Assembly: GCA_964615175.1 (NCBI GenBank)
Contig: CAZTOV010000003.1
Location: 3,708 to 67,707 of the forward strand
Direction of reading: 5' to 3'
Length of the DNA: 64,000 nucleotides
Source of the DNA: an uncultured Burkholderiales bacterium
GTDB taxonomy: Bacteria; Actinomycetota; Acidimicrobiia; IMCC26256; JACPCJ01
Part shown: positions 1-64,000 of the stretch, piece by piece
Position numbering within the stretch: the stretch's first letter is position 1
How the letters are laid out: every line of letters begins with the position of its first letter
The notes under the pieces: model-generated
What the model was told of the DNA's origin: nothing
Seen by the model: the letters and a program-made list of their open reading frames with translations, nothing else
The model's database searches: none
Made by a program: the position numbers and the translations under genes

Positions 1-70
1 TTCAACCCAGGAACCGACAAGCTCTGCGGCGGACAGGGACCGACACAGAGGAACGAGGACCAACGCCGAC

Positions 71-670
71 ATGAACTGGTTGACACAGAACGCTTGGGCC
101 CGCAAAGCCCTCTCCGGGCTCTCGGTGCTCCTGGCCGTCGTCGGAGTGGGGATGCTCGCCTACCCCTTCGCCACCAACCTGTGGCAGAGCCGCCTCCAGG
201 ACCGTCTCGAGGGCGAGCTGGGCAGCGAAGAACTGCGCGACAAGTACGCCGCCGGGGCTCTGGGCGAGGGTGATGCCCTCACCCGCCTGAAGATCCCCGA
301 CCTCGACGTCGACGTGGTCGTCGTCGAGGGGACCTCGGCTTCGGCCCTGCGGGCGGGCGCCGGACACTACCCGGCCACTCCGCTTCCGGGCGAGGAGGGC
401 AACGTCGCCATCGCCGGCCACCGCACCACCTACGGCCGCCCCTTCCACGACCTGGACCGGTTGTCGACGGGCGACACCGTCGAGCTGACGACGCCGATCG
501 GCACGCACGTCTATGAAGTGGCGGTCGAGCCCTTCGTGGTCGACTCGCACGACTGGACCCCCATCGCCAACACCCCCGACAAGCAGACCCTCACCCTGAC
601 CACCTGCCACCCCAAGGGGTCGGCCAAGCAACGCCTGATCGTGAAGGCGACCCTGGTCGACTCCGCCTAG
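71..670 (+). CDS. Sortase family transpeptidase (class E-like)
   Basis: 199-aa ORF. N-terminal TM segment LSVLLAVVGVGMLAYPF, catalytic His context AIAGHRTTYG, Cys motif LTLTTCHP (TLxTC type). Purine-rich GAGGAACGAGGA lies upstream of the ATG. Confidence 0.85.
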   Translation: MNWLTQNAWARKALSGLSVLLAVVGVGMLAYPFATNLWQSRLQDRLEGELGSEELRDKYAAGALGEGDALTRLKIPDLDVDVVVVEGTSASALRAGAGHYPATPLPGEEGNVAIAGHRTTYGRPFHDLDRLSTGDTVELTTPIGTHVYEVAVEPFVVDSHDWTPIANTPDKQTLTLTTCHPKGSAKQRLIVKATLVDSA

Positions 671-712
671 CCCGTACCGCTGAACCCAACCGACATCGGA
701 GAGACAGACACC

Positions 713-1930
713 ATGCGCCGCACCATCGCACTCACCATCACAGCCGCACTGGCGCTGGCCCTCGCCCCCTTCGGGGTGGCGCAGGCCTCGCACACCGAAG
801 ACCACCCGAAGCAGCCGGTGATCAACATCGTCAAGCCCTCGGGCGACCTCTCGGCGACCGTCGACGCCGAGGTGCAGATCACCGAGGACATCCTCGGCCA
901 GGGGATCTACGAGTACTGGGTCGAGCTGCACGACGCCGACGGCCGGCTCGGTACCTTCTGCCACGAGGCCTACGTCGACGAGGAAGGGAACCCCGACCCC
1001 GTCAATGACGCGCTCACCCTCAAGTTCAAGTGGGACACCAACCGCTACCAGACCGGCAACGGTGTCACGAACTGCGACAGCGCCAACCCCACGCTGCCGA
1101 CCTCGGCGGGCAACCTGCCGAACGGCAACTACACCATCGTCGTGAAGGTCGATCTCTGGGACCGCTTCGGGGCTACTGAGAAGACTCCCAACGACGCCAC
1201 CAAGGCCATCGGCGTCGCCAACGCTCCCGCCACGCCCACCGGCGTGAAGCTCAAGTACAAGGAGTCGGCCGACCAGATCACCGTCTCGTGGAACGCCAAC
1301 CCCGAGAGCGGCTACGACTCGATCGCCTACCAGGTCGACGAGTGCACGGTGAGCCGGTCGTCGAAGCCCTGCAGCTCGTGGGACACCGTCGACAGCGTGT
1401 TCAAGACCAGCCTGACGGTGAAGCGCACCAAGCCCGACATCTACCGCTACCGGGTGATCGCGCTCCGGTCCGACGCCGACGGCACGGGCGTCATCGCCTC
1501 CGCCGGAGCGGCCACACCCCAGAGTGAGCCCACCGAGATCGAGGTCGAGGAGGACCCCGAGCCGACCACCAGCACCACCGAGCCCGAGGAGACGACCCCG
1601 TCCGAGCCTGAGACCCGCACGGTGGTGAAGCCCACCCGGCGGGTGCAGCGGGCCGCCCCCCAGGTGCTCCAGCGCATCGTCGAGGAGGATCCGGGCTACG
1701 AGGGTGAGCTGCCCTACGACGACGATGACGAGGAGGCCATCAGCGGCCTTCCCATCGACGGCAACAACGAGGACGGCGACGGGCAGCTGTCGACGCTGGT
1801 GCCGCTCGCCGGCGGTCTGACTCTCCTGATCTTCGCCCTCCAGCTCTGGTACCTCAACAACCGGGCCGGCCGCACGCTCGAGCCGATTCCGGTCGAGGCC
1901 TACGGCCCCGACGAGGGCTGGGCCGAGTAA
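713..1930 (+). CDS. Secreted/membrane-anchored FN3-like surface protein (paralog A)
   Basis: 405 aa. Signal peptide ...ALALAPFGVAQA. FN3-like block (PATPTGVKLKY..ITVSWNANPE..YRYRVIALR). Acidic Pro/Thr/Glu linker. C-terminal TM LVPLAGGLTLLIFALQLWYL followed by NNRAGR and a short tail. Clear paralog of 2286..3689. Confidence 0.75.
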   Translation: MRRTIALTITAALALALAPFGVAQASHTEDHPKQPVINIVKPSGDLSATVDAEVQITEDILGQGIYEYWVELHDADGRLGTFCHEAYVDEEGNPDPVNDALTLKFKWDTNRYQTGNGVTNCDSANPTLPTSAGNLPNGNYTIVVKVDLWDRFGATEKTPNDATKAIGVANAPATPTGVKLKYKESADQITVSWNANPESGYDSIAYQVDECTVSRSSKPCSSWDTVDSVFKTSLTVKRTKPDIYRYRVIALRSDADGTGVIASAGAATPQSEPTEIEVEEDPEPTTSTTEPEETTPSEPETRTVVKPTRRVQRAAPQVLQRIVEEDPGYEGELPYDDDDEEAISGLPIDGNNEDGDGQLSTLVPLAGGLTLLIFALQLWYLNNRAGRTLEPIPVEAYGPDEGWAE

Positions 1931-1954
1931 CTCCTCCGACAGGTCAGCGGCGCA

Positions 1955-1989
1955 ACGTTGGGCGGGGCCTTCCGGGTCCCGCCCAACGT
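1955..1989 (+). terminator. Hairpin downstream of 713..1930 (intrinsic-terminator-like)
   Basis: Perfect 12-bp inverted repeat ACGTTGGGCGGG (1955-1966) / CCCGCCCAACGT (1978-1989), 25 nt after the stop codon, followed by GCTGTT. There is no long U-tract. Confidence 0.5.
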
Positions 1990-2285
1990 GCTGTTCGGGC
2001 CGCGGTCGACGAAGGCTTCGTCCGCTTTGGGGGTTCATGGGCCTGCGCGAATCGGACACAGGGGACAACGTTCACTCAACGTGAGCATGCAGCGTGCCGA
2101 TACCGGTCCTGGAGGGGCGGACCGCACACGGTCAGTGGTGGCGGCGGCCCCCCGTGAACCGAACCGACGACGGGAGTCCCTGTGGGGGGAACGGCCATCA
2201 GGCCGATCGCGATGCCGTGGCACCGGGCCAGCTGTTGGCCCTCCCGCGCTTCGACTGACCTCGCCTGGCATCGGGCGGTGGGATC

Positions 2286-3689
2286 GTGAACGCGCTTCGG
2301 CTGCTCCGCGGCCCCCTGGTCGCCGCCGCGTCGGTGGCGCTCGTCGTCGCGCTGGGCATCCCGGCTTCCGCCGGCCACGTCACCCTCGAGGTCGACTGGA
2401 CCGCTCCCGGCGACGATCCGGAGCCCGGGGTCATCGTCGACGGCACCGTCGCTGTGGAAGCCGACGTGAGCTTTGACAGTGGCCTGGTGAACTCGAATGT
2501 CAAGGAGTGGCAGGTGCACCTGCGGTCCGAGAGCGGAAGCCCGAACGCGGTGCTGTGTTCGCGCGGTTACTCGGGACTCGGCACCTCGACGGCGACGGTC
2601 GACTTCACCTTCGACAGCCGCTACGTCCCATCAGGCACCGTCAACACCGAATGTCAGGAGGGTGACTCGGCCAATGCCGATCCCAGCCAGCGCTTGATGA
2701 ACGGACGCTACGCGCTCCGTCTCAGGGCGCATGACCAGGTCCTCACCAACGAGTGGCACGAACAGGACTTCGCCATTCGCGTCAACAACCCACCCAGCAT
2801 TCCTCAGGACGTCGCCGCCGCGTTCGACGAGGCGGAGCAGCAGGTGCGGGTGACCTGGGCCGAGAACCCCGAGATCGATCTGTACGGCTACCTCGTCCAA
2901 CAGTGCCGCACCGAGACCACCGCGAAGACGTGTGGGTCTTCGGACTGGACGACGGTGGCAGAGAACGGTTCCGACGATGTCGATGTCGATGTCGATGTGA
3001 CCGAGACCGGCGCGTATCGCTACCGGGTGATTGCGGAGCGTCCCGACTGGTCACAGAACGCCACCCTCTCGTCGGAGGCGGCCAACGCCGGCGACCCGAT
3101 CGTGCTCGAGGACCAGAGCGCGGACCCGGAGAAGCCTGACGCCGACGACCCCTCATCCGATCCGGAGCCGCGCGATGACGAGGCGCCCAGCACGCTGCCG
3201 GAGCAGACCACCAACCCCGACAATGACGAGGGTGTTTCGGGTGGCAATGAGCGTCGCCGGAGTCTCGAGCCTCGCCTCGTCCAGCGGGAAGCGTTCGACG
3301 CCGGAGGTTTCGAAGAGGCTCTGCCGTACGGAGCGCAGACGGTCGACGACACGCCGGCGCGCGCCGACGGCCTGCTCATCGGCCGCGAGGGGGCCGGCAA
3401 CGCGTTCGTGCCGATCGCCGGCGGGCTCGTCGTGTTCGTCTTCTCGATGCAGCTTCGGTACCTGGGCCGGCGGGCGTCGCTCGCCGCGGTTGGTGCCGGA
3501 GGAGCGATCGCGATCGGTGACCAGTGGGGTTCCGACGACACCGACGGCGAAGACGTCGTCGACCACGACCACGCGACCGACACCGACGAGGACGACGAGG
3601 GACCGGCCTTCCGCCCGCTCCTCGGCGGATCTGCCGACGGTCCCGGCAGCTTCATCTCCAACTGGAAACGCTGGGTGCCCAAGTCCTGA
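2286..3689 (+). CDS. Secreted/membrane-anchored FN3-like surface protein (paralog B)
   Basis: 467 aa, GTG start. Signal peptide ...ALGIPASAGH. FN3-like block (PPSIPQDVAAAF..VRVTWAENPE..YRYRVIAERPD). Acidic linker. TM FVPIAGGLVVFVFSMQLRYL followed by GRRA and a ~90-aa acidic tail. Carries a DVDVDVDV repeat. Confidence 0.75.
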   Translation: MNALRLLRGPLVAAASVALVVALGIPASAGHVTLEVDWTAPGDDPEPGVIVDGTVAVEADVSFDSGLVNSNVKEWQVHLRSESGSPNAVLCSRGYSGLGTSTATVDFTFDSRYVPSGTVNTECQEGDSANADPSQRLMNGRYALRLRAHDQVLTNEWHEQDFAIRVNNPPSIPQDVAAAFDEAEQQVRVTWAENPEIDLYGYLVQQCRTETTAKTCGSSDWTTVAENGSDDVDVDVDVTETGAYRYRVIAERPDWSQNATLSSEAANAGDPIVLEDQSADPEKPDADDPSSDPEPRDDEAPSTLPEQTTNPDNDEGVSGGNERRRSLEPRLVQREAFDAGGFEEALPYGAQTVDDTPARADGLLIGREGAGNAFVPIAGGLVVFVFSMQLRYLGRRASLAAVGAGGAIAIGDQWGSDDTDGEDVVDHDHATDTDEDDEGPAFRPLLGGSADGPGSFISNWKRWVPKS

Positions 3690-3738
3690 GTTCTTGACTG
3701 TGAATTGCCCGCTCAGCGGGCAATTCACAGTCAAGAAC
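3690..3738. repeat. Perfect palindromic hairpin element, copy 1 (probable bidirectional terminator)
   Basis: GTTCTTGACTGTGAATTGCCCGC-tca-GCGGGCAATTCACAGTCAAGAAC: 23-bp perfect stem (3690-3712 / 3716-3738). It sits between convergent genes. The stop of 2286..3689 abuts it, and the helicase stop codon (3731-3733) lies inside its right arm. Confidence 0.8.
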
Positions 3739-6034
3739 CGGAGCTGTGCAGCACGAGTTGCAGCAGGCCGATGGCGGCCTCCTTGTCGAGGTATTCGTTC
3801 CAGTTGCCGCACTTGGGTGACTGCACGCACGACGGGCATCCGGCGTCACATGGGCACGATCGCACCAGCTCCAAGGTGTCGGCGACGTGGCGGTCGGCGT
3901 CGGCGTAGGCCAGCTCGGCGATCCCGGCTCCGCCCGGGTAGCCGTCGTAGATGAAGATCGAGGGCAGACCGGTGTCGGGATGCACGGCGATCGAAAGGCC
4001 CCCCACGTCCCAGCGGTCGCAGATGGCGAAGAGCGGGAGCATGCCGATGAGGGCGTGCTCGGCAGCGTGGAGGGCACCGAGCAGCCGGGGCGTGGCGAAG
4101 CCCAGTTCGTCGACCAGTTCGTGGGGCACCGTGTACCAGCACGCCCGGGTCGGGAGATTGCGAGGCGGGAGGTCGAGGTCCTCCACCGCGATGACGTCGC
4201 CGGTGCCGACCTGCTTGCGCTGGTAGCCGGTGACCGTGGTGGTCACCGACACGGCGCCCAGGTGGACGGTCGAGCGGCCCAGCGGACGCTGCTCGTCGGT
4301 GTCGTCGACCGCGAGGTCGGTGTCTTCCCGGGGCTGTGTGTACTCGTCGCCGTCGAACTCCTCGAGGAGCGCCGTCCGGTCACGGAGGCGCAGCGCGGTC
4401 ACCCGGTACTGGCGTCCCTGGTGGAGGTACACGGCCCCTTCATGGGCCGTGTTGAACACGCGGCTGCCGTCGACGGTGCCCACGACCTCGTGGCTCGTCT
4501 CGAGGACGAGCCGGAACTCCTCGGCGCTGCCGGTGCGCAGCCCGACCCGGGGAGCCGGAGGCCGCCGGTCGGCCCACACAAGTCGCTCGCCCCGCACGCG
4601 GAGTCGGTCCTCTCTGACCAGGGAGGTGACCGCCTCGTCGATGCCGTCGCCGAAGTACTCGGCATCGGCGTCGACCAGCGGCAGTTCGTAGGCCGCGCAC
4701 GCCAGGTGGGGCTCGAGGACGAAGGGGTTCGCGGGGTTGATCACCGCCGGCTCCGGTGGACGGGTGAACAGCTCTGCTGGGTGCGAGAGCCACCACTGGT
4801 CGAGCTGGTCGTCGCCGGCGACCAGCACGGCTGCCGATCGGCGCTGCTCCCGCCCCGCGCGCCCGGCCTGCTGCCACATGGAGGCGAGCGTGCCCGGAAA
4901 GCCGTTGAGGACGATGGCGTCGAGGCCGCCGACGTCGATGCCCAGTTCCAGGGCGTTGGTCGCGGCCACGCCCCGCAGCTCGCCACCGGAGAGCCGCTCC
5001 TCCAACTCCCGTCGCTCGTCGGGCAGGTATCCGCCCCGGTAGGCAGCCACGTGCTCGGCGAGCTCGGGAGCGTCGGGGCGGAGGATGTCGCGAGCATGGC
5101 CGGCGACGAGCTCGGCGCCGGTCCGTGACCGGGTGAAGGTCAGGACCTGAAGGCCATCGGCCAGGAGGCGGGCCATGAGGCGGGCGGTCTCGTAGTTGGC
5201 CGATGCCCGGCTCCCCGTCGTCGGCTCGACCAGCGGCCGCTCCCAGAGCCCGAAGCAGCGTTCGCCTCTCGGTGACCCGTCGTCGTCGACGGTCTCGACC
5301 GGGAGTCCGCAGAGGTGTTGGGCGAGTTCGCCGGGGTTGCCGATGGTCGCCGAGGAGAAGCAGAAGGTGGGGGTCGAGCCGTAGTGGGCGCACACCCGCC
5401 GTAGCCGTCGGAGAAGTTGCGCGACGTGGCTCCCGAAGATGCCGCGCAGGGTGTGGAGTTCGTCGACCACGATCAATCGGAGCCGTGAGAAGAAAGTCGA
5501 CCAGCGTTCGTGGCGCGGGAGGATCCCGATGTGGAGCATGTCGGGGTTGGTGAGCAGGACCTGCGCTTCCCGGCGGATCCGAGTGCGGGCTTCGCGGGGC
5601 GTGTCGCCGTCGTAGGCGGCCGCCTGGAGATCGGGCACCATCCACTGGTGCAGGGCCCGCAGTTGGTCGTGGGCCAGGGCCTTGGTGGGGAAGAGCATGA
5701 GCGCCGTGTCGACACCCTCCTCGAGGGCGGCCTCGAGGATCGGCACCTGGTAGCAGAGCGACTTGCCCGACGCGGTGCCGGTGGCGATCACCACGTGGCG
5801 ACCGTCGCGCAGGGCGTCGATGGCGAGGGCCTGGTGGGTGTAGAGAGCGTCGATGCCCCGTTCGGCCATCCGCTCTCGCAGGTCGGGGTGGATGGCTTCG
5901 GTCGTCTCGCCGTATCCGGCCGACTGTTCGGGGACGCGTTCGACGTGGACGATCCGCTCACCCAGCTCGGGATCACGCCGAAGCGCCTCGATCACGTCAC
6001 ACGCGTCGCGGTCCGTCTCCTTTCCGTTGCCCAC
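3731..6034 (-). CDS. DEAD/DEAH-box (DExH) helicase with C-terminal DUF1998 Cys4 domain (MrfA/SftH-like)
   Basis: 767 aa, GTG start. Motif I TGTASGKS, motif II VVDELH, motif III SSATIGNP. C-terminal CPCDAGCPSCVQSPKCGNWNEYLDK is typical of DUF1998. Confidence 0.9.
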   Translation of the reverse strand: MGNGKETDRDACDVIEALRRDPELGERIVHVERVPEQSAGYGETTEAIHPDLRERMAERGIDALYTHQALAIDALRDGRHVVIATGTASGKSLCYQVPILEAALEEGVDTALMLFPTKALAHDQLRALHQWMVPDLQAAAYDGDTPREARTRIRREAQVLLTNPDMLHIGILPRHERWSTFFSRLRLIVVDELHTLRGIFGSHVAQLLRRLRRVCAHYGSTPTFCFSSATIGNPGELAQHLCGLPVETVDDDGSPRGERCFGLWERPLVEPTTGSRASANYETARLMARLLADGLQVLTFTRSRTGAELVAGHARDILRPDAPELAEHVAAYRGGYLPDERRELEERLSGGELRGVAATNALELGIDVGGLDAIVLNGFPGTLASMWQQAGRAGREQRRSAAVLVAGDDQLDQWWLSHPAELFTRPPEPAVINPANPFVLEPHLACAAYELPLVDADAEYFGDGIDEAVTSLVREDRLRVRGERLVWADRRPPAPRVGLRTGSAEEFRLVLETSHEVVGTVDGSRVFNTAHEGAVYLHQGRQYRVTALRLRDRTALLEEFDGDEYTQPREDTDLAVDDTDEQRPLGRSTVHLGAVSVTTTVTGYQRKQVGTGDVIAVEDLDLPPRNLPTRACWYTVPHELVDELGFATPRLLGALHAAEHALIGMLPLFAICDRWDVGGLSIAVHPDTGLPSIFIYDGYPGGAGIAELAYADADRHVADTLELVRSCPCDAGCPSCVQSPKCGNWNEYLDKEAAIGLLQLVLHSSGS

Positions 6035-6064
6035 ACCGGCAGGCTACGAGGTGGTTGCGCCCTG

Positions 6065-6113
6065 GTTCTTGACTGCGTTTTGCCCGCTCAGCGGGCAAAA
6101 CGCAGTCAAGAAC
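6065..6113. repeat. Perfect palindromic hairpin element, copy 2
   Basis: GTTCTTGACTGCGTTTTGCCCGC-tca-GCGGGCAAAACGCAGTCAAGAAC. Same outer stem, inner stem and loop as copy 1. The middle 6 bp differ at 3 positions, each with a compensating change. It lies 2 nt after the LCP stop and 30 nt upstream of the helicase GTG. Confidence 0.8.
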
Positions 6114-6114
6114 G

Positions 6115-7059
6115 TCACGGGAACTCGTTTCCGGCGCCGTCGACCGCGGGTGGGTTCTGCACGATGGCGTCGTCGGCGAAGTCGTCGAAGAGCGGCTGGG
6201 CGGCGTCGGTGGGGAAGACGACCGATGCTCCACCCGCTGAGCCGGTGGTTCCGGGCATGGTGATGTTGAGCACCTGATCGGGGTCGATGTCCAGGGCCAG
6301 GCGCCCGAGCTTGTAGAGGTCGGTGGCGGTCACACCGTCGGTGGTCTTGAGGTGACTCAGCAAGAGGGCCACGAGCTTCATGGTGTCGGCGGGAGTCGGC
6401 TCCATCTCCTGAAAGTCGCGGAGTCCCGACAGGAGCAACAGGCCCTGGTGGTGCGTGCGCGTGAAGTCGCCCAGGGGCACACCCTTGCGGCTGCGGGCCA
6501 GGGCCAGCGCCTGGGTGCCGGTCATGTGGCGTTCCCCGGCCTCGAAGTTGGCTCCGGAGAAGTTGTCGAAGACGCGGATGGGCAGATCGATGTCGACACC
6601 GCCTGCATCGCCGACGAGCCCCACGAACCCCTTGAAGTTGGTGGTGATGACGTACTGCACGGGGGCTCCGGTCAGCTGGGTGAGGGTCTGCCCCACCAGC
6701 TCGGCCCCACCGAAGGGGTGCGAGTTGTTGATCTTGCTGGTTCCCCGTCCGGGAAGCTCGGTCCAGGTGTCGCGGGGGATGTTGAGGACGGTGGCCTGGC
6801 GCTCCTCGGGGTTCACGCCGACCACGTGGATGGCGTCGGCTCGCGCGCCCGAGACCCCGGGTCGGTCGTCGGTGCCGACGATGGCGATGAACACCGGTCC
6901 GTCGGGGAAGCCGTCGAAGCGGGCGGAGGCCATCTTGTGGATCTCGACGGTCTCCTCGCCTGCGCCGACACCGCTGGTGCTGAACAGGAGCAGGCCGGTG
7001 GAGAGAACGGCGGCGATCGCCGCGAACGCCCAGCCCGGAAGGCGTTGGAGTCGGCTCAT
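6115..7059 (-). CDS. LytR-CpsA-Psr (LCP) family cell-envelope phosphotransferase
   Basis: ORF 6115..7149, trimmed to the ATG at 7059 (MSRLQRLPGWAFAAIAAVLSTG.. TM anchor). LCP signature RADAIHVVGVNPEERQATVLNIPRDTW. The start overlaps the upstream stop (TGATG). Confidence 0.85.
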   Translation of the reverse strand: MSRLQRLPGWAFAAIAAVLSTGLLLFSTSGVGAGEETVEIHKMASARFDGFPDGPVFIAIVGTDDRPGVSGARADAIHVVGVNPEERQATVLNIPRDTWTELPGRGTSKINNSHPFGGAELVGQTLTQLTGAPVQYVITTNFKGFVGLVGDAGGVDIDLPIRVFDNFSGANFEAGERHMTGTQALALARSRKGVPLGDFTRTHHQGLLLLSGLRDFQEMEPTPADTMKLVALLLSHLKTTDGVTATDLYKLGRLALDIDPDQVLNITMPGTTGSAGGASVVFPTDAAQPLFDDFADDAIVQNPPAVDGAGNEFP

Positions 7060-7757
7060 CAGAAGCTCGCCTCCTCCTGTTGCTGGGTCGTGGTGGTCTG
7101 GCTGGCGAAGGTTCGCTCGACGGTCACCTCGTAGCCACCGATCCTCCAATCGCCCTCGACCCGTTCCAGCACCAGGTCACCGGCGCGGTCGACGATGACG
7201 TCGTCGTCGCCCGTGCGGACGACCATCGACACGTCGATGGTGGCGGCGACGAGCTGGGCCGACCCGTCCTCACCCAGTAGGGCAGCGAGGTCGAGGTCGG
7301 CTCGTTCGGTCGACACGCCGTGTTCGGCGCGAGGGAGGTGGTCGTCGGCGAGGGCGAGCCGGTCGTCGGTTGCGAGTCGTGCGGAGGCTGCCTCGGTGAA
7401 GTACCTGGCGAGGGGTGTCGGTGCCGGAGATTCCTCGGCGTCGGGGTCGTGCTCGAGGGGCTCGATGGTGGCCGCTTCGAGGTATCCCTTGATGAGCGCT
7501 TCGATGGCGGCGACGTCTTCGGCCGGTAGCTCGGCGGGTTGGCCCTGAAGGTTGAACACGTCGTCGAGGGCCGCCGGCGCGGCGATGGTGAGCGGCTTCT
7601 TGGGCGGCGGCTCTTCCTCGCTGCCGCCCCCGATCAGGAAGGCGACGACGGTCAGTCCGGCGGCGAGCGCCACGAACACGCCGGCGATGCCAGCGAGGAG
7701 ATGGCGCCGATCGGCGTCGGCGAGGCGTTGACGGAGGCGAGCGATGGCGGTGGTCAT
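7059..7757 (-). CDS. Membrane-anchored hypothetical protein, coupled to the LCP gene
   Basis: 232 aa. Single N-terminal TM (LLAGIAGVFVALAAGLTVVAFLIGG). Its stop overlaps the LCP start by 1 nt. No recognisable catalytic motif. Confidence 0.6.
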   Translation of the reverse strand: MTTAIARLRQRLADADRRHLLAGIAGVFVALAAGLTVVAFLIGGGSEEEPPPKKPLTIAAPAALDDVFNLQGQPAELPAEDVAAIEALIKGYLEAATIEPLEHDPDAEESPAPTPLARYFTEAASARLATDDRLALADDHLPRAEHGVSTERADLDLAALLGEDGSAQLVAATIDVSMVVRTGDDDVIVDRAGDLVLERVEGDWRIGGYEVTVERTFASQTTTTQQQEEASF

Positions 7758-7810
7758 ACCCGTGGAGCGGCGAGGCTAGGCGGTGGTGTGGTCACCCGGA
7801 CGAAACGGCC

Positions 7811-8566
7811 TCACGCTACGTGTTCTGCCTCGGCCCGGCGGCGACGTTCCTTGAGGATCTCGAACACCGCCGGAAGCACCGAAAGCACCACGATCACCGC
7901 GATGATGGGGAGCAGGTAGCGGTCGATCCCGGGAATGGTCTCGCCGAGGGCGTAGCCGATGCTGGTGACACCGACCGCCCAGATGAAGCCCCCGACGACG
8001 TTGAAGGTGACGAAGGTGCGGTACGGCATGCTCCCCACGCCGGCGAGGATCGGAGCGAAGGTGCGAACGATGGGGACGAAGCGGGCGATGACGATGGTCT
8101 TGGCCCCGTGACGCTCGAAGAACTCCTGGGAGTGTTCGACGTACTTCTGTTTGAAGATGCGCGAGTCGGGGCGGCGGAAGAGGGCGGCGCCGACCCGGTT
8201 GCCGAAGACGTAGCCCACCTGATCGCCGACGACGGCGGCCACGAAGGTTCCGGTGAGGAGGAGGGGAAGGCTCACGTTGAGCACGCCGCGCGACACGAGG
8301 AGCCCGGCGGTGAACAGCAGCGAGTCGCCGGGAAGGAAGAATCCGATGAGGAGGCCCGACTCCGCGAACACGATGAGCAGGATGCCGATGAACCCGAACG
8401 TGTCGATGAGCGACTCGGGATCGACGAAGTCGAGCGCACCCACGATGAGCAGCGCGAGATGCACGAGGCCGTAGGGTAGACGCCGCGTCCATGGAGACGG
8501 GGATCCCGCTCCCGACGATTCCTGCCACCCTGGAGACAGAGCCTGAGAGACCCCCGCGCTTGACAC
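7811..8566 (-). CDS. DedA / VTT-domain membrane protein
   Basis: DedA-type motif FAESGLLIGFFLPGDSLLFTAG and several TM segments. The true start may be the GTG at 8464 (VHLALLIVG..), because 8566 leaves only 30 nt before divergent topA. Confidence 0.8.
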   Translation of the reverse strand: MSSAGVSQALSPGWQESSGAGSPSPWTRRLPYGLVHLALLIVGALDFVDPESLIDTFGFIGILLIVFAESGLLIGFFLPGDSLLFTAGLLVSRGVLNVSLPLLLTGTFVAAVVGDQVGYVFGNRVGAALFRRPDSRIFKQKYVEHSQEFFERHGAKTIVIARFVPIVRTFAPILAGVGSMPYRTFVTFNVVGGFIWAVGVTSIGYALGETIPGIDRYLLPIIAVIVVLSVLPAVFEILKERRRRAEAEHVA

Positions 8567-8596
8567 GGCGCGGCCAAGCTGCGAAACCGAATCGCC

Positions 8597-11352
<2,756 letters not shown>

Positions 11353-11356
<4 letters not shown>

Positions 11357-12774
11357 GCGAGACCGAGGAACGCTCGCCGGGAGGGGCGGCACCGCGAGCC
11401 GGCGGGCCCGTCGACCCCTTCGACGCCAGCCCCACCCAACTGACCACCTGGCGGATCTTCGGGTCCTCCGACTACTTCCGGCTGTGGATGGCCCAGGTCG
11501 TCTCGTCGATCGGCGACTGGATCGGGCTGGTGGCGATCCTCGCCATCGCCGCCGACATCTCCGACAGTCCCGAGGCGGCCATCTCGTTGGTGATGGTGGC
11601 CCGCATGCTCCCGGGTTTCATCCTCGCTCCCCTCGGTGGCGTGATCGCCGACCGCATCGACCGCAAGCGGCTCATGGTGGGCGCCGACATCGGCCGGGCC
11701 GCCGTGGTGGCAACGCTGCCCTTCGTCACCACCCTCCCTATGCTGGTGCTGGCGTCGTTCCTGCTCGAGATCTTCACGCTCCTGTGGACCCCGGCCAAGG
11801 ACGCCTCGGTGCCGAACCTGGTCCCGGAGGACAAGCTCGTCGCCGCCAACTCGCTCGGGATGGCAGCGGGGTTCGGGACATTCCCGATCGGCGCCGCGCT
11901 GTTCGCGTCGCTCGCCGCGGTGGCCGAGACCGTGCGCGAGTCCGGTGTCGTCGACTTCGTACCGGTGAACCAGGAGTTCCTCGCCCTCTGGCTCGACTCC
12001 TTCACGTTCCTCACATCGGCGCTCCTCATCCTGACGGTCAGCCTTCCCCGAGTGGCCCGCCGTCCCAAGGGCGAGCGGCGCATCGACTGGATGCAGGCCT
12101 GGCACGACCTCAAGGAAGGGCTCGCCTTCATCACCTCGCAGCGGCTCGTGCGCTCGGTGATGTTCGGGCTCGGCGGGGGCCTCCTCGGCGGAGCGGCGGT
12201 GATCCCCCTCGGCCCCGTCTACGTCGAGCGGCTTCTGGGGTCCGACAGCGCCGGGTTCGGCCTGCTGATGACCGGCATGGGCATGGGCGCCGCGGTCGGC
12301 GTGATCGGGTTGTCCGCGGTGCAGCGGTACTTCCCTCGGGAGCTGGTGTTCACGGCAGCCCTGATCGGCTCCGGTGTCGCCATCGTGGCGACGGCGTCGG
12401 TCGGGGGGCTCACCTGGGCGGTTCCCCTTGTCGGGCTGTTCGGGCTGGCGGCGGGGGGCGGATACGTGGCCGGCTTCACCCTCCTGCACGAGAATGTGTC
12501 CGACGAGCTGCGTGGCCGCACCTTCGCCGCGCTCTACACCGTCATCCGGCTCACCATCGTGGTGTCCCTCACGCTGTGGCCGCTCCTGGCGGGATTGCTC
12601 GACTCGGTGTCGGCCACCCTGATCGACAAGTCGCTCGGCGGAATGTTCGTGCCCGGCGTCCGGCTCGCGCTGTGGCTCGGTGGGGCGATCGTGATCGTCA
12701 CCGGCGCCATCGCGTCGAAGGACGTCCACTACGCCCGACAGGAGGCGCGGGCCGCCTCCGGGGAGGACTCGTGA
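11353..12774 (+). CDS. MFS-type transporter
   Basis: 473 aa with about 12 hydrophobic segments. The GTG start overlaps the topA stop (GTGA at 11353-11356). Confidence 0.8.
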
Positions 12775-13391
12775 CCGGGCGCGGTCGCTTCATCGTGCTC
12801 GAGGGCGGCGACGCCACCGGCAAGAGCACCCAGGCGCTGGTCTTGGCCCGGCGACTTCGGGAACTCGGCCGTGACGTGGTCACCACCTTCGAGCCGGGCG
12901 CCACCGAGGTGGGGGAGCGGCTGCGGACGCTGATCCTCGAGGAGCAGCTCACGCCTCGCGCCGAAGCCCTGCTGATGGCGGCCGACCGGGCCCAGCACGT
13001 CGCCGAGGTCGTGCGACCCGCGCTCGAGCGCGGCACCGACGTGGTCAGCGACCGCTTCGTCCCCTCGTCGCTCGCCTACCAGGGAGTGGCGCGACGGCTG
13101 GGTGTCGAGGAGATCTGGCGTCTCTCGGACTGGGCCACGGGGCAGCTCGAACCCGACCTGGTCGTCGTGCTCGACACCCACGAAGACGTGATCCGCACCC
13201 GGCGTTCCGGCCCGTCCGACCGACTCGAACGAGAAGGGTCGGGCTTCCAACAGCGGGTGCTCCACGCTTACCGCGAGCTGGCCGATCATCATGGGTGGGT
13301 GGTGATCGACGGGCACGGCGAGATCGACGACGTCGCCGAGCGCGTGTGGAACGAGGTCGAAGCGGTGTTGGATGGCGGGGAATCCGCATGA
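12771..13391 (+). CDS. tmk: Thymidylate kinase
   Basis: C-terminal part of ORF 11175..13391. GTG 12771 overlaps the MFS stop (GTGA). P-loop FIVLEGGDATGKSTQ, then TFEPG and DRF..SSLAYQG. Confidence 0.9.
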   Translation: MTGRGRFIVLEGGDATGKSTQALVLARRLRELGRDVVTTFEPGATEVGERLRTLILEEQLTPRAEALLMAADRAQHVAEVVRPALERGTDVVSDRFVPSSLAYQGVARRLGVEEIWRLSDWATGQLEPDLVVVLDTHEDVIRTRRSGPSDRLEREGSGFQQRVLHAYRELADHHGWVVIDGHGEIDDVAERVWNEVEAVLDGGESA

Positions 13392-14503
13392 CCTCCGCGC
13401 CGGTCTTCGGCGACCTCGTCGGACAGGACCACGCCCTCGAGCTGCTCACCCGGGCCGTCGATCATCCCGTGCACTCCTATCTGCTCGCCGGACCCCCCGG
13501 GTGCGGTGTCGCCGAGGCATCGCGGAGGTTCGCCGCCGCACTGCTCTGCGACACCGGCGGGTGTGGTGAGTGCTCCACGTGCACCCGGGCGCTGCGAAGT
13601 CGTCACCCCGACGTCGTCGAGGTCGAGCCCGAAGGGAGCGAGATCCTCGTCGACCAGGCCGCCGACATCGCCGAGACCGCGTTCCGCTCGCCGGTGGAGG
13701 GGCCACGCAAGGTCATCGTCATCCACGAGGCCGAGCGGATGAACGCCGCCGCGGCCAACAAGCTGTTGAAGACGATCGAGGAACCGCCGGCCCGCACGGT
13801 CTTCGTCGTCGTGACGTACGCAGTCGACGAGCTGCTCGACACGATCCGCTCCCGCTGCCAGGTGGTGGCCTTCTCGGCGCTGACCGAGACGCAGGTGCAC
13901 GACGCCCTGGTCGCGTCCGGCATCGACAGCGGAGCGGCCGCGACCGCGGCCCGGCTCGCGGGCGGGCGTCTCGACCGGGCGCGCCTGCTCGCCGACGAGC
14001 AGCACGATCTCGCGGTGGCGTTCGCGGCTGCTCCCCGTCGGCTCGACGGTACGGCCGGAGCGGCTGCCGTGGTGGCCGGCGACTTGTTGGCGGCGGTCGA
14101 CGAGGCGGTGAAGGCGCTCGAGACCCGTCACCAGGCCGAGCGCGACGAACTCGACGCCGAGATCGAGCAGGCGGGCTACGACGAACGGATCGCGTCGCGG
14201 CTGCGTCGGGTGCTCACCCGGCGACATGACCGCGTACAGCGCCGCGCCCGCACCGACGCCCTCGCCACCGGCCTCGCCGTACTCGAAGCCGTCTACCGAG
14301 ACTCGCTGGTTGCCGGCTGGGCCGACCCGGTCGCCGGCGACGATGCCCCGGCGCTCTCACCCGACGCCGCCTTGGCTGCCCTCGACCACGTGGCCGCGAC
14401 CCGGGGCCGAGTGCAGGACGGCATCGTCCTCAACTGGGGCCTCATGCTCGAGCGACTGTTGCTGCATCTGCCGGCCGACCCCAGTGCGGTCGAGGTGGGG
14501 TGA
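13388..14503 (+). CDS. holB: DNA polymerase III subunit delta-prime
   Basis: ATG 13388 overlaps the tmk stop (ATGA). HSYLLAGPPGCGV, Zn-module CGECSTCTRALRSRHPDV, NKLLKTIEEPP, SRCQ. Confidence 0.9.
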   Translation: MTSAPVFGDLVGQDHALELLTRAVDHPVHSYLLAGPPGCGVAEASRRFAAALLCDTGGCGECSTCTRALRSRHPDVVEVEPEGSEILVDQAADIAETAFRSPVEGPRKVIVIHEAERMNAAAANKLLKTIEEPPARTVFVVVTYAVDELLDTIRSRCQVVAFSALTETQVHDALVASGIDSGAAATAARLAGGRLDRARLLADEQHDLAVAFAAAPRRLDGTAGAAAVVAGDLLAAVDEAVKALETRHQAERDELDAEIEQAGYDERIASRLRRVLTRRHDRVQRRARTDALATGLAVLEAVYRDSLVAGWADPVAGDDAPALSPDAALAALDHVAATRGRVQDGIVLNWGLMLERLLLHLPADPSAVEVG

Positions 14504-14543
14504 GGGGCACCGGTACACTCACCCGCCAGCCCGCCGACGGCTG

Positions 14544-14616
14544 GCCGGGATAGCTCAGCTGGCAGAGCAGCGCATTCGTAATGCGCAGGTCAGGGGTTCG
14601 AATCCCCTTCCCGGCT
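14544..14616 (+). tRNA. tRNA-Thr (anticodon CGU)
   Basis: Hand-folded cloverleaf. Acceptor GCCGGGA/TCCCGGC, D arm GCTC-AGCTGGCA-GAGC, anticodon arm GCGCA-TTCGTAA-TGCGC, T arm AGGGG-TTCGAAT-CCCCT, discriminator T. CCA is not encoded. Confidence 0.95.
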
Positions 14617-14634
14617 CAATGATCCTCTGATCTC

Positions 14635-14689
14635 GGGTGATGCTTACCTGAGCGCCATGCACAGCGCTCGGTGCGCGGATAACTGTGGG
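14635..14689. repeat. Left-arm repeat downstream of tRNA-Thr (recurs at 45199-45253)
   Basis: Ungapped alignment of 14635-14689 with 45199-45253 gives 49/55 identities, including a 32-nt exact run TGCACAGCGCTCGGTGCGCGGATAACTGTGGG (14658-14689 = 45222-45253). Confidence 0.85.
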
Positions 14690-14888
14690 TGTCCACCGGG
14701 TCTGTCTCGGAACTGCTCATTTAGGTGCGAGATGTCGGGGAGGAGGTGAGTCTGCCGGTGACGCAAATCCCACGAGAGGTATGCCGGCTCCGTGAGGCTC
14801 GCGCGCTTACGCAGTCGACGCCGCTGACCTCCGCGGGAGGACCTCCATCACAGATCGACGTGTTGTCGCTGCGGTACGGTCCCGGCTC

Positions 14889-15770
14889 ATGGGCCTTCGA
14901 GTCGGGGATGTTCACCTCCACGTGAGTGTCGACGGCGAGGGCAACGAGCCGGCTCTGTTGTTCTTGCACGGGCTGACCGACTCCAGTGCCGCGTCGCGGT
15001 GGATCGTCCCCCGGCTCGCCGATCGCTATCGGGTCGTCTCGTTGGACTTTCGTGGGCACGGTCGGTCAGATCGCGCGGCGGGGTACGTCACGCCTGACTT
15101 CCTGAACGACGCGGTCACCGCGTGCGAGCAGGTAGCCGGCGCCGGCTGTGTGGTGATCGGCTGGTCGTTCGGCGGGCTGATCGGCGCGGCCCTCGCCCAA
15201 CAGCGCCCCGATCTCGTGCGGGCGTTGTTCCTCGAAGACCCCGTGCTGGTCGACCCGGCAGTGCGGTCCGACCTGCTCGGCGACGATGGCGTCATGGTCC
15301 GCGACATCTTCGCCGGGGCAGAAGAGTTCTTCGCGCATGTCGCTCAGTGGCAGCGAGACGGCCTCTCGGTCGAAGAGGTGGCGTCTGTGCTCGAGTCGAT
15401 GACGAGCCCACTGGGCGTTCCCTACTCAGAGGCGTACTTCCCCGACTCCATTCGGGCCCTCGCCGAGGGCAGGCTGCAGTTCGACCTGGGCGCGCTCGAC
15501 GACTTCGCCACGGCGCGCTCGTCCCGTGACGCTGAGCTGGTGTTCGACCCGGCCCGTCCGATCGATGTGCCCGGACTCGTCCTTGCGGGCGACCCATCGG
15601 TCCCAGGTGTTCGAACCAGACCCATCGACATCGAACGTCTCCGCGCCACGAGCCCGAGGATCAACCACGAGACCATCCACGGCGCAGGGCATTTCATGCA
15701 CGCCGAGCGCAACTCCCGAGACACCTATTCAGAGGCACTCACGGCGTTCTTGTCGGGTCTCGACACATGA
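14889..15770 (+). CDS. Alpha/beta hydrolase
   Basis: 293 aa. LLFLHGLTDSS, nucleophile elbow GWSFGG, C-terminal HGAGHFMH. Confidence 0.8.
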   Translation: MGLRVGDVHLHVSVDGEGNEPALLFLHGLTDSSAASRWIVPRLADRYRVVSLDFRGHGRSDRAAGYVTPDFLNDAVTACEQVAGAGCVVIGWSFGGLIGAALAQQRPDLVRALFLEDPVLVDPAVRSDLLGDDGVMVRDIFAGAEEFFAHVAQWQRDGLSVEEVASVLESMTSPLGVPYSEAYFPDSIRALAEGRLQFDLGALDDFATARSSRDAELVFDPARPIDVPGLVLAGDPSVPGVRTRPIDIERLRATSPRINHETIHGAGHFMHAERNSRDTYSEALTAFLSGLDT

Positions 15771-16039
15771 ATTGAAGGAGATCGGCCGCCCGCGGACGTC
15801 TCGTAGGCTTGACCGGTAGAGGGCGTGCGCGGATCAGGGGCTGCTCTGGCGCCGACTGGCCATGATGGCGGGTTCACTCGCCTGTGCGTGTCGCCCACCG
15901 GTCCAGGACTTGTTCGTTCCTGGCCGTCGCCTGACCGCGGCCGGTCGGCGGGGATGGTCGGAGCGTCCGCCCGCTTCAGGGATTGAGCGTCCGCACGACA
16001 GGACCCGGAACGAGCAAGTGAGAATCGGGCTCAGTGGTG

Positions 16040-16058
16040 CCCCACGAGTTTCGTTCTG
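16040..16058. repeat. 19-nt direct repeat partner (CCCCACGAGTTTCGTTCTG)
   Basis: Exact 19-mer also present at 33298-33316. It lies in the 400-bp non-coding gap between convergent genes. Confidence 0.6.
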
Positions 16059-16172
16059 GGCGCTCCGCTCCGGGGTCCTGTGGTGCCCAGGGACCTCGGA
16101 TGTCGGCCGCCCGAACATTTCGATGCTCGGGCGGCCCGCTGGCGTTGACCTGCCTTGATCGACGTGGTCGAT

Positions 16173-17250
16173 CTATCCAGCGTGGGCGATGTAGTAGTTG
16201 TTCAGGATGTCGCCGTCGACGGTTTCGACCTCGATACGCGTAAAGCCGGCATCGGTGAGCATCTGCCGCGCCTTCTGTTCGCCCCACGCAGTCCCGAGAC
16301 CCATGCCGCCCTCAGCGAGCGACACAGTCATGCAGTGCATGGTCGACACTGAGTAGATGAAGGGGCCCAGGGGGTGCTCGACGTTGTTGGCGACATCAGT
16401 GTCGGCGGCGATGTCGACGCACAGGAATACGCCGTCGGGTCGGAGCGACTTGGCGATCCCGGCGAGCACGAGGTCGGGTCGCGCCTGGTCGTGGATGGTG
16501 TCGAAGGCGGTGATGAAGTCGTACCCGGTCGACCCATCGAGATCCGCGGCGTCGGCGACGACGAACTCGGCGTTGGTGAGTCCGAGGTCGCCGGCCCCGG
16601 CGCGGGCGGCGGCGATGGCGTCCTCGGAGAAGTCGATTCCGGTGAAGCGGCTCTCCGGGTAGGTCTGGGCCATGAGGTTGACGGCGTGGCCGGAGCCGCA
16701 GCCGATGTCGGCAACATCGATGCCCGCGGCGAGACGTTCGGGGAGGCCGTCGACGAGCGGCAGTGTCGTATCGATGAGGGTGGCGTCGAAGGTTTGGGCG
16801 CTCATCTCGGCCATGAGCTTCGTGAAGGTTGGGAACTCCGAGTAGGGGAGGCCGCCACCCTCGCGGAAGCAGGCGACAATGTCGTCCTCGACGTCGGCGA
16901 GCATCGATACCAGCTGCATGTGCGCGGCCAGATTGTTGGGTCCAGCGGCACGTGTGATGGAGAGCGCGTGTTCGACCGGAAGTGCATACGTGGCGTGTGC
17001 CGCGTCGTGCTCGACGACGCCTCCGACCGTCATCGCCCCCAGCCACTCACGCACATAGCGCTCATCGAGGTTCGCCTTCGAAGCAATCTGCTCACTTGTT
17101 GCCGGGCCGGTGCCGGACATGACATCGAAGAGCCCGGTGCGGTGGCCGATGCTTGTCATGAGGGCCAGGCTGCCACCGTTGAGGATCCGGATGACCTCTG
17201 CGGCGAACTCTTCCGCCCGCTGTTCGTTGACTGTGACTGCTGTTCCCATG
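16173..17250 (-). CDS. Class I SAM-dependent methyltransferase with N-terminal winged-helix-like domain
   Basis: Real gene is the C-terminal 359 aa of ORF 16173..18308, from ATG 17250 (MGTAVTVNEQ..). SAM motif VADIGCGSGH, then GIDFS. The upstream ORF extension is antisense to the TetR gene. Confidence 0.85.
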
Positions 17251-17270
17251 GGGAGCCTTCCTGACGTGTT

Positions 17271-17319
17271 TCTCCACTTGTAGAAATACTTGAACCCGAG
17301 TATTCTCCAAGTGGAGAAG
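17271..17319. promoter_or_regulatory. Candidate TetR operator in a divergent promoter region
   Basis: 11-bp perfect inverted repeat TTCTCCACTTG (17271-17281) / CAAGTGGAGAA (17309-17319), between the methyltransferase (start 17250, minus) and TetR (start 17355, plus). Confidence 0.5.
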
Positions 17320-17354
17320 GCTGTCAACCGTCCCTGACTGATCGCGAGGGAGCG

Positions 17355-17987
17355 ATGACCCTCCCCAAAGCTGAAGCCTCCTGGCCCGCTGCCGAGATCC
17401 CACGACATCCGACGGCTGAGGCGCTGGTGGAGGCGACCGAGCGGCTCTTGATCGAAGACGGCTACGCGGAGCTCTCGACGCGTCGTATCGTTGAAGCCGC
17501 AGGCCAGACCCACGGGTCGATCCGGTACCACTTCGGGAGCCTCGAAGCACTCATCGTCGCGGTGGTGGAGCGCAGCACGATCGGGATCACCGAGCGGCAG
17601 CGCGCGATGTATCAGTCGGACCTGCCCTTCCGGGCCAAATGGGAGCAGGCGATGGAGTGGTTCGAAGAGGACCTGGCCGCGGGGTACCCGAAGCTGCTCG
17701 CCGAGCTGTTCGCCGCCGCCTGGAACGTGCCCAGGTGCCGCGCCGGACTCCGCCGGACCATGGAGATCTGGGCCGAGGTGCTCGAGGAGGCGGTGGCCGG
17801 GGCAGCCGAGGAGTATGGCGTCGACGCCGACGATGACCTCGTTGCGGGCGTCGCCGGCCTCATCGGCGCGTCGCAGCAAGGTCTTTTGTTCCAGCGGCTG
17901 GCTGGGATCGACGTCGAGCACGAGGCGACCGTGGCGGTGGTCGGGCGGGCCATCGACCTGTTGGAGGAGAGAGGGGCGCAACGATGA
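17355..17987 (+). CDS. TetR family transcriptional regulator
   Basis: 210 aa. N-terminal HTH region LLIEDGYAELSTRRIVEAAGQTHGSIRYHFGS. Its stop overlaps the next gene's start (ATGA at 17984). Confidence 0.85.
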   Translation: MTLPKAEASWPAAEIPRHPTAEALVEATERLLIEDGYAELSTRRIVEAAGQTHGSIRYHFGSLEALIVAVVERSTIGITERQRAMYQSDLPFRAKWEQAMEWFEEDLAAGYPKLLAELFAAAWNVPRCRAGLRRTMEIWAEVLEEAVAGAAEEYGVDADDDLVAGVAGLIGASQQGLLFQRLAGIDVEHEATVAVVGRAIDLLEERGAQR

Positions 17988-20119
17988 GAGCACGGACTCC
18001 CGACGAGAGAGGCGTCCTCGATCGAGACGGCGTGAACGTCGCCTACGAGGTGCACGGTAGTGGGGATCCCGCCATCGTGTTCCTCCCCGCGTTCCCCGTT
18101 GCCGACGAGCGGCTGTGGAAGGCGCAGGTCCCGCACTTCGCCCGGCGGCTCCGCGTCTTGGTGCTCGAGCCGCGGGGCCACGGCCGTTCCGATCGGCCGA
18201 CTGACCCCGACGCGTACCGGCGCGAACACCGGGTAGGCGACATCGAAGAGCTGCTCGACGCGACGGGCACCGATCGTGGCGTCCTGGTGGCGATGTCGCA
18301 AGGGGCACCCATTGCTCTCCAGTTCGCGGCCGACCATCCCGAGCGAACGGTCGCGGTCGTGGCCCTCGGAGCGGCGTTGCCGCACGAGCTCGGTGTCGAG
18401 GCGGCCGACAACCTCCGCACCTTCGGTGTCGATGTCGACGGAGGACGCCCGTTCAACTTCGTATGGGAGAAGGACTACGAGAGTTTCGTCGAGTTCTTTA
18501 GCCGGATGGTTGCCAACCAACCTCATTCCAGCAAGATGATCGAGGATCTCACCGAGTACGCGCACGAGACCACCGCCGCGATCCTCACCGCCCACCAGAC
18601 GGGCGATCTGCGATCCCAACTCGAGTCGGACGAGACGCTCGAGGATCTCGCGGAGCGGATCCGCTGTCCCGTGATGCTGATCCACGGCACCGACGACGCC
18701 ATCGCCCGCGTCGAGTACTCGAAGCGTGCCGCTGAGATCCTTGGCGCGCGTCTCGAGATTCTCGAGGGCGTGGGTCACGGGATGCAGGGCCGCTACCCCG
18801 TACGGTTCAACAACCTGGTCGACGACTTCCTTGCCGAGGTCGTCTCCGGAGACCGGATTGGGGGAGCCGAGCCGATCGGTCGAGAGCGCCTTCCGACACC
18901 GCCCATGCGGCGATCGGAGGGCCCGCGGGTCCTCTATCTGTCATCGCCCATCGGGCTGGGTCACGCTCGCCGCGACCTGGCGATCGCCGACGAACTCCGC
19001 GCCCTCGTTCCCGGTGCACGGGTCGAATGGCTGGCTCAGGACCCCGTCACCCGGTTCCTCGGTGCCCGCGACGAAGTGATCCATCGGGCCAGTGGCGAGC
19101 TGGCGAGCGAGTCGGGGCACCTGGAGTCCGAGACCGACGAGCACGATCTTCACGTGTTCGAGGCCGTGCGGCAGATGGACGAGATCCTGGTGAAGAACTT
19201 CATGGTCTTCCTCGATGTCCTCCGCCGGGGTGACTTCGACCTCGTGATCGGCGACGAGGCATGGGACGTCGACCACTTCCTCCATGAGGAGCCGCATCTC
19301 AAGGAGACCCGCTTCGCCTGGCTCACCGACTTCGTCGGCTACCTCCCGATGCCGGCGAAGGGGGAGCGTGATGCGGAGCTCGCGGCGGACTACAACGCGG
19401 AGATGATCGAACACGTCGAGCAACATCCCGAGATCCGCGATGCCGCGATCTTCGTCGGCGAGCCGGATGACGTCATCGAGCTTCCGTTCGGCCCCGGGCT
19501 CCCTGCAATCCGCGAGTGGACCGCGCATCACTACGAGTTCAGTGGCTACGTGACCGGCTTCGACCCTGCCACGCTCCCCGAGCGGAACGAGCTACGAACA
19601 GAGCTGGGTTACGGGCTCGACGAAGTGATCTGTATCGTCGCCGTGGGTGGGTCGGGAGTCGGCCGCCCACTGCTCACCCGCATCCTCGACGCGCACCCAC
19701 TCGCTGCAGTAGAAGTTCCCGGGTTGCGGACCGTCCTCGTGACCGGCCCCCGCATCGAACCGGACTCGCTGCCCGACGTGCCCGGAGTGGACAAGCGAGC
19801 ATTCGTACCGGACTTACACCGGCACCTGGCGGCCGCCGATGTCGCGGTCGTGCAGGGTGGCTTGACGACCACGATGGAGCTCACCGCCGCCGGCGTCCCG
19901 TTCCTTTACGTTCCGCTCCTGAACCACTTCGAGCAACAGTTCCACGTTCGTCATCGACTCGAGCGCTATCGGGCTGGCCGCCCCGTCGATTACGCGTCGG
20001 CGACGCCCGAGTCTTTCGCCGAGGAACTCGTCTCCGCGATCGGCGTCAAGACCGACTACCGGCCCGTCATTGGAGACGGCGCCGCGAACGCAGCGGCCAA
20101 GATCGCTGCAATTCTCTGA
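17984..20119 (+). CDS. Alpha/beta hydrolase fused to a glycosyltransferase-like (GT-B) domain
   Basis: 711 aa. The N-terminal ~290 aa carry hydrolase motifs (AMSQGA elbow, GVGHG). The C-terminal part, LYLSSPIGLGHARRDLAIADEL..GGLTTTMEL, resembles MGT/GT28-type transferases. Confidence 0.7.
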   Translation: MRARTPDERGVLDRDGVNVAYEVHGSGDPAIVFLPAFPVADERLWKAQVPHFARRLRVLVLEPRGHGRSDRPTDPDAYRREHRVGDIEELLDATGTDRGVLVAMSQGAPIALQFAADHPERTVAVVALGAALPHELGVEAADNLRTFGVDVDGGRPFNFVWEKDYESFVEFFSRMVANQPHSSKMIEDLTEYAHETTAAILTAHQTGDLRSQLESDETLEDLAERIRCPVMLIHGTDDAIARVEYSKRAAEILGARLEILEGVGHGMQGRYPVRFNNLVDDFLAEVVSGDRIGGAEPIGRERLPTPPMRRSEGPRVLYLSSPIGLGHARRDLAIADELRALVPGARVEWLAQDPVTRFLGARDEVIHRASGELASESGHLESETDEHDLHVFEAVRQMDEILVKNFMVFLDVLRRGDFDLVIGDEAWDVDHFLHEEPHLKETRFAWLTDFVGYLPMPAKGERDAELAADYNAEMIEHVEQHPEIRDAAIFVGEPDDVIELPFGPGLPAIREWTAHHYEFSGYVTGFDPATLPERNELRTELGYGLDEVICIVAVGGSGVGRPLLTRILDAHPLAAVEVPGLRTVLVTGPRIEPDSLPDVPGVDKRAFVPDLHRHLAAADVAVVQGGLTTTMELTAAGVPFLYVPLLNHFEQQFHVRHRLERYRAGRPVDYASATPESFAEELVSAIGVKTDYRPVIGDGAANAAAKIAAIL

Positions 20120-20295
20120 CACCGCTCTGAGGGCGTGCCGGAAACCGCCTCCTGTCGAGAACCTTCTCAGGTTTGCGCCACGCGTTTGCCCCACCCGTTC
20201 TGATATTCGACGGCAGAATCGGGTAGGGAGCGGACCGTCGGCCGCTTCTAGGTCTTCCTGTCCGGGGGATGTCCTTGCAGGTCCGCCACTTTGTC

Positions 20296-21729
20296 GGCTC
20301 TCCGCGATGAACGCTGGGGCGCGATGGGTGGGTTCGCCGTTCCATAGGGGTCCACCACCCGCGCCGAAGGCCTCCGCATTGTTGCGACTGCCGAGTCAGC
20401 AACAACGAGGGAGGCCTCCGGTGATGATCGAACGTAGTGCGGGTGCGACCGCGCTCTTGGGACTCGACGGCTTCGTGGCCGGCGCCCAGGTCGAAGAGGA
20501 CGGCGAGGTGTGGATCCTTGTCGAGACCACCGACGACGTGGCGGGCTGCCCGTTGTGTGGGACGCGGGCGGTCGGCAACGGCCGCCGCACAGTCAAGGTC
20601 CGCGACCTGCCCGCGGGCGACCGTCCGGTGGTGTTGGTGTGGCGGAAGCGCACCTGGGTGTGCCCCGCTCCCGAGTGCCCGGTCAAGTGCTTCTCGGAGG
20701 AGACCGACGCCGTCGCCCCGCGGGCGTGCCTCACGGAGCGGGCCCGGGCGGAGATCTGCCGGCGGGTGGGCAACGACGGCCACTCGGTCGCCCAGACAGC
20801 CCGGGACTTCGGGGTGTCGTGGGCCACCGCGATGGCGGCGGTGATCGACTACGGCAAGCCCCGCGTCGACCATCTCACCGCCCTGGGGAAGCCCGAGGCG
20901 CTCGGCCTCGACGAGACGTTGTTCCTCACGGCGACCGCGACGCGTCCCACGCTCATGGTCACCGGGTTCGTGGACCTCGACCGGCACCGGCTCCTCGACG
21001 TCGTGCCTGGCCACAGCGCCCACGCGGTCACCGGCTGGCTCGAGACCAAGCCGCCGGTGTGGAAGGCCGGCATCCGAGTCGTGGCACTCGACCCGTTCCG
21101 CGGCTACGCCACCGGCATCCGCAGAGGTCTGCCGCGTGCCCGCCAGGTCGTCGACCACTTCCACGCCATCCGCCTCGCCAACCGGACCCTCGACGAGGCC
21201 CGCCGACGCGTCCAGAACGAGACCCTCGGGCACCGCGGCCGCAAGGGCGACCCCCTCTACCGGATCCGCCGGCTCCTCCTCGTCGCCCACGAACGGCTCA
21301 GCGACACCGGCTGGGAACGCATCGAGAACGGGCTACGCCAAGGCGACCCCTACGACGAAGTCGGATCCGCCTACCTCGCCAAGGAGCTGCTGCGCGAGGT
21401 CTACGCCACCACCTCACCCCAGGTGGCGAGGGCCCGCCTCCGCACCTTCGACGCCCACTGCCACGACAGCAGCGTCCCCGAACTCGCCCGCCTCGCCCGC
21501 ACCATCCGATCCTGGAAGGCCGAGATCCTCGCCTGGCACGACACCGGACTCACCAACGGGCCCACCGAAGCCACCAACCTGCTCATCAAGAAGATCAAGC
21601 GGGTCGGCCACGCGTTCCGGAACTTCGAGAACTATCGGCTCCGACTCTTGCTCCACTGCGGCATCCAATGGAAACCTCGCCGGGTCGCCTCAATGCGAGG
21701 CCGTAACCCAGCGTTGGTCGCGTAGAGCC
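20296..21729 (+). mobile_element. ISL3-family insertion sequence with 8-bp target-site duplication
   Basis: IRL GGCTCTCCGCGATGAACGCTGGGG (20296-20319) versus the reverse complement of the right end, GGCTCTACGCGACCAACGCTGGGT, matches at 20/24. Flanking direct repeat ACTTTGTC at 20288-20295 and 21730-21737. Confidence 0.85.
20424..21725 (+). CDS. ISL3 family transposase
   Basis: 433 aa from ATG 20424 (RBS GAGGGAGG). N-terminal Zn-finger-like CPLCG..VCPAPECP. The C-terminus (TNGPTEATNLLIKKIKRVGHAFRNFENYRLRLL) is typical of ISL3. Confidence 0.9.
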   Translation: MIERSAGATALLGLDGFVAGAQVEEDGEVWILVETTDDVAGCPLCGTRAVGNGRRTVKVRDLPAGDRPVVLVWRKRTWVCPAPECPVKCFSEETDAVAPRACLTERARAEICRRVGNDGHSVAQTARDFGVSWATAMAAVIDYGKPRVDHLTALGKPEALGLDETLFLTATATRPTLMVTGFVDLDRHRLLDVVPGHSAHAVTGWLETKPPVWKAGIRVVALDPFRGYATGIRRGLPRARQVVDHFHAIRLANRTLDEARRRVQNETLGHRGRKGDPLYRIRRLLLVAHERLSDTGWERIENGLRQGDPYDEVGSAYLAKELLREVYATTSPQVARARLRTFDAHCHDSSVPELARLARTIRSWKAEILAWHDTGLTNGPTEATNLLIKKIKRVGHAFRNFENYRLRLLLHCGIQWKPRRVASMRGRNPALVA

Positions 21730-21743
21730 ACTTTGTCGGGGCG

Positions 21744-22781
21744 GTGATGGACCCTTTGGTTGCAGACCAATGCGACCGAAAGGAGTCCATCACCGTGACC
21801 CCCGACCAGATCATCTTCCATCGTCGCGTCCGCGCGATCGAACATGCTGAGGAATCCGGGAACGTCTCGGAGACCTGCCGGGTCTTCGGGATCTCCCGAA
21901 CCACGTTCTACAAGTGGCAGAACCTGGCCGAGGACTATGGCCTCGATGCTCTGATGCCCAAGGGCCGTCGTCGCCCCCAGATGCCGAATGCCACCCCGAC
22001 TCACGTCGTCGAGGAGATCCTCACCTTGGCGGTGATGCGACCCACACTGGGGTGCCGGCGCTACGCCGACGAGTTGGAGCAGCGTGGCTATGCGGTGTCG
22101 AAGACCACGGTGCAGAAGATCCTGGTGGACCACGGCCTCGGCCGGCGTTCCCAGCGGGTGGCGAGAGCGGCCGCCCTCGCTGCGCTCACCGCCGGGCTGG
22201 TCACCGAGGCGGCGGTCGACGACGAACTGTTCGGGTTCTGCCACTTCGCTTCGGACCCGGGCCAGCTCGTGGCGCTCGATTCCTTCTACATCGGGAACCT
22301 CAAGGGCGTGGGGAAGGTGTACCAGCTCACCGCGGTGGACACCGCCACGCGCTGGGCGGTGATGCTGTTGCTGATCGGCCCCGTCACCGCCGAGGACACC
22401 ATCCGCTTCGTGGACCACGCCGTGCGCCGCTTCCGCCGCCACGGCATCCGAGTGCGCAGCGTCCTCACCGACAACGGACCCGAATACAAGGCCCGAGCTT
22501 TCCAACACGCCCTGGCCGCCAAGGGCCTCCAGCACCACCGCACCCCTCCTCGGAGCCCCAACCACAACGCCGTGTGCGAACGCTTCCAGGGCACCGCCCT
22601 CCAGGAATGCTGGCGCCCCGCCTTCCACCGCCGACGCTTCACCAGCGTCCGCCAGCTCCAAGCCGAAGCCGACTCGTGGCTGGTCGACTACAACACCCGC
22701 CGACGCAACCACAGCGACTTCATGCGAGGCCGCACCCCACTCGAGGTTCTCGACAGCCACAAGAAAAAGCAGGCAGCATGA
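21744..22781 (+). CDS. IS481-family (rve/DDE) transposase
   Basis: 345 aa. HTH region CRVFGISRTTFYKWQ. DDE core (LVALDSFY..., TDNGPEYK..., RSPNHNAVCERF). Confidence 0.9.
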   Translation: MMDPLVADQCDRKESITVTPDQIIFHRRVRAIEHAEESGNVSETCRVFGISRTTFYKWQNLAEDYGLDALMPKGRRRPQMPNATPTHVVEEILTLAVMRPTLGCRRYADELEQRGYAVSKTTVQKILVDHGLGRRSQRVARAAALAALTAGLVTEAAVDDELFGFCHFASDPGQLVALDSFYIGNLKGVGKVYQLTAVDTATRWAVMLLLIGPVTAEDTIRFVDHAVRRFRRHGIRVRSVLTDNGPEYKARAFQHALAAKGLQHHRTPPRSPNHNAVCERFQGTALQECWRPAFHRRRFTSVRQLQAEADSWLVDYNTRRRNHSDFMRGRTPLEVLDSHKKKQAA

Positions 22782-22842
22782 CCATCAGCCAAAGGGTCCA
22801 CCTGTCAGGTCGACTCCCGGGCGGGAAGGCCTAGAAGAGTGA

Positions 22843-24459
22843 TCAGGAGACAGCGACGTCTCGGTGTCGATTCGTGGAGCACTTGTGTTGCGCGCCGCTC
22901 TCACCGAACCATCGCCTCGCTCGCTGGCTCGGACCGCCGGGCTTCTTGTCGATGATGTGCACCGTCCACGGTTTCCCGTCACGATCGGCGAGCGCAAGAC
23001 GCACAACCCCGAGGAGGTGGGTGTCGACGGAGGCGAGAGCATGACCCATGACCGCGACGGTGTTGGTGACCGAGAAGACCCCACGGGCCGCATCGGCGAT
23101 TTCGGCGAGCGGTGCCGCGGCGTAATCCTTGAGTTCCTGCGGGGGTATTAGTACTTGGCGGAACGATGAGGGTCGCCCGCGACGCGGGGGGCAGTCACAG
23201 AATCGCCGAATGGCGCCAACCGTCGCCCACGGTTCGAGCCAAGATTGCCAGCGATGGATGCGCCCCGGACATTCGGCCAGGTCGATCGACCCGTGAACCT
23301 TGAGGAGTGGTAACCAACGCGGAGCGCGCACCAGACGTTCCTCCGCTATTCGATCCGCGCCAGCCATATCAAGCGCGTCGGGAAACGACCCAGGCATCAT
23401 GTTTGGAAAGTGGCGTCCCCCCGAGTAGCGCCGGACTCTTGTTCCAAACTCCAGGACCCGAAACGGCTGGCGAATGTCGCTGGCGGCGAGTGTCCACGCG
23501 GTCTCGACGAACAAGTCGTAGTTCGTGGTTACCACGGCATCGCCTCTCGACAAACGCTTGACGAGGTCGTAGTACACATCGAAGAAGCCAGCCAACGATC
23601 GAAGTTGAGCCCCGTTAGCCGAGCAGCGTCGAGCTGCCCACAGTAGGTCGAGCCAACGGTCGCCCCTGCGCTCTTCGTTGTGGTGACCTTGTGGGATCAG
23701 AAGAAAGTCGCCCGGGTTGTCGTGAAGGAGCCTTCCTCGCAGCGACAGCCAGAAGTCGTCTTCAGTAATCCGGCGCCCGGTGTCACCGCTGAGCTTCTTC
23801 CAAAGGAGACCGGCAGCGTCGAACATTGCCGAGGGTGGTTGGCCGTCTTTGGTCGGGATTTCGTACACGCGGGTACACACTCTGGCTATTGTGTCGACCG
23901 CTTGTCGCTCATGGCGGTTACGCGCGTCGCGGCTGTCCGGTGTGTTCACCGCGTGCGACAACAGAACTTGCCCGAGTACTTGCTTCTCGGGCGTGAGTTC
24001 TCTTAGCAGCTGGTCCTTCGCCCATTCTTCGGGGGATTCGAGGAACGCCCGGACCGATTCGATGGAAGATTGAGCGTACGGCGCGTTCCAGAGGGGGAGA
24101 CGCACATCTTCGAGTGCCTCGACGATGCGGCGGTGGCAGCTCGCGATCACCCCGTTGTGAACTGTGAGGATCGCGCGTTGGAGGCTTCGCAAGTCTCGAG
24201 CTGATCGTCCCCCTGCTGATCGCTGACCTATCAGAGCCTCGTCGCAGGCTGCCCATGCTTCTTGTATTGGGGGGTGCTTCAAGCGTTCGTCGTCCGGATC
24301 GTAGGGAATTCGCTGGTCCTCCATGAACTCACGGACGATCTCCGTGGAGCGAACGGGCGCGTCGCGAACGACATCTGGGGTAAGAAAGTCCCATAGCGTC
24401 GGCGCCCCGGCCGGGGCGGACGCGCCGGCGCCGAGCAGCCAAACCACAGCCATCGCCAC
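22843..24459 (-). CDS. SIR2-like (SIR2_2-type) protein, candidate NADase defence effector
   Basis: 538 aa, GTG start (alternative ATG 24453). Motifs LLGAGAS (aa 8-14), VVTTNYD (aa 309-315), LLKVHGS (aa 385-391). About 295 aa lie between the first two motifs. Lower-GC context. The stop is 6 nt from the IS481 right end. Confidence 0.7.
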   Translation of the reverse strand: MAMAVVWLLGAGASAPAGAPTLWDFLTPDVVRDAPVRSTEIVREFMEDQRIPYDPDDERLKHPPIQEAWAACDEALIGQRSAGGRSARDLRSLQRAILTVHNGVIASCHRRIVEALEDVRLPLWNAPYAQSSIESVRAFLESPEEWAKDQLLRELTPEKQVLGQVLLSHAVNTPDSRDARNRHERQAVDTIARVCTRVYEIPTKDGQPPSAMFDAAGLLWKKLSGDTGRRITEDDFWLSLRGRLLHDNPGDFLLIPQGHHNEERRGDRWLDLLWAARRCSANGAQLRSLAGFFDVYYDLVKRLSRGDAVVTTNYDLFVETAWTLAASDIRQPFRVLEFGTRVRRYSGGRHFPNMMPGSFPDALDMAGADRIAEERLVRAPRWLPLLKVHGSIDLAECPGRIHRWQSWLEPWATVGAIRRFCDCPPRRGRPSSFRQVLIPPQELKDYAAAPLAEIADAARGVFSVTNTVAVMGHALASVDTHLLGVVRLALADRDGKPWTVHIIDKKPGGPSQRARRWFGESGAQHKCSTNRHRDVAVS

Positions 24460-24502
24460 AGGTCAACAGCTTCGGCAGGCCAACGCAACCGACCCACCGC
24501 CA

Positions 24503-24841
24503 TCACCTCAGCTGCTCCTGAGGCCGAACCCAGTGAGCAACAAGCTCGATTGTTCGCGTGTAGCGGCGACGCGCCCAGCGTCCGGGACGGCAAGCCTGCG
24601 ACGGTGCATTGGATCGGGTTGCCCACCGGCGGCACCGAACCGGCGTATGTCGTCGGTCCGAGACGCCTCCACGCGCTCGCCCGGTGAGGTGAATCAGTTG
24701 CACCTTCTGGATGATGGGCTCGAAAAGCCGGCGTACGATTTGTTCGCAGAGCCGGTCTTCACTCTCCCGGGTCAGATCGCCGACCCTCAGATTCTCGGAC
24801 AGAATGTCGTGAAGGGTCCACGACTCGGAGTTCGCTTCCAT
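24503..24841 (-). CDS. Candidate small ORF upstream of the SIR2-like gene (uncertain)
   Basis: ATG 24841. The first ~55 codons (MEANSESWTLHDILSENLRVGDLTRESEDRLCEQIVRRLFEPIIQKVQL..) have clearly higher third-position GC by my count than the overlapping plus frame. The Arg-rich distal half looks non-genuine, so there may be a frameshift. Confidence 0.3.
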   Translation of the reverse strand: MEANSESWTLHDILSENLRVGDLTRESEDRLCEQIVRRLFEPIIQKVQLIHLTGRARGGVSDRRHTPVRCRRWATRSNAPSQACRPGRWARRRYTRTIELVAHWVRPQEQLR

Positions 24842-25160
24842 GGATCTCGAAGCTGTCGATGACAGGATCCTCGCCGAACTTGGAGCGTCGCTTCTCGGGG
24901 AGGCGAAGGAGCTTTCACCCTCTGACGTTCGCCGACTGGCAACCATCGGCCGACATTGGCTTCGTGAGAATCTCGACGCGCTGGTCGAGATCATCTGCAG
25001 CGACCCACGCGTGGTCGGGTGGAGGGCGGCGAGTTCGTCCGACCCGGTCGAACTTGCTGCTCTGGTTGCAGACGCCTTCGCGGGTATGCGGGGTTGGCCG
25101 CCCGCCGCGTCGATCGCACGACTCGTGAGCCGTATCGGTATCGACCGATTCTGTTCGTGA
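24840..25160 (+). CDS. Hypothetical small protein, translationally coupled to the HExxH protein
   Basis: 106 aa. ATG 24840 lies inside CCATGG, shared with the minus-strand ATG at 24841. The stop overlaps the next start (GTGA at 25157-25160). Confidence 0.5.
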   Translation: MDLEAVDDRILAELGASLLGEAKELSPSDVRRLATIGRHWLRENLDALVEIICSDPRVVGWRAASSSDPVELAALVADAFAGMRGWPPAASIARLVSRIGIDRFCS

Positions 25161-26458
25161 CCATCGCGGAGTCGATCGCTCAGGCCATCCGATGGCGCCT
25201 CGATGTCGATGAGATTGAGGAAAGCCGCCGAAATGTCGATGCGCAGGTCGAACGTGGGTTCGTTTTCGAGCCCGAAGAGATGCCCCTGGTCGAGGCTGCG
25301 CGCGCCAAGATCGACGCCGATGACTCTTGGGCCGATGCGTTCATCGGCGCGATCACCGCATACCTGAGTGACTCCCGCCGAGTCGGCGACAGCGCAAAGG
25401 CCACCTCAGCGTTACGTGATCGGGCGGCGATCACCTTCGTTGACCATCTCGGCGTCAGCGTGACCGTCAGTCGATGCAGTGACGAGTCCGTCCTCATCGT
25501 GGCCGATCGAGGTGTTCTCTGGATGCTCAGCGCACTCGCGGCGACGCTCGCTTCGGTCTGGCCCATTGGGGGCCACAGGTCGGTGACGACGTCCGTCCCC
25601 CTCGAGCTTCGCGTCGAGGCAGCAGCCCGGCGTCTCCTTCGCAACCCACAGCCACTTGTGCGCCACCGACACGCGCCGAGTCGCTACGCGCTGCAAGCCG
25701 ATCTCGTCTTCCACGCGATGACGTTCGCGATCGCGCACGAGTTCGGACACGTCGCGTTGGGGCACACCGTTAACGGCCGTTCGTCGTCCTTCGCAGGCAC
25801 GGAAGTAGCCGTACCGGCTGGCGTCACGGTCGAGGAGTTCGCCGCTGACGCCGCTGCCCTTCGCGCATGTCTTCAGGAATCCGAGTCAGAGGCCGATGAG
25901 CTGTTGGTGCGTCTTGCCGGCGTTCGCTGTCTCTTCACAACGCTCAGCACACTGGAGCGTTACGCCTACGCCGTCCCCGCGACCAGCCATCCGCCAGCAG
26001 ACGAACGCTGGAGGCGCGTCGCAGGAGCACTCGTCCGCTCTGGTCAAAGGGAAGTCACTGACCGGCTCGACGGCCTCTGGCACGCGACGAGAGCCGGCAG
26101 TACACCGGCGCGACTACCGAGCCCGAGCGATCTCGTCTCCCGCCTTCGATCCGATGCGAGTCTGTGCCAGGAGATCCTCCCCGAGAACGCGGTTCGGTCG
26201 CTCGCGGCAGCGGATCGTTGGTTCACGACACCGTTGGAGATGCACCGCCGATATTTGGCTGAGGCACATGTCGACCACGGCGTAGAGCTCGAGTCGGCGG
26301 GGCGCGCCATCCACGATGCCGTTAGTGCCGCCGTGTCGTCAGGTGGGCTCAGTTGGAGAACGCTGTTCGATGCGATCGAGAACCGCAACCAACGACTGCT
26401 TCCATCGAAGACCGCGATCTCTGTTGCTCGAACTGCATACGCAGACTGTCGCCCCTGA
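25157..26458 (+). CDS. HExxH zinc-metallopeptidase-like protein (ImmA/IrrE-like motif)
   Basis: 433 aa from GTG 25157. Single motif FAIAHEFGHVALGH. No other recognisable domain by eye. Confidence 0.55.
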   Translation: MTIAESIAQAIRWRLDVDEIEESRRNVDAQVERGFVFEPEEMPLVEAARAKIDADDSWADAFIGAITAYLSDSRRVGDSAKATSALRDRAAITFVDHLGVSVTVSRCSDESVLIVADRGVLWMLSALAATLASVWPIGGHRSVTTSVPLELRVEAAARRLLRNPQPLVRHRHAPSRYALQADLVFHAMTFAIAHEFGHVALGHTVNGRSSSFAGTEVAVPAGVTVEEFAADAAALRACLQESESEADELLVRLAGVRCLFTTLSTLERYAYAVPATSHPPADERWRRVAGALVRSGQREVTDRLDGLWHATRAGSTPARLPSPSDLVSRLRSDASLCQEILPENAVRSLAAADRWFTTPLEMHRRYLAEAHVDHGVELESAGRAIHDAVSAAVSSGGLSWRTLFDAIENRNQRLLPSKTAISVARTAYADCRP

Positions 26459-26549
26459 GAGCGTGCGATTTCCTGCCGATGCCGCTGAGGAACTTGCTGA
26501 GATCGCCATCGAATGGGCCGCAGAGCGAGGTGCGGTCTTCGAGTGACCG

Positions 26550-27104
26550 TCAGCTCGTGGCTACTCCGTCTTCATCGATGTTGTCGAACAGTGAGGGGGT
26601 CCCCAAGCGCCATCGCCACGCGCGCCGTCCTCGACTGGTCCTGAGAAGCCGCAGCCGGGTCTGTCCGAGTCGATACTCGGCGGCGTCCACGTCGACGTCC
26701 TTGGTGCCATCCCACGCGGCGCTGATCGCCAGGCTCGCGTTGAGCACGTCGCCCGCCGCGTCGACGAGATCGGCCCTGGCGTGTTGGATCAGCTCGCCAT
26801 GTGCCCGGACGACTTCGTCGATCTTCGCGAGCCCGCGCTCCATGATCGCGATCGCTGCTTCCCGCGGAACCGCTGGTCGTCGGTCCACGAACAGTTGGCG
26901 CCAGAGGGGGCCATCGGCGAACGCGTGGCCGAACCGCACGATGCCCTGGACGGCCATCGCTGTCGTGGCGAGGTCCGTCACCGCTTGCTCTTCGGATCGT
27001 CTCCGTTCCGCCCACCGTCCGAGGCCGTGGTTGACCAAGTAACCGACGATGGCGATTAGGGCTGCGACGACGATTGCGTTTGCTTGGCTCATGGCGTTCA
27101 GCAT
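26550..27104 (-). CDS. Hypothetical membrane-anchored protein
   Basis: 184 aa. One N-terminal TM (AIVVAALIAIVGYLV), helical remainder. Lies downstream of the Xis-like ORF on the same strand. Confidence 0.5.
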   Translation of the reverse strand: MLNAMSQANAIVVAALIAIVGYLVNHGLGRWAERRRSEEQAVTDLATTAMAVQGIVRFGHAFADGPLWRQLFVDRRPAVPREAAIAIMERGLAKIDEVVRAHGELIQHARADLVDAAGDVLNASLAISAAWDGTKDVDVDAAEYRLGQTRLRLLRTSRGRRAWRWRLGTPSLFDNIDEDGVATS

Positions 27105-27234
27105 GCCTCAATCAGGCGACGATCCAGGGGAGGAATCGCCGACGATCCAGTTGATTGGGGAGGTCGTAGCGCCACGCCTTCTGAGGCAACTACGGGGAGG
27201 GGTGCCCTTCCGGCTGGCGTCGCGCTTCGTCTAA

Positions 27235-27441
27235 CTACGCCACAACCTCGTCCTGATCGAAGCGAAACAGATGACCCCACTTGATTGTGAGGATCGGGAT
27301 GCGACGCTCGAAGACGAGTCGCCACACGTGCCGGACGGTTACGCCCGCGAACCGCGCCCAGAGCTGTCGTTCCGTGGCACTCATAGAAGACAGCGCTTCG
27401 TTGGCCCGGGAGCCTGAAGAGCGACGACGAGGCGGCGTCAC
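27235..27441 (-). CDS. Excisionase / HTH_17-type DNA-binding protein (orphan Xis)
   Basis: 68 aa. GVTVRHVWRLVFERRIPILTIKWGHLFRFDQDEV matches the MerR-like excisionase pattern (HTH, then 'hydrophobic-K/R-hydrophobic-G-x-x-hydrophobic-R-hydrophobic'). Confidence 0.65.
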   Translation of the reverse strand: MTPPRRRSSGSRANEALSSMSATERQLWARFAGVTVRHVWRLVFERRIPILTIKWGHLFRFDQDEVVA

Positions 27442-27514
27442 GGTGGCAGCGGCGGGGATCCGGCGATAGCCAGCGGAGGATCACCCCAGCGGACGTGGCA
27501 CGCTGGATGTTCTC

Positions 27515-28351
27515 ATGAAGGCCCGTGCAACCGCCGCTCTTGCTCAGCTTCGCGATGGCGAGTTCATCGAGGCGGTAGCGCGCGGTCTGTCACTGACCGT
27601 TGAGTGGATCGAGAACCTCGAGAGGTGGGCAAGTCACCTCGAGGAGAACCACGCCGGCGGTGCTGATGTCCTTCGGGTCGTCGCCGACGAGGAAGCCGCC
27701 AAGTACCTCATTCTTGTGGACGCTGTTCGGTGCCCACGACGCTCCCAGAAGGTGCGGGTCAGGCAGCTGAAGCGGTGCCACAGGCATATCGAGAAGGGGA
27801 TCTACGCCGAGGCGTGCGACTACTCGCCGTCTACATACAAGGACCTCCTCGGTTATATCGAGCACATGCGGCTCAGCCATTATCTCGATGGCCCCAACGA
27901 CGTTGATTGGATCTTTCGCAACGTGGTCGAAGCCCGGCGTGAGGAGCGGCTCTATGTCGATTACGTCGAGGGCGACGACGGTCAGGAGTGGTGGACGCCT
28001 TCCCGCTTCGACAGGCTGTCGGTGTGGTCATCGGACTCGTCTGCAGTTCGCGTGGTCCGGTCCCTCACCCGAGCGGGTCTTGGCGTTCCCGCCGGCCTGA
28101 GGATCGTGGCCGACATCTGGCGCGAGTTCGAGGTGAGGGACGAGACGACGTACGCGGAGCTGCGAAACACGATCAACGAGACGGTTCTCCGCCTGAAATC
28201 GGCCGGGGTCTTCCAGGCGGATTTCGCCGGCCATGATCACAGCGTGATCGTCGACTCCTGGCAGTTCCCCCTGTATCTCGCCGACCTCACCGTGATCGAG
28301 GTCGACGTGGAGGAACTGCGCGAGCGGCAGCGCAATTGGACGCCCGACTGA
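27515..28351 (+). CDS. Hypothetical protein, weak HEPN/AbiV-like features
   Basis: 278 aa. N-terminal helical segment ending VVADEEAAKYLILVDAV resembles the AbiV EExxK helix. R/H-rich LKRCHRHIEK. No firm assignment. Confidence 0.45.
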   Translation: MKARATAALAQLRDGEFIEAVARGLSLTVEWIENLERWASHLEENHAGGADVLRVVADEEAAKYLILVDAVRCPRRSQKVRVRQLKRCHRHIEKGIYAEACDYSPSTYKDLLGYIEHMRLSHYLDGPNDVDWIFRNVVEARREERLYVDYVEGDDGQEWWTPSRFDRLSVWSSDSSAVRVVRSLTRAGLGVPAGLRIVADIWREFEVRDETTYAELRNTINETVLRLKSAGVFQADFAGHDHSVIVDSWQFPLYLADLTVIEVDVEELRERQRNWTPD

Positions 28352-28858
28352 GCTGTCCAAGGACGCCTTCCCACGTGAGCCACTCCGACGACCGCCGGAC
28401 AGCGCCGTCAAATGCGCTACGCAATGACCTTGGAGTGGCATGCCCGCGAGGGCCGAGAGGCTCTTTTCACCGGCGATGCGGCAGTCCCTTGTGGCTTGAC
28501 CAGCCGCTTCGCGGACTTGACACAGCTACCAATCGGGGGCGAGCAGCTCGTCATGTGACCACCGAGCGGGGCGACGCGAGCCACGTCGAGCCCTACGCGA
28601 GTCTTCTCCCGACCGCAAGGGTGGTGGCCTTTGAGGTGCTTACCCGCAATGGCCCCACTTCGTCGAGTTGGCGCCATGGTCGCACGCGCGCGTCCAATCG
28701 CCGGCTGTTGCGGGCGCATTCTGGAGCGTCCCCAAGTAGGCACTTCGGAGACGGGGGCTCTGCGGTGATCTCGTGGACGTCCAAGCCGGGGGGATCTGGC
28801 CTGCATCGAGCATCCGGTCCGCGGATCAATACCAAACGGGTCTTCTAACGTTGGTGGC

Positions 28859-31813
28859 GTGACTGATCCCTTTACAGGAGCGGCACTCGCAGAGTTCGTG
28901 GGTGGCGTAGCTGCGCACGCACTACTTGGTGCCCTCGGCACAGCGCACCGCCAGCTGAAGCGGGTCGGGAAAAGCGAGCGCTCGCAGATTCGCGACCTCA
29001 GACGGCTGGTGGACCACCCACGATTTGGAGACCACATCGCAGGCGTTGTTGACGCTGGGCTTCGAGCCATCGAATCCGACGCACCTGGTCACTTGACCGG
29101 ATCATTGCGTAGGGAGTTGCTGCCGATGCTTGAGCGTCTGATGGAGTGGCGTATCGCTGGGGTTGATAGGTCTGTGCTTTCCGTACTTCGGCTTGAATGG
29201 CAGCGCACCGTGCGCCTGTACGCGAGTGGGCCGGACAGCGAAGTCTTGGATGGGGCTTTCAACATTCTGGTACAGGTGGCCGATGCGAGCGCCGAATACC
29301 TGGCGGGTGCTGGGGCTCGTTTCGACTTGATTGACGAGCACCAAGTTCATCTCCGTGCGGTCGAAGGACAACTTGAGGCTTTGCGCCGGTCGATAGATGG
29401 GCCATCAAGCAGCGAAGCACTCACAGCTGGCGAAATCCAGCAGGTACGGGGCCGCCTGCGACGCCAGGCCGAGCTTCACCACCGATATGTGACTCCCCCT
29501 GACTTCGAGCGGCAGCGTCGGATTCCGCTCGCAGACATATATGTGAAGCCGCGGGCTGAGCCCGTGACCGCAGATCTCGCTCGTATGGACCTCCGTGTCG
29601 ACGTGGACGAACTTCTCGCGCAGGAGCCTCGACTCGTAGTCCTCGGTGCACCCGGTGCAGGGAAATCAACGCTGGCGGGCTACTTCTGCCACCAACTGTC
29701 CACCGCGACTGAGACAGACGAGACCCATCCGCAGACAGCGGCCGTGGTTGTGCTGAGAAATGCCGTGGCCACACAACAACCGGGATCTTTTGCTGTTCGG
29801 TCGGCGATCGTGGACACCTTTGAGGGCGTATATCAGGTGAACGTCAAGTCTTCCATTCTTGAACACCTGTTGATTTCGGGCGGCCTGACAGTGATCTTTG
29901 ACGGGTTGGACGAGTTGCTCGATGCGACCCGTCGACGTGAGGTCGCCGCAGCGATAGAGGCGTTTGGGCACGCCTATCCGAGGGTCAGAATTCTCGTTAC
30001 CTCGAGGCGCGTTGGTTACGAGCAGGCACCGCTGGATGACGGCATGTTTCCGGTATACAGGCTGACGGAGTTCTCTGAGGCAGCCGTAGAGGATTACGTC
30101 GAACGATGGTTCCAGTACCACGCAGCTGAATACGGCGGCACAACTCCGGCGGAACTTCAACGGAACTTCATGCACGAAAGCCGCAGCGTGGCTGACCTCC
30201 GCAGTAACGCGCTCTTGTTGTCGTTGATGTGCATCCTGTATCGGGGACGTCAGTACATCCCACGCAACCGCCCCGATCTGTACGAGGAGTGTGCGCGCCT
30301 GCTGTTTTCGGATTGGGACCGGCATCGACGTATTCAAGGTGAAACCACGTTTGATCTTCAGACGCAGTTCGTATTGCAGCATCTCGCCACATGGATCATG
30401 AGTGACCGGGATCGGGAACGCGGATGTACCGAAGCTGATTTGGTGGATGAGACATGCCGCTACTTCGCCGAGTGGGTCTATGACGACGTCGATGTTGCTC
30501 GTGACGCGGCTCGGAGCCTCTTCACCTACTGCCGAGGTCGCTCCTGGATCTTGTCAGAGGTCGGCACGACTGCCGATGGCCAAGGTATTTGGTCTTTCAC
30601 GCACCGCACGTTCCTCGAGTATTTCGCCGGCCTCGGGCTTGCGCGATCAAACCCATCGATCGACGGATTTGCCGGTCACGTCGCCGAGCTTTTAGGGGAT
30701 GCGCGGTTCGAGGTCATCGCTCAGATCGCTGTGTACCGCAAAGCACGAGAGGCCGCGGGCGCGATCGATCAGATACTCCTTCACCTTCTTGAGCGCGCTC
30801 CATCAGGGGCAAGCCGTGATCGGTTGATCGGCTTTGTCTGTCGTATGCTCCAGCTTGTTGTGCCGAAGCCGTCGACGACAACGGCGATCGTTGAGGCTGC
30901 AGTTGCCCGAGATCTCGAGCAGACCGCCCGGCGCGAGTCCCATCCCGGGTTTCATACCGTGGGGGTAGTGGCCGGTCGCCCTGAGGTCCTAGCGGTGTCG
31001 AGGCGCTCCCTGGTTGGAACTCTGACCAGGACGGCAACAGCACGTTCTTCCGCGGCACGACTTGTATCCAAGTTGATCTCATCGATCACGGCCGAATCAA
31101 TTCATCATTTTCAACCGTCGTTGTTTGATCAGGATCCTCGACCGGAGTACGCAGAGGGATTCCAAGTTTGGCAGAACGTGTCGAGGGAGGTCTTGTCGGA
31201 GATCCACCCTGTGTTGTACGACATCGCGAGCCAGGATGCGGAGACGGCGCGCGACCTGCTTCGGGAGAGACAACTCAGCGCCGAGGCCTATCTCGAACTT
31301 CACGATTGGGGTGGACTCTTCGCTGCTGAGCGCGAGAGCGGCACTGCCTACATCGTGGAGGCCCTGAACTCTCTGCCGAACACACCTGGCCTCGTGGGAA
31401 GTGCAACGGACGTGATCGAGAGCCTGGGCCAGGCTGCAATGTCGGGTCCGCCTCCCTACGTTGCGGTTGACGTTGACGACGTACCGGACGTCACATACTT
31501 GCGCCCAGGGGCCGTGACAGATGTCGACATGGGCAGCCCGTTGTTTGTCGGAGTGTCCATCGCCCTGTGCCTGCTCGATGAACTCACAGACGGCGAAGTT
31601 GCGGATCAAATTGAGCCGATGAGTCTTGCCACTCTTGATGGCATGAAGGATGTTCTGCGCGGGAGGTTAGAGCATGAGTCCGAAATAGCAGATCGTGGCC
31701 TACGTGCACTCGATCTGCCCTCGACGGTCAAGTCCGCAATGCGCGACTGGGCCGCTGGCACCAGCCTGTTCGCGAAACGGAGTAGTAAGGGTCCGCCGCA
31801 GACTGGCGATTGA
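28859..31813 (+). CDS. NACHT-type STAND NTPase (bacterial NLR-like)
   Basis: 984 aa, GTG start. Walker A VVLGAPGAGKST (aa 260-271), Walker B LTVIFDGLDEL (aa 343-353), then ILVTSRRVGY. The N-terminal ~230 aa are helical with a Gly/Ala-rich first helix. The C-terminal ~550 aa show no obvious repeats. Lowest-GC part of the window. Confidence 0.8.
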   Translation: MTDPFTGAALAEFVGGVAAHALLGALGTAHRQLKRVGKSERSQIRDLRRLVDHPRFGDHIAGVVDAGLRAIESDAPGHLTGSLRRELLPMLERLMEWRIAGVDRSVLSVLRLEWQRTVRLYASGPDSEVLDGAFNILVQVADASAEYLAGAGARFDLIDEHQVHLRAVEGQLEALRRSIDGPSSSEALTAGEIQQVRGRLRRQAELHHRYVTPPDFERQRRIPLADIYVKPRAEPVTADLARMDLRVDVDELLAQEPRLVVLGAPGAGKSTLAGYFCHQLSTATETDETHPQTAAVVVLRNAVATQQPGSFAVRSAIVDTFEGVYQVNVKSSILEHLLISGGLTVIFDGLDELLDATRRREVAAAIEAFGHAYPRVRILVTSRRVGYEQAPLDDGMFPVYRLTEFSEAAVEDYVERWFQYHAAEYGGTTPAELQRNFMHESRSVADLRSNALLLSLMCILYRGRQYIPRNRPDLYEECARLLFSDWDRHRRIQGETTFDLQTQFVLQHLATWIMSDRDRERGCTEADLVDETCRYFAEWVYDDVDVARDAARSLFTYCRGRSWILSEVGTTADGQGIWSFTHRTFLEYFAGLGLARSNPSIDGFAGHVAELLGDARFEVIAQIAVYRKAREAAGAIDQILLHLLERAPSGASRDRLIGFVCRMLQLVVPKPSTTTAIVEAAVARDLEQTARRESHPGFHTVGVVAGRPEVLAVSRRSLVGTLTRTATARSSAARLVSKLISSITAESIHHFQPSLFDQDPRPEYAEGFQVWQNVSREVLSEIHPVLYDIASQDAETARDLLRERQLSAEAYLELHDWGGLFAAERESGTAYIVEALNSLPNTPGLVGSATDVIESLGQAAMSGPPPYVAVDVDDVPDVTYLRPGAVTDVDMGSPLFVGVSIALCLLDELTDGEVADQIEPMSLATLDGMKDVLRGRLEHESEIADRGLRALDLPSTVKSAMRDWAAGTSLFAKRSSKGPPQTGD

Positions 31814-31912
31814 GATTCGCGCGGGCAGCTGTCAACCGCCGTACCGCCTCACGCTGGCGGCAGGGACCAATGGTGGCGCTGTCCCCGAGAGGCCACTTGG
31901 TGGGCAGTCAGG

Positions 31913-32884
31913 GTGACACGCGATTCTCCTCGCCAGCAGCGTGCCTTCTCGTGCGACAATCATGGCGCCATGAGCGAGGACCGTTGCCCCTACTGCCTGC
32001 AGCCCTTCTCGGATGGTGGCGGCAGGACGGACGAGCACATCTTCGGCGAGGCGTTTGGAAGTCGAGCGCATGTGGATGCCTGCCGCGAGTGCAGCGGAAC
32101 GCTCGGCCAGACGGTGGAGGGCGACATCCATGCGCGCGATTCCGTGATCGATCTCATCAAGTGGGCGGCAGGAGAGAAGTCGATGCGCGGTGAAGCTGCC
32201 CTCGGGGATGAGGGAAGGCGTGTTGAGGTCGTGGTCGACGCCGACGGGCGCCCCGTGCTGGAACATCCGGACGTGCGGTACGAGAGACAGGGGGATCGTT
32301 TGGAGGGACGGCTGACCTTCCCCGAGGGAACACCACCTGAGAAGATGGTCGCTGGCATCGAGAAACGTCTGCGGCGCGAGGGGCTCCCGGAAGAAGTTGC
32401 GAAGGAAGAGGCCAAGAAAGCAGTTGCCGACGCGGTGATCGTCAGCCAGTCAGTAGAAGTGGAGTCGACCCTCGAAGCCGATCTTGGCTCGCTTCGACGG
32501 CATAGCGCCAAGGTCGCGCTCGCGGCGTCTGTTGCAGTAGGCGTTCCGATCGACAGCGAGTTCAGCGAAGCGTTACGTAAGAAACTGCACTCATCCGACG
32601 GAATGCCTGAACAGGCAGCCGACTCACAGATCGTCGAACGGATCCAGCAGAACGTGTCCACCGCTGGTCTCACACCACCCGTCGCGAGCGATGGTCGTCC
32701 CTCAGCACAGGTGACGTTCGCGGCCGTCGAGGAAGGGACACTGGTCGACGTACACATTCTTGGACAACCGCATCCGTCCGGTCCGGCTCTGATCCCTGTG
32801 GCGATGCCCGAACTCGGCATGGACGGAATCAGGGTGGTCCGAGAGGCGAGCCAGCCTCTCGAGGTGCTGAGCGTCTCCGGCTAA
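31913..32884 (+). CDS. HNH-like (HNH_5-type CxxC..DEH..CxxC) domain protein
   Basis: 323 aa from GTG 31913; a more likely start is ATG 31970 (MSEDRCPYC..). CPYCLQPFSDGGGRTDEHIFGEAFG..ACRECSGTLG fits a beta-beta-alpha-Me/HNH layout. The remaining ~260 aa are unassigned. Lies 99 nt downstream of the NACHT gene on the same strand. Confidence 0.55.
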   Translation: MTRDSPRQQRAFSCDNHGAMSEDRCPYCLQPFSDGGGRTDEHIFGEAFGSRAHVDACRECSGTLGQTVEGDIHARDSVIDLIKWAAGEKSMRGEAALGDEGRRVEVVVDADGRPVLEHPDVRYERQGDRLEGRLTFPEGTPPEKMVAGIEKRLRREGLPEEVAKEEAKKAVADAVIVSQSVEVESTLEADLGSLRRHSAKVALAASVAVGVPIDSEFSEALRKKLHSSDGMPEQAADSQIVERIQQNVSTAGLTPPVASDGRPSAQVTFAAVEEGTLVDVHILGQPHPSGPALIPVAMPELGMDGIRVVREASQPLEVLSVSG

Positions 32885-32940
32885 TCAACAGTCGACTGTC
32901 CTCTACCGCCGGCTCTGCGCCCCGCATGGTTGGCCCTTCG

Positions 32941-32971
32941 CTCATGTCGGGATGGGCCATCCCGACATGAG
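32941..32971. terminator. 31-nt perfect palindrome downstream of the HNH-like gene
   Basis: CTCATGTCGGGATGG-g-CCATCCCGACATGAG (arms 32941-32955 / 32957-32971), 57 nt after the stop at 32884. Confidence 0.5.
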
Positions 32972-33142
32972 CGGCTGACCTGACTGGACGGCCACACGAG
33001 CGGGCCACACGAACGGCGCGAATGACGGGGGAGCGAAGGGACATCGGGAGACGAAAGGGGAATGGGATCTCGGGTCGTCGCGGCCGCAACACGCAGGTCA
33101 GAGCCTCGGTACAGTCGCCCAGGCACGGAGGACCTCCTCGCG

Positions 33143-33203
33143 GATGGCAGAGTGGCCCCTTCCTCTCAAGGTGGAGGCACGGGTTCGAATCCCGTTGGGG
33201 GTA
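33143..33203 (+). other. tRNA-derived fragment (T-arm plus D-loop-like piece), non-functional
   Basis: GGATGGCAGAGTGGCC.. followed by ACGGG-TTCGAAT-CCCGT and TGGGGGT. There is no matching 5' acceptor strand (ACCCCCA) and no foldable anticodon arm. Confidence 0.55.
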
Positions 33204-33277
33204 CTCAGACCGAAAGTTCTGGTCGCTCCCCTTAATTCGTGGGGCGGAACGTCTTCCAAGCAGTGTCCGTTATGTCG

Positions 33278-33316
33278 GAGTGTTCCCCACGAGTGTTCCC
33301 CACGAGTTTCGTTCTG
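33278..33316. repeat. 13-nt tandem repeat (x2) merging into a 19-nt direct repeat
   Basis: GAGTGTTCCCCAC GAGTGTTCCCCAC GAGT.. (33278-33307). CCCCACGAGTTTCGTTCTG at 33298-33316 is identical to 16040-16058. Confidence 0.7.
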
Positions 33317-33529
33317 CGTGGTCATCGACCACGGGTGTGTCGACTCCGGCGCGGACGTTGAATCGCGAACCACCTGGTCGGAAGGATGTCGGCGACGCAC
33401 AGGCCACGGCGATGGCCGCCAGATCGACGTGGCTCCCACACCGCAAAGGTGGGGTCATGAGTCTGGTGGGGGTGGACACGGTCCTTCCGGTGGGCGGATG
33501 CGAGATTTCACGCCGGCGGATGGGCCTTG

Positions 33530-34342
33530 TCATCCCGCGTGGTCCGACGAGGTGTCGATGATGGCGGTGACGTAGCGCAGGGGTAGCACCAGGGTGCCGT
33601 CGTCGGCTTCGTTCCAGCGCTCGAACAGCTCGACCAGGTCGTGCGTGAACGACTGGAGCCTCTCTTCGTCGAGTGACTCGGCCATGCGCACGAAGGGCGG
33701 ATAGGTGCTGATGAGCATGTCCGCATAGGCCTGCGCGCTCGGGAGCCGCCAGCGGAAGGTGCGGTCGTGCAGCGCCAGTTCGACATCGTCGCCGAACAAA
33801 GACCGCAAACCGTCCTCGGTGCCCCATGTCATGGGCGACGGGGCGCCCGGTGGCGGGGGGTTGTACTCGGCGATCACGGCAGGGAACTCGGCCCAGCAGT
33901 CGACCGGTGTCCAGCTCGCCAGGGCGATGCGCCCTCCCGGTCGGGTGATCCGGAGGAGCTCGCTCGCCGTCTGGTGGTGGTCGGGTGCGAACTGCACGCC
34001 GACACAGGACACCACCACGTCAAAGGCGGCATCCGGGAGGTCGAGTGCGGCGGCATCGCCGGTACGGAACTCGATGTCGAGGCCTTCGGACGCGGCGCGT
34101 TGCTGTGCTGACTCCAGCAGGTCGGCGACGATGTCGATTCCGCTCACCCGGGCGCCGCGCCGGGCCGCCGCCAGGGCGGCGTTGCCGTTGCCACACGCGA
34201 TGTCGGCCACGTCGTGACCGCCCCGCAGGTCCGCCGTCTCGCAGAGGTCCTCGGCCATCCACACCAGCCGCGACCCGACGACGGTGTAGTCCCCGGCGCT
34301 CCAGACCTCTCGGCTCCGCTCGCCGGCAGTCGTTGTCGTCAT
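33530..34342 (-). CDS. Class I SAM-dependent methyltransferase
   Basis: ATG 34342 preceded by GAGAGGAGAA. SAM motif VADIACGNGNAAL, then VSGIDI. Confidence 0.85.
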   Translation of the reverse strand: MTTTTAGERSREVWSAGDYTVVGSRLVWMAEDLCETADLRGGHDVADIACGNGNAALAAARRGARVSGIDIVADLLESAQQRAASEGLDIEFRTGDAAALDLPDAAFDVVVSCVGVQFAPDHHQTASELLRITRPGGRIALASWTPVDCWAEFPAVIAEYNPPPPGAPSPMTWGTEDGLRSLFGDDVELALHDRTFRWRLPSAQAYADMLISTYPPFVRMAESLDEERLQSFTHDLVELFERWNEADDGTLVLPLRYVTAIIDTSSDHAG

Positions 34343-34451
34343 CGGAATTCTCCTCTCATTCGGTTCATTCGGTGCCGTCTCCATTCAGGCCTGTCCCGAC
34401 GCGCGACCGACAGGTCAACAGCCAGTCGGCGGGTTGCAACCGCTGGTCGCA

Positions 34452-34835
34452 TCACGTCTGTTCGATCGGGTGCCCTGCCTGCTCCCAGGCCTCGAAGCCG
34501 CCGTCGAGGTTCACGATCTTCTCGTAGCCGAGCTGCTGGAGAGCGAGGCAGGCCAACGCGGAACGCGACCCCTTGGCGCAGTACACGAGGACGGATCGGC
34601 TCGGGTCGAGCGCCTCGAGGTGGTACGGGGTCTCGGGGTCGGCGTGGAACTCCAGCATTCCTCGGGGCGCGTGCACCGACCCGGGGATCCGCCCGTGTTC
34701 CGCCAGTTCGCCGGGCTCGCGCACGTCGACGACGACGACCTCGTTGTCGGCGACCTCCCTGGCTGCTCGGTCGGCGTCGATGCCGTCGATGCGTTCCCGG
34801 GCTTCGGCCACCAGCGCTGATGCGCTCTTCGTCAT
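34452..34835 (-). CDS. Rhodanese-like domain protein
   Basis: 127 aa from ATG 34835 (RBS GAAGGAGA). Active-site loop YCAKGSRS. Confidence 0.8.
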   Translation of the reverse strand: MTKSASALVAEARERIDGIDADRAAREVADNEVVVVDVREPGELAEHGRIPGSVHAPRGMLEFHADPETPYHLEALDPSRSVLVYCAKGSRSALACLALQQLGYEKIVNLDGGFEAWEQAGHPIEQT

Positions 34836-34911
34836 GGTGATCTCCTTCTCTCGTTGGTTGATGGTTGCGTGCATGACATCCGTATGCGGGCCAGACATCG
34901 GGTGCCCGCGC

Positions 34912-35988
34912 TTACATCTCGCCCGGTGCGAAGAGGGTCTTGGTCAACTCCCCTTGGTGCCAGTGATTGCCGGCCATGAACGGGAACGGGGCCTGCGGTT
35001 CCGGTGTCGTCGTTCCGAACATCTCGGCCATCTCCGACCCGGGTCCGACGTTTAGCGTTCCGGTGGCTTCGCCGAACGCGTAGTCGTCGCTCGTGAATCG
35101 GAACCTCACCGTGGTGCCGTCGGACCCCTCGAACCAGAACGATCCGGTGAGACCGGTCGGCACCGGCCGTTCGCGCACGACGAGGTCCATCTCGTAGGGC
35201 GACGGGGCCGACGGTGCTGCGTAGTGGAACGGAGCGCCGAGGCTCGCCGGGTCGAACGGTCCCTCCGCAAAGTCGAGGTTCTCCACCTGGTGCGTCGGGA
35301 GGTCGGGGATGCCCTGGCGGGCCCACTCGACCACCGCCGGGTTGTCGTAGGCGACGAAGAAGATGTAGTTGCTGCACGACCCGATGGCGTCGGGCTTGAC
35401 CATGCCGACGGCGGGCCAGTCCGAGGCGCAGGCCACTCCGTCGGGTGATTCGATGGGGGCCATGAAGGCCGCGGCGGTCGTCTCCCGCCTGTCGCCATTG
35501 ACGGTGTAGCGCTCGCATCTGATCGCCGAGACGAACAGCAGCGGCTGACCCGAGGAGTTGCGGCGCAGTTCGAATCGTGACGGCACCCGCGGTCGCACCT
35601 CCTCCTCGACCCCCGGCGCGATCACGAAGCGCTCCCGGCAATCCTCGAGCGCGATCGAATCCGAGGACACGGGTGCGGCGTCGGCTGGCCCGCCCGGCCC
35701 GTTCGGCGAGGTGCGGCCTGAACGCCCGGCGGCGCCGTGGGTGTGAGCGGCTTCGCGGGACTGCCGAGAGGATGAGCCCGTCGCGGATGTGTTCATGGAG
35801 GCTGGAGGCTGTGAGGCTGTGCGGGCGATGCCGGCACCCGGCTCCGAATCGGACAGCGCGACGGGAGCGTGCGGTACCGGCTTGCTCTCGTCGCTCGCGG
35901 TGTCCGCCTTCGCGCCACACGCCCCCGCGAGGACCGTGAGCGCGATCACCACCGTGGCCACGTGGCCAGGGGTTGTTCTTGCATTCAT
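34912..35988 (-). CDS. Lipoprotein of unknown function
   Basis: ATG 35988 with RBS GGGAGGAAG. Signal/lipobox VIALTVLAGAC. No domain recognised. Confidence 0.65.
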   Translation of the reverse strand: MNARTTPGHVATVVIALTVLAGACGAKADTASDESKPVPHAPVALSDSEPGAGIARTASQPPASMNTSATGSSSRQSREAAHTHGAAGRSGRTSPNGPGGPADAAPVSSDSIALEDCRERFVIAPGVEEEVRPRVPSRFELRRNSSGQPLLFVSAIRCERYTVNGDRRETTAAAFMAPIESPDGVACASDWPAVGMVKPDAIGSCSNYIFFVAYDNPAVVEWARQGIPDLPTHQVENLDFAEGPFDPASLGAPFHYAAPSAPSPYEMDLVVRERPVPTGLTGSFWFEGSDGTTVRFRFTSDDYAFGEATGTLNVGPGSEMAEMFGTTTPEPQAPFPFMAGNHWHQGELTKTLFAPGEM

Positions 35989-36163
35989 GATCTTCCTCCC
36001 GCGGTTGGCGCTCTCAGATGGCGGTGGTTCGTCCGCCTGAGACCATCCTCCGATGCACCGGTTGGGTGGCGGTGGTGCGGCGGTGGGGTGGAGCTGCCTC
36101 AGGCACGAGCGGGCGGATGCGCCCCCAGACGCCGTCGTTGCGGGTCCGGTACCGTTCGGAAGC

Positions 36164-39100
36164 GTGCAGGTCGATGTGTTGGGCCCATTACGCGTGGCGG
36201 TCGACGGTGAGGCCGTCGAGATCGCCGCGGCCAAGGAACGCGGCATCGTCGAGATGCTCGCCCTCCGCGTGGGCCGGCCGGTTCCCGTTCTCGAACTGAT
36301 CGGCGCGCTCTGGGGGGACTCGCCGCCGCAGACAGCCCGTAAGACCCTCCAGGGCTACGTGTCTCGGCTGCGCAAGCTCCTCGGCGCACACGTGCTCGTC
36401 ACGGAGACCGGCTCGTACACGCTGGCCATCGCTCCGAGATCGGTCGACGCCCATCGCTTCGAGGCCCTGGCCGAGGAGGGCCGAACCGCGCTGGAGACGA
36501 GTGAGCCCGGGAAGGCACGCGACACGCTCAGCGAGGCGTTGAACCTCTGGCGCGGGCCGCCGATCGCGGACCTGGTCGACGGTGAGGCCTCCTCGGAGAT
36601 CGCGCGACTGGAGGAGCTGCGGCTCCATGTCGTCGAACGTCTGGCCGACGCCCGACTCGCCCTCGGACGGCACGAAGACCTCGTCGCCGATCTGGAGAGA
36701 CTCGTCGCCGAACACCCGTATCGGGAGAGCCTGTGGTCGCGTCTCATGCTCGCCCTCTATCGATGTGGTCGTCAGCGTGACGCCCTCCAGGCCTACCGGC
36801 GCGCCCGCGACCTGCTCGTGGACGAACTCGGGATCGAACCCGGCCCCGAACTCCAGCAGATGGAGCGGGCCGTGCTCGACCAGGATCCGGCGCTCGACGC
36901 CGATCGGAAACATTCACAGGCGACAACAGCGGGCCGCGAGGAGACGCCCCATCTCCCGACGGGCACCGTCACCTTCCTCATCACCGACATCGAAGGAAGC
37001 ACCCGCCGATGGCAGGAGGACGAGGCGATGGCTTGGGTCCTGGCCCGCCATGACGAGATCGTGAGGGAAATGGTGGAGTCGGATGCCGGCCACCTGCTCA
37101 AGCACGTGGGCGATGGAGCGATCGCCGTGTTCCCGACCGCAGCCGGGGCGCTCGAGAGCGCGATCCGTCTCCAGCGCGCCATCCGCCAGGAGGACTGGGG
37201 GGACGCCCCGCTCCGCGTGCGTGTCGCTGTTCACACCGGAGAGGCCGAGGAGCGCGACGGCGACTACTTCGGGCCTGCCGTCAATCTGGCGGCCCGTCTC
37301 GTTGACGCGGCCCACGGCGGACAGGTGCTCGTGTCGTCAGCCACTCAAGAAGTGGTGGGTGGAGCGCTGCCCGACGATGTCTCGCTGCTCGATCTCGGCG
37401 AGCACCGCCTCCGCGACATCGACAACTCGATGCGTGTCTTCCAGGTGCAGGCCCCCGGCGTCGAGGCTGCCTTTCCCCCACTGCGGACACCAACGGCCGC
37501 CCGGTTCCATCTGCCCGCACCCCGCAGCAGTTTCGTTGGTCGCGACGAAGATCTGACCAAGATCGCGGAACTGGTGGACACCCGACGCCTGGTGACACTC
37601 GTGGGCGTCGGAGGAGCGGGGAAGACCCGATTGGCGATCGAGGTGGCGCGACGCGCCGTCGACCGATTTCCCGACGGCGTCCACTTCGCCGATCTCTCCT
37701 CGGTGCATGACGCGGCCGGTGTCCTGCACACCGTCGCGGAAGCGCTTGGTATGCCGGACGCGGTGCCGACGTCACCGGCGGCGCCCGCGGTGGAAGAGTC
37801 ACCCATCGGTCATGTGCACGAGCGGGCCACGCTCCTCGTCCTCGACAACTGCGAGCACCTCATCGAAGAATGCGCGGCGATCGTTGACCGATTGCTGGAT
37901 GCCGCTCCACGAGTCGCGGTGCTCGCGACCAGCCGCGAAGCGCTCGGAATCGAGGGAGAGCAGTGGTGGCCTGTCGGGTCTCTGGAGCTACCCGCCACCG
38001 ACACCCCAGGTGAGCGCGCCGATGCCACCGAGGCGATGCGGCTGCTGGTCCAGCGCATCCAGGCCGTGCGGCCCGGCTTCGAGGTCGACGTTGACACGAG
38101 GGCCGCCCTCGTTGACATCTGTGTCGGACTCGACGGGATTCCGCTGGCGCTCGAATTGGCCGCCGGCCGGGCCGCACATCTCAGCCCTCGCGAGATCGCA
38201 GACCGACTCGAACATCGCCTGTCTCTGCTGACCGGGGGCCGCGGGCGTGTCCCCCGCCAGCAGACCCTGCACGCGACGCTCGACTGGAGCTACGACCTCC
38301 TCGACGCCGAGGAGCAGGTCGTCCTGCGCCGCCTCTCGGTCTTCTCCGGGGGGTTCACGCTCGACGCGGTCGAAGGGGTCTGCACCGCTGCCCTGGACGC
38401 ATCGGCAGGCGACGTTCTCGCGTCGCTCGTCGAGAGGTCGCTCGTGGCCCGGGTGGACGAGGAAGGTCGCAGCCGGTATCGGCTGCTCGAGACGATCCGC
38501 CTCTATGCCGACGAGAAGCTCGTCGAGGCTCGCGAAGTGGAGTCCACCCGATCACGCCATCGCGACCACTTCCTCGGCCTCCTCGAGACCGAACCGTGGG
38601 ATCGGTGCCTGCTGAGCGAGCCGTTCGGCCGGGAGATGGCCCCCGATGGAGGCAATCTGCGCGCCGCGTTCGAATGGTGCCACGTACAGAAGCGCCCCGA
38701 CCTCCTCCGCCGCCTGCTGCTCCGGATCCCGCTCGGCCTCCAGAACTCGGAGGCCTTCGCCGTCGGAAGCCCGTGGTTCGATCGGGCGGTCGAGTACGAA
38801 CGGACGCTTCCACGTCGGGAATGGGTGTGCCATCTCATCGGCCAGGTGGTCGCCAACAACCTCCAGTGGACGGGTGACCTGAAGCCTGCCGAGGCCGGCA
38901 TTCGCGAGATCGAAGAGATCGTGGATGCGCTACCCGATGGGACTCCGGCGACCGCGTACGGCTACTTCGCCCACGCCTACCGCTTGTCGACGTTCGGCGT
39001 CGAACGTGCGCAGGAGATGGAGCAGAGCTGCGATCGGGCCATCGAGCATGCCGGGGCCGCGGTCCCCCTCGTACGTCTGTGGGCTTCGGCAGTCAAGTCG

Positions 39101-39697
39101 ATCGCCCTTCTCTACCTGGGACGCTCGGACAGCGCCGCCGCTCTGCTCGAAGATGTCCGACACTCCGATGAGTGGGATGCGGATTCCGAAACACCCTGGA
39201 TCGCGCTTCCTCTGAGCGTGGCCCACTATCTCGAAGGCAGCCCATCGGAGGCGCTGGACGCCCTCGCGACAGATCTCTCGCTCGCGGACACGTGGAAGCG
39301 CACGGGCGAGATCGTCCGTGTCGCCGCACTGGGGGCGCTCGGACGGCTCGACGAAGCCCACAGGGTGCTCCACGACACCATCGCGTGGGTGCGGAACAGC
39401 GGCTGGGCACACCCGCTGGCCGGCGCCGACTGTCTCGCCGGATGTGCCGTCCTTGCGGCCCTGGAGGGGGATACGGAACGTGCGTCGCGACTCGCAGCAG
39501 CCGGTCGGATCACGTCGGTGCCGTGGCCCGCTCTGCTCGTGAGGCACCATGTGGAACTCCTGGCTGAGGAACTCGACCGCGAGACGCGCCAACGCTGCAT
39601 CGAAGAGGGGCGCTCCCTGGACGTCGACGACGCCCTCGGCGCCGAGTTCGCACGCTGGAAGCACGCGGGCACTCCCGCGTCCGAATCCCGCACATAA
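36164..39697 (+). CDS. SARP wHTH-BTAD / class III nucleotidyl cyclase / STAND ATPase / TPR regulator (paralog 1)
   Basis: Likely GTG 36164 (VQVDVLGPLRV; the ORF opens at 36053). BTAD (LWRGPPIADL..YRCGRQRDALQAYR). Cyclase motifs FLITDIEGST, GDGAIAVF, GPAVNLAARL. P-loop GVGGAGKTRLA. Helical-repeat C-terminus. Confidence 0.85.
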   Translation: MQVDVLGPLRVAVDGEAVEIAAAKERGIVEMLALRVGRPVPVLELIGALWGDSPPQTARKTLQGYVSRLRKLLGAHVLVTETGSYTLAIAPRSVDAHRFEALAEEGRTALETSEPGKARDTLSEALNLWRGPPIADLVDGEASSEIARLEELRLHVVERLADARLALGRHEDLVADLERLVAEHPYRESLWSRLMLALYRCGRQRDALQAYRRARDLLVDELGIEPGPELQQMERAVLDQDPALDADRKHSQATTAGREETPHLPTGTVTFLITDIEGSTRRWQEDEAMAWVLARHDEIVREMVESDAGHLLKHVGDGAIAVFPTAAGALESAIRLQRAIRQEDWGDAPLRVRVAVHTGEAEERDGDYFGPAVNLAARLVDAAHGGQVLVSSATQEVVGGALPDDVSLLDLGEHRLRDIDNSMRVFQVQAPGVEAAFPPLRTPTAARFHLPAPRSSFVGRDEDLTKIAELVDTRRLVTLVGVGGAGKTRLAIEVARRAVDRFPDGVHFADLSSVHDAAGVLHTVAEALGMPDAVPTSPAAPAVEESPIGHVHERATLLVLDNCEHLIEECAAIVDRLLDAAPRVAVLATSREALGIEGEQWWPVGSLELPATDTPGERADATEAMRLLVQRIQAVRPGFEVDVDTRAALVDICVGLDGIPLALELAAGRAAHLSPREIADRLEHRLSLLTGGRGRVPRQQTLHATLDWSYDLLDAEEQVVLRRLSVFSGGFTLDAVEGVCTAALDASAGDVLASLVERSLVARVDEEGRSRYRLLETIRLYADEKLVEAREVESTRSRHRDHFLGLLETEPWDRCLLSEPFGREMAPDGGNLRAAFEWCHVQKRPDLLRRLLLRIPLGLQNSEAFAVGSPWFDRAVEYERTLPRREWVCHLIGQVVANNLQWTGDLKPAEAGIREIEEIVDALPDGTPATAYGYFAHAYRLSTFGVERAQEMEQSCDRAIEHAGAAVPLVRLWASAVKSIALLYLGRSDSAAALLEDVRHSDEWDADSETPWIALPLSVAHYLEGSPSEALDALATDLSLADTWKRTGEIVRVAALGALGRLDEAHRVLHDTIAWVRNSGWAHPLAGADCLAGCAVLAALEGDTERASRLAAAGRITSVPWPALLVRHHVELLAEELDRETRQRCIEEGRSLDVDDALGAEFARWKHAGTPASESRT

Positions 39698-39996
39698 CGA
39701 CTCGCGAGGCTCGGGTCAGAGCCGTCGGTCATGTGTCGACGGTTCTTCAGGCATGCCCCCGATCTCTTCCCCGCGATCACGTTCACGCCACCGGAGCGTG
39801 GTGATTTCCCAAGGCGGGAATCGGCGCGGATCCCCCCGCTCCCGTGGCATCGAACGCGGGAGGCGACGCATGCGTCACCGGTTCACGTTCGTCGAAGCTG
39901 CCGATATGCGCAGTTGGGGTACGCCGGTCAGGCAGTCGTGCCGGTGCCCGGTGCCCTGTCATGAGGAACCCGGATATCCGGCACGCGGGGGCGGAA

Positions 39997-40494
39997 TCAC
40001 GGACGGGCCGCGTCTCCCGCGTTTCCGAGCTGCGGAGCGATCGTCGGGTTCGGGTGGGCGAGCATGGCGATGCGGTCCAGCTCGTCGCGCATCGTCCGGC
40101 TCACGTACCGTCCCCAGAACCGCGCAACCCAGCGGATCCAACGGTGGAACCGGTAGTGCTCGTAGTGCACGATGACGCAGGTTGCCCCGTGGTCGACCAC
40201 CCGGAAGCCGCCCTCGACATGGACGATGCCGCGGATGGGCGCCTGGCTGGTGCTGTGGAATCCCGTGGGGTGCAGCTCGTAGTCGAACGACCCCCGCCAC
40301 GGCACGATCCCGAAGAGCCGCCCGCGCACGGTGTACGTTCCCTGCGTCTCGTCGGTCGGCGTCACGTTGACGTTCCTGACCTTGCGTTCCCAGACGGGAA
40401 GGCTCGCCAGGTGCTGGACCACCTCGACGGCACGATGCGCCGGCGCCGTGACCTGACGCTCCCGGCGCACCACGACCGGTGACGGCGCGCTCAC
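39997..40494 (-). CDS. SRPBCC (START/cyclase-dehydrase fold) family protein
   Basis: GTG 40494 overlaps the upstream stop (GTGA). Sequence pattern typical of polyketide cyclase/SRPBCC proteins. The ORF track gives a longer version starting at 40554. Confidence 0.6.
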   Translation of the reverse strand: MSAPSPVVVRRERQVTAPAHRAVEVVQHLASLPVWERKVRNVNVTPTDETQGTYTVRGRLFGIVPWRGSFDYELHPTGFHSTSQAPIRGIVHVEGGFRVVDHGATCVIVHYEHYRFHRWIRWVARFWGRYVSRTMRDELDRIAMLAHPNPTIAPQLGNAGDAARP

Positions 40495-41099
40495 GGCGTC
40501 ACCCCCGATCTGCCGGCGATACCGCCCGCCTGTGCGGCCAATGCCGTGGCCCACTCGTCGACGTCGATCGGCGACGGACCAGGCCCACTGAGGAACACGA
40601 CCCGGCCGTCCGTTCCGATGACGTACAGGCGTGAGGGTGCCGCCCGGTATGCCGCGCCGACCCGGTCGTCGAGGTCGTCGACCGCCAACGGCAGTGTGAG
40701 CCCGAGGGCGGCTGCCGACTCGCGGGCCACACGCGCTCGTTCTGTGAGGCTGTGCTGGACTCGACGGCGCATCCCGTCGGCGTGGTTGTGAGGCAAATGC
40801 TGTTCGTCGGCGGGGTGCGCCTCACGGAGGTAGACCCAGCGGAAATCGACAGCACCGTCGAGCCGCGGAGCCGCGCGGTGGATCGCCGGCGCGGCTATCC
40901 GGAGCGCCGGGCACGTCACCGACCCGAATACGACACCCACCGGGCGTGGTCCGACGGTCCCGATGTCGACGCGGGCGCCGATGGATCCGTCGTCGGTCAC
41001 GCCGGCGAGCGTGAAGACCGGTGCTCTCATGCCCGCCCGGGGTGACCGGTCGTCGCGGGGACGCATCGTGCTCGTCGGGAGCCCCGTGCACCCGTTCAC
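40491..41099 (-). CDS. Thioredoxin-fold, iodothyronine-deiodinase-like redoxin
   Basis: 202 aa. VVFGSVTCPALR resembles the deiodinase FGSxT(C/U)P active site. GTG 41099 overlaps the upstream stop (GTGA). Confidence 0.55.
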   Translation of the reverse strand: MNGCTGLPTSTMRPRDDRSPRAGMRAPVFTLAGVTDDGSIGARVDIGTVGPRPVGVVFGSVTCPALRIAAPAIHRAAPRLDGAVDFRWVYLREAHPADEQHLPHNHADGMRRRVQHSLTERARVARESAAALGLTLPLAVDDLDDRVGAAYRAAPSRLYVIGTDGRVVFLSGPGPSPIDVDEWATALAAQAGGIAGRSGVTP

Positions 41100-41443
41100 G
41101 ACTTCGTCCCGACGTCGGTCGCCTTCCTCCCGGGGAGCAACAGCTCACCGGTGGACGCGTCGAGCGAGCCGACGACGTCGTGGTAGGTCACTTCGAGTTC
41201 GGAACCCCCGAAGAGCGTGGCGATGCGATTGGCGAACTCGTCTCCGTAGGCGGCCTCCGCCTGCTCTTGCTCGTCCCACACGTAGAACCCCACGGCTTGG
41301 TTGGGGTCATCGGTCACGACGTAGTACTTGTGCCGCAAGCCGCGCCTGCCCACCCAGGCGGCAGCCGTCCCTTCGATCATGTCCTGGATGTCGTCTTTGC
41401 TCTGGGGCTCGGAGAACCGCCAGCGCACCTCTGCGATCACCAT
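41096..41443 (-). CDS. Small ABM/YdhR-like monooxygenase-fold protein
   Basis: 115 aa. First gene of the three-gene coupled operon. Assigned only from length and overall sequence pattern. Confidence 0.5.
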   Translation of the reverse strand: MVIAEVRWRFSEPQSKDDIQDMIEGTAAAWVGRRGLRHKYYVVTDDPNQAVGFYVWDEQEQAEAAYGDEFANRIATLFGGSELEVTYHDVVGSLDASTGELLLPGRKATDVGTKS

Positions 41444-41544
41444 GTGTGCTCCCTTTCCTGGTTCGTCCGGCCGGGCACAGGCTTCGTGCCCGCCTGTTGG
41501 GTACCGTGCGGGTCGGAGGTCGCAGATCGGTTGCGGGTGGGTAG

Positions 41545-44500
41545 ATGGTCCGAGGTGCGGGTGGGGGCGCGATCGAACCCGTCGTGAACGTGTTGGGGCC
41601 GCTCATGGTGCGGGCGGGCGCGCGCGAGGTGTCCGTGCCTGGTCGTCGCGAGGGGATCGTGCTCGCGGCCCTGGCGATGGACTTCCCGAGGCCGGTGGGC
41701 GTCGACGCGCTCGTCGACCTGTTGTGGGGAGACGAGCCGCCCCGCACGGCGGAGAAGACGCTCCAGACATACATGTCACGTCTGCGGAGGCTGGACGCCG
41801 GGCTGACGATCGAACGCGTCGAGCGCTCCTACGTGTTGCGGTTCGAGGACGGTGACGTCGACGTCACGCGCTTTCGTCAGTTGGTCGCAGACGCGGACGG
41901 CCTCGACGCACCCGCGCGCCGCGACCGGCTGGCCGACGCACTCTCGTTGTGGCGCGCCGACGAGCCGGCTGACCTCGGTGACACGATCGCTGCCGCCACC
42001 CGGCGCTCCGGCCTCGTCGAAGAGCGCGTGGCGGCCGTCGAGGCCCGCATCGACGCCGACCTCGAGCTGGGCCGGGCGGCCGAAGTGGTTGCCAAGCTCG
42101 AGACGTTGGTGTCGAGCCATCCCTACCGGGAGCGCCTCTGGGCCGCGCTGATGCTCGCCCTGTACCGCACGCGGCGCCAGGCCGACGCGCTGGCCGCCTA
42201 TCAGCGTGCACGGGAACGGCTGGGCGACGACCGGGGCCTTGATCCGTCGCCCCACCTGAAGGACCTCGAACGCCGGATCGTTGCCCACGACCCCACCCTG
42301 GAGGCACCCGGTCGACGTGGCGAGGGTGCATCAGCGGGAAGGGCGGGTGGCCCGGTCGACGAATCGCCCCGCGTGCTGACCTTTCTGTTCACCGATATCG
42401 AAGATTCGACACCCCTCTGGGAGCGAGAGACCGACGGGATGGCCGACGCCATCGTCGGTCATCACCGCATCGTCACCGAAGCGGTCACCGCTAGCGAAGG
42501 CAGGGTCTTCAGCACCGGCGGCGATTCCTTCGCCGCCGTCTTCGATCGCCCCGACGACGCCGTCGAGGCCGCGGTCGCCACCCAAACCGCGCTCGAGGGC
42601 GCGACCTGGTCGACCTCGGAGCCGCTCAGGGTCCGGATCGGTCTGCATGCGGGCGTCGCCATCGAGCGCGATCACGACTTCTTCGGCCCGGTGGTGAACG
42701 AGGCCGCCCGGGTCATGTCGGCCGGCCACGGCGGTCAGGTGCTCATGACCGAAGCCGTTCGCCAGCTCTGCCCGAGCGCTGCCACGAAGCTCCTCGGGGT
42801 CTTCGAGCTGCGAGGCGTGAAGCGAGCGGTCGAGATCCACCAGCTCGTGGTCGACGGACTCGCGCGCGAGTTCCCACCGCTGCGTGCCGTCCCGTCCAGC
42901 ACGCGCCGCTGGGTCGTCTCCGACGCACCTCTGATCGGTCGAGACCGCGACGTCGACGACGTCGTCGGCGCCTTGGGCGATGCGCGCGTTGTCACGTTGG
43001 TCGGTCCCGGCGGGGTCGGGAAGACCAGCGTCGCTCATCGGGTGGCATCGGAGCTCCGTTCCGATCGTCACGTTGTCCTGGCCGGACTGGTGGGCGACGA
43101 CGAAGCCGGCGTCGCGTTCACGGTCGCAGCCACCGCGGGGTTCTCGGTGCCCACGGGAGCCGACCCGATCGCGCATTTGGTGACGTCGTTCGGCGCCAGC
43201 CGCATGCTCCTCGTGCTCGACAACTGCGAGCACGTGCTCGCAGCGGTGCGCGAGCTCGCCGAGGCCGTCGTCAGCGGGTGCGCCGACGTACGGATCCTGG
43301 CCACCAGCAGAGAGGTACTGGGCGTCGGCTCCGAACGGGTGATCGACATCCCGCCCCTCATCGCCGACGATGAAACCTCTCCCGCGGTCGCGCTGCTGAT
43401 CGCCCGCGCGACCGAGGCGGACCCGACGTTCTCGGCCACCGGCCAGCTGGACGCGTTGACGAAGATCTGCCGGCAACTCGACGGCCTGCCACTCGCGATC
43501 GAGCTGGCCGCCGCGCGCCTGCGGACCATCAGTGCCGTCGACCTGGCCGACCGACTCGAGCAACGGCGCTGGCTGGTCGACTCCGAGCGCACACAGGACG
43601 GTCGATCGCGAAGCCTTCGAGCGACGATCGCCTGGTCGCACGACCTACTCGACGAGAGCGAACGCACCGTGTTCCGTCGCCTGGCGCCGCTCGTCGCGAC
43701 CTTCGACCTCGACACCGCCGAACAGCTCGCCGCCGATGGCGACCTCCACCCCGTCGACGTCACGCAGGCCATCCTCTCGCTCGTCGACCGTTCGCTCCTG
43801 GTCGCCGACGGTGGACGCTTCCACTTCCTCGACACCATCCGCTCGTACGCCGAGGACCAGCTCAGACACGCGGGAGAGGAGGAAGCCTGGCGCGACCGCC
43901 ATGCCGAACTCGTCATCGAGCAGCTGAGCCGTCTCGAGACCGTTCGCCGCGGGCGAGAGGAACACCAGGCCGTCCTCGACTTCGGCAACCTCACCGACGA
44001 CCTGCGGGCCGCCCTCCGCTGGACGTCGCGTTCGGGCAATGCCGAGGGTGTCGATCGGCTCGTCGACGGCAGCATCTGGTTTGTGTACTGGTCGCTGCGG
44101 GCCGACCTCTTCGACCTCTATCGAGAGGTGGTCGACCACCTGGACGAGGCGTCGATCGTCGTCGGACCTCACCTACTCGGGGCCGTGGCCCTGGGCGCCG
44201 TCCACCGCGGCGACCTCAACGCCGCCGGCTCCCTTGCCCGCCGGTCCTGGGAAGCCGGGATGGAGGCCGGCCATGGCGGCTCGGAGCTCGGCGCCTACGC
44301 CATGGTGCACCGCGCACTCCGGCAAGGGGACTTCGCCGCGGTCAGCGAATGGTCAGAACGCCTCATCGAGCTGGGAACCGACACCTATGCCCTCCGGGCG
44401 TGGCAGGTCATGCAAGCGGCCGCGCTCGGCTACGCGGGCAAACCGCAGCGCGGGCTCGCTCGCCTCGACGAACTCACCCGAGAACGGCCCGCAAGTCACA

Positions 44501-45024
44501 TCACCGGAACCGACGCCGCTCTGGTGCACTTCACCCGCGGGGAACTCCTCTCGCAGCTCGACCCCGACGCGGCCATCGCGCCCCTCCAAGCCGCCATCGA
44601 CGCCGCCGGCCCCCTCCAGAACCGGCTCCTTCTCGGGGCAGCCTCCGTCACCCTCGCCTCCCTCGCAGCCCGGAGCGACGACACGGTGGGCGCCCTGTCG
44701 GCCTTCGCAGACCTCATCGAATACTGGTCGGACCATCGGGCCGCTCCGCACCGATGGACCGTGCTCCGCAACCTCGTCGAACTCCTCGCCCGCGCCGGCC
44801 ACGGCGATGACGCACTCGTGCTCCATCACGCCGCCGAGTCGTCCGCGTCCGCCCCGGCGATGTTCGGTGATCAGCAAGAGCGGTTCGGCCGCCTCATTGC
44901 GGGGGTCGAACGCTCGGTCGGCGTCGAGCCAGCGGCCCAGGCCTCCCGGCGGGGCCGGGCGCTCGCCGACACCGAGGTCTTCGACTACGCGTCAGCCGCC
45001 ATCGCTCGCATCCTCGAAACTTGA
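41545..45024 (+). CDS. SARP wHTH-BTAD / class III nucleotidyl cyclase / STAND ATPase / TPR regulator (paralog 2)
   Basis: 1159 aa (alternative GTG 41584, VNVLGPLMV). BTAD LWRADEPADL..YRTRRQADALAAYQ. Cyclase FLFTDIEDST, GGDSFAAVF, GPVVNEAARV. P-loop GPGGVGKTSVA. Confidence 0.85.
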   Translation: MVRGAGGGAIEPVVNVLGPLMVRAGAREVSVPGRREGIVLAALAMDFPRPVGVDALVDLLWGDEPPRTAEKTLQTYMSRLRRLDAGLTIERVERSYVLRFEDGDVDVTRFRQLVADADGLDAPARRDRLADALSLWRADEPADLGDTIAAATRRSGLVEERVAAVEARIDADLELGRAAEVVAKLETLVSSHPYRERLWAALMLALYRTRRQADALAAYQRARERLGDDRGLDPSPHLKDLERRIVAHDPTLEAPGRRGEGASAGRAGGPVDESPRVLTFLFTDIEDSTPLWERETDGMADAIVGHHRIVTEAVTASEGRVFSTGGDSFAAVFDRPDDAVEAAVATQTALEGATWSTSEPLRVRIGLHAGVAIERDHDFFGPVVNEAARVMSAGHGGQVLMTEAVRQLCPSAATKLLGVFELRGVKRAVEIHQLVVDGLAREFPPLRAVPSSTRRWVVSDAPLIGRDRDVDDVVGALGDARVVTLVGPGGVGKTSVAHRVASELRSDRHVVLAGLVGDDEAGVAFTVAATAGFSVPTGADPIAHLVTSFGASRMLLVLDNCEHVLAAVRELAEAVVSGCADVRILATSREVLGVGSERVIDIPPLIADDETSPAVALLIARATEADPTFSATGQLDALTKICRQLDGLPLAIELAAARLRTISAVDLADRLEQRRWLVDSERTQDGRSRSLRATIAWSHDLLDESERTVFRRLAPLVATFDLDTAEQLAADGDLHPVDVTQAILSLVDRSLLVADGGRFHFLDTIRSYAEDQLRHAGEEEAWRDRHAELVIEQLSRLETVRRGREEHQAVLDFGNLTDDLRAALRWTSRSGNAEGVDRLVDGSIWFVYWSLRADLFDLYREVVDHLDEASIVVGPHLLGAVALGAVHRGDLNAAGSLARRSWEAGMEAGHGGSELGAYAMVHRALRQGDFAAVSEWSERLIELGTDTYALRAWQVMQAAALGYAGKPQRGLARLDELTRERPASHITGTDAALVHFTRGELLSQLDPDAAIAPLQAAIDAAGPLQNRLLLGAASVTLASLAARSDDTVGALSAFADLIEYWSDHRAAPHRWTVLRNLVELLARAGHGDDALVLHHAAESSASAPAMFGDQQERFGRLIAGVERSVGVEPAAQASRRGRALADTEVFDYASAAIARILET

Positions 45025-45130
45025 CACCCCGTCTGATTTCAGATGCACGGCGCGCCCATGGCGCTTGGCAAGGAACCACAGTCTGGAGTTGACCCGGCTT
45101 CCTGGACACGGTCGGCTCCAGGTTTTGTCC

Positions 45131-45253
45131 GTCGCCTGATGACTCGCGGGGTTTCGGACCGATACTCCGCACGGTCCGTCGCTGGTAGCACAGGGCGGGG
45201 GTGATGGGTGCCTGACGGCCGTGCACAGCGCTCGGTGCGCGGATAACTGTGGG
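45131..45253. repeat. Chimeric junction: right-arm-like plus left-arm-like island end sequences
   Basis: 45131-45200 aligns ungapped with 60061-60130 (54/70; 28/30 over the first 30 nt). 45199-45253 aligns with 14635-14689 (49/55). The tRNA-derived core is absent between the two parts. Confidence 0.75.
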
Positions 45254-45399
45254 GGCGAGGTTGGCTCCCGCCTCCTCATGGAGCTGCCGGTGTGGCGGGC
45301 GAGGTGGTCCTTCCCGGCCTACAGCCCTCGGCTGCGGACGCTCAGATCACGCCCGATACACCAACGTTCTGACAGGCCCCGGTCTGCGAAACTCCCGTC

Positions 45400-46245
45400 G
45401 TGCGTGACACGAAGCCTTCGCCCTCAGCGCAGACAGTGGCAATGGCTCGAGCCCACCTCCATCGCCTCGGATTCATCGACGACCCCTGGGCGCAGAGCTT
45501 CCTCACACCGAGATACCGGCGACTTGCGCTCGCGCTGCGCCGACGCCCGCTCACTCGTTACGGGCGGGGTCCGTCGTTCTCGTTCCTGGCTGCGCGCACG
45601 CGATTTTTCGACGACGTCGTCACCGGTGCTGCCGACGACGGTGTCCGCCAGGTGGTCATTGTCGGAGCCGGATACGACTCACGTGCGCGACGGCTCGCCC
45701 GGCCGTCGCTGAACTTCTTCGAGGTCGACCATCCCGCAACGCAGGCGCACAAGCGGCGAATGGCACCCGCCCACATTGCCGTCTGGGTCCCCGTGGATCT
45801 GGCGAGCGACTCGGTGGCGGGCGCGCTCGAGGTGGCCGGGCTGGACACGGCGCAGCCGACCGTCTTCGTCGTCGAGGGGCTCACGATGTACCTGGATGAG
45901 GCGCACGTCGAAAGCGTGTTCGGCGAGCTGGCAAGGTTGGCTCCACCCGGCAGTCACTTGGCCGCGAACTTCACCGGTCGGGGTGGCGGTGCCGTGTCAC
46001 CGGCGTCCCGCATCGCCGCCCATGTCATTCGAACGACGTGGCGGATCCGGGGAGAGCCGACCCGCTACTGGGCGACACGTGAGAACGCGGTGGCCCTTCT
46101 CGTTCGGACCGGCTGGGAGCCGACCGAGATCCTCGACGGTCCGGAGGTTGTCTCCCGGTACCTCTGCGGAACAGCGATGGCGACGACCGGTGTGAACAGC
46201 GAGGTCTTCTGTGTGTCGGCCCGCCGTCGACCTGTGCACCCCTGA
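45400..46245 (+). CDS. SAM-dependent methyltransferase (LCMT / mycobacterial O-methyltransferase-like family)
   Basis: 281 aa, GTG start. VVIVGAGYDSRA, VFVVEGLTMYL. Confidence 0.8.
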   Translation: MRDTKPSPSAQTVAMARAHLHRLGFIDDPWAQSFLTPRYRRLALALRRRPLTRYGRGPSFSFLAARTRFFDDVVTGAADDGVRQVVIVGAGYDSRARRLARPSLNFFEVDHPATQAHKRRMAPAHIAVWVPVDLASDSVAGALEVAGLDTAQPTVFVVEGLTMYLDEAHVESVFGELARLAPPGSHLAANFTGRGGGAVSPASRIAAHVIRTTWRIRGEPTRYWATRENAVALLVRTGWEPTEILDGPEVVSRYLCGTAMATTGVNSEVFCVSARRRPVHP

Positions 46246-46285
46246 GCGGCAGTGCCCATTCATTCCGCATACGCAGGCGAACGCG

Positions 46286-46618
46286 TCACGGAGTGTTATC
46301 GGCTTCATCCCGGCGTCCCGTCGCATCGGGAACGGCACCGTGCTCGAGTGCTCCACGAGTCGAACGCACGAAATTGACGACGGCGACTGCGATCACCGCG
46401 GGGAACCCCACCACCCCGACGATCTGAGCCAGCGAGTCGGACACGAGCGCACCGAGTTCACTGACCGCGGTCACGAGCAGGCTCCCCGCCGCGACGTCGA
46501 TGACGAGCCAGCCCCACGCCGGCAAGGACGGCCGCCGTACCGGCGCCCACGCGCGAGCAGCAACTCGTCGATCGGCATCCCGAAGTCGGCCCATCCCCGC
46601 ATTCTTGCCCGACGGCAC
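46286..46618 (-). CDS. Small membrane protein (hypothetical)
   Basis: 110 aa with two hydrophobic segments (WLVIDVAAGSLLVTAV; IVGVVGFPAVIAVAVV). Confidence 0.4.
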   Translation of the reverse strand: MPSGKNAGMGRLRDADRRVAARAWAPVRRPSLPAWGWLVIDVAAGSLLVTAVSELGALVSDSLAQIVGVVGFPAVIAVAVVNFVRSTRGALEHGAVPDATGRRDEADNTP

Positions 46619-46701
46619 CGCCCGTCGCAGCCGTCAACGCTCGTCGCCTCTGATGATGCGCGGCCGGCCCAGACGCAGGCATTGTCATTGCTCTACGGTC
46701 C

Positions 46702-47268
46702 TTGGGCATGCCGACGCTGAAGGACGAACTCGAGACCCTCACCGGTCGCGAGCCCCTGGATCTCAAGCACACCGTGCTCGCGGTCAGTCGCATCCCGTAT
46801 GGACGGCCGAGCGTGTTGACACCACGCGGCGTTCTCCGCGACTGGCGGGGCACGTGTTCGACCAAGCACCTGCTCCTCGCCGCCATCGTCGGTGAGGAGT
46901 GGCCGGACGTGGCGCTTCGCCTCTGGCACCGCCCCTACCGGGTCACCCCCGAGCTGGCGAAGGATCACTGGGGCGAAGAAGTGGCGGACCACGTTCCCCG
47001 GGAAGGTCTCGTCGACGTGCACACCTTCGCGACCATCGAGCGTGAGGTCCGCCCCGTGCGCGTCGACGTCACCTTCCCGCTTCGCGAGTGGGACGGGATC
47101 AGCGACACGCCCTTGGCGTGCGGGCCGGGAGACGACATCCCCGCGGGAAGCGACCCCCTGGCGTCGAAGGCAGAGCTGGTAGACGCCTCGTGCGATCCGA
47201 CCGTTCGCGAAGCCTTCATCGCTGTGCTCGCACGGCGCTCGCCGGGCGCTTCGACCGCCGTCCGCTGA
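46702..47268 (+). CDS. Hypothetical protein (possible transglutaminase-like Cys/His fold)
   Basis: 188 aa. GTCSTKHLLLAAIV and a later VDVHTF could be a Cys...His pair. Weak. Confidence 0.5.
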   Translation: MGMPTLKDELETLTGREPLDLKHTVLAVSRIPYGRPSVLTPRGVLRDWRGTCSTKHLLLAAIVGEEWPDVALRLWHRPYRVTPELAKDHWGEEVADHVPREGLVDVHTFATIEREVRPVRVDVTFPLREWDGISDTPLACGPGDDIPAGSDPLASKAELVDASCDPTVREAFIAVLARRSPGASTAVR

Positions 47269-47316
47269 TGTCCAACGGCACGCATACGTTGTCGTTCCCC
47301 GACGGCGGCTCGCTGC

Positions 47317-47550
47317 TCACCGATGGCGTTCCGACAGGATCAGTTCCGCGCACCGGATACCCACGAGCACGGCCAGATCGAGCACCACGGCAGAGAAGAG
47401 CAGCCCGTCGATCCAGGGCAGCGATGCGGGCTCGGAGAAGAGCCGGACGGCGGCCGGGACCGCAAGCAGCCAGGTCACGGCCACGGTGGCGGATCGGACC
47501 CGATCCAGATCCGCCCGGTGGGTAGGCGGGGCCGTCGGCGAGACGCTCAC
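47317..47550 (-). CDS. Small two-TM membrane protein coupled to TetR (candidate)
   Basis: GTG 47550 overlaps the TetR stop (GTGA at 47547-47550). Hydrophobic VAVTWLLAVPAAV and GLLFSAVVLDLAVLVGI. Confidence 0.35.
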   Translation of the reverse strand: MSVSPTAPPTHRADLDRVRSATVAVTWLLAVPAAVRLFSEPASLPWIDGLLFSAVVLDLAVLVGIRCAELILSERHR

Positions 47551-48155
47551 CGGTCCGTCGGGGCGAGGGTACCGAGGAGGGAGTCGATCCAGGCCGCCAC
47601 GAAGCGATCCGTATCCACCCCGGCCGGCTTGACGCCGAGGAGGGACGTCTGGATCCAGTAGCTCTGCAGCGATCCGAGCCAGATCGCAGCGAAGGCCTCC
47701 GGATCGTCGGCCACCACATTCCCGGCGGCGGTTTGGCCCGTGAGGTAGTCGGTGAACCACTTGTAGGCCGGATCCAAGATCCGGGCGCGGGCTTCGGCGA
47801 GGAGCCCGGGGAACGCTTCCGCCTCCTTGAGGAGTACCCGGAGCAGGTCCCGCCATGACTCCATCAGGGTTAACGACCCGCGGGCCAACAAGGTGAGTTC
47901 GGCGCGCAGATCACCGAGGGGGAGGGCGTCGAACGCCGAGTAGCCGGCGTCGGCGAGTTCGATGGCCTGGTCGACCGCGGCCTCGAGGAGCGCCTCCTTC
48001 GAGGGGAAGTGTGCGTAGAGCGCGCCCGAGCCCGGCGAGAGGCCGGCGGCGGCCTCGATGTCGACCACCGTGGTCCCTCGGAAGCCCTTGTCGGCGAAGA
48101 GCCGGAGCGCCTCAGCGATGAGTCGATCCTTGGTTCCCGCAGGTGGCGATGGCAT
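47547..48155 (-). CDS. TetR family transcriptional regulator
   Basis: 202 aa. HTH LRLFADKGFRGTTVVDIEAAAGLSPGSGALYAHFPSKEAL. Confidence 0.9.
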   Translation of the reverse strand: MPSPPAGTKDRLIAEALRLFADKGFRGTTVVDIEAAAGLSPGSGALYAHFPSKEALLEAAVDQAIELADAGYSAFDALPLGDLRAELTLLARGSLTLMESWRDLLRVLLKEAEAFPGLLAEARARILDPAYKWFTDYLTGQTAAGNVVADDPEAFAAIWLGSLQSYWIQTSLLGVKPAGVDTDRFVAAWIDSLLGTLAPTDR

Positions 48156-48167
48156 CGGATCCTCACT

Positions 48168-48200
48168 AAGTGATCACTTGATTATACCAAGTAAACACTT
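48168..48200. promoter_or_regulatory. Two operator-like half-palindromic sites in an AT-rich promoter patch
   Basis: AAGTGATCACTT (48168-48179, perfect palindrome) and AAGTAAACACTT (48189-48200, 10/12 identical), spaced 21 bp apart. 48161-48200 has 14 G+C of 40. Confidence 0.5.
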
Positions 48201-48415
48201 ATTACGCTGCAGGCGTCAAGGACGTATGCATTGGTCCAAGGGTCGAGTCTTCCCCAGCGCGTCAGTGCCAGCACCAGGGTGTGCTCCTCGAGCTGCTCCC
48301 CTACGCGGTGGCGCTCGGGCTCACCGACCGCTGGTCGAAGATCATCGGCGTCGCTCTCTCGACCCAGCGGGTGGTGAGGAGAGCTTCGATGGTTTCGAAC
48401 TCTATGGGAGCCCTT

Positions 48416-49288
48416 TCACTCCGCGGTGCGGAGAGGTGCTCGCCGCGTATCCGATCGCACTGCCCCTCCGTTGTTCGGCGCCAAGGTCGCTCGCACCGTC
48501 ACCTCGGGGGACGGTGGAACTGCCTCGATGACGACGGTTCCGGTGAATCCGTAGCCCTCGACCTCGTAGCTGAGGCGACCCCCGCCGCCTTCCCCTCCGG
48601 CGGCCCCACTGCTGCCGGGCATGCTCCAACCTCCGAAGCGGACCTCTTGGAGGCGTTCGGAGTAGTAGTCCGACACGGCGTCGAAGGACGCTCCTTCGAT
48701 GACCCAGGTCGCCGTGACCGACCCTTCATCACCCTGCTCGGTAGATACGAGTTCCGCGTCGAGGTAGACCGGGAATTCGGGCGGGAAGCCCTCGGGATTC
48801 TCGAAACGCTCGGGCGGTGGCGCGAGGTTCGCGGCGAGGATCGCCAGAAGATTCACGGCGGTGTACTCCTGCCGATCCACATCGTCGGTGTCCATGTCTT
48901 CTCGAAGCGCAGCGGCTCTCGCTTCAGCGCGTGCGTTGATCGCGGCATGCGCCCATCCGCGTTCGCATCCCGCGTCCTCTTGGGCAGCATCCATTTCTTC
49001 AATTCGCTCGCTCAGGTCCGGGGAACCTGACGCGAGGTCTCGCATGACCGACCAGATGTCGACCTGCTGAGGGTGTGTGGCCTCGATGTCGCCGAAGGGG
49101 ATGCCCGCAGCCGCGACCGATGCGTGCTCGGCCAGATCGACGACCAGGTCGGCAACGTCGCCGGCCAGCACCTCGCACCCGGGCCCATCCCGATCGTCTG
49201 CCGATGAGCCGTCGGACGACTCGGTGGTGCAGGCCCCTACGACAGCGACGCACATGGCGACGACGATGAGGCGAGCGGCTGTGCCCAT
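48416..49288 (-). CDS. Lipoprotein of unknown function
   Basis: ATG 49288 (MGTAARLIVVAMCVAVVGAC, lipobox). The ORF track's longer start at 49357 is unlikely. Confidence 0.6.
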   Translation of the reverse strand: MGTAARLIVVAMCVAVVGACTTESSDGSSADDRDGPGCEVLAGDVADLVVDLAEHASVAAAGIPFGDIEATHPQQVDIWSVMRDLASGSPDLSERIEEMDAAQEDAGCERGWAHAAINARAEARAAALREDMDTDDVDRQEYTAVNLLAILAANLAPPPERFENPEGFPPEFPVYLDAELVSTEQGDEGSVTATWVIEGASFDAVSDYYSERLQEVRFGGWSMPGSSGAAGGEGGGGRLSYEVEGYGFTGTVVIEAVPPSPEVTVRATLAPNNGGAVRSDTRRAPLRTAE

Positions 49289-49411
49289 CAAGACGAAGGT
49301 ACGCGATCTCGACGGCGCGTCACGGGAGTTGACGCGAGGACGAGGCGACAGCTCCATGCTGGGAAGATCGTCGCTGGCTGCTCTCGGGCGGGGACGCTGC
49401 CACCTTTGACA

Positions 49412-50410
49412 TCACGGATCGAGGGGGTGGAGTCGGGCTTGGACTTCGACAACGCCGGCGCCGTAGCGGTCATCGAAGCGCTCCTGCAGTCCGTCGTCGA
49501 CGACAACGCCGATCTTGACCTGGCCGCTCACCTCGTCGATGAAACTGATCAGGAAGTCGCCGACCTCCGCTTGCACCTCGGCTCGGATCTCCTCGAGTTC
49601 CGCTGCGCTGATCGACGCCTCGCTCACACAGAGGGCGCCACCCCAGATCTCGCGGATCGCGTCCTCGTGTCGTTCCAGGTCGTCGGTGAAGCTGAGGTTC
49701 AGGATCAGCTTGGTCGGGTCGTTCCCTGTCGACTCGTCGTGGGGCGCCGGGTTGATCGACTGGTCCAGCCAGACGCCTGTGCCGGTGGGCTGGGAACGTG
49801 CGTACTCTTTGGCTCGATTCATGGAGTCGTCCGAGGTCCGTGTCTCGTCGATCACGCGCCAACCGCCGTCAGGCTCGGGGCAGGGTGTTGAAGAGCCGAC
49901 CGGCTCGGGCTCCGCTGAACCGGCCTCCTCGGCGGGTGCAGGAGAGGGCGGCTCCGTCAGGGTGAGCGAGTCGCCGTCCCAGGTGCCCACGACCGTGTAG
50001 GTGCCCCATGTCGTGCCGGAGGCCGACTCCTCGTCATCCACGGCGTCCCAGTCCCATCCGATGACATCGGGGCCGCCGCACTGCGGTGGGTACGACTGTG
50101 CAACCCCTCCCAGACACAGCTGCGGACCGTGATCAGGCGATTCCAGCACCATGGATTTGGTGGTGTAGCGGGTCTCGTCCGACCCGGCCGGCCCCACCTC
50201 GACAGAGACATCATCCCCGCCGTCGATACCGATCGCGAGCGCGATCAGGACCGCGACCGCGACCGACCCTCCGGCGGCCAACAGGATCTGTCGGCGGCGT
50301 CGCCGGCGGAGTCTGATCCGTCCCTCGACCGCGTCCCACGAATCCTCCTGAGGGTCGAAGGTCCGCGCGTGCGAGCGCAGGCCCTCCCTCAGCTCCTCTT
50401 CAAACCTCAT
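49412..50410 (-). CDS. Single-pass membrane protein, putative anti-sigma factor
   Basis: ATG 50410 overlaps the sigma-factor stop (ATGA). Short cytoplasmic N-terminus, basic stretch RRRRRRQ plus TM ILLAAGGSVAVAVLIALAI, ~270-aa extracytoplasmic part. Confidence 0.6.
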   Translation of the reverse strand: MRFEEELREGLRSHARTFDPQEDSWDAVEGRIRLRRRRRRQILLAAGGSVAVAVLIALAIGIDGGDDVSVEVGPAGSDETRYTTKSMVLESPDHGPQLCLGGVAQSYPPQCGGPDVIGWDWDAVDDEESASGTTWGTYTVVGTWDGDSLTLTEPPSPAPAEEAGSAEPEPVGSSTPCPEPDGGWRVIDETRTSDDSMNRAKEYARSQPTGTGVWLDQSINPAPHDESTGNDPTKLILNLSFTDDLERHEDAIREIWGGALCVSEASISAAELEEIRAEVQAEVGDFLISFIDEVSGQVKIGVVVDDGLQERFDDRYGAGVVEVQARLHPLDP

Positions 50411-50961
50411 CGGTCTTCCTCCAGGCGGGATTCCAGAGTTCGCAGCCCGCGATGTGTGTGGGTCTTGACCGAGCCTGTTGAGATGCCGAGCGACGACGCG
50501 ATCTCGTCTTCCTTCAGATCCGCGTAGAAACGGAGCAGCAAGCACTGCTGCTGGCGGGCTGGTAGGCGGCGGAGCTCCGCGAGCAGGTGCCGTTGCCGCT
50601 CACTCGTCAGCGCCGAGTCCTCCGGGATGACGGGATCCGGTCCTCGTGTGGGGACCAGGCGCGCCGCCAGCGTTCGCCGGCGCAACCGCTTGCGAGCACC
50701 GTTGAGTGTGGCGCTCCGCAGGTACGACACACGCCGCTCCGGCTCCCGAATGCGATCCCACCTCTCGTACGTGCTCGCGAACGCGTCCTGTGTCACCTCC
50801 TCGGCGAGGTCACGCCGCCCCAAGAGCAGACCCGCCAGGCGGACCAGCGCCTCGTACTGGTCGGCATGAAGTCGAGCAACCTCGACCTCGCGGCCCTCCA
50901 TCAGGTCGCTCGGCACGCCCCCTACCCCCATCGGGCTCCCCACAGCCAGTGATTCCCCCAT
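50407..50961 (-). CDS. ECF-type sigma-70 family RNA polymerase sigma factor
   Basis: 184 aa. Region 2 (AEEVTQDAFASTYERWDRI) and region 4 HTH (EDEIASSLGISTGSVKTHTHRGLRTL). Confidence 0.85.
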   Translation of the reverse strand: MGESLAVGSPMGVGGVPSDLMEGREVEVARLHADQYEALVRLAGLLLGRRDLAEEVTQDAFASTYERWDRIREPERRVSYLRSATLNGARKRLRRRTLAARLVPTRGPDPVIPEDSALTSERQRHLLAELRRLPARQQQCLLLRFYADLKEDEIASSLGISTGSVKTHTHRGLRTLESRLEEDR

Positions 50962-51190
50962 CTACCCTTACTGACCAACGAGCCTGCCCCACGGTTGACA
51001 CGATCGGACAGATCTCTCCGGAGAGCCGCCTGACATATCGAGCCGGCTCGACTGTTTGTTGTCCCGAAGTGCCTGCTCGAGGTGGCGGCCAGAACGGGTC
51101 GTCGCAACACCAGACACACCGGACACGCGACCGCGAGACATCGGCACCTCGCGTGCGCGTTCGAGGGCAGTGAGTTGCGTGGGGGTGCCG

Positions 51191-51802
51191 TCAGTTCGCG
51201 TCGGTGTCCAGGAGTGCGGTGCTGAGCGCGAGGAAGGTTTCGAGGAATCGTTCATCGTCGATGCCGAGTGGGGGCGCCCCGAAGGTCCAGGTGGATCGGC
51301 GTAGGTTGATGAGGGCGCCGACCATGAGTACGGCCAGGGCCTCGTGGTCGATGGGTTCGGTGGTCACGGTGGCGGCCCAACGCTCGATGAAGGATGCGGC
51401 GATCCTGTAGCCGCGGTCGGAGATGCCTTCTCGCATGCGGTCGCGTAGCTCCGGGAGCCGATCGCCTTCTCGTTCGATGACGTGGGTGATCGTGCGTTCC
51501 TGGTCGAGTTCGGCGAGGATCCACCGAGCAACCGCGTCGATCGCGGGTGCGGGTTCGGTGAGGGGCGCGTCGGTCAGGTCGACTTCGATCTCGTTGATCG
51601 CGGCGAGGTGCTGTTCGACGCCGGCCTGGAGCACGGCGAGCTTGGAGTCGAAGTACTTGTAGAGCGCCCCGCTGCGCGGCGCGAGGCCGGCTCCGGTCTC
51701 GATGTCGCCAACGCTGACACCGTCGAAGCCGCGCTCGGCGACGAGCTTCAGTGTGGCGTCGATGAGGCGTTCTCGGGTGTCGGTCGATCGGGACTTGACC
51801 AT
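51191..51802 (-). CDS. TetR family transcriptional regulator
   Basis: ATG 51802 (MVKSRSTDTRERLIDATLKLVAERGFDGVSVGDIETGAGLAPRSGALYKYFDSK). The upstream ORF extension is spurious. Confidence 0.9.
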   Translation of the reverse strand: MVKSRSTDTRERLIDATLKLVAERGFDGVSVGDIETGAGLAPRSGALYKYFDSKLAVLQAGVEQHLAAINEIEVDLTDAPLTEPAPAIDAVARWILAELDQERTITHVIEREGDRLPELRDRMREGISDRGYRIAASFIERWAATVTTEPIDHEALAVLMVGALINLRRSTWTFGAPPLGIDDERFLETFLALSTALLDTDAN

Positions 51803-51846
51803 CACTACAACTGTAGTGATACTGGCATCACTACAACCGTAGTGAT
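51801..51846. promoter_or_regulatory. Tandem 20-bp palindromic operators between divergent TetR and SRPBCC genes
   Basis: ATCACTACA-AC-TGTAGTGAT (51801-51820, perfect) and ATCACTACA-AC-CGTAGTGAT (51827-51846, 1 mismatch), 26 bp centre to centre. Each overlaps one of the two start codons. Confidence 0.7.
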
Positions 51847-52327
51847 GCCAGACCGACTGGAAACGGAAATGACCGTGCGCGCAGAAGCCACGAGGGTGGT
51901 TCCGGCCACCAGCCAGGAGGTCCTCGAGTTCGTTCTCGATCTCGAACGATACCGGCGGGCCGACACCAAGATCGGGCGAGTGACCCAGCCGATCGAGTTG
52001 GACGAGAACGGTGAAGGCCGCACCCGCTACTGGGGTCGGCTTCGAGGCACCCCGCCGGTTCCCGACACCAACATCGTCCAGCTCCGGCGATGGCACGAGT
52101 TGATCTTCATCGGGGCCCCTCGCCAACCCGCCCGACTGGTCCTCGATTTCACCGGCCGATTCACCTGCACCGACATCGACGGCGGCTGCGAGGTCACCCA
52201 CGGATACGAGATGACGTTCCGCCGACCCTTCCGGTGGATCTATGAACCGCTCCTGGACCCGTGGTTACAGACCGAACTCGAAGCCGAACTCGACCGCGTC
52301 CAGCGCATCCTTGGCGGTGAGCAGTGA
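51845..52327 (+). CDS. SRPBCC family protein
   Basis: ATG 51845 (or 51869). ..RVVPATSQEVLEFVLDLERYRRADTKIG.. is typical of the SRPBCC/polyketide-cyclase fold. Its stop overlaps the next start. Confidence 0.7.
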   Translation: MPDRLETEMTVRAEATRVVPATSQEVLEFVLDLERYRRADTKIGRVTQPIELDENGEGRTRYWGRLRGTPPVPDTNIVQLRRWHELIFIGAPRQPARLVLDFTGRFTCTDIDGGCEVTHGYEMTFRRPFRWIYEPLLDPWLQTELEAELDRVQRILGGEQ

Positions 52328-52767
52328 CCGATACCGCAACCGGTGACGAGCGCAAACGGCGCCGGGCGGTTGCACTCCAGCGGTGGCTCCTCAACCCACC
52401 GATGAAGCTGCTCGTCTGGCTCGGTCTCATCCCTGGCCACGTCATCGTCGAGACACGCGGACAGAGGACCGGGCGTCGTCGACGGACCGTCGTCGGCGCT
52501 CACCACGACGGCGACACGGTGTGGATCATCGCCGAGCAGGGCCGACACGCGGCCTGGGTTCGCAACCTCGAAGCCGAACCCGAGATCCGGGTCCGACACC
52601 GGGCACGATGGCGTCTCGCCCGAGCAGTGGTGGTAGACGGCGACGACCCCGGGGAGCGCCTGGCGACATGGCGCCGGCCCGGGCATGCCCGCCTCATCCA
52701 GGCGTTCGGGACCCAACTCACAACGGTTCGAGTCGACCTTGCAAAGTCGACCACACCGACGGGCTGA
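52324..52767 (+). CDS. Deazaflavin (F420)-dependent nitroreductase family protein (Ddn/DUF385-like)
   Basis: 147 aa. LNPPMKLLVWLGLIPGHVIVETRGQRTGRRRRTVV..WIIAEQGRHAAWVRNLEAEPEIRV. Confidence 0.8.
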   Translation: MTDTATGDERKRRRAVALQRWLLNPPMKLLVWLGLIPGHVIVETRGQRTGRRRRTVVGAHHDGDTVWIIAEQGRHAAWVRNLEAEPEIRVRHRARWRLARAVVVDGDDPGERLATWRRPGHARLIQAFGTQLTTVRVDLAKSTTPTG

Positions 52768-53112
52768 TATCGACATCGCCGCGTTGACGATGCGCTGCCC
52801 AGGGTGCTGACGAGCCGGCGATTGGGGGCACCCTGAGCCGAAGCCCTGATCCTCGTCGGCGGAGCGAGTCTGTGGAAACTTTGAAGTCACCGGAGCGTCG
52901 TGATTTCGGCGGATTCGGGCAAGATCACGACGCTTCCGTGGCGTGAAATGCGAGTCCGATCGTTCAGGCGTCGCCCCCATCACCCGTATCAGTGCCGGTC
53001 GGTGGCACCGAATACCGGACGCCCATGGAATCAATCCAGACCCCCACGTGACGCGCAATTGGTTCTTCCCTTCCCCAACTCCTCGGCTTGCGGGTAGGTG
53101 AAGGCCGAGCGG

Positions 53113-53604
53113 CTAGATGTGGTGACCGGCGAGGGGTGTGGCGAGTCGGATGAGGTTGTGGCGGGCGGCCCATACGTAGAGCTCGCAGGGTGCGCATCTT
53201 CCGATGGCGGCCTCGAAGGTCACGGCGACGGCGTTGGCGAGCACCAGCATCCAGCCGATGGTCGAGTAGCCGGCGGCGATGGCGACGGCGACTGAGGAGA
53301 GACCGACGCCTCCGAGCGCGGCTGAGAATCGTGGCGGGCGGGCGTCGATGGGAGGGACGTCGGCGAGGCGTGGGGCGACGAGCCGCTGGTGGATCTGGAT
53401 GAAGAGCGCCCAGGAGGGCCAGCGCAGCGCTCCGATCCCCAGGATGAGCCCGGTGACGGCGACGAGCACCCAGGAGTCGGTCAGCCAGGCCACTACGAGA
53501 AGCACCGCCTGACCGATGAGCTGAGCTCGTTGGGCGTTGCCGTCGATGAGGGGTGCGGTGGTCGAAGATCCAGAAGTCATCAGAATTCGTAGTATGGTCA
53601 GCAT
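53113..53604 (-). CDS. DUF4395-like membrane protein
   Basis: 163 aa (alternative ATG 53580). Four hydrophobic segments and a C-terminal CAPCELY motif. Confidence 0.65.
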   Translation of the reverse strand: MLTILRILMTSGSSTTAPLIDGNAQRAQLIGQAVLLVVAWLTDSWVLVAVTGLILGIGALRWPSWALFIQIHQRLVAPRLADVPPIDARPPRFSAALGGVGLSSVAVAIAAGYSTIGWMLVLANAVAVTFEAAIGRCAPCELYVWAARHNLIRLATPLAGHHI

Positions 53605-53607
53605 CCG

Positions 53608-54207
53608 ATGACCACGTCAACTCGCGACCGATTGTTGGATTCGGCCCAGGAACTGTTCGCCCACGAGGGCTTCGATGGCACGAGCGTGGGAGAGATCGAA
53701 GAACACGCCGGGCTCACCAAACGCGGAGGTGCGCTCTACAAGCACTTCCCCTCCAAGGAAGCGGTTCTCGCTGCGGTGATCGACCGCCACGCCGGCAGCG
53801 TCGCCGCCGCCCGCGACGTGGGCGCGTTGCTCCCCCTCGGCGATCTCCGCGCCGAGCTCACCCTCGTCGCCCGTTTCACACTTGCGGAACTCGACCAGGA
53901 AGAGGAGATCCACCGCATCCTCGACCGGGCCGGCGACCGGATCCCCGACGCTCGTGAGCGAATGCTCACCGAGGTGCTCGAACCCGCCTATCGCGACCTC
54001 AGCGAGCTCCTCCAACGGTGGGTCAACAACGAATCGGCCCTCGAAGATCCCGATGCCGTCGTCATGCTGCTCGTCGGCGGGCTGGTGAATCTCCGCCGGA
54101 ACCGCTGGACCTTCGGCCGAGTCCCGCTCGACGTCGAGGACGACCGTGCCATCGTCGCATGGGTCGAGACAGCCCTCGGCGTCATCGAACACTTCGCCAC
54201 CGAATAG
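53608..54207 (+). CDS. TetR family transcriptional regulator
   Basis: 199 aa. LLDSAQELFAHEGFDGTSVGEIEEHAGLTKRGGALYKHFPSKEAVL. Paralogous to 51191..51802. Confidence 0.9.
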   Translation: MTTSTRDRLLDSAQELFAHEGFDGTSVGEIEEHAGLTKRGGALYKHFPSKEAVLAAVIDRHAGSVAAARDVGALLPLGDLRAELTLVARFTLAELDQEEEIHRILDRAGDRIPDARERMLTEVLEPAYRDLSELLQRWVNNESALEDPDAVVMLLVGGLVNLRRNRWTFGRVPLDVEDDRAIVAWVETALGVIEHFATE

Positions 54208-54457
54208 CACGGGGGCAGCCCACGGCCCGCGTATGACCGCTGGTTTCGTGTGGCCGAGAACGGCGACACGCGCTCGGGGGCGAAATTGTAGGGATGTCGC
54301 GGATTCTCGGCCCGGTGGCGTTCGCCATCGCCTCTGTGGTCACGGTCGGTGCGCCGGACCTTGTACGGCGACCTCCCCGAATCCGTGCTCGGGACAGCGA
54401 GGGAACTGAGTTCGGCGGCGGGAGGGGTGTCGTGAGTGAACCTCTGGCGTCAGTTGG

Positions 54458-57400
54458 TCAGGCCAGGCGCTCGGCCGGGTGCAGCTCGGGCTCCTCGACG
54501 AGGCGCTCCATCATCTCGGTCTCGGGCTCCGGCGGCATCCCGAGGTCTTCGAGGACGGCACGGCATCGTCCGACGGAGCGGCGCGCCGCGGCCCGGTCGC
54601 CGCGCCCGAGATGCACCGCCGTGAGGAGGCGGTGGGCCGGCTCCGACCACTCGTCGGCTTCCACCGCTCGCGTTGCGAGGTCGAGGGCGTCGTCGTACGC
54701 CCGTTGGGCCAGGAGGAGTTCACCGGCCCTTACGGCGGCCTCCACGAAACGGCTGCGCAGCGTGTCACGACGCGGCTGGGCCCAGTCCTCGTACGGGGCA
54801 TCGGCCAGGTAGTCGCCCCGCCAGAGGTCGACGGCCTCCTGCAAGTGGCCCAGCGCCACCGACGGCGTACCTGTGTCGTCTGCCTCCCGGGCCTGTGCGA
54901 GCAGCCGTTCGAAGTCCCACGCGTCGACCCGGGCATGGTCGCCTGCGGCGAGGCGCAGGCGGGGCCCTTCGGTACGGATCACGAACGGCGCTTCGCCGGG
55001 GCCTCGCTCCGGTTCGAGCACGCCATGCAGGTAGTTGAGCGTCGTGCGCAGGTTACGACCCGACGCCTCGCTGTCGAGGTCGGGCCACAGGGCGGTTGCC
55101 ACCTCTTCCCGGGTCGCGCTCCTGCGATCGACGAGGTACATGAGGAGGGCCCGCACACGTTCCCGGCGCCAGTCAGGTTCGTCGACGGCCTCGCCGCCTC
55201 GTCGCAACTCCAGCGGGCCGAGCACGCTGATCTCGAGGGGGCGAGCCGGAGGCACCGGGAGTTCGGCGAGCATCGAGCGGGCGGCCCGCGCCACCGGTTC
55301 CACCACGTGTTCGGAGGCTCGACGCAGGGCGGTGCGGGCTGCTCCTTCGCCGTGCTCGAGGAACCACTGGAGCAAGTTCGTGCCCGCGGTCACGCCGGCG
55401 GCGTGACCGGCCACGGCCAACTCCACGGCCCACGGCAAGGGGAGATGGGCGAGGACGAATCCGGGTTCGCGCCACTCCAGCGTTCGCACCGGGTCGAAGT
55501 CGCCTGCGTCACGGATCGCGATGAGCGCATGTGCCAGATCGCGCGCGTGCGCCAGATCCGGTCCCAACTCCTTCTCGTCCCAGATCGGACGCAACTCGGG
55601 GACCAGTACCTCCACGAGGGCGAGGTGCATACGGTACTGGCGCTCGACGCCCGTTGACGCGAGCGCCTCGGCGTCGACGGCCGCTCGTAGGGAATCGGCG
55701 GCGCGGCCCTCGTCGCCCTCGATGACGGCGACGGACGCCTCGGCGATGCTCAGGGAGCGACCGGGTTCACTCCGGCGTGACCTGCCGACCGCCCGCCGGG
55801 CCTCACCGAGCGCCTCGCGTGCTTCGTCGAGTCGTCCGACGTACGCGGTCCCGAACGCGAACGAGGTCGCGACCGTGGCCCGATAGCGGGCGAGGTCGTC
55901 GGGCGCGGCCTCGACCTCCGCCCGGCGTTCGAGGGCCACCAGCGGCTCGCCGGCGTAGAAGAGGGCCCACAGGGGAGCGATGCGCGCGGCGACGAAGGCG
56001 TCTCCGCCGAGACGGGCGACTTCGGCCGCGTGTGGCACTGCCTCACGGGCCCGACCGAGCAGGATCAGAGCGCGGCAGGCGAACCACTCGACGACAGCCC
56101 GCCAACCGTCCGAGAGGGTGTCGCCGTCGAGCTGGCCGGCGGCGGCGAGGACGGCCTCGTCGTCCCCGCTCATCTCGGCAAGGCCGAGGTGGGCGAGCTT
56201 GGCCAGCGTCTTCGCCTCGTCGGCCCCCGCGGCCTCGAGTTCGAGGACCCGACCGACCACCCGGCCGAGCGCTTCAGCGTCGTCGTGGAGCCACGCCAGG
56301 TAGGCGCGTTGGCCCAGCGCTGCCACCTCCCCGGCGACGTCATCGGCCTCGCAGAAGCCGGCGATCGCCCGCTCGAGAGGCTTGATCGCGGTCTCGGCGC
56401 TCGGGTCGTGCGCCCGGGTGACCATCGCTTCCAGAAGGGCGGTTTCGGGCGCGTCGGGATCACGGTGGCGGAGTAGCTCGAACCAGCGAGTGGCGGTGTC
56501 GGCGGTGAGGGGCGCGTGCCCGGCCCCGCACGCGCCCACCACGATGGAAGCCAGCTCGCCCCAGTCGGAGACCGCGACCAGCAGCTCGACGGCGCGCTCC
56601 TCGTCGCCTCGGGCCCGGAGCGCCTTGGCGGCGCGGCGCCGCACCTCCTCGGTTTCGACGGGGGCCAGCAGGGGCGCGCTGACGGGTTCCCAGAGCCGGT
56701 GCGGGACGAACCACCCCGGGGACCGTTCGCGGAGCATCGGGACGCTGGCCGCCAGGCGGTCGAGGTCGACCACGGGGCGGTCGGCAGGGAGGCAGGCACG
56801 GAGCAGGTCCTCGTCCGCACCGCCGACGGCCACGAGGGTCGCCAGCGTGACGCGGAGATCGTCGTCCAGGTGATCGAGGACCTCCTCCCAGAGGAAGTGC
56901 TCGCTTCCGTGCCGGCCTGCTGACGCGACCAGCTCGGCGAGGGCCGGCCACCCCGCGGTCTCTCGCAGCTCGCCGACCTCGATACCGCGGAGCGCGGCGA
57001 ACGCGTGCATCTCCTCGTCGCGGAAGCGCAGTTCGTCCTCGTCGACGACCGCGATCGCGTCCTGGGCGGCGTCACGGGCGAGTGGCAGGTCGAGTGGGGG
57101 CCGCGAGGCGACCACGAGGTGCCCGTTGCCCGGCAGCGCCCGGGCGAGCCGGTGGACGAGGGCGCGTACGGGATGGTCCTCGTCGTAGGCGTGGAGGTCG
57201 TCGACAACCAGCGCCACCTCGAGGGGCGATCGACTCCACACCCCTTCGACCACGGCCTCGGCGAGGGTGGCCGGATCGTGGACCGGCTCGCCGGCGACGA
57301 GCCCCGCGTCCCGCAGCCGCTCGGCGGCGATCCTCAGCGTGACCTCGCCGGGACCGAGCCCGAAAGGCACGTCGAGCCCCCGCGGCGACAGGGCGTTCTC

Positions 57401-57547
57401 CTCGACGGCCTGGGTGAGGAGAGTGGTCTTGCCGAACCCGGCACCGGCGACCACGGCGACGACGCGACGCTGCCAGCGCCCGTGGAGGCGCGTGACGAGG
57501 CGGGGGCGCACCACGAGGTCACGGGTAGCTGCCCGCCCGCCGGCCAT
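54458..57547 (-). CDS. STAND ATPase with C-terminal SARP wHTH + BTAD (inverted AfsR-like order)
   Basis: 1029 aa. N-terminal P-loop VVAGAGFGKTTLL and Walker B LVVDDLH. Central helical repeats. C-terminal LEISVLGPLELRRGG..ALWPD..LWRGDYLADAPYEDW.. Confidence 0.8.
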   Translation of the reverse strand: MAGGRAATRDLVVRPRLVTRLHGRWQRRVVAVVAGAGFGKTTLLTQAVEENALSPRGLDVPFGLGPGEVTLRIAAERLRDAGLVAGEPVHDPATLAEAVVEGVWSRSPLEVALVVDDLHAYDEDHPVRALVHRLARALPGNGHLVVASRPPLDLPLARDAAQDAIAVVDEDELRFRDEEMHAFAALRGIEVGELRETAGWPALAELVASAGRHGSEHFLWEEVLDHLDDDLRVTLATLVAVGGADEDLLRACLPADRPVVDLDRLAASVPMLRERSPGWFVPHRLWEPVSAPLLAPVETEEVRRRAAKALRARGDEERAVELLVAVSDWGELASIVVGACGAGHAPLTADTATRWFELLRHRDPDAPETALLEAMVTRAHDPSAETAIKPLERAIAGFCEADDVAGEVAALGQRAYLAWLHDDAEALGRVVGRVLELEAAGADEAKTLAKLAHLGLAEMSGDDEAVLAAAGQLDGDTLSDGWRAVVEWFACRALILLGRAREAVPHAAEVARLGGDAFVAARIAPLWALFYAGEPLVALERRAEVEAAPDDLARYRATVATSFAFGTAYVGRLDEAREALGEARRAVGRSRRSEPGRSLSIAEASVAVIEGDEGRAADSLRAAVDAEALASTGVERQYRMHLALVEVLVPELRPIWDEKELGPDLAHARDLAHALIAIRDAGDFDPVRTLEWREPGFVLAHLPLPWAVELAVAGHAAGVTAGTNLLQWFLEHGEGAARTALRRASEHVVEPVARAARSMLAELPVPPARPLEISVLGPLELRRGGEAVDEPDWRRERVRALLMYLVDRRSATREEVATALWPDLDSEASGRNLRTTLNYLHGVLEPERGPGEAPFVIRTEGPRLRLAAGDHARVDAWDFERLLAQAREADDTGTPSVALGHLQEAVDLWRGDYLADAPYEDWAQPRRDTLRSRFVEAAVRAGELLLAQRAYDDALDLATRAVEADEWSEPAHRLLTAVHLGRGDRAAARRSVGRCRAVLEDLGMPPEPETEMMERLVEEPELHPAERLA

Positions 57548-57668
57548 GTTCGGGAGGGTAGCTCAGGTCGAATTGTCAGGATTCGCGAGAGATTGGAGCG
57601 CCCGCTGACGTGTCGCTGACGCGACGGTCTGCACCATGCGGGGCCATGGACTGTGAGGGAGGTTCCCG

Positions 57669-58478
57669 ATGAAACGCTGCGCTCGGCGCTGGCTCGCCCT
57701 GGTCGTCGCGTTCGTGCTCGTGGGTGCTGCGTGCAGCGATGGCGACGGGAACGGCGACGCTTCGGACGGTGCTCCTGTCGAGGGGACCGCGGTCGACGGG
57801 ACGAATGGTGGAGGCCCGGAGGGGGACTCGGAAGAGCAGGACACCTCGGACGACGCCGACAGCGTGCCCGCCGAGACGGAGGACGACTGTTTCCTGGAGG
57901 AGCCGGGCGAGGACACGGAATGCTTCATCGACGTGGTCGACTTCGAGGTCGAGCGGGTGCCGCCCGGAGCCGCCGCTGACGACGACGCCGCGGTCGGCGC
58001 GGGGACCGGCCCCGTCGCCGTCATGGGGCGAGTCACCGGCGCGCCGTGCGCGGGCGTACGGGCGACGCTCGTCACCGCCGACGACCTCGAACAGCTCGGC
58101 TCGGGCCCCGAGGTGTTGTTCACGATGGCGGTCCGACCCGCGGGTACGCCCGGGTCGGGGAACAGCAAAGACACCACGGTCTCGTTGCGGTACCGCGACG
58201 GGGGGTGGCAGGAGCCCGAGGCGCTCGGGCCCGGAGGACCCAGCGAACGACCTGCCGAGGGAACGTATTCGGGCGGCGTCGAGGGCCGGAATGTCGTGCT
58301 GCAGCTCCACGCCCACAATGACGGGAGCTGCATCAGCGACGACGACGGGATGCGCCTCCACGTTTTCGCCGCGGAGGACGGCTTCGGCGGCCCGGGTAGC
58401 TCCAACGCAACGGTGTACGACGTCGTCGGGGTCGAGGGGAAGTTCGACGTCAAGCCGGTCGGCGCGTACGTCGGCTGA
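57669..58478 (+). CDS. Lipoprotein (paralogous C-terminal domain with 58494..60008)
   Basis: 269 aa. Signal/lipobox LVVAFVLVGAAC. The C-terminal GTYSGGVEGRNVVLQLHAHNDGSCISDDDGMRLHVF..VGAYVG matches GTFSARVDGTNVVLELGALADGGCILESDEMRLKFE..ISAYLG in the neighbour. Confidence 0.7.
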   Translation: MKRCARRWLALVVAFVLVGAACSDGDGNGDASDGAPVEGTAVDGTNGGGPEGDSEEQDTSDDADSVPAETEDDCFLEEPGEDTECFIDVVDFEVERVPPGAAADDDAAVGAGTGPVAVMGRVTGAPCAGVRATLVTADDLEQLGSGPEVLFTMAVRPAGTPGSGNSKDTTVSLRYRDGGWQEPEALGPGGPSERPAEGTYSGGVEGRNVVLQLHAHNDGSCISDDDGMRLHVFAAEDGFGGPGSSNATVYDVVGVEGKFDVKPVGAYVG

Positions 58479-58493
58479 ACGGAGACCCAAGCT

Positions 58494-60008
58494 ATGAGGA
58501 GGTTCTCGACGATGTTCACGTGGCGTCCGATCGCACTCCTGGTCGCGCTGACCCTGGTGGCCGCGGCCTGCGGGAGCGACGGCGACGGCGAATCCGCAGT
58601 CGCGGGCGGTGATTCAGAGCAAGCCGAGGAGGAGGAGATCGAACTTGAGCCCGAGGTCTTGATCAAGGCCGACGAGGGTGGCTCGGTCGGCCTGCCCGAC
58701 GGTTCGGTACAGCTCGACGTCCCACCCGGCGCGCTGGCGGAGGACACGACCATCTCGGTGAGCAGGGTGAAGCGTGCGGATTATCCCGAGGAGCTAGACC
58801 CCAGCGACGGGCGGGTTGGGGAGGTCTATGAGTTCGAGCCCGACGGCCTCGAGTTCGAGCAGCCGGCGACCGTCACTCTCCGTTCTGAGCGGAGCAGCGT
58901 CGAGATTGACGACGGCCAGGTGCAGATGGGCCTGTTGCTCTCGCGGTCATCGGACGGTGAATGGGAGGTGCTCGACAACCCTGCGACCGAGGCGAACTTG
59001 TCAGAGGAACGCCGAAGCGTCACCGCGAAGCTGACGCACTTCAGCAGGGTCGTCGACGTCGACAGCGACATCGTGCTGGTGATCACCCCCAAGAGCGTCG
59101 AGGTCAACCCGCCCGCGTCCTGGACGGCCGAGGTCGGGTGGTCGAACGCGGGCACAGACACCGTGGAGGTCCTTGAGTCCGAGTGGACGGCGACGGGTTC
59201 GGTCACTGCGGGCGACGGGTTCGTGCCGATGGAAGCCATGAGTCCGGGCGATCAGCTACGTGCATCCAACGAGTTCTCGTGCCAGGAGGAGCCCGGTGGC
59301 ACCTTCGGCTTCTCGATCAGGCTCGGGATCCAGGCGTTGGATCTGGGTGAGGCACTCGCGGCCGCACTCGCCGGCCAAGTCCCAGGCCGGTTGAGCGTCC
59401 ACGGCGACGCCGTGTGCAGCGACGAGGTCACAACATCGAGCATTGACATGACCACCGAGCAGGACATCGTCGAGCAGGCCGGCGATTGTTTCCGGCCCAA
59501 GGAGGGCGAGGCCGCGTGCGTGGTCGACGTGCTCGACTGGATCGTCGAGGTGGGCATCACCGTCGGCGAGGACGCCGGTGGGTCGGGTGACGAGTCGGCC
59601 CTCGGCCGGGCCGCACGGACGGAGTGCGCGGGCCAGGGCGTCCGGGTGACCGCCGAGACCGACACCGATCTCGAGTCACTCGACTCCGGTCTGAGCGGCG
59701 AGGTGGTCATGCGGATCCATCCCGACGGCGGTGCCGACTCGGGCGTCGGGATGAGCTACCGGGGCGGCTCGTGGTCGACGTTCGCCTTCGGACCGGGCGA
59801 GAGCGAGCCGGCCGAGGGCACGTTCTCGGCCCGCGTCGACGGCACGAACGTCGTCCTCGAGCTGGGTGCCCTCGCCGACGGGGGCTGCATCCTCGAGAGC
59901 GACGAGATGCGGCTCAAGTTCGAGATGGCTCCGGGGAACGACCGCATCTACGACCAGGCTCTCGAGGGGCTTCAGGAGTACGCGCCCATCAGCGCGTACC
60001 TCGGGTGA
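58494..60008 (+). CDS. Lipoprotein (paralogous C-terminal domain with 57669..58478)
   Basis: 504 aa. Signal/lipobox LVALTLVAAAC. Same C-terminal domain as the upstream gene. Confidence 0.7.
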   Translation: MRRFSTMFTWRPIALLVALTLVAAACGSDGDGESAVAGGDSEQAEEEEIELEPEVLIKADEGGSVGLPDGSVQLDVPPGALAEDTTISVSRVKRADYPEELDPSDGRVGEVYEFEPDGLEFEQPATVTLRSERSSVEIDDGQVQMGLLLSRSSDGEWEVLDNPATEANLSEERRSVTAKLTHFSRVVDVDSDIVLVITPKSVEVNPPASWTAEVGWSNAGTDTVEVLESEWTATGSVTAGDGFVPMEAMSPGDQLRASNEFSCQEEPGGTFGFSIRLGIQALDLGEALAAALAGQVPGRLSVHGDAVCSDEVTTSSIDMTTEQDIVEQAGDCFRPKEGEAACVVDVLDWIVEVGITVGEDAGGSGDESALGRAARTECAGQGVRVTAETDTDLESLDSGLSGEVVMRIHPDGGADSGVGMSYRGGSWSTFAFGPGESEPAEGTFSARVDGTNVVLELGALADGGCILESDEMRLKFEMAPGNDRIYDQALEGLQEYAPISAYLG

Positions 60009-60139
60009 GATGGGACGGACGAACCGCGGCAGACCTCCCGGCCGAGGTTCATTCCAGTGGGTCGCCTGATGACGCGCGGGATTTCGGACCGGCACTCGGT
60101 ACGGTGAGCCCCCGATTGCACAGCACGGGTCATCCAGAC

Positions 60140-60173
60140 TTCGTCATGCGCAGGTCAGGGGTTCGAATCCCCT
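60140..60173 (+). repeat. Copy of the tRNA-Thr 3' half (attR-like)
   Basis: TTCGTCATGCGCAGGTCAGGGGTTCGAATCCCCT versus 14575-14608 TTCGTAATGCGC..CCCCT: 33/34 identical, direct orientation. The acceptor 3' strand has diverged (GGCCGAC vs TCCCGGC) and no 5' half is present. Confidence 0.85.
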
Positions 60174-60291
60174 GGCCGACCTGAACGGTCCCCTGGCATG
60201 GGGGCCAGGACGACGGCGGCGAAGACGGTGAGCACAAGTGAGATGAGCACCCGAGAATGGGGAACCAGCCCACCTGATCCCGACCCCGTTT

Positions 60292-60963
60292 CTACGTGTC
60301 ACGCTCTTCGTAGGTGTCGACCAGTGAACCGAAGGCGATCACGTTGTCGTCGTAGTGACGCAACTCGCGGTCGAACGGTCCGCCGCAGGTGATGAGTCGC
60401 AGGCCGGCGTGGTCGATGTCGCCGTAGACGAGCTGGGTCGGGAATTCGACCTTCGGGTAGCTGCGTACTGCCTCTACCTCGAACTCGGCGATCATCCCAT
60501 CTGCTCTGGTGACCATGACGCGGTCTTCTGGCTCGAGGTCGCCCAATTCGAAGAACACAGACGGGCCCCCCGCTGCGGAGTCGACGTGTCCCGTGATGAT
60601 CGACGGGCCGAGCGAGCCGGGGGTTGGGGAATGCTCGTACCAGGCCGCCTCGTCGTAGTGCGGGCCGGGCGCCGGCACTTCGAGCGCGCCGTTCGCCTGC
60701 AAGCCCAAGTGCTGCACTGCAGAGTGCACGCCGATCGCCGGGATGTCGATCGCTACCGGCTCCGATGGCGGGAGCACCGTCCCCTCCCCGCGGAGTGAGT
60801 GGGGCGACGCCGGCGTGGCGGTTCCGATCGAGCCGGCCGCCGACGGCGACGGTTGCGGGGGATGGGGCTGGGAGGCAAGCGTCACGCCGATGACGGTGGC
60901 TCCGCTCACGCCAACAATGGCGGCGATCACGGCGGCGACCAGACCGCGGCGGCCTCCGCGCAT
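60292..60963 (-). CDS. Class F sortase
   Basis: ATG 60963 (MRGGRRGLVAAVIAAIVGV.. TM). HVDS His region and LRLITCGGPFD Cys motif. The ORF track's start at 61032 would overlap the upstream gene. Confidence 0.85.
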   Translation of the reverse strand: MRGGRRGLVAAVIAAIVGVSGATVIGVTLASQPHPPQPSPSAAGSIGTATPASPHSLRGEGTVLPPSEPVAIDIPAIGVHSAVQHLGLQANGALEVPAPGPHYDEAAWYEHSPTPGSLGPSIITGHVDSAAGGPSVFFELGDLEPEDRVMVTRADGMIAEFEVEAVRSYPKVEFPTQLVYGDIDHAGLRLITCGGPFDRELRHYDDNVIAFGSLVDTYEERDT

Positions 60964-60995
60964 CAGTGCCTTCTTCACGCCGATGCGGATCGCGA

Positions 60996-62024
60996 TCAGG
61001 TCGCTTGGATCACCCGGCGGCGGACCATCCATGCGCCGGCTGCGACCGCCAGCAGTCCGGCGCCCACCGCGAGCGGGGCCAGATCGTGGCCACCCGCCGT
61101 CGCACCACCGCCGGTGTCGACACCGCCGGTGGGGATTCGGTCCACCTGCCCGCCGTCACCGTCACCACCCGTGCCGTCACCGTCTCCATTCGTGCCGTCA
61201 CCGTCTCCGTCGGTGCCGTCACCGTCACCATTCGTACCGTCACCGTCACCATCGGTCCCGTCACCATCGTCCGGATCCGTTCCCTCGCCGGTGCCGGCAG
61301 CGCAGGTCGCTCTGGTGATGGTGTTGTCGTCGAGCGTGACCGCCTTGTTCCGGGCCAAGGTCCGGCCGTCGACGGTCGCCCTGGTATTCAGCGTGATCGC
61401 TTCCAGCGCCAGGATGTTCCCGACGAAGTCGGAGTCCGTCCCCAGGGTGGCGGAACTGCCGATCTGCCAGAAGACGTTGCAGGCCTGGGCGCCGTTGATC
61501 AGGTTGACCTGACTCGCCGACGCCGTCGTGAGCGTGGATCCGGCCTGGAAGATGAAGACCGCATCGGCGTCGCCCTGGGCATCGAGCGTGAGCGTCCCTG
61601 TCAGCCCGAGCGAGGAGTTGGACCCGTAGACGCCCGGCGTCAGGGTCTGCCCGCCGAGGTCGGCCGAGATGGTGGCATCACGCGATCGTCCGGCGGCGTC
61701 GTTGTAGGCGGTGACCAGGTCGGTTTTTGCCTGTTCCGCGACCGCGTTGTTGACGTGCTGCGTCCCATTGACCGTTCCGGGCGGGAAGCCCGTCACCGAC
61801 GTTCCGGGATGGAGGCCCAGGTCGCCGTTGATCGTGGTGGGGCCGGTGTTGGTGACGGTGGAGCCGGCCAGGACGGCGAATGCATCGGCTGTACCCAGGC
61901 CGACCGGTGATGGGGCCGCTACGGCTGGCTGGGCTCCAGCCAAGAACATGGCCGAGGCCAGGAGGAGGGGGAGGAGAACGACCGGTCGTCGTCTTGCTGG
62001 GTTACGGAGCACGTCAGCGGCCAT
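60996..62024 (-). CDS. DUF3494 (ice-binding-like) surface protein with a C-terminal sortase sorting signal
   Basis: 342 aa. Signal peptide. AFAVLAGSTVTNTGPTTINGDLGLHPGTSVTGFP is typical of DUF3494. (GDGDGT[NDG]) repeats. IPTGG.. followed by the hydrophobic LAPLAVGAGLLAVAAGAW and RRR. Confidence 0.85.
   Translation of the reverse strand: MAADVLRNPARRRPVVLLPLLLASAMFLAGAQPAVAAPSPVGLGTADAFAVLAGSTVTNTGPTTINGDLGLHPGTSVTGFPPGTVNGTQHVNNAVAEQAKTDLVTAYNDAAGRSRDATISADLGGQTLTPGVYGSNSSLGLTGTLTLDAQGDADAVFIFQAGSTLTTASASQVNLINGAQACNVFWQIGSSATLGTDSDFVGNILALEAITLNTRATVDGRTLARNKAVTLDDNTITRATCAAGTGEGTDPDDGDGTDGDGDGTNGDGDGTDGDGDGTNGDGDGTGGDGDGGQVDRIPTGGVDTGGGATAGGHDLAPLAVGAGLLAVAAGAWMVRRRVIQAT
61150..61272. repeat. 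In-frame tandem repeats, about six 18-21-nt units, encoding GDGDGT(N/D/G)
   Basis: Reiterated GCCGTCACCGTC(A/T)CC... units on the plus strand, inside the DUF3494 gene. Confidence 0.8.
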
Positions 62025-62204
62025 CGGAACGCCCTTCTCTTGGGACCCTGGCCGCGCAACAAGCCAGGTCGCGACGTGAAGAAGGCTATCGGTTGAATGT
62101 GGGGAATTCCGGGGATGGTGTCGACAAGACCGATGTGCTCGACGCCATCACGACCGCACCGGACTGCCTGGAGCCGGTCACGCAGGTCGGGGGTCAGAAG
62201 GTCG

Positions 62205-62831
62205 TCAGAACCCGAGGTTGTGGAAGATGCGTCGGGGGGAGTCGAGGACGCGGCTGGCGGCGGTGACGGCGATGTTGGGCCGGTCGGTGCCGTCGGAGGC
62301 GGCGTAGACGATCTGCTCCAGCGACGGTGGGCCCACCGAGAGGTTGTGGCTGAGCCGCTCGTTGGCGTCGGCGTCCCCGACCACCTTCAGATAGGCGGCG
62401 ACCATGGCACCGCTGCGGCCCACGCCGGCTCCGCAGTGGACGAAGACGGGGCCGTCGGACTCGCGCACGACCTCGATGAAGCGGGCCACCTGTTCCTCGC
62501 TCGGAAGTTGTCCGTCGCGGATCGGCATGCGCACGAACTCGACCCCCTCGCTCTCGAGCCAGTCGGCCGGGGGCGAGATGTCGTCCTCGGCGCGCAGATC
62601 GACCACGGCTCCTGCGTCGGCCTCGGCCAATGACCGGTAGCCGGTGTCGGTCGGGGCACCGCCCCGCCACACGCGTTCGTCGACGACCCGGAAGTTCTTC
62701 ACGCCTTCGACCGACACCGTCTCCGCGTCGGACACGGTGTCGTGGGCCCAGGCCGACGCGGCGAGGATGCCGAGGTTTCCGACGGCGAGGAAGCCGGCGA
62801 GGGCGAGCGCGACGAACTTGATCACACGCAT
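62205..62831 (-). CDS. Membrane-anchored CX5R protein-tyrosine/dual-specificity phosphatase-like protein
   Basis: Probable ATG 62831 ([19 protein letters not shown]; the ORF opens at 63020). P-loop [11 protein letters not shown]. Confidence 0.8.
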
Positions 62832-63105
62832 GATGGTGCTGCGGAGGGCTCGGGTCCGGGGGGCGGGTCCGGAGATCGCCTGCTGGAGGTCCCGCTCGCG
62901 CGGCGGCAGAGCGGTGACGTCTCGAGACGCGTGTCGTTCTAGCAGTCCGACGGCCATCACTGATCCATCGGCGTGTACGGCCGCGTGGTTGACCGCCGAC
63001 GCGAATCGAACCTCCGGCACGGATGTCGACGGCCCGACCGGTTCCGTGGGGCGGCTGAATGACAGCGGACGCCGTATACGGAAACCACCGGTAGCATCGG
63101 CAGCG

Positions 63106-63687
63106 ATGGCCGATCGCGCGCGCTTCGCCGAGCAGGCGATGCCCTACATGTCTCAGCTCTACTCGGCGGCCCTCCGCATGACGCGGAACCCGGCCGACGC
63201 CGAGGACCTGGTCCAGGAGACCTTCCTGCGCGCCTACCGGGGCTTCGACACCTTCGAGGCGGGCACCAACCTCAAGGCGTGGCTCTACCGCATCCTCACG
63301 AACACCTACATCAACCAGTACCGCAAGGCGAAGCGCCGCCCCGACGAGGTCGAGCTCGACGAGCTGGAGGACCTCTACCTCTACAAGAAGCTCGGTGGGC
63401 TCACGGAGGCCCGGGCGTCGCGGAGCGCCGAAACCGAGCTGCTCGAGCAGATGCCCGACCGCGAGGTGAAGGCGGCCCTCGAGTCGCTCCCCGACCAGTA
63501 CCGGATCGCGGTCCTGCTGGCCGACGTCGAAGGCTTCCAGTACCGGGAGATCGCCGACATTCTCGACATTCCCATCGGAACCGTCATGAGCCGGATCCAC
63601 CGGGGAAGAAAACTGCTCCAGCATGCGTTGTGGGAATTTGCCGAGGCTCGCGGTCTCGTGCCCGAGCCGGCCGACAGTCCGTCATAG
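63106..63687 (+). CDS. sigH: ECF sigma factor SigH/SigR family
   Basis: ATG 63106. [73 protein letters not shown] closely follows the mycobacterial SigH / Streptomyces SigR pattern. Confidence 0.9.
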
Positions 63688-63696
63688 GAATACGAC

Positions 63697-63978
63697 ATGG
63701 ATTGCATCCGCGTCAGCCAGAACATCGAGGACTACCTCCACGGCGAGCTGGGTCGGCTGCGCCACCAGGCGGTGGCGCGACACGTCGACACCTGTGCCGC
63801 CTGCTCGGCGAGCATGGAGTTCGAGGCCCGCTACCGGCAGCTCCTGTGGTCGAAGTGCCGCGACGAGGTGCCGCCCGCGCTCCGCGACCGCGTCATGCAG
63901 GCCCTCGAGCAGGCCGCCCTCCCGTCGGAGCTCGAGCCACCGGGCTCGGGGCCGTTCGGCGCTTCGAGCGAGGGCTGA
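63697..63978 (+). CDS. rshA: ZAS-type anti-sigma factor (RshA/RsrA-like)
   Basis: 93 aa, immediately downstream of sigH. HVDTCAACS (HxxxCxxC) zinc-binding anti-sigma motif plus an upstream Cys. Confidence 0.85.
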   Translation: MDCIRVSQNIEDYLHGELGRLRHQAVARHVDTCAACSASMEFEARYRQLLWSKCRDEVPPALRDRVMQALEQAALPSELEPPGSGPFGASSEG

Positions 63979-64000
63979 GACAGCCTCTACGATCACGCCG

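Follow-up and report, generated by a model that had tools for sequence, protein, structure and literature searches.

The window analysed here, 64,000 nucleotides long, carries a conserved gene block ending in holB, an intact tRNA-Thr(CGU) gene, about 48 kb of accessory DNA and, beyond it, a conserved ECF sigma/anti-sigma pair (Table 1). Gene order in the left flank is identical in the relatives L035 and L084. The distance from holB-tRNA-Thr to the sigma/anti-sigma pair, about 48 kb in the window, is 0.1-2.7 kb in distant relatives: (i) L054 and L064 have holB, tRNA-Thr, a sigma gene starting about 85 nt on, and the anti-sigma gene; (ii) L070, L073, L074, and L042 have a tRNA-Thr-sigma gap of 1.4-2.7 kb; and (iii) L084 reads VTT-topA-MFS-tmk-holB-tRNA-Thr-DUF2079-sigma-antisigma, with HolB 53% and sigma 76% identical to those of the window. 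The pair adjoins tRNA-Thr in L054, L064, L057, and L084. These empty-like configurations are known from distant relatives only (HolB 41-53% identical); a HolB scan of the genome collection gave distant matches only and thus yielded no close relative with an empty site. Apart from the same organism, HolB finds its best match (80% identical) on a 1.3-kb contig.

Table 1. Features of the tRNA-Thr to sigma-factor region (window positions).
Feature	Position	Strand	Basis
Conserved left flank: topA, MFS transporter, tmk (12771-13391), holB (13388-14503)	8597-14503	+	Pfam
Intact tRNA-Thr(CGU), attL-like island end	14544-14617	+	ARAGORN call tRNA-Thr(CGT); Rfam tRNA, 70.2 bits
34-nt repeat, proximal copy (anticodon loop to T stem end)	14575-14608	+	Sequence reading, self-BLAST
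Y, P'-arm-like, 17 nt after tRNA-Thr, with 23-nt motif GCACAGCGCTCGGTGCGCGGATA	14635-14689	+	89% to 45199-45253
Module A1: alpha/beta hydrolase, HTH-methyltransferase (minus strand), TetR, hydrolase-glycosyltransferase fusion	14889-20119		Pfam
IS481-family element (rve transposase 21744-22781)	20245-22837	+	Pfam, inverted repeats
ISL3 copy nested in the IS481-family element, 8-bp target duplication ACTTTGTC	20296-21729		Inverted repeats, flanks
Low-GC block (GC 0.626), defence-like genes	22843-33131		
Degenerate tRNA-Glu-like relic, right edge of low-GC block	33132-33204	+	ARAGORN
Module A3: methyltransferase, rhodanese, two BTAD-cyclase-STAND regulators, cyclase/dehydrase-like, deiodinase-like, ydhR-like	33530-45024		Pfam
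Internal junction: X' (45131-45199) abutting Y' (45199-45253), no tRNA core between	45131-45253	+	
Module B: LCM methyltransferase, TetR regulators, ECF sigma and putative anti-sigma (minus strand), F420-dependent reductase, DUF4395, BTAD regulator, secreted/ZU5 proteins	45400-60008		Pfam
X, P-arm-like, ends 10 nt upstream of distal tRNA fragment	60061-60129	+	
34-nt repeat, distal copy, attR-like relic lacking 5' half and matching acceptor strand	60140-60173	+	
Accessory genes past the repeat: sortase, ice-binding-like surface protein, DSP-type phosphatase (about 62205-62690)	60292-62690	-	Pfam
Conserved right flank: ECF sigma factor, zf-HC2 anti-sigma factor	63106-63978	+	Pfam

Accessory genes and missing mobility functions

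The interval differs from its flanks in composition, with a mean GC3 of 0.89 in core genes vs 0.82, 0.72, 0.85, 0.81, and 0.81 in modules A1, A2, A3, B, and C, respectively. The low-GC block encodes SIR2-like, Lit/U41-like peptidase, HEPN/AbiV-like, NACHT NTPase, and HNH proteins, which match defence models weakly (E 1e-7 to 1e-3), and no complete known defence system was recognised in it; the tRNA-Glu relic at its edge scores 20.4 bits with the Rfam tRNA model, below the gathering score of 29. We counted the IS elements and the defence-like genes in favour of an island. The genes on the far side of the distal repeat also have a GC3 of 0.81 and no homologue in the tRNA-sigma intervals of relatives, and an identical-protein look-up of the sortase ORF, as delimited here, returned no record. 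The accessory DNA runs 2.9 kb past the distal repeat, to about 63.1 kb.

Accessory DNA starts right after tRNA-Thr, as in tRNA-integrated islands, which also carry an integrase gene at one end; here there is none. Phage_integrase, Resolvase, and Recombinase domains were absent from all genes and from six-frame open stretches of at least 40 aa in the gaps, in scans of gap pseudo-proteins that did recover sigma-70, phosphatase, and deiodinase-like domains. This agrees with the first-pass annotation, which had seen no tyrosine or serine recombinase ORF. Its orphan Xis-like ORF did not hold up: the best candidate (27235-27384, minus strand) matches no Pfam or NCBIfam family, and the assignment was dropped. 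Pfam searches found neither the integration/excision, replication, and FtsK/SpoIIIE-type transfer modules of AICEs in any gene or gap nor the capsid, terminase, tail, and lysis genes of a prophage in the island.

Unrelated genes also fill the region upstream of sigma in two further relatives, L082 and JGI 3300056388, and some of the island content could accordingly have come by other routes, a point against the island reading. The tRNA-Thr-sigma interval is variable in relatives that likewise have no integrase in it, and none lies beside the tRNA-Thr fragments of L063 and L080.

The tRNA-Thr repeat

The acceptor stem of the intact tRNA-Thr (gccggga/tcccggc) pairs perfectly. The part of this tRNA from anticodon loop to T stem recurs in direct orientation with 33/34 identity (self-BLAST E = 2.5e-8), and the sole mismatch, A to C, falls on the last-but-one base of the anticodon loop. 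The exact stretch is 28 nt long, and this 28-mer, at up to 3 mismatches, occurs at just the two repeat loci, with 0 expected from 100 shuffles. Identity begins with the anticodon loop and ends with the T stem. Integrases that target tRNA genes use the part from the anticodon loop onwards, which is the span of this repeat.

Past the T stem the copies part, with 3' acceptor strands of tcccggc in the tRNA-Thr vs ggccgac in the distal copy, upstream of which no D arm or 5' acceptor can be read. The repeat, the divergent acceptor, and the missing 5' half had all been described in the first-pass annotation, and reading of both loci bears them out. ARAGORN calls a tRNA at the proximal locus only, and Rfam finds none at the distal copy even at E≤1, which rules out a complete second tRNA there. 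Over 38 nt the distal fragment is 94.7% identical to the tRNA-Thr of L062, L067, L069, L071, and L077, which have an acceptor of the cgccggc type. The distal copy is not simply the displaced native 3' half of tRNA-Thr(CGU), because ggccgac cannot pair with the 5' strand gccggga. Under the textbook model one would expect to find the native 3' acceptor strand in the distal copy, and its absence counts against the island reading.

The distal copy might instead be independent of the insertion, as the remainder of a decayed second tRNA-Thr or as a passenger in foreign DNA, with the 48 kb accumulating by routes that are not site specific, such as IS-mediated events or homologous recombination of the flanks. 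An acceptor closer to other tRNA-Thr genes than to the resident one, the presence of IS elements, and integrase-free variation in relatives would fit such a history. We nevertheless regard it as highly improbable, as it leaves unexplained (i) why identity starts at the anticodon loop, in direct orientation, and (ii) why only 10-17 nt separate the tRNA copies from the elements X and Y, and why X and Y are joined to each other at 45.2 kb.

Arm-like sequences X and Y at the ends and at an internal junction

X' is 78% identical to X (E 2.5e-8), and Y' matches Y with E 3e-13, so that elements lying at opposite ends of the segment are directly joined at the internal junction. The genes adjoining X and Y at the ends and at this junction are unrelated; short functional arms would therefore have been kept while the cargo changed. 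From the sequence, the contiguity of X and Y is what would be expected if the segment ends had once been joined in an attP-type site.

The motif GCACAGCGCTCGGTGCGCGGATA recurs at 20/23 positions beside a tRNA-Thr 3' fragment in the independent soil contig L040, a match that none of 4953 random window segments equals in score. L040 has a miniature layout of tRNA, insert, and tRNA fragment, in which the Y-type motif sits directly against the fragment and the fragment keeps the native 3' acceptor strand. Two equally spaced 7-mers common to X and the L040 P arm were dropped as a signal, since the anchored alignment of the two was not significant (p about 0.02-0.14). Viral contigs held no match to X, Y, or the motif, and a BLAST of the reconstructed X-core-Y attP against plasmids and phages matched only the tRNA core. 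Identical-protein look-ups place the same organism in Logan runs SRR12687320 and SRR12687321, on 1-3 kb contigs that break inside the tRNA or inside Y and show no alternative junctions. By-eye comparison found no inverted repeats at the ends of the Y...X units, and a DDE-transposon reading was rejected on that basis.

The left end has the sequence ctcGGGtgatg, the internal junction gcGGGGGtgatg, and the right end cacGGGtcatc. These three junctions speak for a different recombination site, namely the X|Y boundary with its short common core (CGGG/T) rather than the tRNA core. Two related elements would then have inserted in tandem within a 37-nt spacer between tRNA-Thr and an older tRNA 3' fragment, and the tRNA duplication would be a scar left by an earlier island that has since been deleted almost completely. 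Tandem insertion of this kind predicts the X'Y' junction exactly, with no deletion assumed, and accounts for the mismatch of the distal acceptor strand with tRNA-Thr; moreover, miniature tRNA-to-fragment remnants do exist elsewhere (0.95 kb in L040, 0.8 kb in L076). On the other hand, the earlier island must have been trimmed to 37 nt, a common core of 3-5 nt is short for a tyrosine recombinase, no serine recombinase was found, X and Y have no terminal inverted repeats (by eye), and the Y-type motif against the tRNA fragment in L040 ties the arms to the tRNA core. We consider recombination at the X|Y boundary unlikely. A tandem array formed through the tRNA core should keep that core at X'Y', so that about 71 nt would have to have been lost there, a point against the island as we reconstruct it below.

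A probable decayed composite island

We think it probable that the DNA between the tRNA-Thr gene and the ECF sigma gene (14618 to about 63100) represents a composite genomic island, now decayed, that grew through repeated insertion at a tRNA-Thr hot spot. The first-pass annotation had proposed site-specific acquisition of the 45.6-kb segment, and this reading is partly supported: the synteny break, the lower GC3, and the X/Y ends speak for such acquisition, but not for a single element, as the segment is a mosaic of two X/Y-bounded units, an ISL3 copy nested in an IS481-family element, and a low-GC block with a tRNA-Glu-like relic at its edge.

The repeats, the break in synteny, the compositional shift, and the lack of recombinase domains are shown here; as for the origin of the island, we infer the recombinase type and the order of events as follows. 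At least one, and probably two, site-specific integrations by a tyrosine-type integrase, with crossover within the anticodon loop-T arm, would have left the 34-nt direct repeat and the attachment-site arms, Y after the tRNA and X before the distal copy. The second X-Y pair, head to tail at 45.2 kb, would mark the boundary between two related tandem units (accretion), unit A of about 30.5 kb and unit B of about 14.9 kb. Later, the core between X' and Y' would have been lost and the acceptor part of the distal copy replaced; the IS481-family element would subsequently have been hit by ISL3, the low-GC defence-like block acquired with its own tRNA-Glu relic, and every recombinase gene lost. Neither unit A nor unit B contains a hallmark mobile-element gene (integrase, excisionase, replication, transfer, or capsid), which, together with empty-like sites from distant relatives only, weighs against the island reading.

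AICEs integrate into tRNA genes, pSE101 into a Thr-tRNA, and two adjacent AICEs can share one att site (PMC2440964). Like them, the island lies directly 3' of an intact tRNA gene in an actinobacterial host, has as its putative boundary a direct repeat of 3' tRNA sequence starting in the anticodon loop, and has accessory cargo distinct in composition from core genes. Unlike them, it has no integrase, excisionase, replication, or FtsK/Tra-type transfer genes, is 45-48 kb rather than 9-24 kb in size, has a repeat that ends before the acceptor strand, and is of mosaic content that includes IS elements. A second likeness is to defence islands and other variable DNA beside tRNA genes, with SIR2-like, Lit-like, HEPN/AbiV-like, NACHT, and HNH genes in a hot spot, whereas the matches here are weak and make up no complete known system.

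ICESt1/ICESt3-CIME of Streptococcus thermophilus, reviewed in PMC5704250, exemplifies both CIMEs and tandem accretion into a single att site. The island resembles this system in its integrase-less units flanked by putative att relics, in tandem at one target gene, and in an internal junction where one unit's right arm would meet the left arm of its neighbour; it differs in that this junction has no core repeat of the kind that defines CIME borders and that no partner element is seen. Having lost its own integrase, the island might still have kept usable attL/attR sites and arms, and be excisable or movable by a related integrase supplied from another genomic locus or by an incoming element. 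The repeat, 97% identical with 28 nt exact, the retention of both arms, and the documented accretion of CIMEs with incoming elements favour this. However, no partner integrase is evident within the 64 kb analysed of the 72-kb contig, the distal copy has no acceptor part and a changed anticodon loop, the internal junction has no core, and both the mosaic content and the IS insertions speak for a long immobile period; we consider continued mobility quite improbable. On our reading, the composite island would today be incapable of self-excision and at most movable by an integrase encoded elsewhere.

We see a rather slim chance that X, Y, and GCACAGCGCTCGGTGCGCGGATA are the signature of a hitherto undescribed family of elements that target tRNA-Thr(CGU) in uncultured Actinomycetota, whose recombinase-less cargo units may be stackable cassettes moved in trans, or which may recombine at the X|Y boundary beside a tRNA relic instead of in the tRNA core. 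As it stands, the feature is of a known kind and holds nothing surprising for a mobile-element specialist. For annotation, the sigma gene makes a better island boundary than the tRNA fragment does, and the region should not be treated as a single element. In summary, our analysis points to tRNA-Thr(CGU), between holB and the ECF sigma/anti-sigma genes, as an insertion hot spot in a poorly sampled actinobacterial lineage, and the locus would illustrate island decay through tandem stacking and recombinase loss, followed by IS-in-IS nesting and att erosion.

The tRNA-Thr gene and its distal fragment

In the window, ARAGORN made two tRNA-like calls, a tRNA-Thr(CGT) and a "tRNA-Glu"; at the gathering threshold, Rfam confirmed tRNA-Thr alone (70.2 bits). 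The repeat copy within tRNA-Thr recurs downstream, differing at one anticodon-loop position (a to c; self-BLAST E-value 2.5e-8), and an exact 28-mer of the repeat, with up to three mismatches allowed, found two sites in the window, against 0 expected in shuffles. Identity runs from the anticodon loop to the end of the T stem, beyond which the acceptor strands read tcccggc (proximal) versus ggccgac (distal). The distal copy is without a 5' half, was uncalled by ARAGORN and had no Rfam tRNA match even at E<=1. The repeat, its divergent acceptor and its missing 5' half thus stand as the first-pass annotation described them, on sequence reading, ARAGORN, Rfam and self-BLAST together.

The proximal acceptor pairs perfectly and is similar to the acceptor stem of L035, a relative. 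Textbook integration makes the distal copy out of the displaced native 3' half, which is then expected to pair with the 5' acceptor strand of the tRNA. The distal ggccgac, however, cannot pair with the tRNA-Thr strand gccggga, so alteration of the right junction, or its derivation from a different element or host, must be assumed; the distal flank is slightly closer to the cgccggc type found in other tRNA-Thr genes.

Features of the tRNA-Thr region, with cargo modules A1 to C and the arm-like sequences X and Y (X' and Y', joined copies)
Feature	Position	Description
Left flank		VTT-domain protein (minus strand), topA, MFS transporter, tmk, holB; tRNA-Thr 41 nt after holB
tRNA-Thr(CGT)	14544-14617	
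Proximal repeat copy	14575-14608	ttcgtaatgcgcaggtcaggggttcgaatcccct
Y	14635-14689	Starts 17 nt past tRNA-Thr
23-nt motif	14659-14681, 45223-45245	GCACAGCGCTCGGTGCGCGGATA, in both Y copies
Module A1	14889-20119	Alpha/beta hydrolase, HTH-methyltransferase, TetR, hydrolase-glycosyltransferase fusion (Pfam)
IS481-family element	20245-22837	38-nt terminal repeats
ISL3 copy	20296-21729	23-nt terminal repeats; 8-bp target duplication ACTTTGTC
Module A2 (low-GC block)	22843-33204	GC 0.626; SIR2-like, Lit/U41-like peptidase, HEPN/AbiV-like, NACHT NTPase and HNH proteins
tRNA-Glu-like relic	33132-33204, 33280-33306	Right edge of low-GC block; ARAGORN "tRNA-Glu" at 33132-33204
Module A3	33530-45024	Methyltransferase, rhodanese, two paralogous BTAD-cyclase-STAND regulators, small enzymes (Pfam)
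X'	45131-45199	
Y'	45199-45253	
Module B	45400-60008	LCM methyltransferase, TetR regulators, ECF sigma and putative anti-sigma, F420-dependent reductase, DUF4395, BTAD protein, secreted proteins (Pfam)
X	60061-60129	Ends 10 nt short of distal fragment
Distal repeat copy	60140-60173	
Module C	60292 to about 62690	Minus strand; sortase, ice-binding-like surface protein, DSP-type phosphatase
Right flank	63106-63978	ECF sigma factor, zf-HC2 anti-sigma factor

An accessory interval between conserved flanks

The organism is poorly sampled: once the identical copies in Logan runs SRR12687320 and SRR12687321 are set aside, HolB has its best match (80% identical) on a 1.3-kb contig; a genome-collection scan with HolB returned distant matches only. 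Of the 46 loci from a metagenome scan with the 28-mer, most were complete tRNA-Thr(CGU) genes; all window proteins were searched against these loci by tBLASTn. Downstream of holB and tRNA-Thr, many actinobacterial contigs carry a homologue of the window ECF sigma factor (about 68% identical) and its anti-sigma factor. The sigma gene begins about 85 nt past tRNA-Thr in L054 and L064 and after 1.4-2.7 kb in L070, L073, L074, and L042, and in two other relatives (L082 and a JGI contig) it is preceded by >10 kb of unrelated genes. These differing contents identify the interval as a variable region across this group. In a somewhat closer MAG (L084, GCA_044867425.1; HolB 53% and sigma 76% identical to the window), the order is VTT-topA-MFS-tmk-holB-tRNA-Thr-DUF2079-sigma-antisigma, so that a single gene lies between window-type flanks that are 48 kb apart in the window. 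Moreover, mean GC3 is 0.89 in the conserved flanking genes versus 0.82, 0.72, 0.85, 0.81, and 0.81 in A1, A2, A3, B, and C, respectively. The synteny of the relatives and this GC3 shift show that the whole tRNA-to-sigma interval is accessory, including 2.9 kb past the distal repeat. Contigs of the same organism in Logan stop inside tRNA-Thr or begin inside Y and gave no alternative junction; their ends fit assembly breaks at repeats.

Arm-like sequences and proposed tandem units

Y is 89% identical to Y' (E 3e-13) and X is 78% identical to X' (E 2.5e-8), and at 45131-45253 the two types are directly joined. Conservation is confined to the short arms, since the genes beside the X/Y copies are unrelated. 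This arrangement is what one expects if (i) an attP-type site had X and Y as its P and P' arms and (ii) two related units stood in tandem, unit A at 14.6-45.2 kb and unit B at 45.2-60.1 kb. Such stacking matches accretion as reported for CIMEs and integrative elements (PMC5704250), and an att site common to adjacent elements has also been noted in AICEs (PMC2440964). X, Y, and the 23-nt motif had no match in viral contigs; a reconstructed X-core-Y site matched no plasmid, and phages matched it at the tRNA core alone.

L040 and L076, from soil metagenomes, show a miniature form of the window's layout, with a complete tRNA-Thr(CGU), a 0.8-0.95 kb insert and a tRNA 3' fragment. In L040 (Ga0137369_10120075), an independent contig, the 0.95 kb holds a toxin-antitoxin-like pair and the fragment keeps the native acceptor strand. 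Directly upstream of this fragment, GCACAGCGCTCAGGCGTGGATA (784-805, minus strand) agrees with 20 of the 23 positions of the Y motif, a match equalled by none of 4953 random window segments, which places the arms in a broader group of sites associated with tRNA-Thr. The motif, with the degenerate pattern GCACAGCGCTCRG(N)GCGYGGATA, may be a recombinase arm-binding site. X and the L040 arm also share two equally spaced 7-mers, but these were rejected as model-deciding, the anchored alignment test being not significant.

A tandem array formed through the tRNA core should keep about 71 nt at its internal junction, whereas the X'Y' junction is without a tRNA core. Both this difficulty and the unpaired distal acceptor would be removed by a crossover at the X/Y boundary, at a short CGGG(T) common to the three junctions, with the elements entering a 37-nt spacer between tRNA-Thr and an older fragment. 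We consider this improbable, however: it presupposes that an earlier island was cut down to 37 nt, and it calls for a recombinase type that has left no trace.

Cargo, mobility genes and the nature of the island

Because the DNA is 68% G+C, genes were picked by third-position GC; they were annotated with Pfam. Phage_integrase, Resolvase, and Recombinase domains were absent from about 55 gene products, the only mobility enzymes in the window being two DDE transposases. Further, all intergenic gaps in 14618-62643 were translated in six frames and their open stretches of at least 40 aa, joined by X linkers, were scanned with Pfam, without any recombinase or excisionase domain; that the approach has sensitivity is shown by three proteins absent from the initial gene calls that the same scans recovered (sigma-70 factor, phosphatase, deiodinase-like protein). 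The segment does appear integrase-less, as first proposed, but the orphan Xis-like ORF of that proposal found no support, its best candidate (27235-27384, minus strand) having no Pfam or NCBIfam match at E<=0.01.

The ISL3 copy, whose target duplication is perfect, is nested in the IS481-family element, where it separates the left terminal repeat from the transposase gene. The IS481-family element, which abuts the low-GC block, showed no target duplication of its own. In this block, the stretch 22843-32884 carries the defence-like genes; defence-model matches are weak (including EruA/DS8 antiphage matches for the NACHT NTPase), and no complete known defence system was recognised among its genes; it looks like a defence islet. 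The "tRNA-Glu" scores only 20.4 bits in Rfam, with a tRNA-Glu-like 3' part and a degenerate 5' half, and may be a second att relic, belonging to this block. A 35-nt palindrome (32939-32973) precedes the relic and a tandem GTGTTCCCCACGA x2 follows it.

Elsewhere, the large paralogous regulators of A3 (36053-39697 and 41545-45024) unite a BTAD/SARP domain with adenylate/guanylate cyclase and STAND NTPase domains; on the opposite strand is another BTAD protein (54458-57547), and all three are island-borne. The ECF sigma factor of module B (50407-50961, within 49412-50961, minus strand), with a downstream membrane protein resembling an anti-sigma partner, is separate from the conserved right-flank pair. 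The ice-binding-like protein gene, which adjoins the sortase gene, contains at least five tandem 21-nt repeats (61118-61268). Outside the island, a DEAD-box helicase gene (3731-6034) is bracketed by 49-nt perfect palindromes (3690-3738 and 6065-6113) that are 88% alike.

In summary, site-specific integration at a tRNA-Thr hot spot probably left the repeat-bounded feature as a genuine relic, and this part of the first-pass annotation holds; the DNA between the repeats is not a single immobilised element but belongs to a worn composite island that reaches past the distal repeat. In membership tests, the island did not classify as any intact mobile element. Its class, that of tRNA-linked genomic islands and AICE/CIME-like accretions, is well known; what is new is a further example in an under-sampled lineage and, possibly, a family-specific arm motif.

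Follow-up and report, generated by a model that had tools for sequence, protein, structure and literature searches.

A compositionally foreign block of defence-type genes between an IS481 element and a tRNA-Glu fragment

A 64-kb stretch of contig DNA from an Acidimicrobiia chromosome (the window) contains a block, 22838-33320, that an earlier reading, made from the sequence alone, described as a lower-G+C segment packed with defence-type and mobility-remnant genes. The locus raises the question of whether this block is a horizontally acquired defence island and, if so, how it came to lie where it does.

The block is compositionally foreign. Its G+C content is 62.55%, versus 68.49% in the rest of the 64-kb window. 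The spot counts of the sequence-only reading (37, 34, 29 and 44 G+C per 60 nt) are exact on recount, and the sliding window bears them out: 10,483-nt windows across the 64 kb have a mean of 67.3% G+C (sd 2.0), and the lowest (62.57%) starts at 22901 and falls on the block. Tetranucleotide usage is also the most deviant in the window, with GC-normalised correlations to the rest (4-kb windows) of 0.76-0.89 for the block and 0.86-0.955 elsewhere, and raw distances of 0.021-0.031 versus 0.0095-0.020 outside; the deviation peaks over the NACHT gene. Third-codon-position G+C is 0.64-0.79 in block genes versus 0.76-0.94 in flanking genes. The composition is not uniform, and the spread of G+C among individual genes, from 59.6% (NACHT) to 66.1%, suggests a mosaic origin. 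The nine called genes and the other features are collected in Table 1.

Table 1. Features of the block and of its borders
Feature	Position	Strand	Remark
IS481-family element	20245-22837	+	Left border of the block
ISL3 element	20296-21729		Nested in IS481, 13 nt inside its left inverted repeat; Pfam DDE_Tnp_ISL3
IS481 transposase ORF	21744-22781	+	Pfam rve/HTH_28
SIR2-like protein, 536 aa, stand-alone	22843-24453	-	Candidate NAD+-consuming effector
106-aa ORF	24840-25160	+	Called as a gene on an identical Logan contig
Lit-like (Peptidase_U49) zinc metallopeptidase, 433 aa	25157-26458	+	HEFGH at residues 194-198
184-aa protein, one N-terminal hydrophobic helix	26550-27104	-	Candidate membrane protein
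49-aa ORF, weak excisionase/HTH_17-like candidate	27235-27384	-	Called as a gene on a Logan contig
AbiV-like HEPN protein, 278 aa	27515-28351	+	Rx5H (RQLKRCH) at residues 83-89
48-aa ORF, coding status uncertain	28412-28558	+	Called on an identical Logan contig, locus 5655-5801
NACHT (STAND) NTPase, 984 aa	28859-31813	+	Pfam NACHT
HNH_5-like protein, 304 aa	31970-32884	+	Near-orphan, independent gene cassette
Perfect hairpin, 17-bp stem	32939-32973		Downstream of the HNH-like gene
tRNA-Glu(CTC)-derived sequence	33132-33208	+	Right border, read as attachment-site remnant
Short repeats	33278-33316	+	17-nt exact repeat and overlapping 19-mer

Candidate defence genes

We suggest that the cargo is defensive because the SIR2 motifs are intact and the family profile matches anti-phage Sir2 NADases, because the catalytic core of a Lit-like peptidase is present, because the AbiV-like protein combines its family match with an Rx5H motif and plasmid homologues, and because the NACHT protein, which is built of three parts, exceeds the Pfam threshold and keeps its Walker motifs intact. 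Domain matches support the SIR2-like, NACHT and HEPN/AbiV-like calls made earlier.

The SIR2-like protein reaches 22.8 bits against Pfam SIR2_2 (threshold 24.5) and E 6e-7 against the PADLOC SIR2 model. No homologue was found by word-indexed search of 5.8 billion proteins, and 23 relatives besides the query were found at E<=1e-3 among 1.84 billion representatives; as far as these searches tell, the gene is a member of a very rare family. The family alignment retains G8/A9/G10, N311/Y312/D313, K385/H387/G388 and a Cys cluster, 19 of 21 members match SIR2_2, and the family profile matches the Sir2 of Sir2-HerA (8yhx 3e-14, 8w9l 1e-13, 8j4u 8e-11) as well as DSR2, KomC and ThsA. Like the anti-phage SIR2 NADases (Sir2-HerA/Nezha, DSR2, ThsA, KomC), the protein has GAGxS, TxNYD and KxHGS motifs, its family profile matches Sir2-HerA sirtuins at E 1e-11 to 3e-14, and one relative sits in a defence island, adjoining a CBASS system, an McrA-like gene and an integrase. 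By contrast, it has no HerA, SLOG, pAgo or other partner, the helical insert of ~170 residues that separates its glycine loop from the TxNYD motif is common to only about six known relatives, and the Cys cluster is incomplete in the block copy.

The Lit-like peptidase matches Lit (E 6e-7) and peptidase_U41 (E 3e-7) in PADLOC and 'phage exclusion protein Lit' in NCBIfam (E 3.6e-7), and an identical protein bears a precomputed PF10463 Peptidase_U49 assignment. Lit of the E. coli e14 prophage is a late-exclusion protease that cleaves EF-Tu. The BLASTP alignment with E. coli K-12 Lit (27% over 104 aa, E 5e-6) spans the HExxH core and the downstream HPxAxER motif, and both proteins are placed in an integrated element, e14 lit adjoining int and xis. 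However, the block peptidase has 433 rather than 297 aa, its N- and C-terminal regions are unrelated to those of Lit, and it lies far under the NCBIfam equivalog cut-off (29.7 vs 274 bits). The upstream 106-aa ORF is likewise a feature of the block peptidase; its stop overlaps the peptidase start (GTGA), so that the two are translationally coupled, and its sole family match is a sub-threshold one to TY-Chap3 (E 0.0067). Of the 'HExxH pair' described earlier, the Lit-like peptidase is supported and is the only HExxH protein in the block, the other member being the 106-aa ORF.

The AbiV-like protein matches Pfam HEPN_AbiV over residues 42-164 (21.4 bits, threshold 27.1) and NCBIfam AbiV_defense (E 0.0032). 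There are 26 plasmid-borne homologues (at least 80% query coverage in 23), the best being that of Prescottella equi pVAPN1572 (35% over 97%), annotated 'AbiV family abortive infection protein'. Lactococcal AbiV is a HEPN RNase whose antitoxin is an RNA, abiV2. The block protein resembles it in its HEPN_AbiV-type core, in having plasmid homologues annotated as AbiV and in the placement of Rx5H (residues 83-89, versus 91-RNHKSKH-97 in AbiV; bioRxiv 10.1101/2024.05.05.592566). It differs in length (278 vs 201 aa) and in falling under the Pfam and NCBIfam thresholds; an upstream RNA partner was not found, the 410-nt upstream gap containing an opposite-strand ORF.

The NACHT protein scores 35.0 bits against Pfam NACHT (threshold 26.7) and 34.2 bits against NPHP3_N, and has 697 homologues, mostly of ~1000 aa; an alignment shows Walker A (G263, P265, G266, G268, K269, T271) and Walker B (D348-E352) to be retained. 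The protein starts with a helical domain (about residues 1-250), continues with the NACHT module and ends in a C-terminal region of ~400 aa. Antiphage bacterial NACHT proteins have a three-part layout (Kibby et al., bioRxiv 10.1101/2022.07.19.500537), and the block protein shares with them this layout, the central NACHT with intact Walker A/B, the single-gene organisation and an N-terminal domain that fits their 'NACHT N-terminal helical' type. The structure model of that domain is all-helical (pLDDT 74.9), with no fold match in the PDB (best E 1.4). By contrast, the best PADLOC model, mad8, matches at E 7.9e-4, which is not meaningful, NCBIfam antiphage NACHT families match at the P-loop level only (EruA E 6.6e-6, DS8 E 0.0016), and neither an enzymatic effector nor, in the C-terminus, a repeat-type sensor domain is recognisable.

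The HNH-like call is weak: the match to Pfam HNH_5 (residues 6-52, 22.9 bits) stays under the threshold of 27.5, S replaces N of the CxxCN motif in the block copy, and the structure model is of low confidence (pLDDT 36). With a single homologue among 5.8 billion proteins (83%), the protein is, by this search, a member of a very rare family. DNA similarity to the contig carrying this homologue (85%) is confined to 31939-32912. NACHT homologues, too, occur alone in unrelated contexts. Because the SIR2, NACHT and HNH-like genes all have homologues in unrelated contexts elsewhere, we regard the three as independent modules, in agreement with the earlier proposal that several unrelated modules cluster here.

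Among the smaller ORFs, the 184-aa protein has a Kyte-Doolittle maximum of 2.11 (residues 10-28) and a third-position G+C of 0.78, which supports coding, and matches no family in Pfam, PADLOC, PHROGs or NCBIfam. The 49-aa ORF had been described as Xis-like; it is called as a gene, but its match to NCBIfam TIGR01764 'excisionase family DNA-binding' is weak (E 0.014, 15.8 bits vs a cut-off of 28.8), and Pfam gives none. The 48-aa ORF (third-position G+C 0.75) occupies the 508-nt gap separating the AbiV-like and NACHT genes and has no match in Pfam, PHROGs or NCBIfam.

Could the block have been acquired without being a defence island, its conflict-type or regulatory domains having come together by chance and serving other roles, such as toxin-antitoxin-like addiction, signalling NTPases, a housekeeping sirtuin or peptidase, or decaying pseudogene-like cargo? 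NACHT, SIR2, HEPN, HNH and M48-like peptidase families each have non-defence members, and this fits such a chance grouping. The defence assignments are all remote and most scores lie under family thresholds: in PADLOC and NCBIfam the matches are partial, and no block gene reaches the curated threshold of any validated defence system. Moreover, three contexts of NACHT or SIR2 homologues extend far enough to be read, two further SIR2 contexts being too short; of the three, two have no defence-type neighbours and the third has only a KAP NTPase and a transposase. We nevertheless consider this explanation unlikely. Five conflict-type domains adjacent in 10 kb of foreign DNA beside mobile-element remnants are an arrangement classic for defence islands. 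In addition, the SIR2, peptidase, NACHT and AbiV-like proteins all keep their catalytic motifs, and the closest structural and sequence relatives are anti-phage, not housekeeping.

Borders and origin of the block

As noted earlier, the block starts 1 nt after the right end of the IS481 element, whose 38-nt terminal inverted repeats (20245-20282/22800-22837) are 76% complementary. The nested ISL3 element (inverted repeats 20296-20318/21707-21729) is bounded by a clean 8-bp target duplication, ACTTTGTC, at 20288-20295 and 21730-21737. By contrast, IS481 has no target-site duplication (flanks CGGCCG vs AGTGAT), which suggests IS-mediated deletion or rearrangement.

At the right border, ARAGORN reported a whole tRNA-Glu(CTC) at 33132-33204, but two of its stems contain T.T mismatches and its D arm is weak. 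The Rfam tRNA model gives 20.4 bits here (threshold 29; the true tRNA-Thr scores 70.2), and the real match is limited to 33162-33208, from the anticodon loop through the 3' end plus a few nt. These 47 nt are 93.6% identical to the 3' part of tRNA-Glu(CTC) of Arthrobacter plasmid NZ_CP104273, to which the 5' part is unrelated. The sub-threshold score and the confinement of the match to the 3' portion therefore fit a tRNA-derived fragment, as the sequence-only reading had it, better than a whole tRNA. Two independent Logan contigs break within this sequence (33177, 33191). The short repeats beside it are real as well: copies of the 17-nt repeat begin at 33278 and 33291 (13-nt offset), and the 19-mer CCCCACGAGTTTCGTTCTG at 33298-33316 recurs exactly at 16040-16058.

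Based on these data, we read the block, with a probability of about 0.6, as the integrase-distal (attR-side) remnant of an acquired tRNA-Glu(CTC)-targeting island carrying independent abortive-infection-type candidates, most of them single genes. This reading is favoured because the block is foreign in composition, because the tRNA-Glu 3' fragment is placed and oriented as the right end of an island to its left should be, because the IS481 border lacks a duplication while the nested ISL3 has one, and because a recombinase is absent, neither a recombinase nor a fragment of one having been found in the block, in line with the earlier claim. Against it, the window lacks both an intact tRNA-Glu and another copy of the tRNA-Glu 3' end, so that the integration event is not reconstructable; the integrase is absent and the Xis-like call weak; all block genes stay under the curated thresholds of validated defence families, the HNH-like assignment among them; homologues of block genes were not found on phages or viral contigs; and the 19-nt direct repeat (16040, 33298), which brackets a 17.3-kb segment, is left unexplained.

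That repeat raises the alternative that the mobile unit is the whole segment between the 19-mers, inserted once, with methyltransferase, TetR and hydrolase-glycosyltransferase genes travelling with the defence block, the 19-mers being attachment or target repeats and the tRNA-Glu-like piece cargo rather than border. The 19-mer occurs exactly twice in the window (0.02 matches expected by chance), in the same orientation and intergenic on both sides, and its copies have unrelated flanks, as expected at an insertion boundary. However, the left part (14618-20244) has 66.1% G+C, and its well-defined genes (TetR, hydrolase-glycosyltransferase) have a third-position G+C of 0.81-0.85, values near the host and unlike the block, and a recombinase is again absent. 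In GC-rich DNA of 64 kb a lone 19-nt repeat is no more than moderately improbable, a few other chance-like 16-19-nt repeats are present in the window, and the 19-mer was not found in the metagenome collection, which accordingly offers no empty site. A single 17.3-kb insertion is, therefore, improbable. Least probable is that the block is native DNA of low G+C through local mutational or selective peculiarities, e.g. in weakly expressed, fast-evolving genes: the drop is modest (6 points), other window parts also fall to 64.5-66% G+C, and a presence/absence or empty-site comparison is precluded because the collections searched hold no close relative of the source genome, but the block is the window extreme in G+C, tetranucleotides and third-position G+C, its sharp edges coincide with the IS end and the tRNA fragment, the HNH-like gene is 85% DNA-identical to a gene in a different context, and the closest homologues come from unrelated phyla and plasmids.

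The sequence-only reading had proposed a recent island nested in an older one. The nesting holds in outline: synteny with other Acidimicrobiia ends at tRNA-Thr, 34 nt of the tRNA-Thr 3' half are repeated at 60140-60173, and the larger variable region thus framed, to 60.1 kb, has a host-like G+C of 66-69% that fits an older acquisition. Judging from composition, the block may be the more recent of the two.

A model for the island and its cargo

From these observations we infer the integration history of the block and every defence activity as follows. An island would once have integrated into a tRNA-Glu(CTC) gene and later lost its integrase end; its right border would keep the attachment-type tRNA piece, from anticodon loop to 3' end, and IS activity would have truncated the left side. 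Judging from their families, the stand-alone SIR2 would deplete NAD+ upon triggering and the AbiV-like HEPN RNase would attack rRNA. The Lit-like peptidase would respond to a phage product by cleaving a translation factor of the host, an activity that the coupled 106-aa protein may either hold back or promote. The NACHT NTPase would detect a phage cue with its C-terminal region, form oligomers on ATP and exert its effect via the non-enzymatic helical N-terminal domain, and the HNH-type nuclease is a possible fifth effector. The 184-aa membrane protein and the 49-aa Xis-like and 48-aa ORFs may be accessory parts or remnants.

Compared with defence islands on decayed tRNA-targeting integrative elements, the block differs in that only one end is recognisable, because integrase, intact partner tRNA and second repeat are all absent, and in that none of its genes passes the curated thresholds of a catalogued system. 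The earlier call of a horizontally acquired defence island is partly supported, by foreign composition, borders and defence-type domains. The block shares with defence islands of this kind its foreign composition, a border marked by the 3' half of a tRNA, the presence of IS elements and of an Xis-like remnant, and the packing together of unrelated defence-type genes whose modules recur singly elsewhere. This block of ~10.4 kb is an ordinary kind of feature, but one with two genes of very rare families.

Composition and borders of the block

Composition sets the block, a low-G+C region with nine called genes (see table), apart from its surroundings. Its G+C content is 62.55% versus 68.49% in the rest of the window, the lowest-G+C stretch of 10,483 nt in the entire window begins at 22901, and the tetranucleotide correlation with the rest, calculated in 4-kb windows and corrected for base composition, is 0.76-0.89 in the block versus 0.86-0.955 outside, with the NACHT gene as the extreme. 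The sequence-only reading had proposed a lower-G+C block from a few spot counts; all of these were exact on recount, and the sliding-window G+C and tetranucleotide analyses bear the proposal out. Third-codon-position G+C is 0.64-0.79 in the block genes versus 0.76-0.94 in neighbouring genes. The G+C content of individual block genes ranges from 59.6% (NACHT) up to 66.1%, and this spread points to a mosaic origin and not to one donor.

On the left, the block had been placed 1 nt past the right end of an IS481-family element, and the element does terminate at 22837. The ISL3 element that it contains has a clean target duplication of 8 bp (ACTTTGTC). IS481 itself has no target duplication, its flanks reading CGGCCG on the left versus AGTGAT on the right. 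We infer from this that one flank is not the original insertion target and that the mismatch would reflect an IS-mediated deletion or rearrangement.

Features of the block and its borders (positions in the window; the nine genes of the block are the gene calls on an identical Logan contig, i.e. an assembly contig identical in sequence to part of the window)
Feature	Position	Strand	Length	Remarks
IS481-family element	20245-22837			38-nt terminal inverted repeats
ISL3 element	20296-21729			nested 13 nt inside the IS481 left inverted repeat
SIR2-like	22843-24453	minus	536 aa	Pfam 22.8 bits, threshold 24.5
ORF	24840-25160		106 aa	stop overlaps the start of the next gene as GTGA
HExxH Lit-like protein	25157-26458		433 aa	HEFGH at residues 194-198
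Protein with one hydrophobic helix	26550-27104	minus	184 aa	helix N-terminal
ORF	27235-27384	minus	49 aa	weak excisionase-family match, E 0.014
AbiV-like HEPN protein	27515-28351		278 aa	RQLKRCH at 83-89
ORF	28412-28558		48 aa	no family matches
NACHT NTPase	28859-31813		984 aa	Pfam NACHT 35.0 bits, threshold 26.7
HNH_5-like protein	31970-32884		304 aa	Pfam HNH_5 22.9 bits, threshold 27.5
tRNA-Glu(CTC) call	33132-33204			ARAGORN

On the right, the sequence-only reading had noticed a tRNA-derived fragment and short repeats, and both are there. The fragment scores 20.4 bits with the Rfam tRNA model (threshold 29; the tRNA-Thr gene of the window scores 70.2), and its cloverleaf is flawed, with a poor D arm and with T.T mismatches in both the acceptor and the anticodon stem. 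Only its 3' part resembles tRNA-Glu: 47 nt (33162-33208), from approximately the anticodon loop to a few bases past the 3' end, are 93.6% identical to the genuine tRNA-Glu(CTC) of an Arthrobacter plasmid, and the 5' half is unrelated. A complete tRNA-Glu at 33132-33204 is rejected on the Rfam score and on this comparison, and both, like the flawed cloverleaf, argue against a working tRNA. Judged by its sequence, the fragment has the shape of an attachment-site remnant from an element that targets tRNA genes. Its strand and position are those that the right end of an island lying to the left would have, and it repeats the 3' part of a tRNA gene at the island border, as is typical of tRNA-targeting islands. 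Such an island would also have an intact target and a second copy of the repeat; the 64-kb window contains neither an intact tRNA-Glu nor a second copy of its 3' end, and the left border is the IS481 end. Two Logan contigs break within the fragment, at 33177 and 33191, which fits a further copy of the same k-mers in the sample, e.g. a real tRNA-Glu. No tyrosine or serine integrase was found among the called genes or gap ORFs of the block, in line with the earlier statement that it lacks a recombinase. No significant RNA fold was predicted for 33205-33340 (z = -1.6), and a promoter and terminator scan gave nothing informative. A hairpin with a perfect 17-bp stem and a 1-nt loop (32939-32973) lies 55 nt past the HNH-like stop codon; it is not followed by a T-run and is, hence, no classical terminator.

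These observations fit a horizontally acquired island that was once integrated at a tRNA-Glu gene. The surviving part would be the integrase-distal end, and the other end would have been replaced by the IS481 border.

A possible rival border is an exact 19-nt direct repeat, CCCCACGAGTTTCGTTCTG, at 16040-16058 and 33298-33316. The two copies are 17,258 nt apart, are both intergenic and enclose 17.3 kb including the block. Each lies downstream of a minus-strand methyltransferase gene. An exact 17-nt repeat (starts at 33278 and 33291, 13 nt apart) overlaps the right 19-mer with its second copy. The exact 19-mer is absent from the metagenome-contig collection. We retain the pair as a rival to the tRNA-Glu and IS481 borders. 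A segmental duplication is rejected because the adjoining methyltransferases, which are unrelated, are not paralogues.

Defence-type genes of the block

The description of the block as a defence island, likewise made from the sequence alone, holds at the level of domains. SIR2, Lit-like, AbiV-like, NACHT and HNH-like domains are present within 10 kb beside IS481 and ISL3, i.e. unrelated defence-type genes are clustered beside mobile-element genes. At the level of profiles, no gene set reaches the curated cut-off for a validated system: PADLOC matches are partial (E 1e-6 to 1e-7, one third of the profile) and NCBIfam matches are far under the cut-offs. By curated thresholds, no block gene belongs to a validated system. 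The names "Lit-like", "AbiV-like" and "NACHT family" are therefore justified, while "Lit", "AbiV" and "bNACHT" would overstate the evidence. Single-sequence searches of the PDB with five block proteins returned nothing useful, and searches of PHROGs, phages and viral contigs either were negative or gave no useful information.

The SIR2-like protein had no homologue in a word-indexed search of 5.8 billion proteins and 23 remote relatives, besides the query, among 1.84 billion representatives. In the alignment of this family, GAGxS, TxNYD (N311, D313) and KxHGS (H387) are invariant columns and are all present in the query, a Cys cluster is kept among the relatives, and 19 of 21 members match SIR2_2. 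The family profile matches the Sir2 subunits of Sir2-HerA systems in the PDB (E 8e-11 to 3e-14), and also DSR2, KomC and ThsA; PDB entry 8J4U is the Sir2 of the Nezha system (PMC13434337). A helical insert of ~170 residues is found in the query and about five or six relatives. The closest relative (JGI 3300029813 contig, 1-13695) is in a dense defence neighbourhood with a McrA_N/CN-hydrolase protein, MazE, a CD-NTase and Cap15 CBASS operon and a phage integrase, and three other relatives have no constant partner gene. In known Sir2-HerA systems, the HerA ATPase is encoded adjacently; by contrast, the window contains no HerA partner. The SIR2-like stop codon is 5 nt from the IS481 end. That this was a Sir2-HerA system and lost HerA to the IS is unlikely, because the relatives are also without a constant partner.

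Lit cleaves EF-Tu when triggered by a phage peptide. The block protein has the HExxH zinc site and the Lit core of Peptidase_U49: it is 27% identical to E. coli K-12 Lit over 104 aa (E 5e-6), including HExxH and HPxAxER, matches the Lit profiles of PADLOC (E 6e-7) and NCBIfam (E 3.6e-7), and an identical protein has PF10463 on record. Equivalence to Lit over the full length is not reached, with 29.7 bits in NCBIfam versus an equivalog cut-off of 274, and the Pfam scan listed M48 alone (E 0.005). Of the "HExxH pair" noticed earlier, one member stands, since the 433-aa protein has the only HExxH of the block. The Xis-like gene corresponds to the 49-aa ORF, in which an excisionase-family match is present but weak. 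The 184-aa protein matched no family.

Lactococcal AbiV requires an upstream RNA antitoxin (abiV2), and by analogy an RNA partner of the AbiV-like gene could hide in the flanking gaps; an Rfam search of 14-36 kb, which included no abiV2-specific model, found no RNA family. The gaps beside the gene are 508 nt (28352-28858) and, upstream, 410 nt (27105-27514). The protein is below the HEPN_AbiV thresholds of Pfam (21.4 bits versus 27.1) and NCBIfam (17.8 versus 27). It has 26 homologues on plasmids, 23 of which cover at least 80% of the query, and NCBI gives the name AbiV to the best of these (35% identity). Its RQLKRCH agrees with the Rx4-6H catalytic motif and is comparable with 91-RNHKSKH-97 of the rRNA-cleaving lactococcal AbiV (bioRxiv 10.1101/2024.05.05.592566).

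The NACHT protein is above the family threshold and has 697 homologues, mostly of ~1000 aa and from many phyla, with Walker A (G263-T271) and Walker B (D348-E352) invariant in the family alignment. Its N-terminal 254 residues are predicted to form an all-helical bundle (pLDDT 74.9), a fold that no PDB entry matches (best E 1.4). The modelled N-terminus is similar to the "NACHT N-terminal helical" class described among antiphage bacterial NACHT proteins (bioRxiv 10.1101/2022.07.19.500537). Antiphage bacterial NACHT proteins consist of effector, NACHT and sensor parts; in the block protein, the 570 aa at the C-terminus gave no Pfam match. The protein does not fall into an experimentally validated NACHT clade, as no PADLOC match is meaningful (the best is mad8, E 7.9e-4), and the NCBIfam matches to EruA (E 6.6e-6, residues 246-282) and DS8 (E 0.0016) are far under the cut-offs.

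The HNH-like gene has a single homologue (83%) in the whole database of 5.8 billion proteins, and the DNA match to the contig of this homologue (85%) is confined to the gene itself (31939-32912). The earlier assignment to HNH stands as an HNH_5 match but one under the threshold, and the complete CxxC...H...CxxCN motif is not present: the block copy reads CRECS, with Ser for the Asn of CxxCN, while the sole homologue reads CHECN. The predicted structure is unreliable (pLDDT 36). A two-gene system of NACHT and HNH is rejected because NACHT homologues stand alone (the two inspected have unrelated neighbourhoods) and the similarity to the contig of the HNH homologue is limited to the gene.

It is conceivable, if somewhat doubtful, that the SIR2-like protein represents an uncatalogued stand-alone family of defence NADases, sensor and effector in one, and that the HNH-like and NACHT genes are perhaps undescribed single-gene defences. 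As a feature, the block is the ordinary remnant of a defence island, and its members are very divergent. Its cargo consists of independent, mostly single-gene candidates of the abortive-infection type. Going by their families, these may deplete NAD+, cleave a translation factor when triggered, cut rRNA or, in the case of the STAND protein, oligomerise and act through a helical effector.

The surrounding variable region

The window is a piece of chromosome from an uncultured member of the Acidimicrobiia (Actinomycetota). Its TopA (8597-11356) is 72-75% identical to TopA from Acidimicrobiia MAGs, and the order DECH helicase, LCP, TopA, MFS, HolB and tRNA-Thr is conserved in ~20 of these. Two near-perfect 49-nt palindromes, ~87% alike (3690-3738 and 6065-6113), are on both sides of the DECH-box helicase gene (3731-6034). 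No synteny was detected past tRNA-Thr (14544-14617), on the right, in any of the ~20 TopA-anchored MAG loci, and the nearest MAG contig stops 1 kb past tRNA-Thr. Exact-protein look-ups led only to fragments of the same population, namely three Logan contigs identical to window 14660-15826, 22758-33191 and 33177-43239, which end at repeats; the second is nearly coextensive with the block. No empty site was seen in these contigs. The methyltransferase on the right flank has no relative in the genome-contig collection searched, and its best matches in the metagenome-contig collection are at most 44%.

The 3' half of tRNA-Thr(CGT) (14575-14608) is repeated at 60140-60173 (34 nt, 97%, 28 nt exact). 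This copy has the same strand as the intact gene, from which it lies 45.6 kb to the right, and does not conserve the 3' acceptor strand; it has the look of a far attachment site belonging to a large island at tRNA-Thr. Moreover, the 55 nt directly downstream of tRNA-Thr (14635-14689) are repeated at 45199-45253 (89%), and the 69 nt preceding this copy (45131-45199) are repeated at 60061-60129 (78%), all non-coding. In self-comparison, the order is tRNA-Thr/D ... X/D' ... X'/tRNA-Thr fragment, which looks like two similar-ended units in tandem at tRNA-Thr, 14.6-45.2 kb and 45.2-60.1 kb. Neither unit yielded an integrase when its main ORFs were scanned with Pfam. Both have a host-like G+C content (66-69%). 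The proposal that a younger block is nested in an older variable region is supported by this host-like outer composition and by the tandem ends, with the relative age read from composition. Taken together, what was observed from the sequence alone is confirmed, and its interpretation is supported in part.

Two further features lie in or beside this region. Paralogous regulators of ~1200 aa with SARP/BTAD, adenylate-cyclase and AAA/STAND-type ATPase domains are encoded 2 kb apart (36053-39697 and 41545-45024) and have in common a 31-nt segment of 93% identity (37828-37858 and 43203-43233). An ice-binding-like protein (60996-62024; Pfam E 6e-69) and a sortase (60292-61032) are encoded directly right of the tRNA-Thr fragment.

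Implications for candidate defence genes of the lineage

Defence islands are well known as a category, and the block is unsurprising as such. Its value is of a practical kind: within 10 kb it has five conflict domains that look intact and are very divergent, and two of these belong to extremely rare families. Of most interest are the SIR2, rare, stand-alone and with an insert, and the HNH-like near-orphan; all block genes could be screened cheaply by phage challenge in heterologous hosts. As for the borders, they are a textbook case of IS activity eroding an integrated island. Annotation pipelines use the integrase as an island signature; because IS erosion removes the integrase, a search relying on recombinases would miss this island. 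To our knowledge, the phage defences of this uncultured Acidimicrobiia lineage are essentially unstudied. If the SIR2-like gene does represent a new stand-alone family, and the HNH-like and NACHT genes are undescribed defences as well, the block would be a modest reservoir of novel defence genes in an uncultured actinobacterial lineage.

Follow-up and report, generated by a model that had tools for sequence, protein, structure and literature searches.

The reverse-strand open reading frame at 22843-24459 of the window (the whole 64,000-nucleotide stretch of DNA that was analysed) encodes a SIR2-like protein of 538 aa, which we read with about even confidence as a stand-alone enzyme of the immune type (SIR2_2 or 'sirim'-like), most likely a one-gene abortive-infection effector. 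The frame starts at GTG 24459 and ends at the stop codon 22843-22845; translation from an alternative start, ATG 24453, yields 536 aa, which is the form in public data, and the identical protein (P0001) is present in NCBI and Logan data. Codon-position GC over the ORF fits a single unbroken coding frame throughout. The three motifs listed in the first-pass annotation were located by script exactly where it had put them, namely LLGAGAS (24418-24438, aa 8-14), which comprises strand 1 and the glycine-rich NAD-binding loop; VVTTNYD (23515-23535, aa 309-315), which covers strand 2 together with two catalytic residues, N313 and D315, that do not vary among 25 relatives; and KVHGS (23287-23301, aa 387-391), which holds the invariant catalytic H389. 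N313, Y314, D315, K387, H389, and G390 show no variation in the 25-sequence alignment, in which conservation reaches at least 90% at G10, A11, G12, S14, and P20 (none of the five varies among the 10 closest sequences), and G18 in the glycine-rich loop region is invariant in the family. Scans with Pfam, PADLOC, and NCBIfam detected no domain beyond SIR2 in the protein, so the earlier claim that it has no fused partner holds, with no HerA, SLOG, TIR, APAZ, or STAND fusion. The match to Pfam SIR2_2 (PF13289) reached 22.8 bits, the gathering cut-off being 24.5, and covered profile positions 2-51 only; the classical SIR2 profile (PF02146) and NCBIfam gave no match, and the Aga_SIR2-PNTD model of PADLOC matched the N-terminal 22 residues only.

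The AF2 model (pTM 0.75) predicts a SIR2 fold with a Rossmann core, the GAGxS loop, and the catalytic Asn/Asp and His, the core extending to approximately residue 526. In Foldseek, the PDB entries matching it best were SIR2 subunits, from E. coli SIR2-HerA and PsSIR2 (E 1.7e-5 to 3e-5); classical sirtuins, ThsA, KomC, and DSR2 came next. Candidate strands of what may be one sheet lie at residues 3-9, 308-311, 382-387, 434-437, 465-471, 499-503, and 523-526; at least seven central-sheet strands serve as a subfamily criterion for sirims and SIR2_2. A sequence search of the PDB with the single protein returned nothing even at E<=10, and a word-index homologue search returned only the protein itself. 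A word-index profile search overlooked known relatives and gave three short ones, so that an exhaustive HMMER search was required; at E<1e-3 this recovered no more than 24 cluster representatives, with identities of 25-31% and an extremely patchy distribution. Pfam SIR2_2 was matched by 22 of the 25 relatives (E<1e-3, best 2.5e-10) and classical Pfam SIR2 by one, while the PADLOC SIR2 and pAgo-SIR2 models matched 13-22 of the 25 (pAgo-SIR2 models 19) and Pfam AbiH weakly matched two. The family profile matched SIR2-HerA-type SIR2 chains at ~1e-16, KomC and wild-type DSR2 chains at ~5e-7 (DSR2 5.5e-7), further KomC/DSR2 chains, mostly H146N and H171A mutants, at 4e-6 to 3e-4, and classical Sir2 at 1.7e-4. 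The assignment to the SIR2 family made from the motifs is therefore borne out by the fold and by family-level HMM evidence, with the lone-protein SIR2_2 score below the cut-off. The long-form clade to which the protein belongs is very rare, with ~8 full-length members in 1.8 billion cluster representatives. A genome scan gave 15 relatives, among which every complete reading frame was a short form, and a metagenome scan gave a single long-form fragment (L025) besides three short forms. A scan of viral contigs found no relative, so carriage by phages or prophages is not indicated, and a viral structure library gave no significant match.

A variable alpha-helical small subdomain follows strand 1 in every SIR2, and in the window protein this all-helical part (23542-24399, reverse strand, aa 21-306) is enlarged compared with other SIR2 proteins. 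G10 and N313 lie 303 residues apart, against 272-279 at the equivalent position in long-form relatives, 161-176 in the nearest short-form relatives, ~120-155 in more distant genome relatives, and ~85-165 in solved defence SIR2s, the last range being a rough reading from HMMER alignments and not a computed one. The spacing of roughly three times the usual that was first proposed is thus right in comparison with DSR2 and KomC and too high for the SIR2-HerA-type SIR2 (~2x), and the helical "lid" is enlarged two- to threefold over its usual size. The same annotation had described the extra residues as an insertion; they are instead an enlargement of the variable small subdomain and not a placed-in domain, and only ~160 aa of them (~aa 125-285; 23605-24087, reverse strand) are specific to the long forms. 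This part is gapped in the short-form relatives P0007, P0009, and P0010 and contains a clade-conserved FLE(N/S)PxxW motif and an invariant F236, while the first ~105 residues of the expansion (aa 21 to ~125) are common to short-form relatives too. The expansion is conserved and not junk, because it aligns across eight long forms that have motifs in common. In the AF2 model the small subdomain consists of helices only, the pLDDT being 74-90 across aa 1-160 and dropping under 50 in much of aa 160-270, within the clade-specific part. When the expansion was modelled alone and searched against the PDB, no structural analogue was found (best E 0.54), the top hits being 14-3-3 or TetR helical bundles (E>0.5) that were judged to be chance. 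A sensor role is something that we purely infer, because the clade-specific part is modelled with low confidence and has no known match.

A zinc-ribbon-like segment (23191-23271, reverse strand, aa 397-423) carries the ligand-like residues C397, H402, C421, and C423, situated at H+8, H+13, H+32, and H+34 relative to the catalytic His. Nearly all relatives have Cys at H+8 and H+11 (CxxC) and a second Cys pair, which is the canonical sirtuin zinc-ribbon position, and classical Sir2 chains align over the segment. The window protein has three Cys and one His, the second ligand cysteine having been lost, and H402 at H+13 coincides exactly with the second ligand cysteine of some relatives; the AF2 model has a beta-hairpin at 390-397 and 402-406. 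The family shows that a canonical-position cysteine tetrad exists in proteins whose sequence and fold group them with the immune-type SIR2s. The zinc site and Cys tetrad have been stated to be systematically absent from sirims (bioRxiv 10.1101/2024.09.18.613514) and absent for SIR2_2 (PMC12700824), and nearly all relatives, as well as the window protein, depart from this stated trait of both groups. The zinc module has been tied to deacylation and substrate binding (bioRxiv 10.1101/2024.09.18.613514; PMC12700824). The tetrad of the family weighs against a defence-effector reading, as its classical-sirtuin counterpart goes with protein deacylation and not with plain NAD hydrolysis.

The gene lies on the margin of a low-GC island (GC 0.59-0.65 over 23-33 kb, compared with mostly 0.66-0.72 in the flanks) bounded by nested insertion sequences and a tRNA-Glu. 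The insertion sequences (20245-22837, forward strand) adjoin the downstream side of the SIR2 stop codon and consist of an IS481-like element (inverted repeats 20245-20282 and 22800-22837) interrupted by an ISL3 element (inverted repeats 20296-20318 and 21707-21729). A gap of 5 nt separates the right inverted repeat of the IS481-like element from the stop codon, and the SIR2-like ORF is therefore not truncated; both IS ends abut CTAG, which is consistent with a simple insertion, and on these two grounds truncation by the IS and a lost downstream partner were ruled out. The remainder of the island (24840-33204) comprises a 106-aa gene followed by a Peptidase_U49/Lit-like gene (24840-26458, forward), a 184-aa gene (26550-27104, reverse), an AbiV/HEPN-like gene (27515-28351, forward), a NACHT NTPase (28859-31813, forward), an HNH-like gene (31913-32884, forward), and the tRNA-Glu (33132-33204, forward). 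The Lit-like, AbiV-like, and HNH-like calls are weak or sub-threshold, the NACHT call being the exception. The region forms a small anti-phage defence island.

Among the long-form relatives, P0002 adjoins a CD-NTase and Cap15 (CBASS), a ScoMcrA-like gene, and an integrase; P0035 comes immediately after a full-length CapP peptidase gene (E 1.8e-63); and P0005 precedes an AbiGi-like gene (weak match). Also among the relatives, P0042 is surrounded by PemK, KAP NTPases, HicB, and HEPN; P0043 by HATPase_c_3, SACS/NOV_C, and CHAT; and L004 adjoins an MmeI-like type IIG enzyme. CapP and CapH have been described as regulators of immune operons (PMC13228613). Only four long-form contexts were informative, and all are defence-like. 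The contexts of the more distant short forms are mixed; several are found in housekeeping surroundings, for example between Rho and fructose-bisphosphate aldolase, by an ECF sigma factor, or by a cupin protein, and one short-form locus with housekeeping neighbours is syntenic between two Cloacimonadota-type genomes. The defence setting suggested initially was thus confirmed for the window gene and its closest relatives, and the housekeeping contexts that had been named as counter-evidence were encountered for some distant short forms and not for the long forms. The weak defence calls among the neighbours, the sub-cut-off SIR2_2 score, the absence of an NCBIfam match, the small number of informative long-form contexts, and the housekeeping short forms are observations that speak against a role as a defence effector. 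No partner gene is conserved across the 30 loci (all-against-all BLAST of the neighbours in 22 loci, with 27 named long-form neighbours), and PADLOC, run on the unannotated long-form neighbours, identified only CapP and the weak AbiGi. With neither a conserved partner nor a fused domain, the protein appears to be stand-alone, which was one of the two options raised at first.

Of the characterized systems, SIR2-HerA (Nezha; PDB 8uae, 8sub, 8j4u, 8w9l, 8wld) matches best in both structure and profile through its SIR2 subunits, with which the protein has in common the GAGxS loop, an 'NIEE..L..D' helix, TTNYD, and KLHGS(I/L)NW motifs. The helical subdomain of these subunits already exceeds that of classical sirtuins, and that of the window protein is ~2x as long as theirs; however, they have no Cys tetrad after the catalytic His (PsSIR2 = KLHGSINWQLDKQTQ), whereas the window family has one. 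No HerA gene was detected in the island, whose genes were scanned with Pfam, PADLOC, and NCBIfam, or beside the long-form relatives. The protein resembles DSR1/DSR2 in its single-gene logic, with SIR2 effector and putative sensing part on one polypeptide, and in its catalytic N and H, but DSR proteins have ~1000 aa and a compact SIR2 followed by a large C-terminal sensor domain, while in the 538-aa window protein the extra mass falls within the SIR2 domain, after strand 1 and before strand 2. Another small stand-alone immune-type SIR2-like protein is AbiH, a single-gene abortive infection protein of Lactococcus listed as a sirim (bioRxiv 10.1101/2024.09.18.613514), although the window protein lacks a Pfam AbiH match. 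Classical sirtuins (Sir2Af, Sir2Tm, CobB, SIRT5) have the same HGS-x5-CxxC ... Cys-pair zinc-ribbon spacing and align over this segment, but are more distant overall (Foldseek E 4e-3 or worse), have TQNID in place of TTNYD and six sheet strands against the seven candidate strands of the model; the window gene is also set in a defence island. ThsA (Thoeris), SIR2-APAZ (SPARSA), Avs5, and KomC have a SIR2 NADase core in common with it; however, the protein has no SLOG or Macro domain and no ThsB/TIR gene in the island, no APAZ fusion and no pAgo gene nearby, and no NTPase domain such as the STAND NTPase to which SIR2 is fused in Avs5, the NACHT gene being a separate one on the opposite strand at a distance of 4.4 kb. 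KomA and KomB, which belong to KomC systems, are absent at the window gene.

As a stand-alone effector, the protein would be held inactive in the uninfected cell, with its NAD+ pocket lying where the small subdomain meets the Rossmann core. A phage-derived cue might be sensed via the enlarged helical subdomain, a change of oligomeric state, or both, and sensing would open or order the active site; N313, D315, and H389 would then cleave NAD+, and its depletion would arrest the infected cell. The NADase chemistry (and not protein modification), the helical sensor role, and the anti-phage function are each what we infer. An unlikely alternative is a sirtuin modifying a protein or small molecule (as a deacylase or ADP-ribosyltransferase) in a regulatory or metabolic role, in which the zinc ribbon and the enlarged helical subdomain would together make up a substrate-binding cleft and the position in the island would be incidental. 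The H+8/H+11 cysteine tetrad in nearly all relatives, the alignment of classical Sir2 chains over exactly this segment, the literature linking the zinc module with deacylation and substrate binding, and the housekeeping neighbours of some short forms, including the Cloacimonadota-type syntenic locus, are what would be expected of such an enzyme, but sequence and fold are far nearer to immune-type SIR2, TTNYD replaces TQNID, every informative long-form context is defence-like, the distribution is extremely patchy at 25-31% identity, and one zinc ligand is substituted in the window protein. We regard it as very unlikely that the gene is an inactive or decaying orphan copy, stranded by IS elements and at present functionless. 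At 90% identity it is a singleton, found in the data of one organism only, its second zinc-ligand cysteine is gone, its last 20 aa differ from those of the family, and an IS ends 5 nt from its stop codon; yet the 538-codon frame is unbroken and untruncated by the IS, with a coding-type GC pattern throughout, the catalytic and NAD-binding residues are all intact, and H402 occupies exactly the place of the second ligand cysteine of some relatives.

Readings that add a partner fare less well than the stand-alone effector. The SIR2-like gene and the 106-aa/Peptidase_U49 pair have a 380-bp divergent promoter region (24460-24839) in common, a metallopeptidase is also near other relatives (CapP for P0035, PrsW for P0011), and the NACHT gene is 4.4 kb away, so that the protein might belong to a multi-gene system with the divergent 106-aa gene and Lit-like metallopeptidase, or with the NACHT NTPase as a sensor in trans (an Avs5-like split). 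This is quite unlikely, given that the peptidases are of unrelated families with no sequence similarity, CapP is a known transcriptional regulator module and not an effector partner, the long-form loci have no gene in common, and the NACHT gene is on the opposite strand with three genes between. The first-pass annotation had also raised a two-gene system with a 112-codon frame (24503-24841, reverse strand) lying mostly inside the intergenic region, which we find scarcely credible. The frame does exist and is open, and its first half was correctly noted as coding-like, with a dip in position-2 GC across the first ~55 codons, but an in-phase antisense frame explains this signal equally well, the second half is Arg-rich and resembles out-of-frame high-GC sequence, no Shine-Dalgarno precedes ATG 24841, and the frame is missing from the public gene-call table of the identical contig; it is also unmatched in every related locus, and no small gene is conserved upstream of the relatives, leaving it unsupported as a gene. 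Rfam returned nothing over 20-34.5 kb, hence no known RNA element lies in the 380-bp upstream region, and a promoter scan gave no sigma-70-type match, which is uninformative in a high-GC organism.

If the stand-alone effector is active in defence, it would be a compact one-gene SIR2 system whose sensing part is an internal expansion of the catalytic domain and not a fused or separate sensor, and it would shed light on the gating of NADase effectors. A bolder proposal, possible but doubtful, is that this rare clade represents a lineage of immune-type SIR2s that keeps, or independently holds, the canonical zinc ribbon and that in its long forms uses a doubled helical lid as a built-in phage sensor, making the 538-aa protein a complete single-gene NAD-depletion system absent from current defence catalogues. 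If true, this would contradict the published rule that sirims are without a zinc ribbon and would link antiphage NADases with protein-deacylating sirtuins. The tetrad in immune-type-like SIR2s bears on the proposed order in which NADase sirims came first and zinc-dependent deacylases later, and the family provides, independently of its function, a concrete set of proteins with which this sirim-to-deacylase order may be tested.

The SIR2-like open reading frame (22843-24459, minus strand) is intact, with 538 codons from the GTG at 24459 or 536 from the ATG at 24453, and the 536-aa product occurs exactly once at 90% identity in public data, its sources being an NCBI record and a Logan assembly. 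A script recovered the motifs at the positions reported in the first-pass annotation: LLGAGAS at aa 8-14, VVTTNYD at aa 309-315 and KVHGS at aa 387-391. Since codon-position GC is lowest at position 2 throughout the frame, the long inter-motif stretch is coding in a single frame and no fusion artefact. The spacing between G10 and N313 is 303 residues; the corresponding value is 272-279 in long-form relatives (those with an enlarged helical region between the GAGAS and TTNYD motifs), 336 in one longer relative (P0011), 161-176 in the nearest short forms, 120-155 in more distant genome relatives and, by a rough reading of profile-to-PDB alignments, about 85-165 in solved defence SIR2 chains.

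Taken alone, the protein gives a marginal match to the SIR2 family, scoring 22.8 bits against Pfam SIR2_2, under the gathering score of 24.5 and covering only the TTNYD-to-HGS stretch; the generic SIR2 model of PADLOC matches at E 6e-7, and neither NCBIfam nor a PDB sequence search returned a match. The family-level evidence is solid. A HMMER search of all 1.84 billion cluster representatives found 24 proteins at E<1e-3, and among the 25 aligned relatives SIR2_2 matches 22, AbiH two and classical SIR2 one. Against the PDB, the family profile scored highest with SIR2-HerA-type SIR2 chains (5e-16 to 5e-12), followed by KomC and wild-type DSR2 chains (~5e-7), other chains of KomC and DSR2, of which most are H146N or H171A mutants (4e-6 to 3e-4), classical Sir2 (1.7e-4), and ThsA and FAM118B (~2e-3). 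An AlphaFold2 model built from a 10-sequence alignment (pTM 0.75) has a confident Rossmann core, and the top Foldseek matches in the PDB are the SIR2 subunits of SIR2-HerA from E. coli and Pseudomonas (E 1.7e-5), ahead of classical sirtuins, ThsA, KomC and DSR2, which upholds the original family assignment. Across the 25-sequence alignment N313, Y314, D315, K387, H389 and G390 never vary, while G10, A11, G12, S14 and P20 reach at least 90% conservation and do not vary among the 10 closest sequences. Given this family and fold evidence and the conserved NAD-binding and catalytic residues, the predicted enzyme looks catalytically competent for NAD+ cleavage.

The region originally described as a ~295-aa insertion is predicted to be helical throughout, from strand 1 to strand 2, and it occupies the site where all SIR2 proteins carry a variable alpha-helical small subdomain or loop (bioRxiv 10.1101/2024.09.18.613514; PMC12700824). 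Short-form relatives, and even PsSIR2, share the initial ~105 residues (aa 21 to ~125) via an 'NIEE..L..D' helix, and only about aa 125-285 is specific to the long-form clade, which comprises this protein, P0002-P0006, P0034, P0035 and the fragments P0008 and L025. Because aa 125-285 can be aligned clade-wide, with a conserved FLE(N/S)PxxW and an invariant F236, it is, judging from the alignment, a maintained module. Model confidence is low there (pLDDT below 50 over much of aa 160-270). The helical region modelled alone has no structural analogue in the PDB (best E 0.54), and the exhaustive sequence search gave no credible match to aa 125-285 outside the family, the single non-family hit (P0016) being weak and spread over several stretches.

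Nearly all of about 50 relatives, both long and short, carry HGS-x5-C-x2-C, in which cysteines at 8 and 11 residues after the catalytic histidine (H+8 and H+11) follow what we take to be the canonical sirtuin zinc-ribbon layout. A second pair (CxxC, CxC or CC) lies 20-45 residues on, before an (L/I)(V/I)PP strand, and the alignment of classical Sir2 chains spans exactly this segment. The zinc module and its cysteine tetrad have been reported missing from SIR2_2 or 'sirim' proteins, in one of the two reports 'systematically' (PMC12700824; bioRxiv 10.1101/2024.09.18.613514). The family nonetheless groups with sirims by HMM, profile-to-PDB scores and fold ranking, and thus violates the reported rule. 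In the protein itself the segment (23191-23271, minus strand) contains C397 (H+8), H402 (H+13), C421 and C423; the H+11 cysteine is absent, several relatives have their second cysteine at H+13, and a Cys3-His site is plausible from these residues.

The gene lies in a block of GC 0.59-0.65 across ~23-33 kb, compared with mostly 0.66-0.72 in the flanks. A tRNA-Glu (CTC; 33132-33204, plus strand) marks the right edge exactly where GC regains background, and the block (22.8-33 kb) has the appearance of a genomic island associated with the tRNA, although the window retains no integrase. At the left edge stands an IS481-like element with 38-nt inverted repeats, 76% complementary, at 20245-20282 and 22800-22837, and an rve transposase (21744-22781). 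It is interrupted ~14 nt inside its left end by an ISL3 element (transposase 20070-21725; inverted repeats 20296-20318 and 21707-21729). The right repeat of the IS481-like element stops 5 nt beyond the SIR2 stop codon, and CTAG directly flanks the element at either end; the SIR2 frame is therefore unaffected, and the element probably arrived by simple insertion. On the other side, a plus-strand unit (24840-26458) encodes a 106-aa protein, preceded ~9 nt upstream by GGAG and weakly matching the chaperone-like TY-Chap3, and, after a 4-nt overlap, a 433-aa protein with weak matches to Peptidase_U49 and the Lit phage-exclusion protease (PADLOC Lit 6e-7, peptidase_U41 3e-7); the pair is a candidate for a Lit-like system of abortive infection in which the 106-aa protein would be the partner. 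The island also holds a 184-aa gene, a 278-aa AbiV/HEPN-like protein (27515-28351, plus strand) with sub-threshold matches (Pfam AbiV/HEPN_AbiV 3e-4, TIGR04498 3e-3), and, at 28859-32884 (plus strand), a 984-aa NTPase matching Pfam NACHT above threshold (1.6e-8) and the antiphage EruA and DS8 weakly, followed by a 323-aa protein with a sub-threshold HNH_5 match. The last two may form a defence pair of Avs-like or STAND type. The NACHT cluster representative under the NCBI source has 895 aa, versus 984 aa here, a difference that may lie in the start call or in the sequence.

Among long-form relatives with informative contigs, P0002 has unknown genes on one side and, on the other, a CBASS pair of CD-NTase and Cap15 effector (L017:9760-11258), the CD-NTase starting 47 nt past the P0002 stop, with a ScoMcrA-like gene and an integrase nearby; P0002 may share a transcript with this pair or may just be its neighbour. 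P0035 is immediately preceded by a full-length CapP metallopeptidase (L030:616-1422; PADLOC capP 1.8e-63, HEIGH motif), which in turn has two small ORFs ahead of it, one of them containing an HTH-like segment. This arrangement suggests DNA-damage-responsive transcriptional control of P0035; CapP is one half of a regulator pair controlling immune operons (PMC13228613). An AbiGi-like gene follows P0005, and only small unknown genes surround P0034. Defence- or toxin-rich surroundings also occur for the shorter relatives P0042, P0043 and L004, and more tentatively for P0037, whose sole annotated neighbour is a HATPase_c_3 protein. Other short forms sit in plainly housekeeping loci (L005/L009, with Rho and aldolase; L002/L016, with an ECF sigma factor; L007). 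A scan of viral contigs found no relative.

The best-supported reading, held at about even confidence, is a single-gene immune-type SIR2 in which triggered NAD+ depletion would be governed by the enlarged helical subdomain, whether as a lid that regulates, as a sensor or as a surface for oligomerisation. The analysis demonstrates the fold, the catalytic residues, the stand-alone arrangement and the position in the island, whereas the chemistry, trigger and defence phenotype are inferred from what is known of DSR1/DSR2, ThsA, SIR2-HerA and AbiH. A protein-modifying sirtuin is the chief alternative; it draws support from the zinc-ribbon signature and from those short forms that have housekeeping neighbours, but we consider it unlikely. 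The protein lacks the defining features of SIR2-HerA, Thoeris, DSR, SPARSA and Avs5, and also those of classical sirtuins. A multi-gene system with the island neighbours is distinctly improbable: all-against-all BLAST of neighbour ORFs from 22 loci found none shared except within two syntenic genome pairs, and none of the 27 named neighbours of long forms is shared at all. A decaying orphan, in a frame that is intact, seems less probable still.

As first noted, the protein has no fused partner, no further domain being detected with Pfam, PADLOC or NCBIfam. The 112-codon frame proposed upstream (24503-24841, minus strand) is open, yet several findings speak against a gene: its ATG lacks a Shine-Dalgarno sequence upstream, the second half of the frame is rich in Arg in the manner of high-GC sequence read out of frame, its GC signal is common to the in-phase antisense frame, no related locus matches it, and it is not among the called genes of the identical public contig. 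A two-gene system including it is thus barely credible. Within the divergent intergenic region, at 24680-24862, the minus frame MEANSESWTLHDILSENL and the in-phase plus antisense frame VNQLHLLDDGLEKPAYDLFAEPVF are both protein-like over ~55 codons; what is left of an older gene may lie here.

The protein is placed, as a variant, among stand-alone SIR2 effectors, already known as a kind. That a SIR2 stands alone within a defence island is unsurprising in itself; more notable here are a lid of doubled size, a clade that is extremely rare and the exception to the zinc-ribbon rule.
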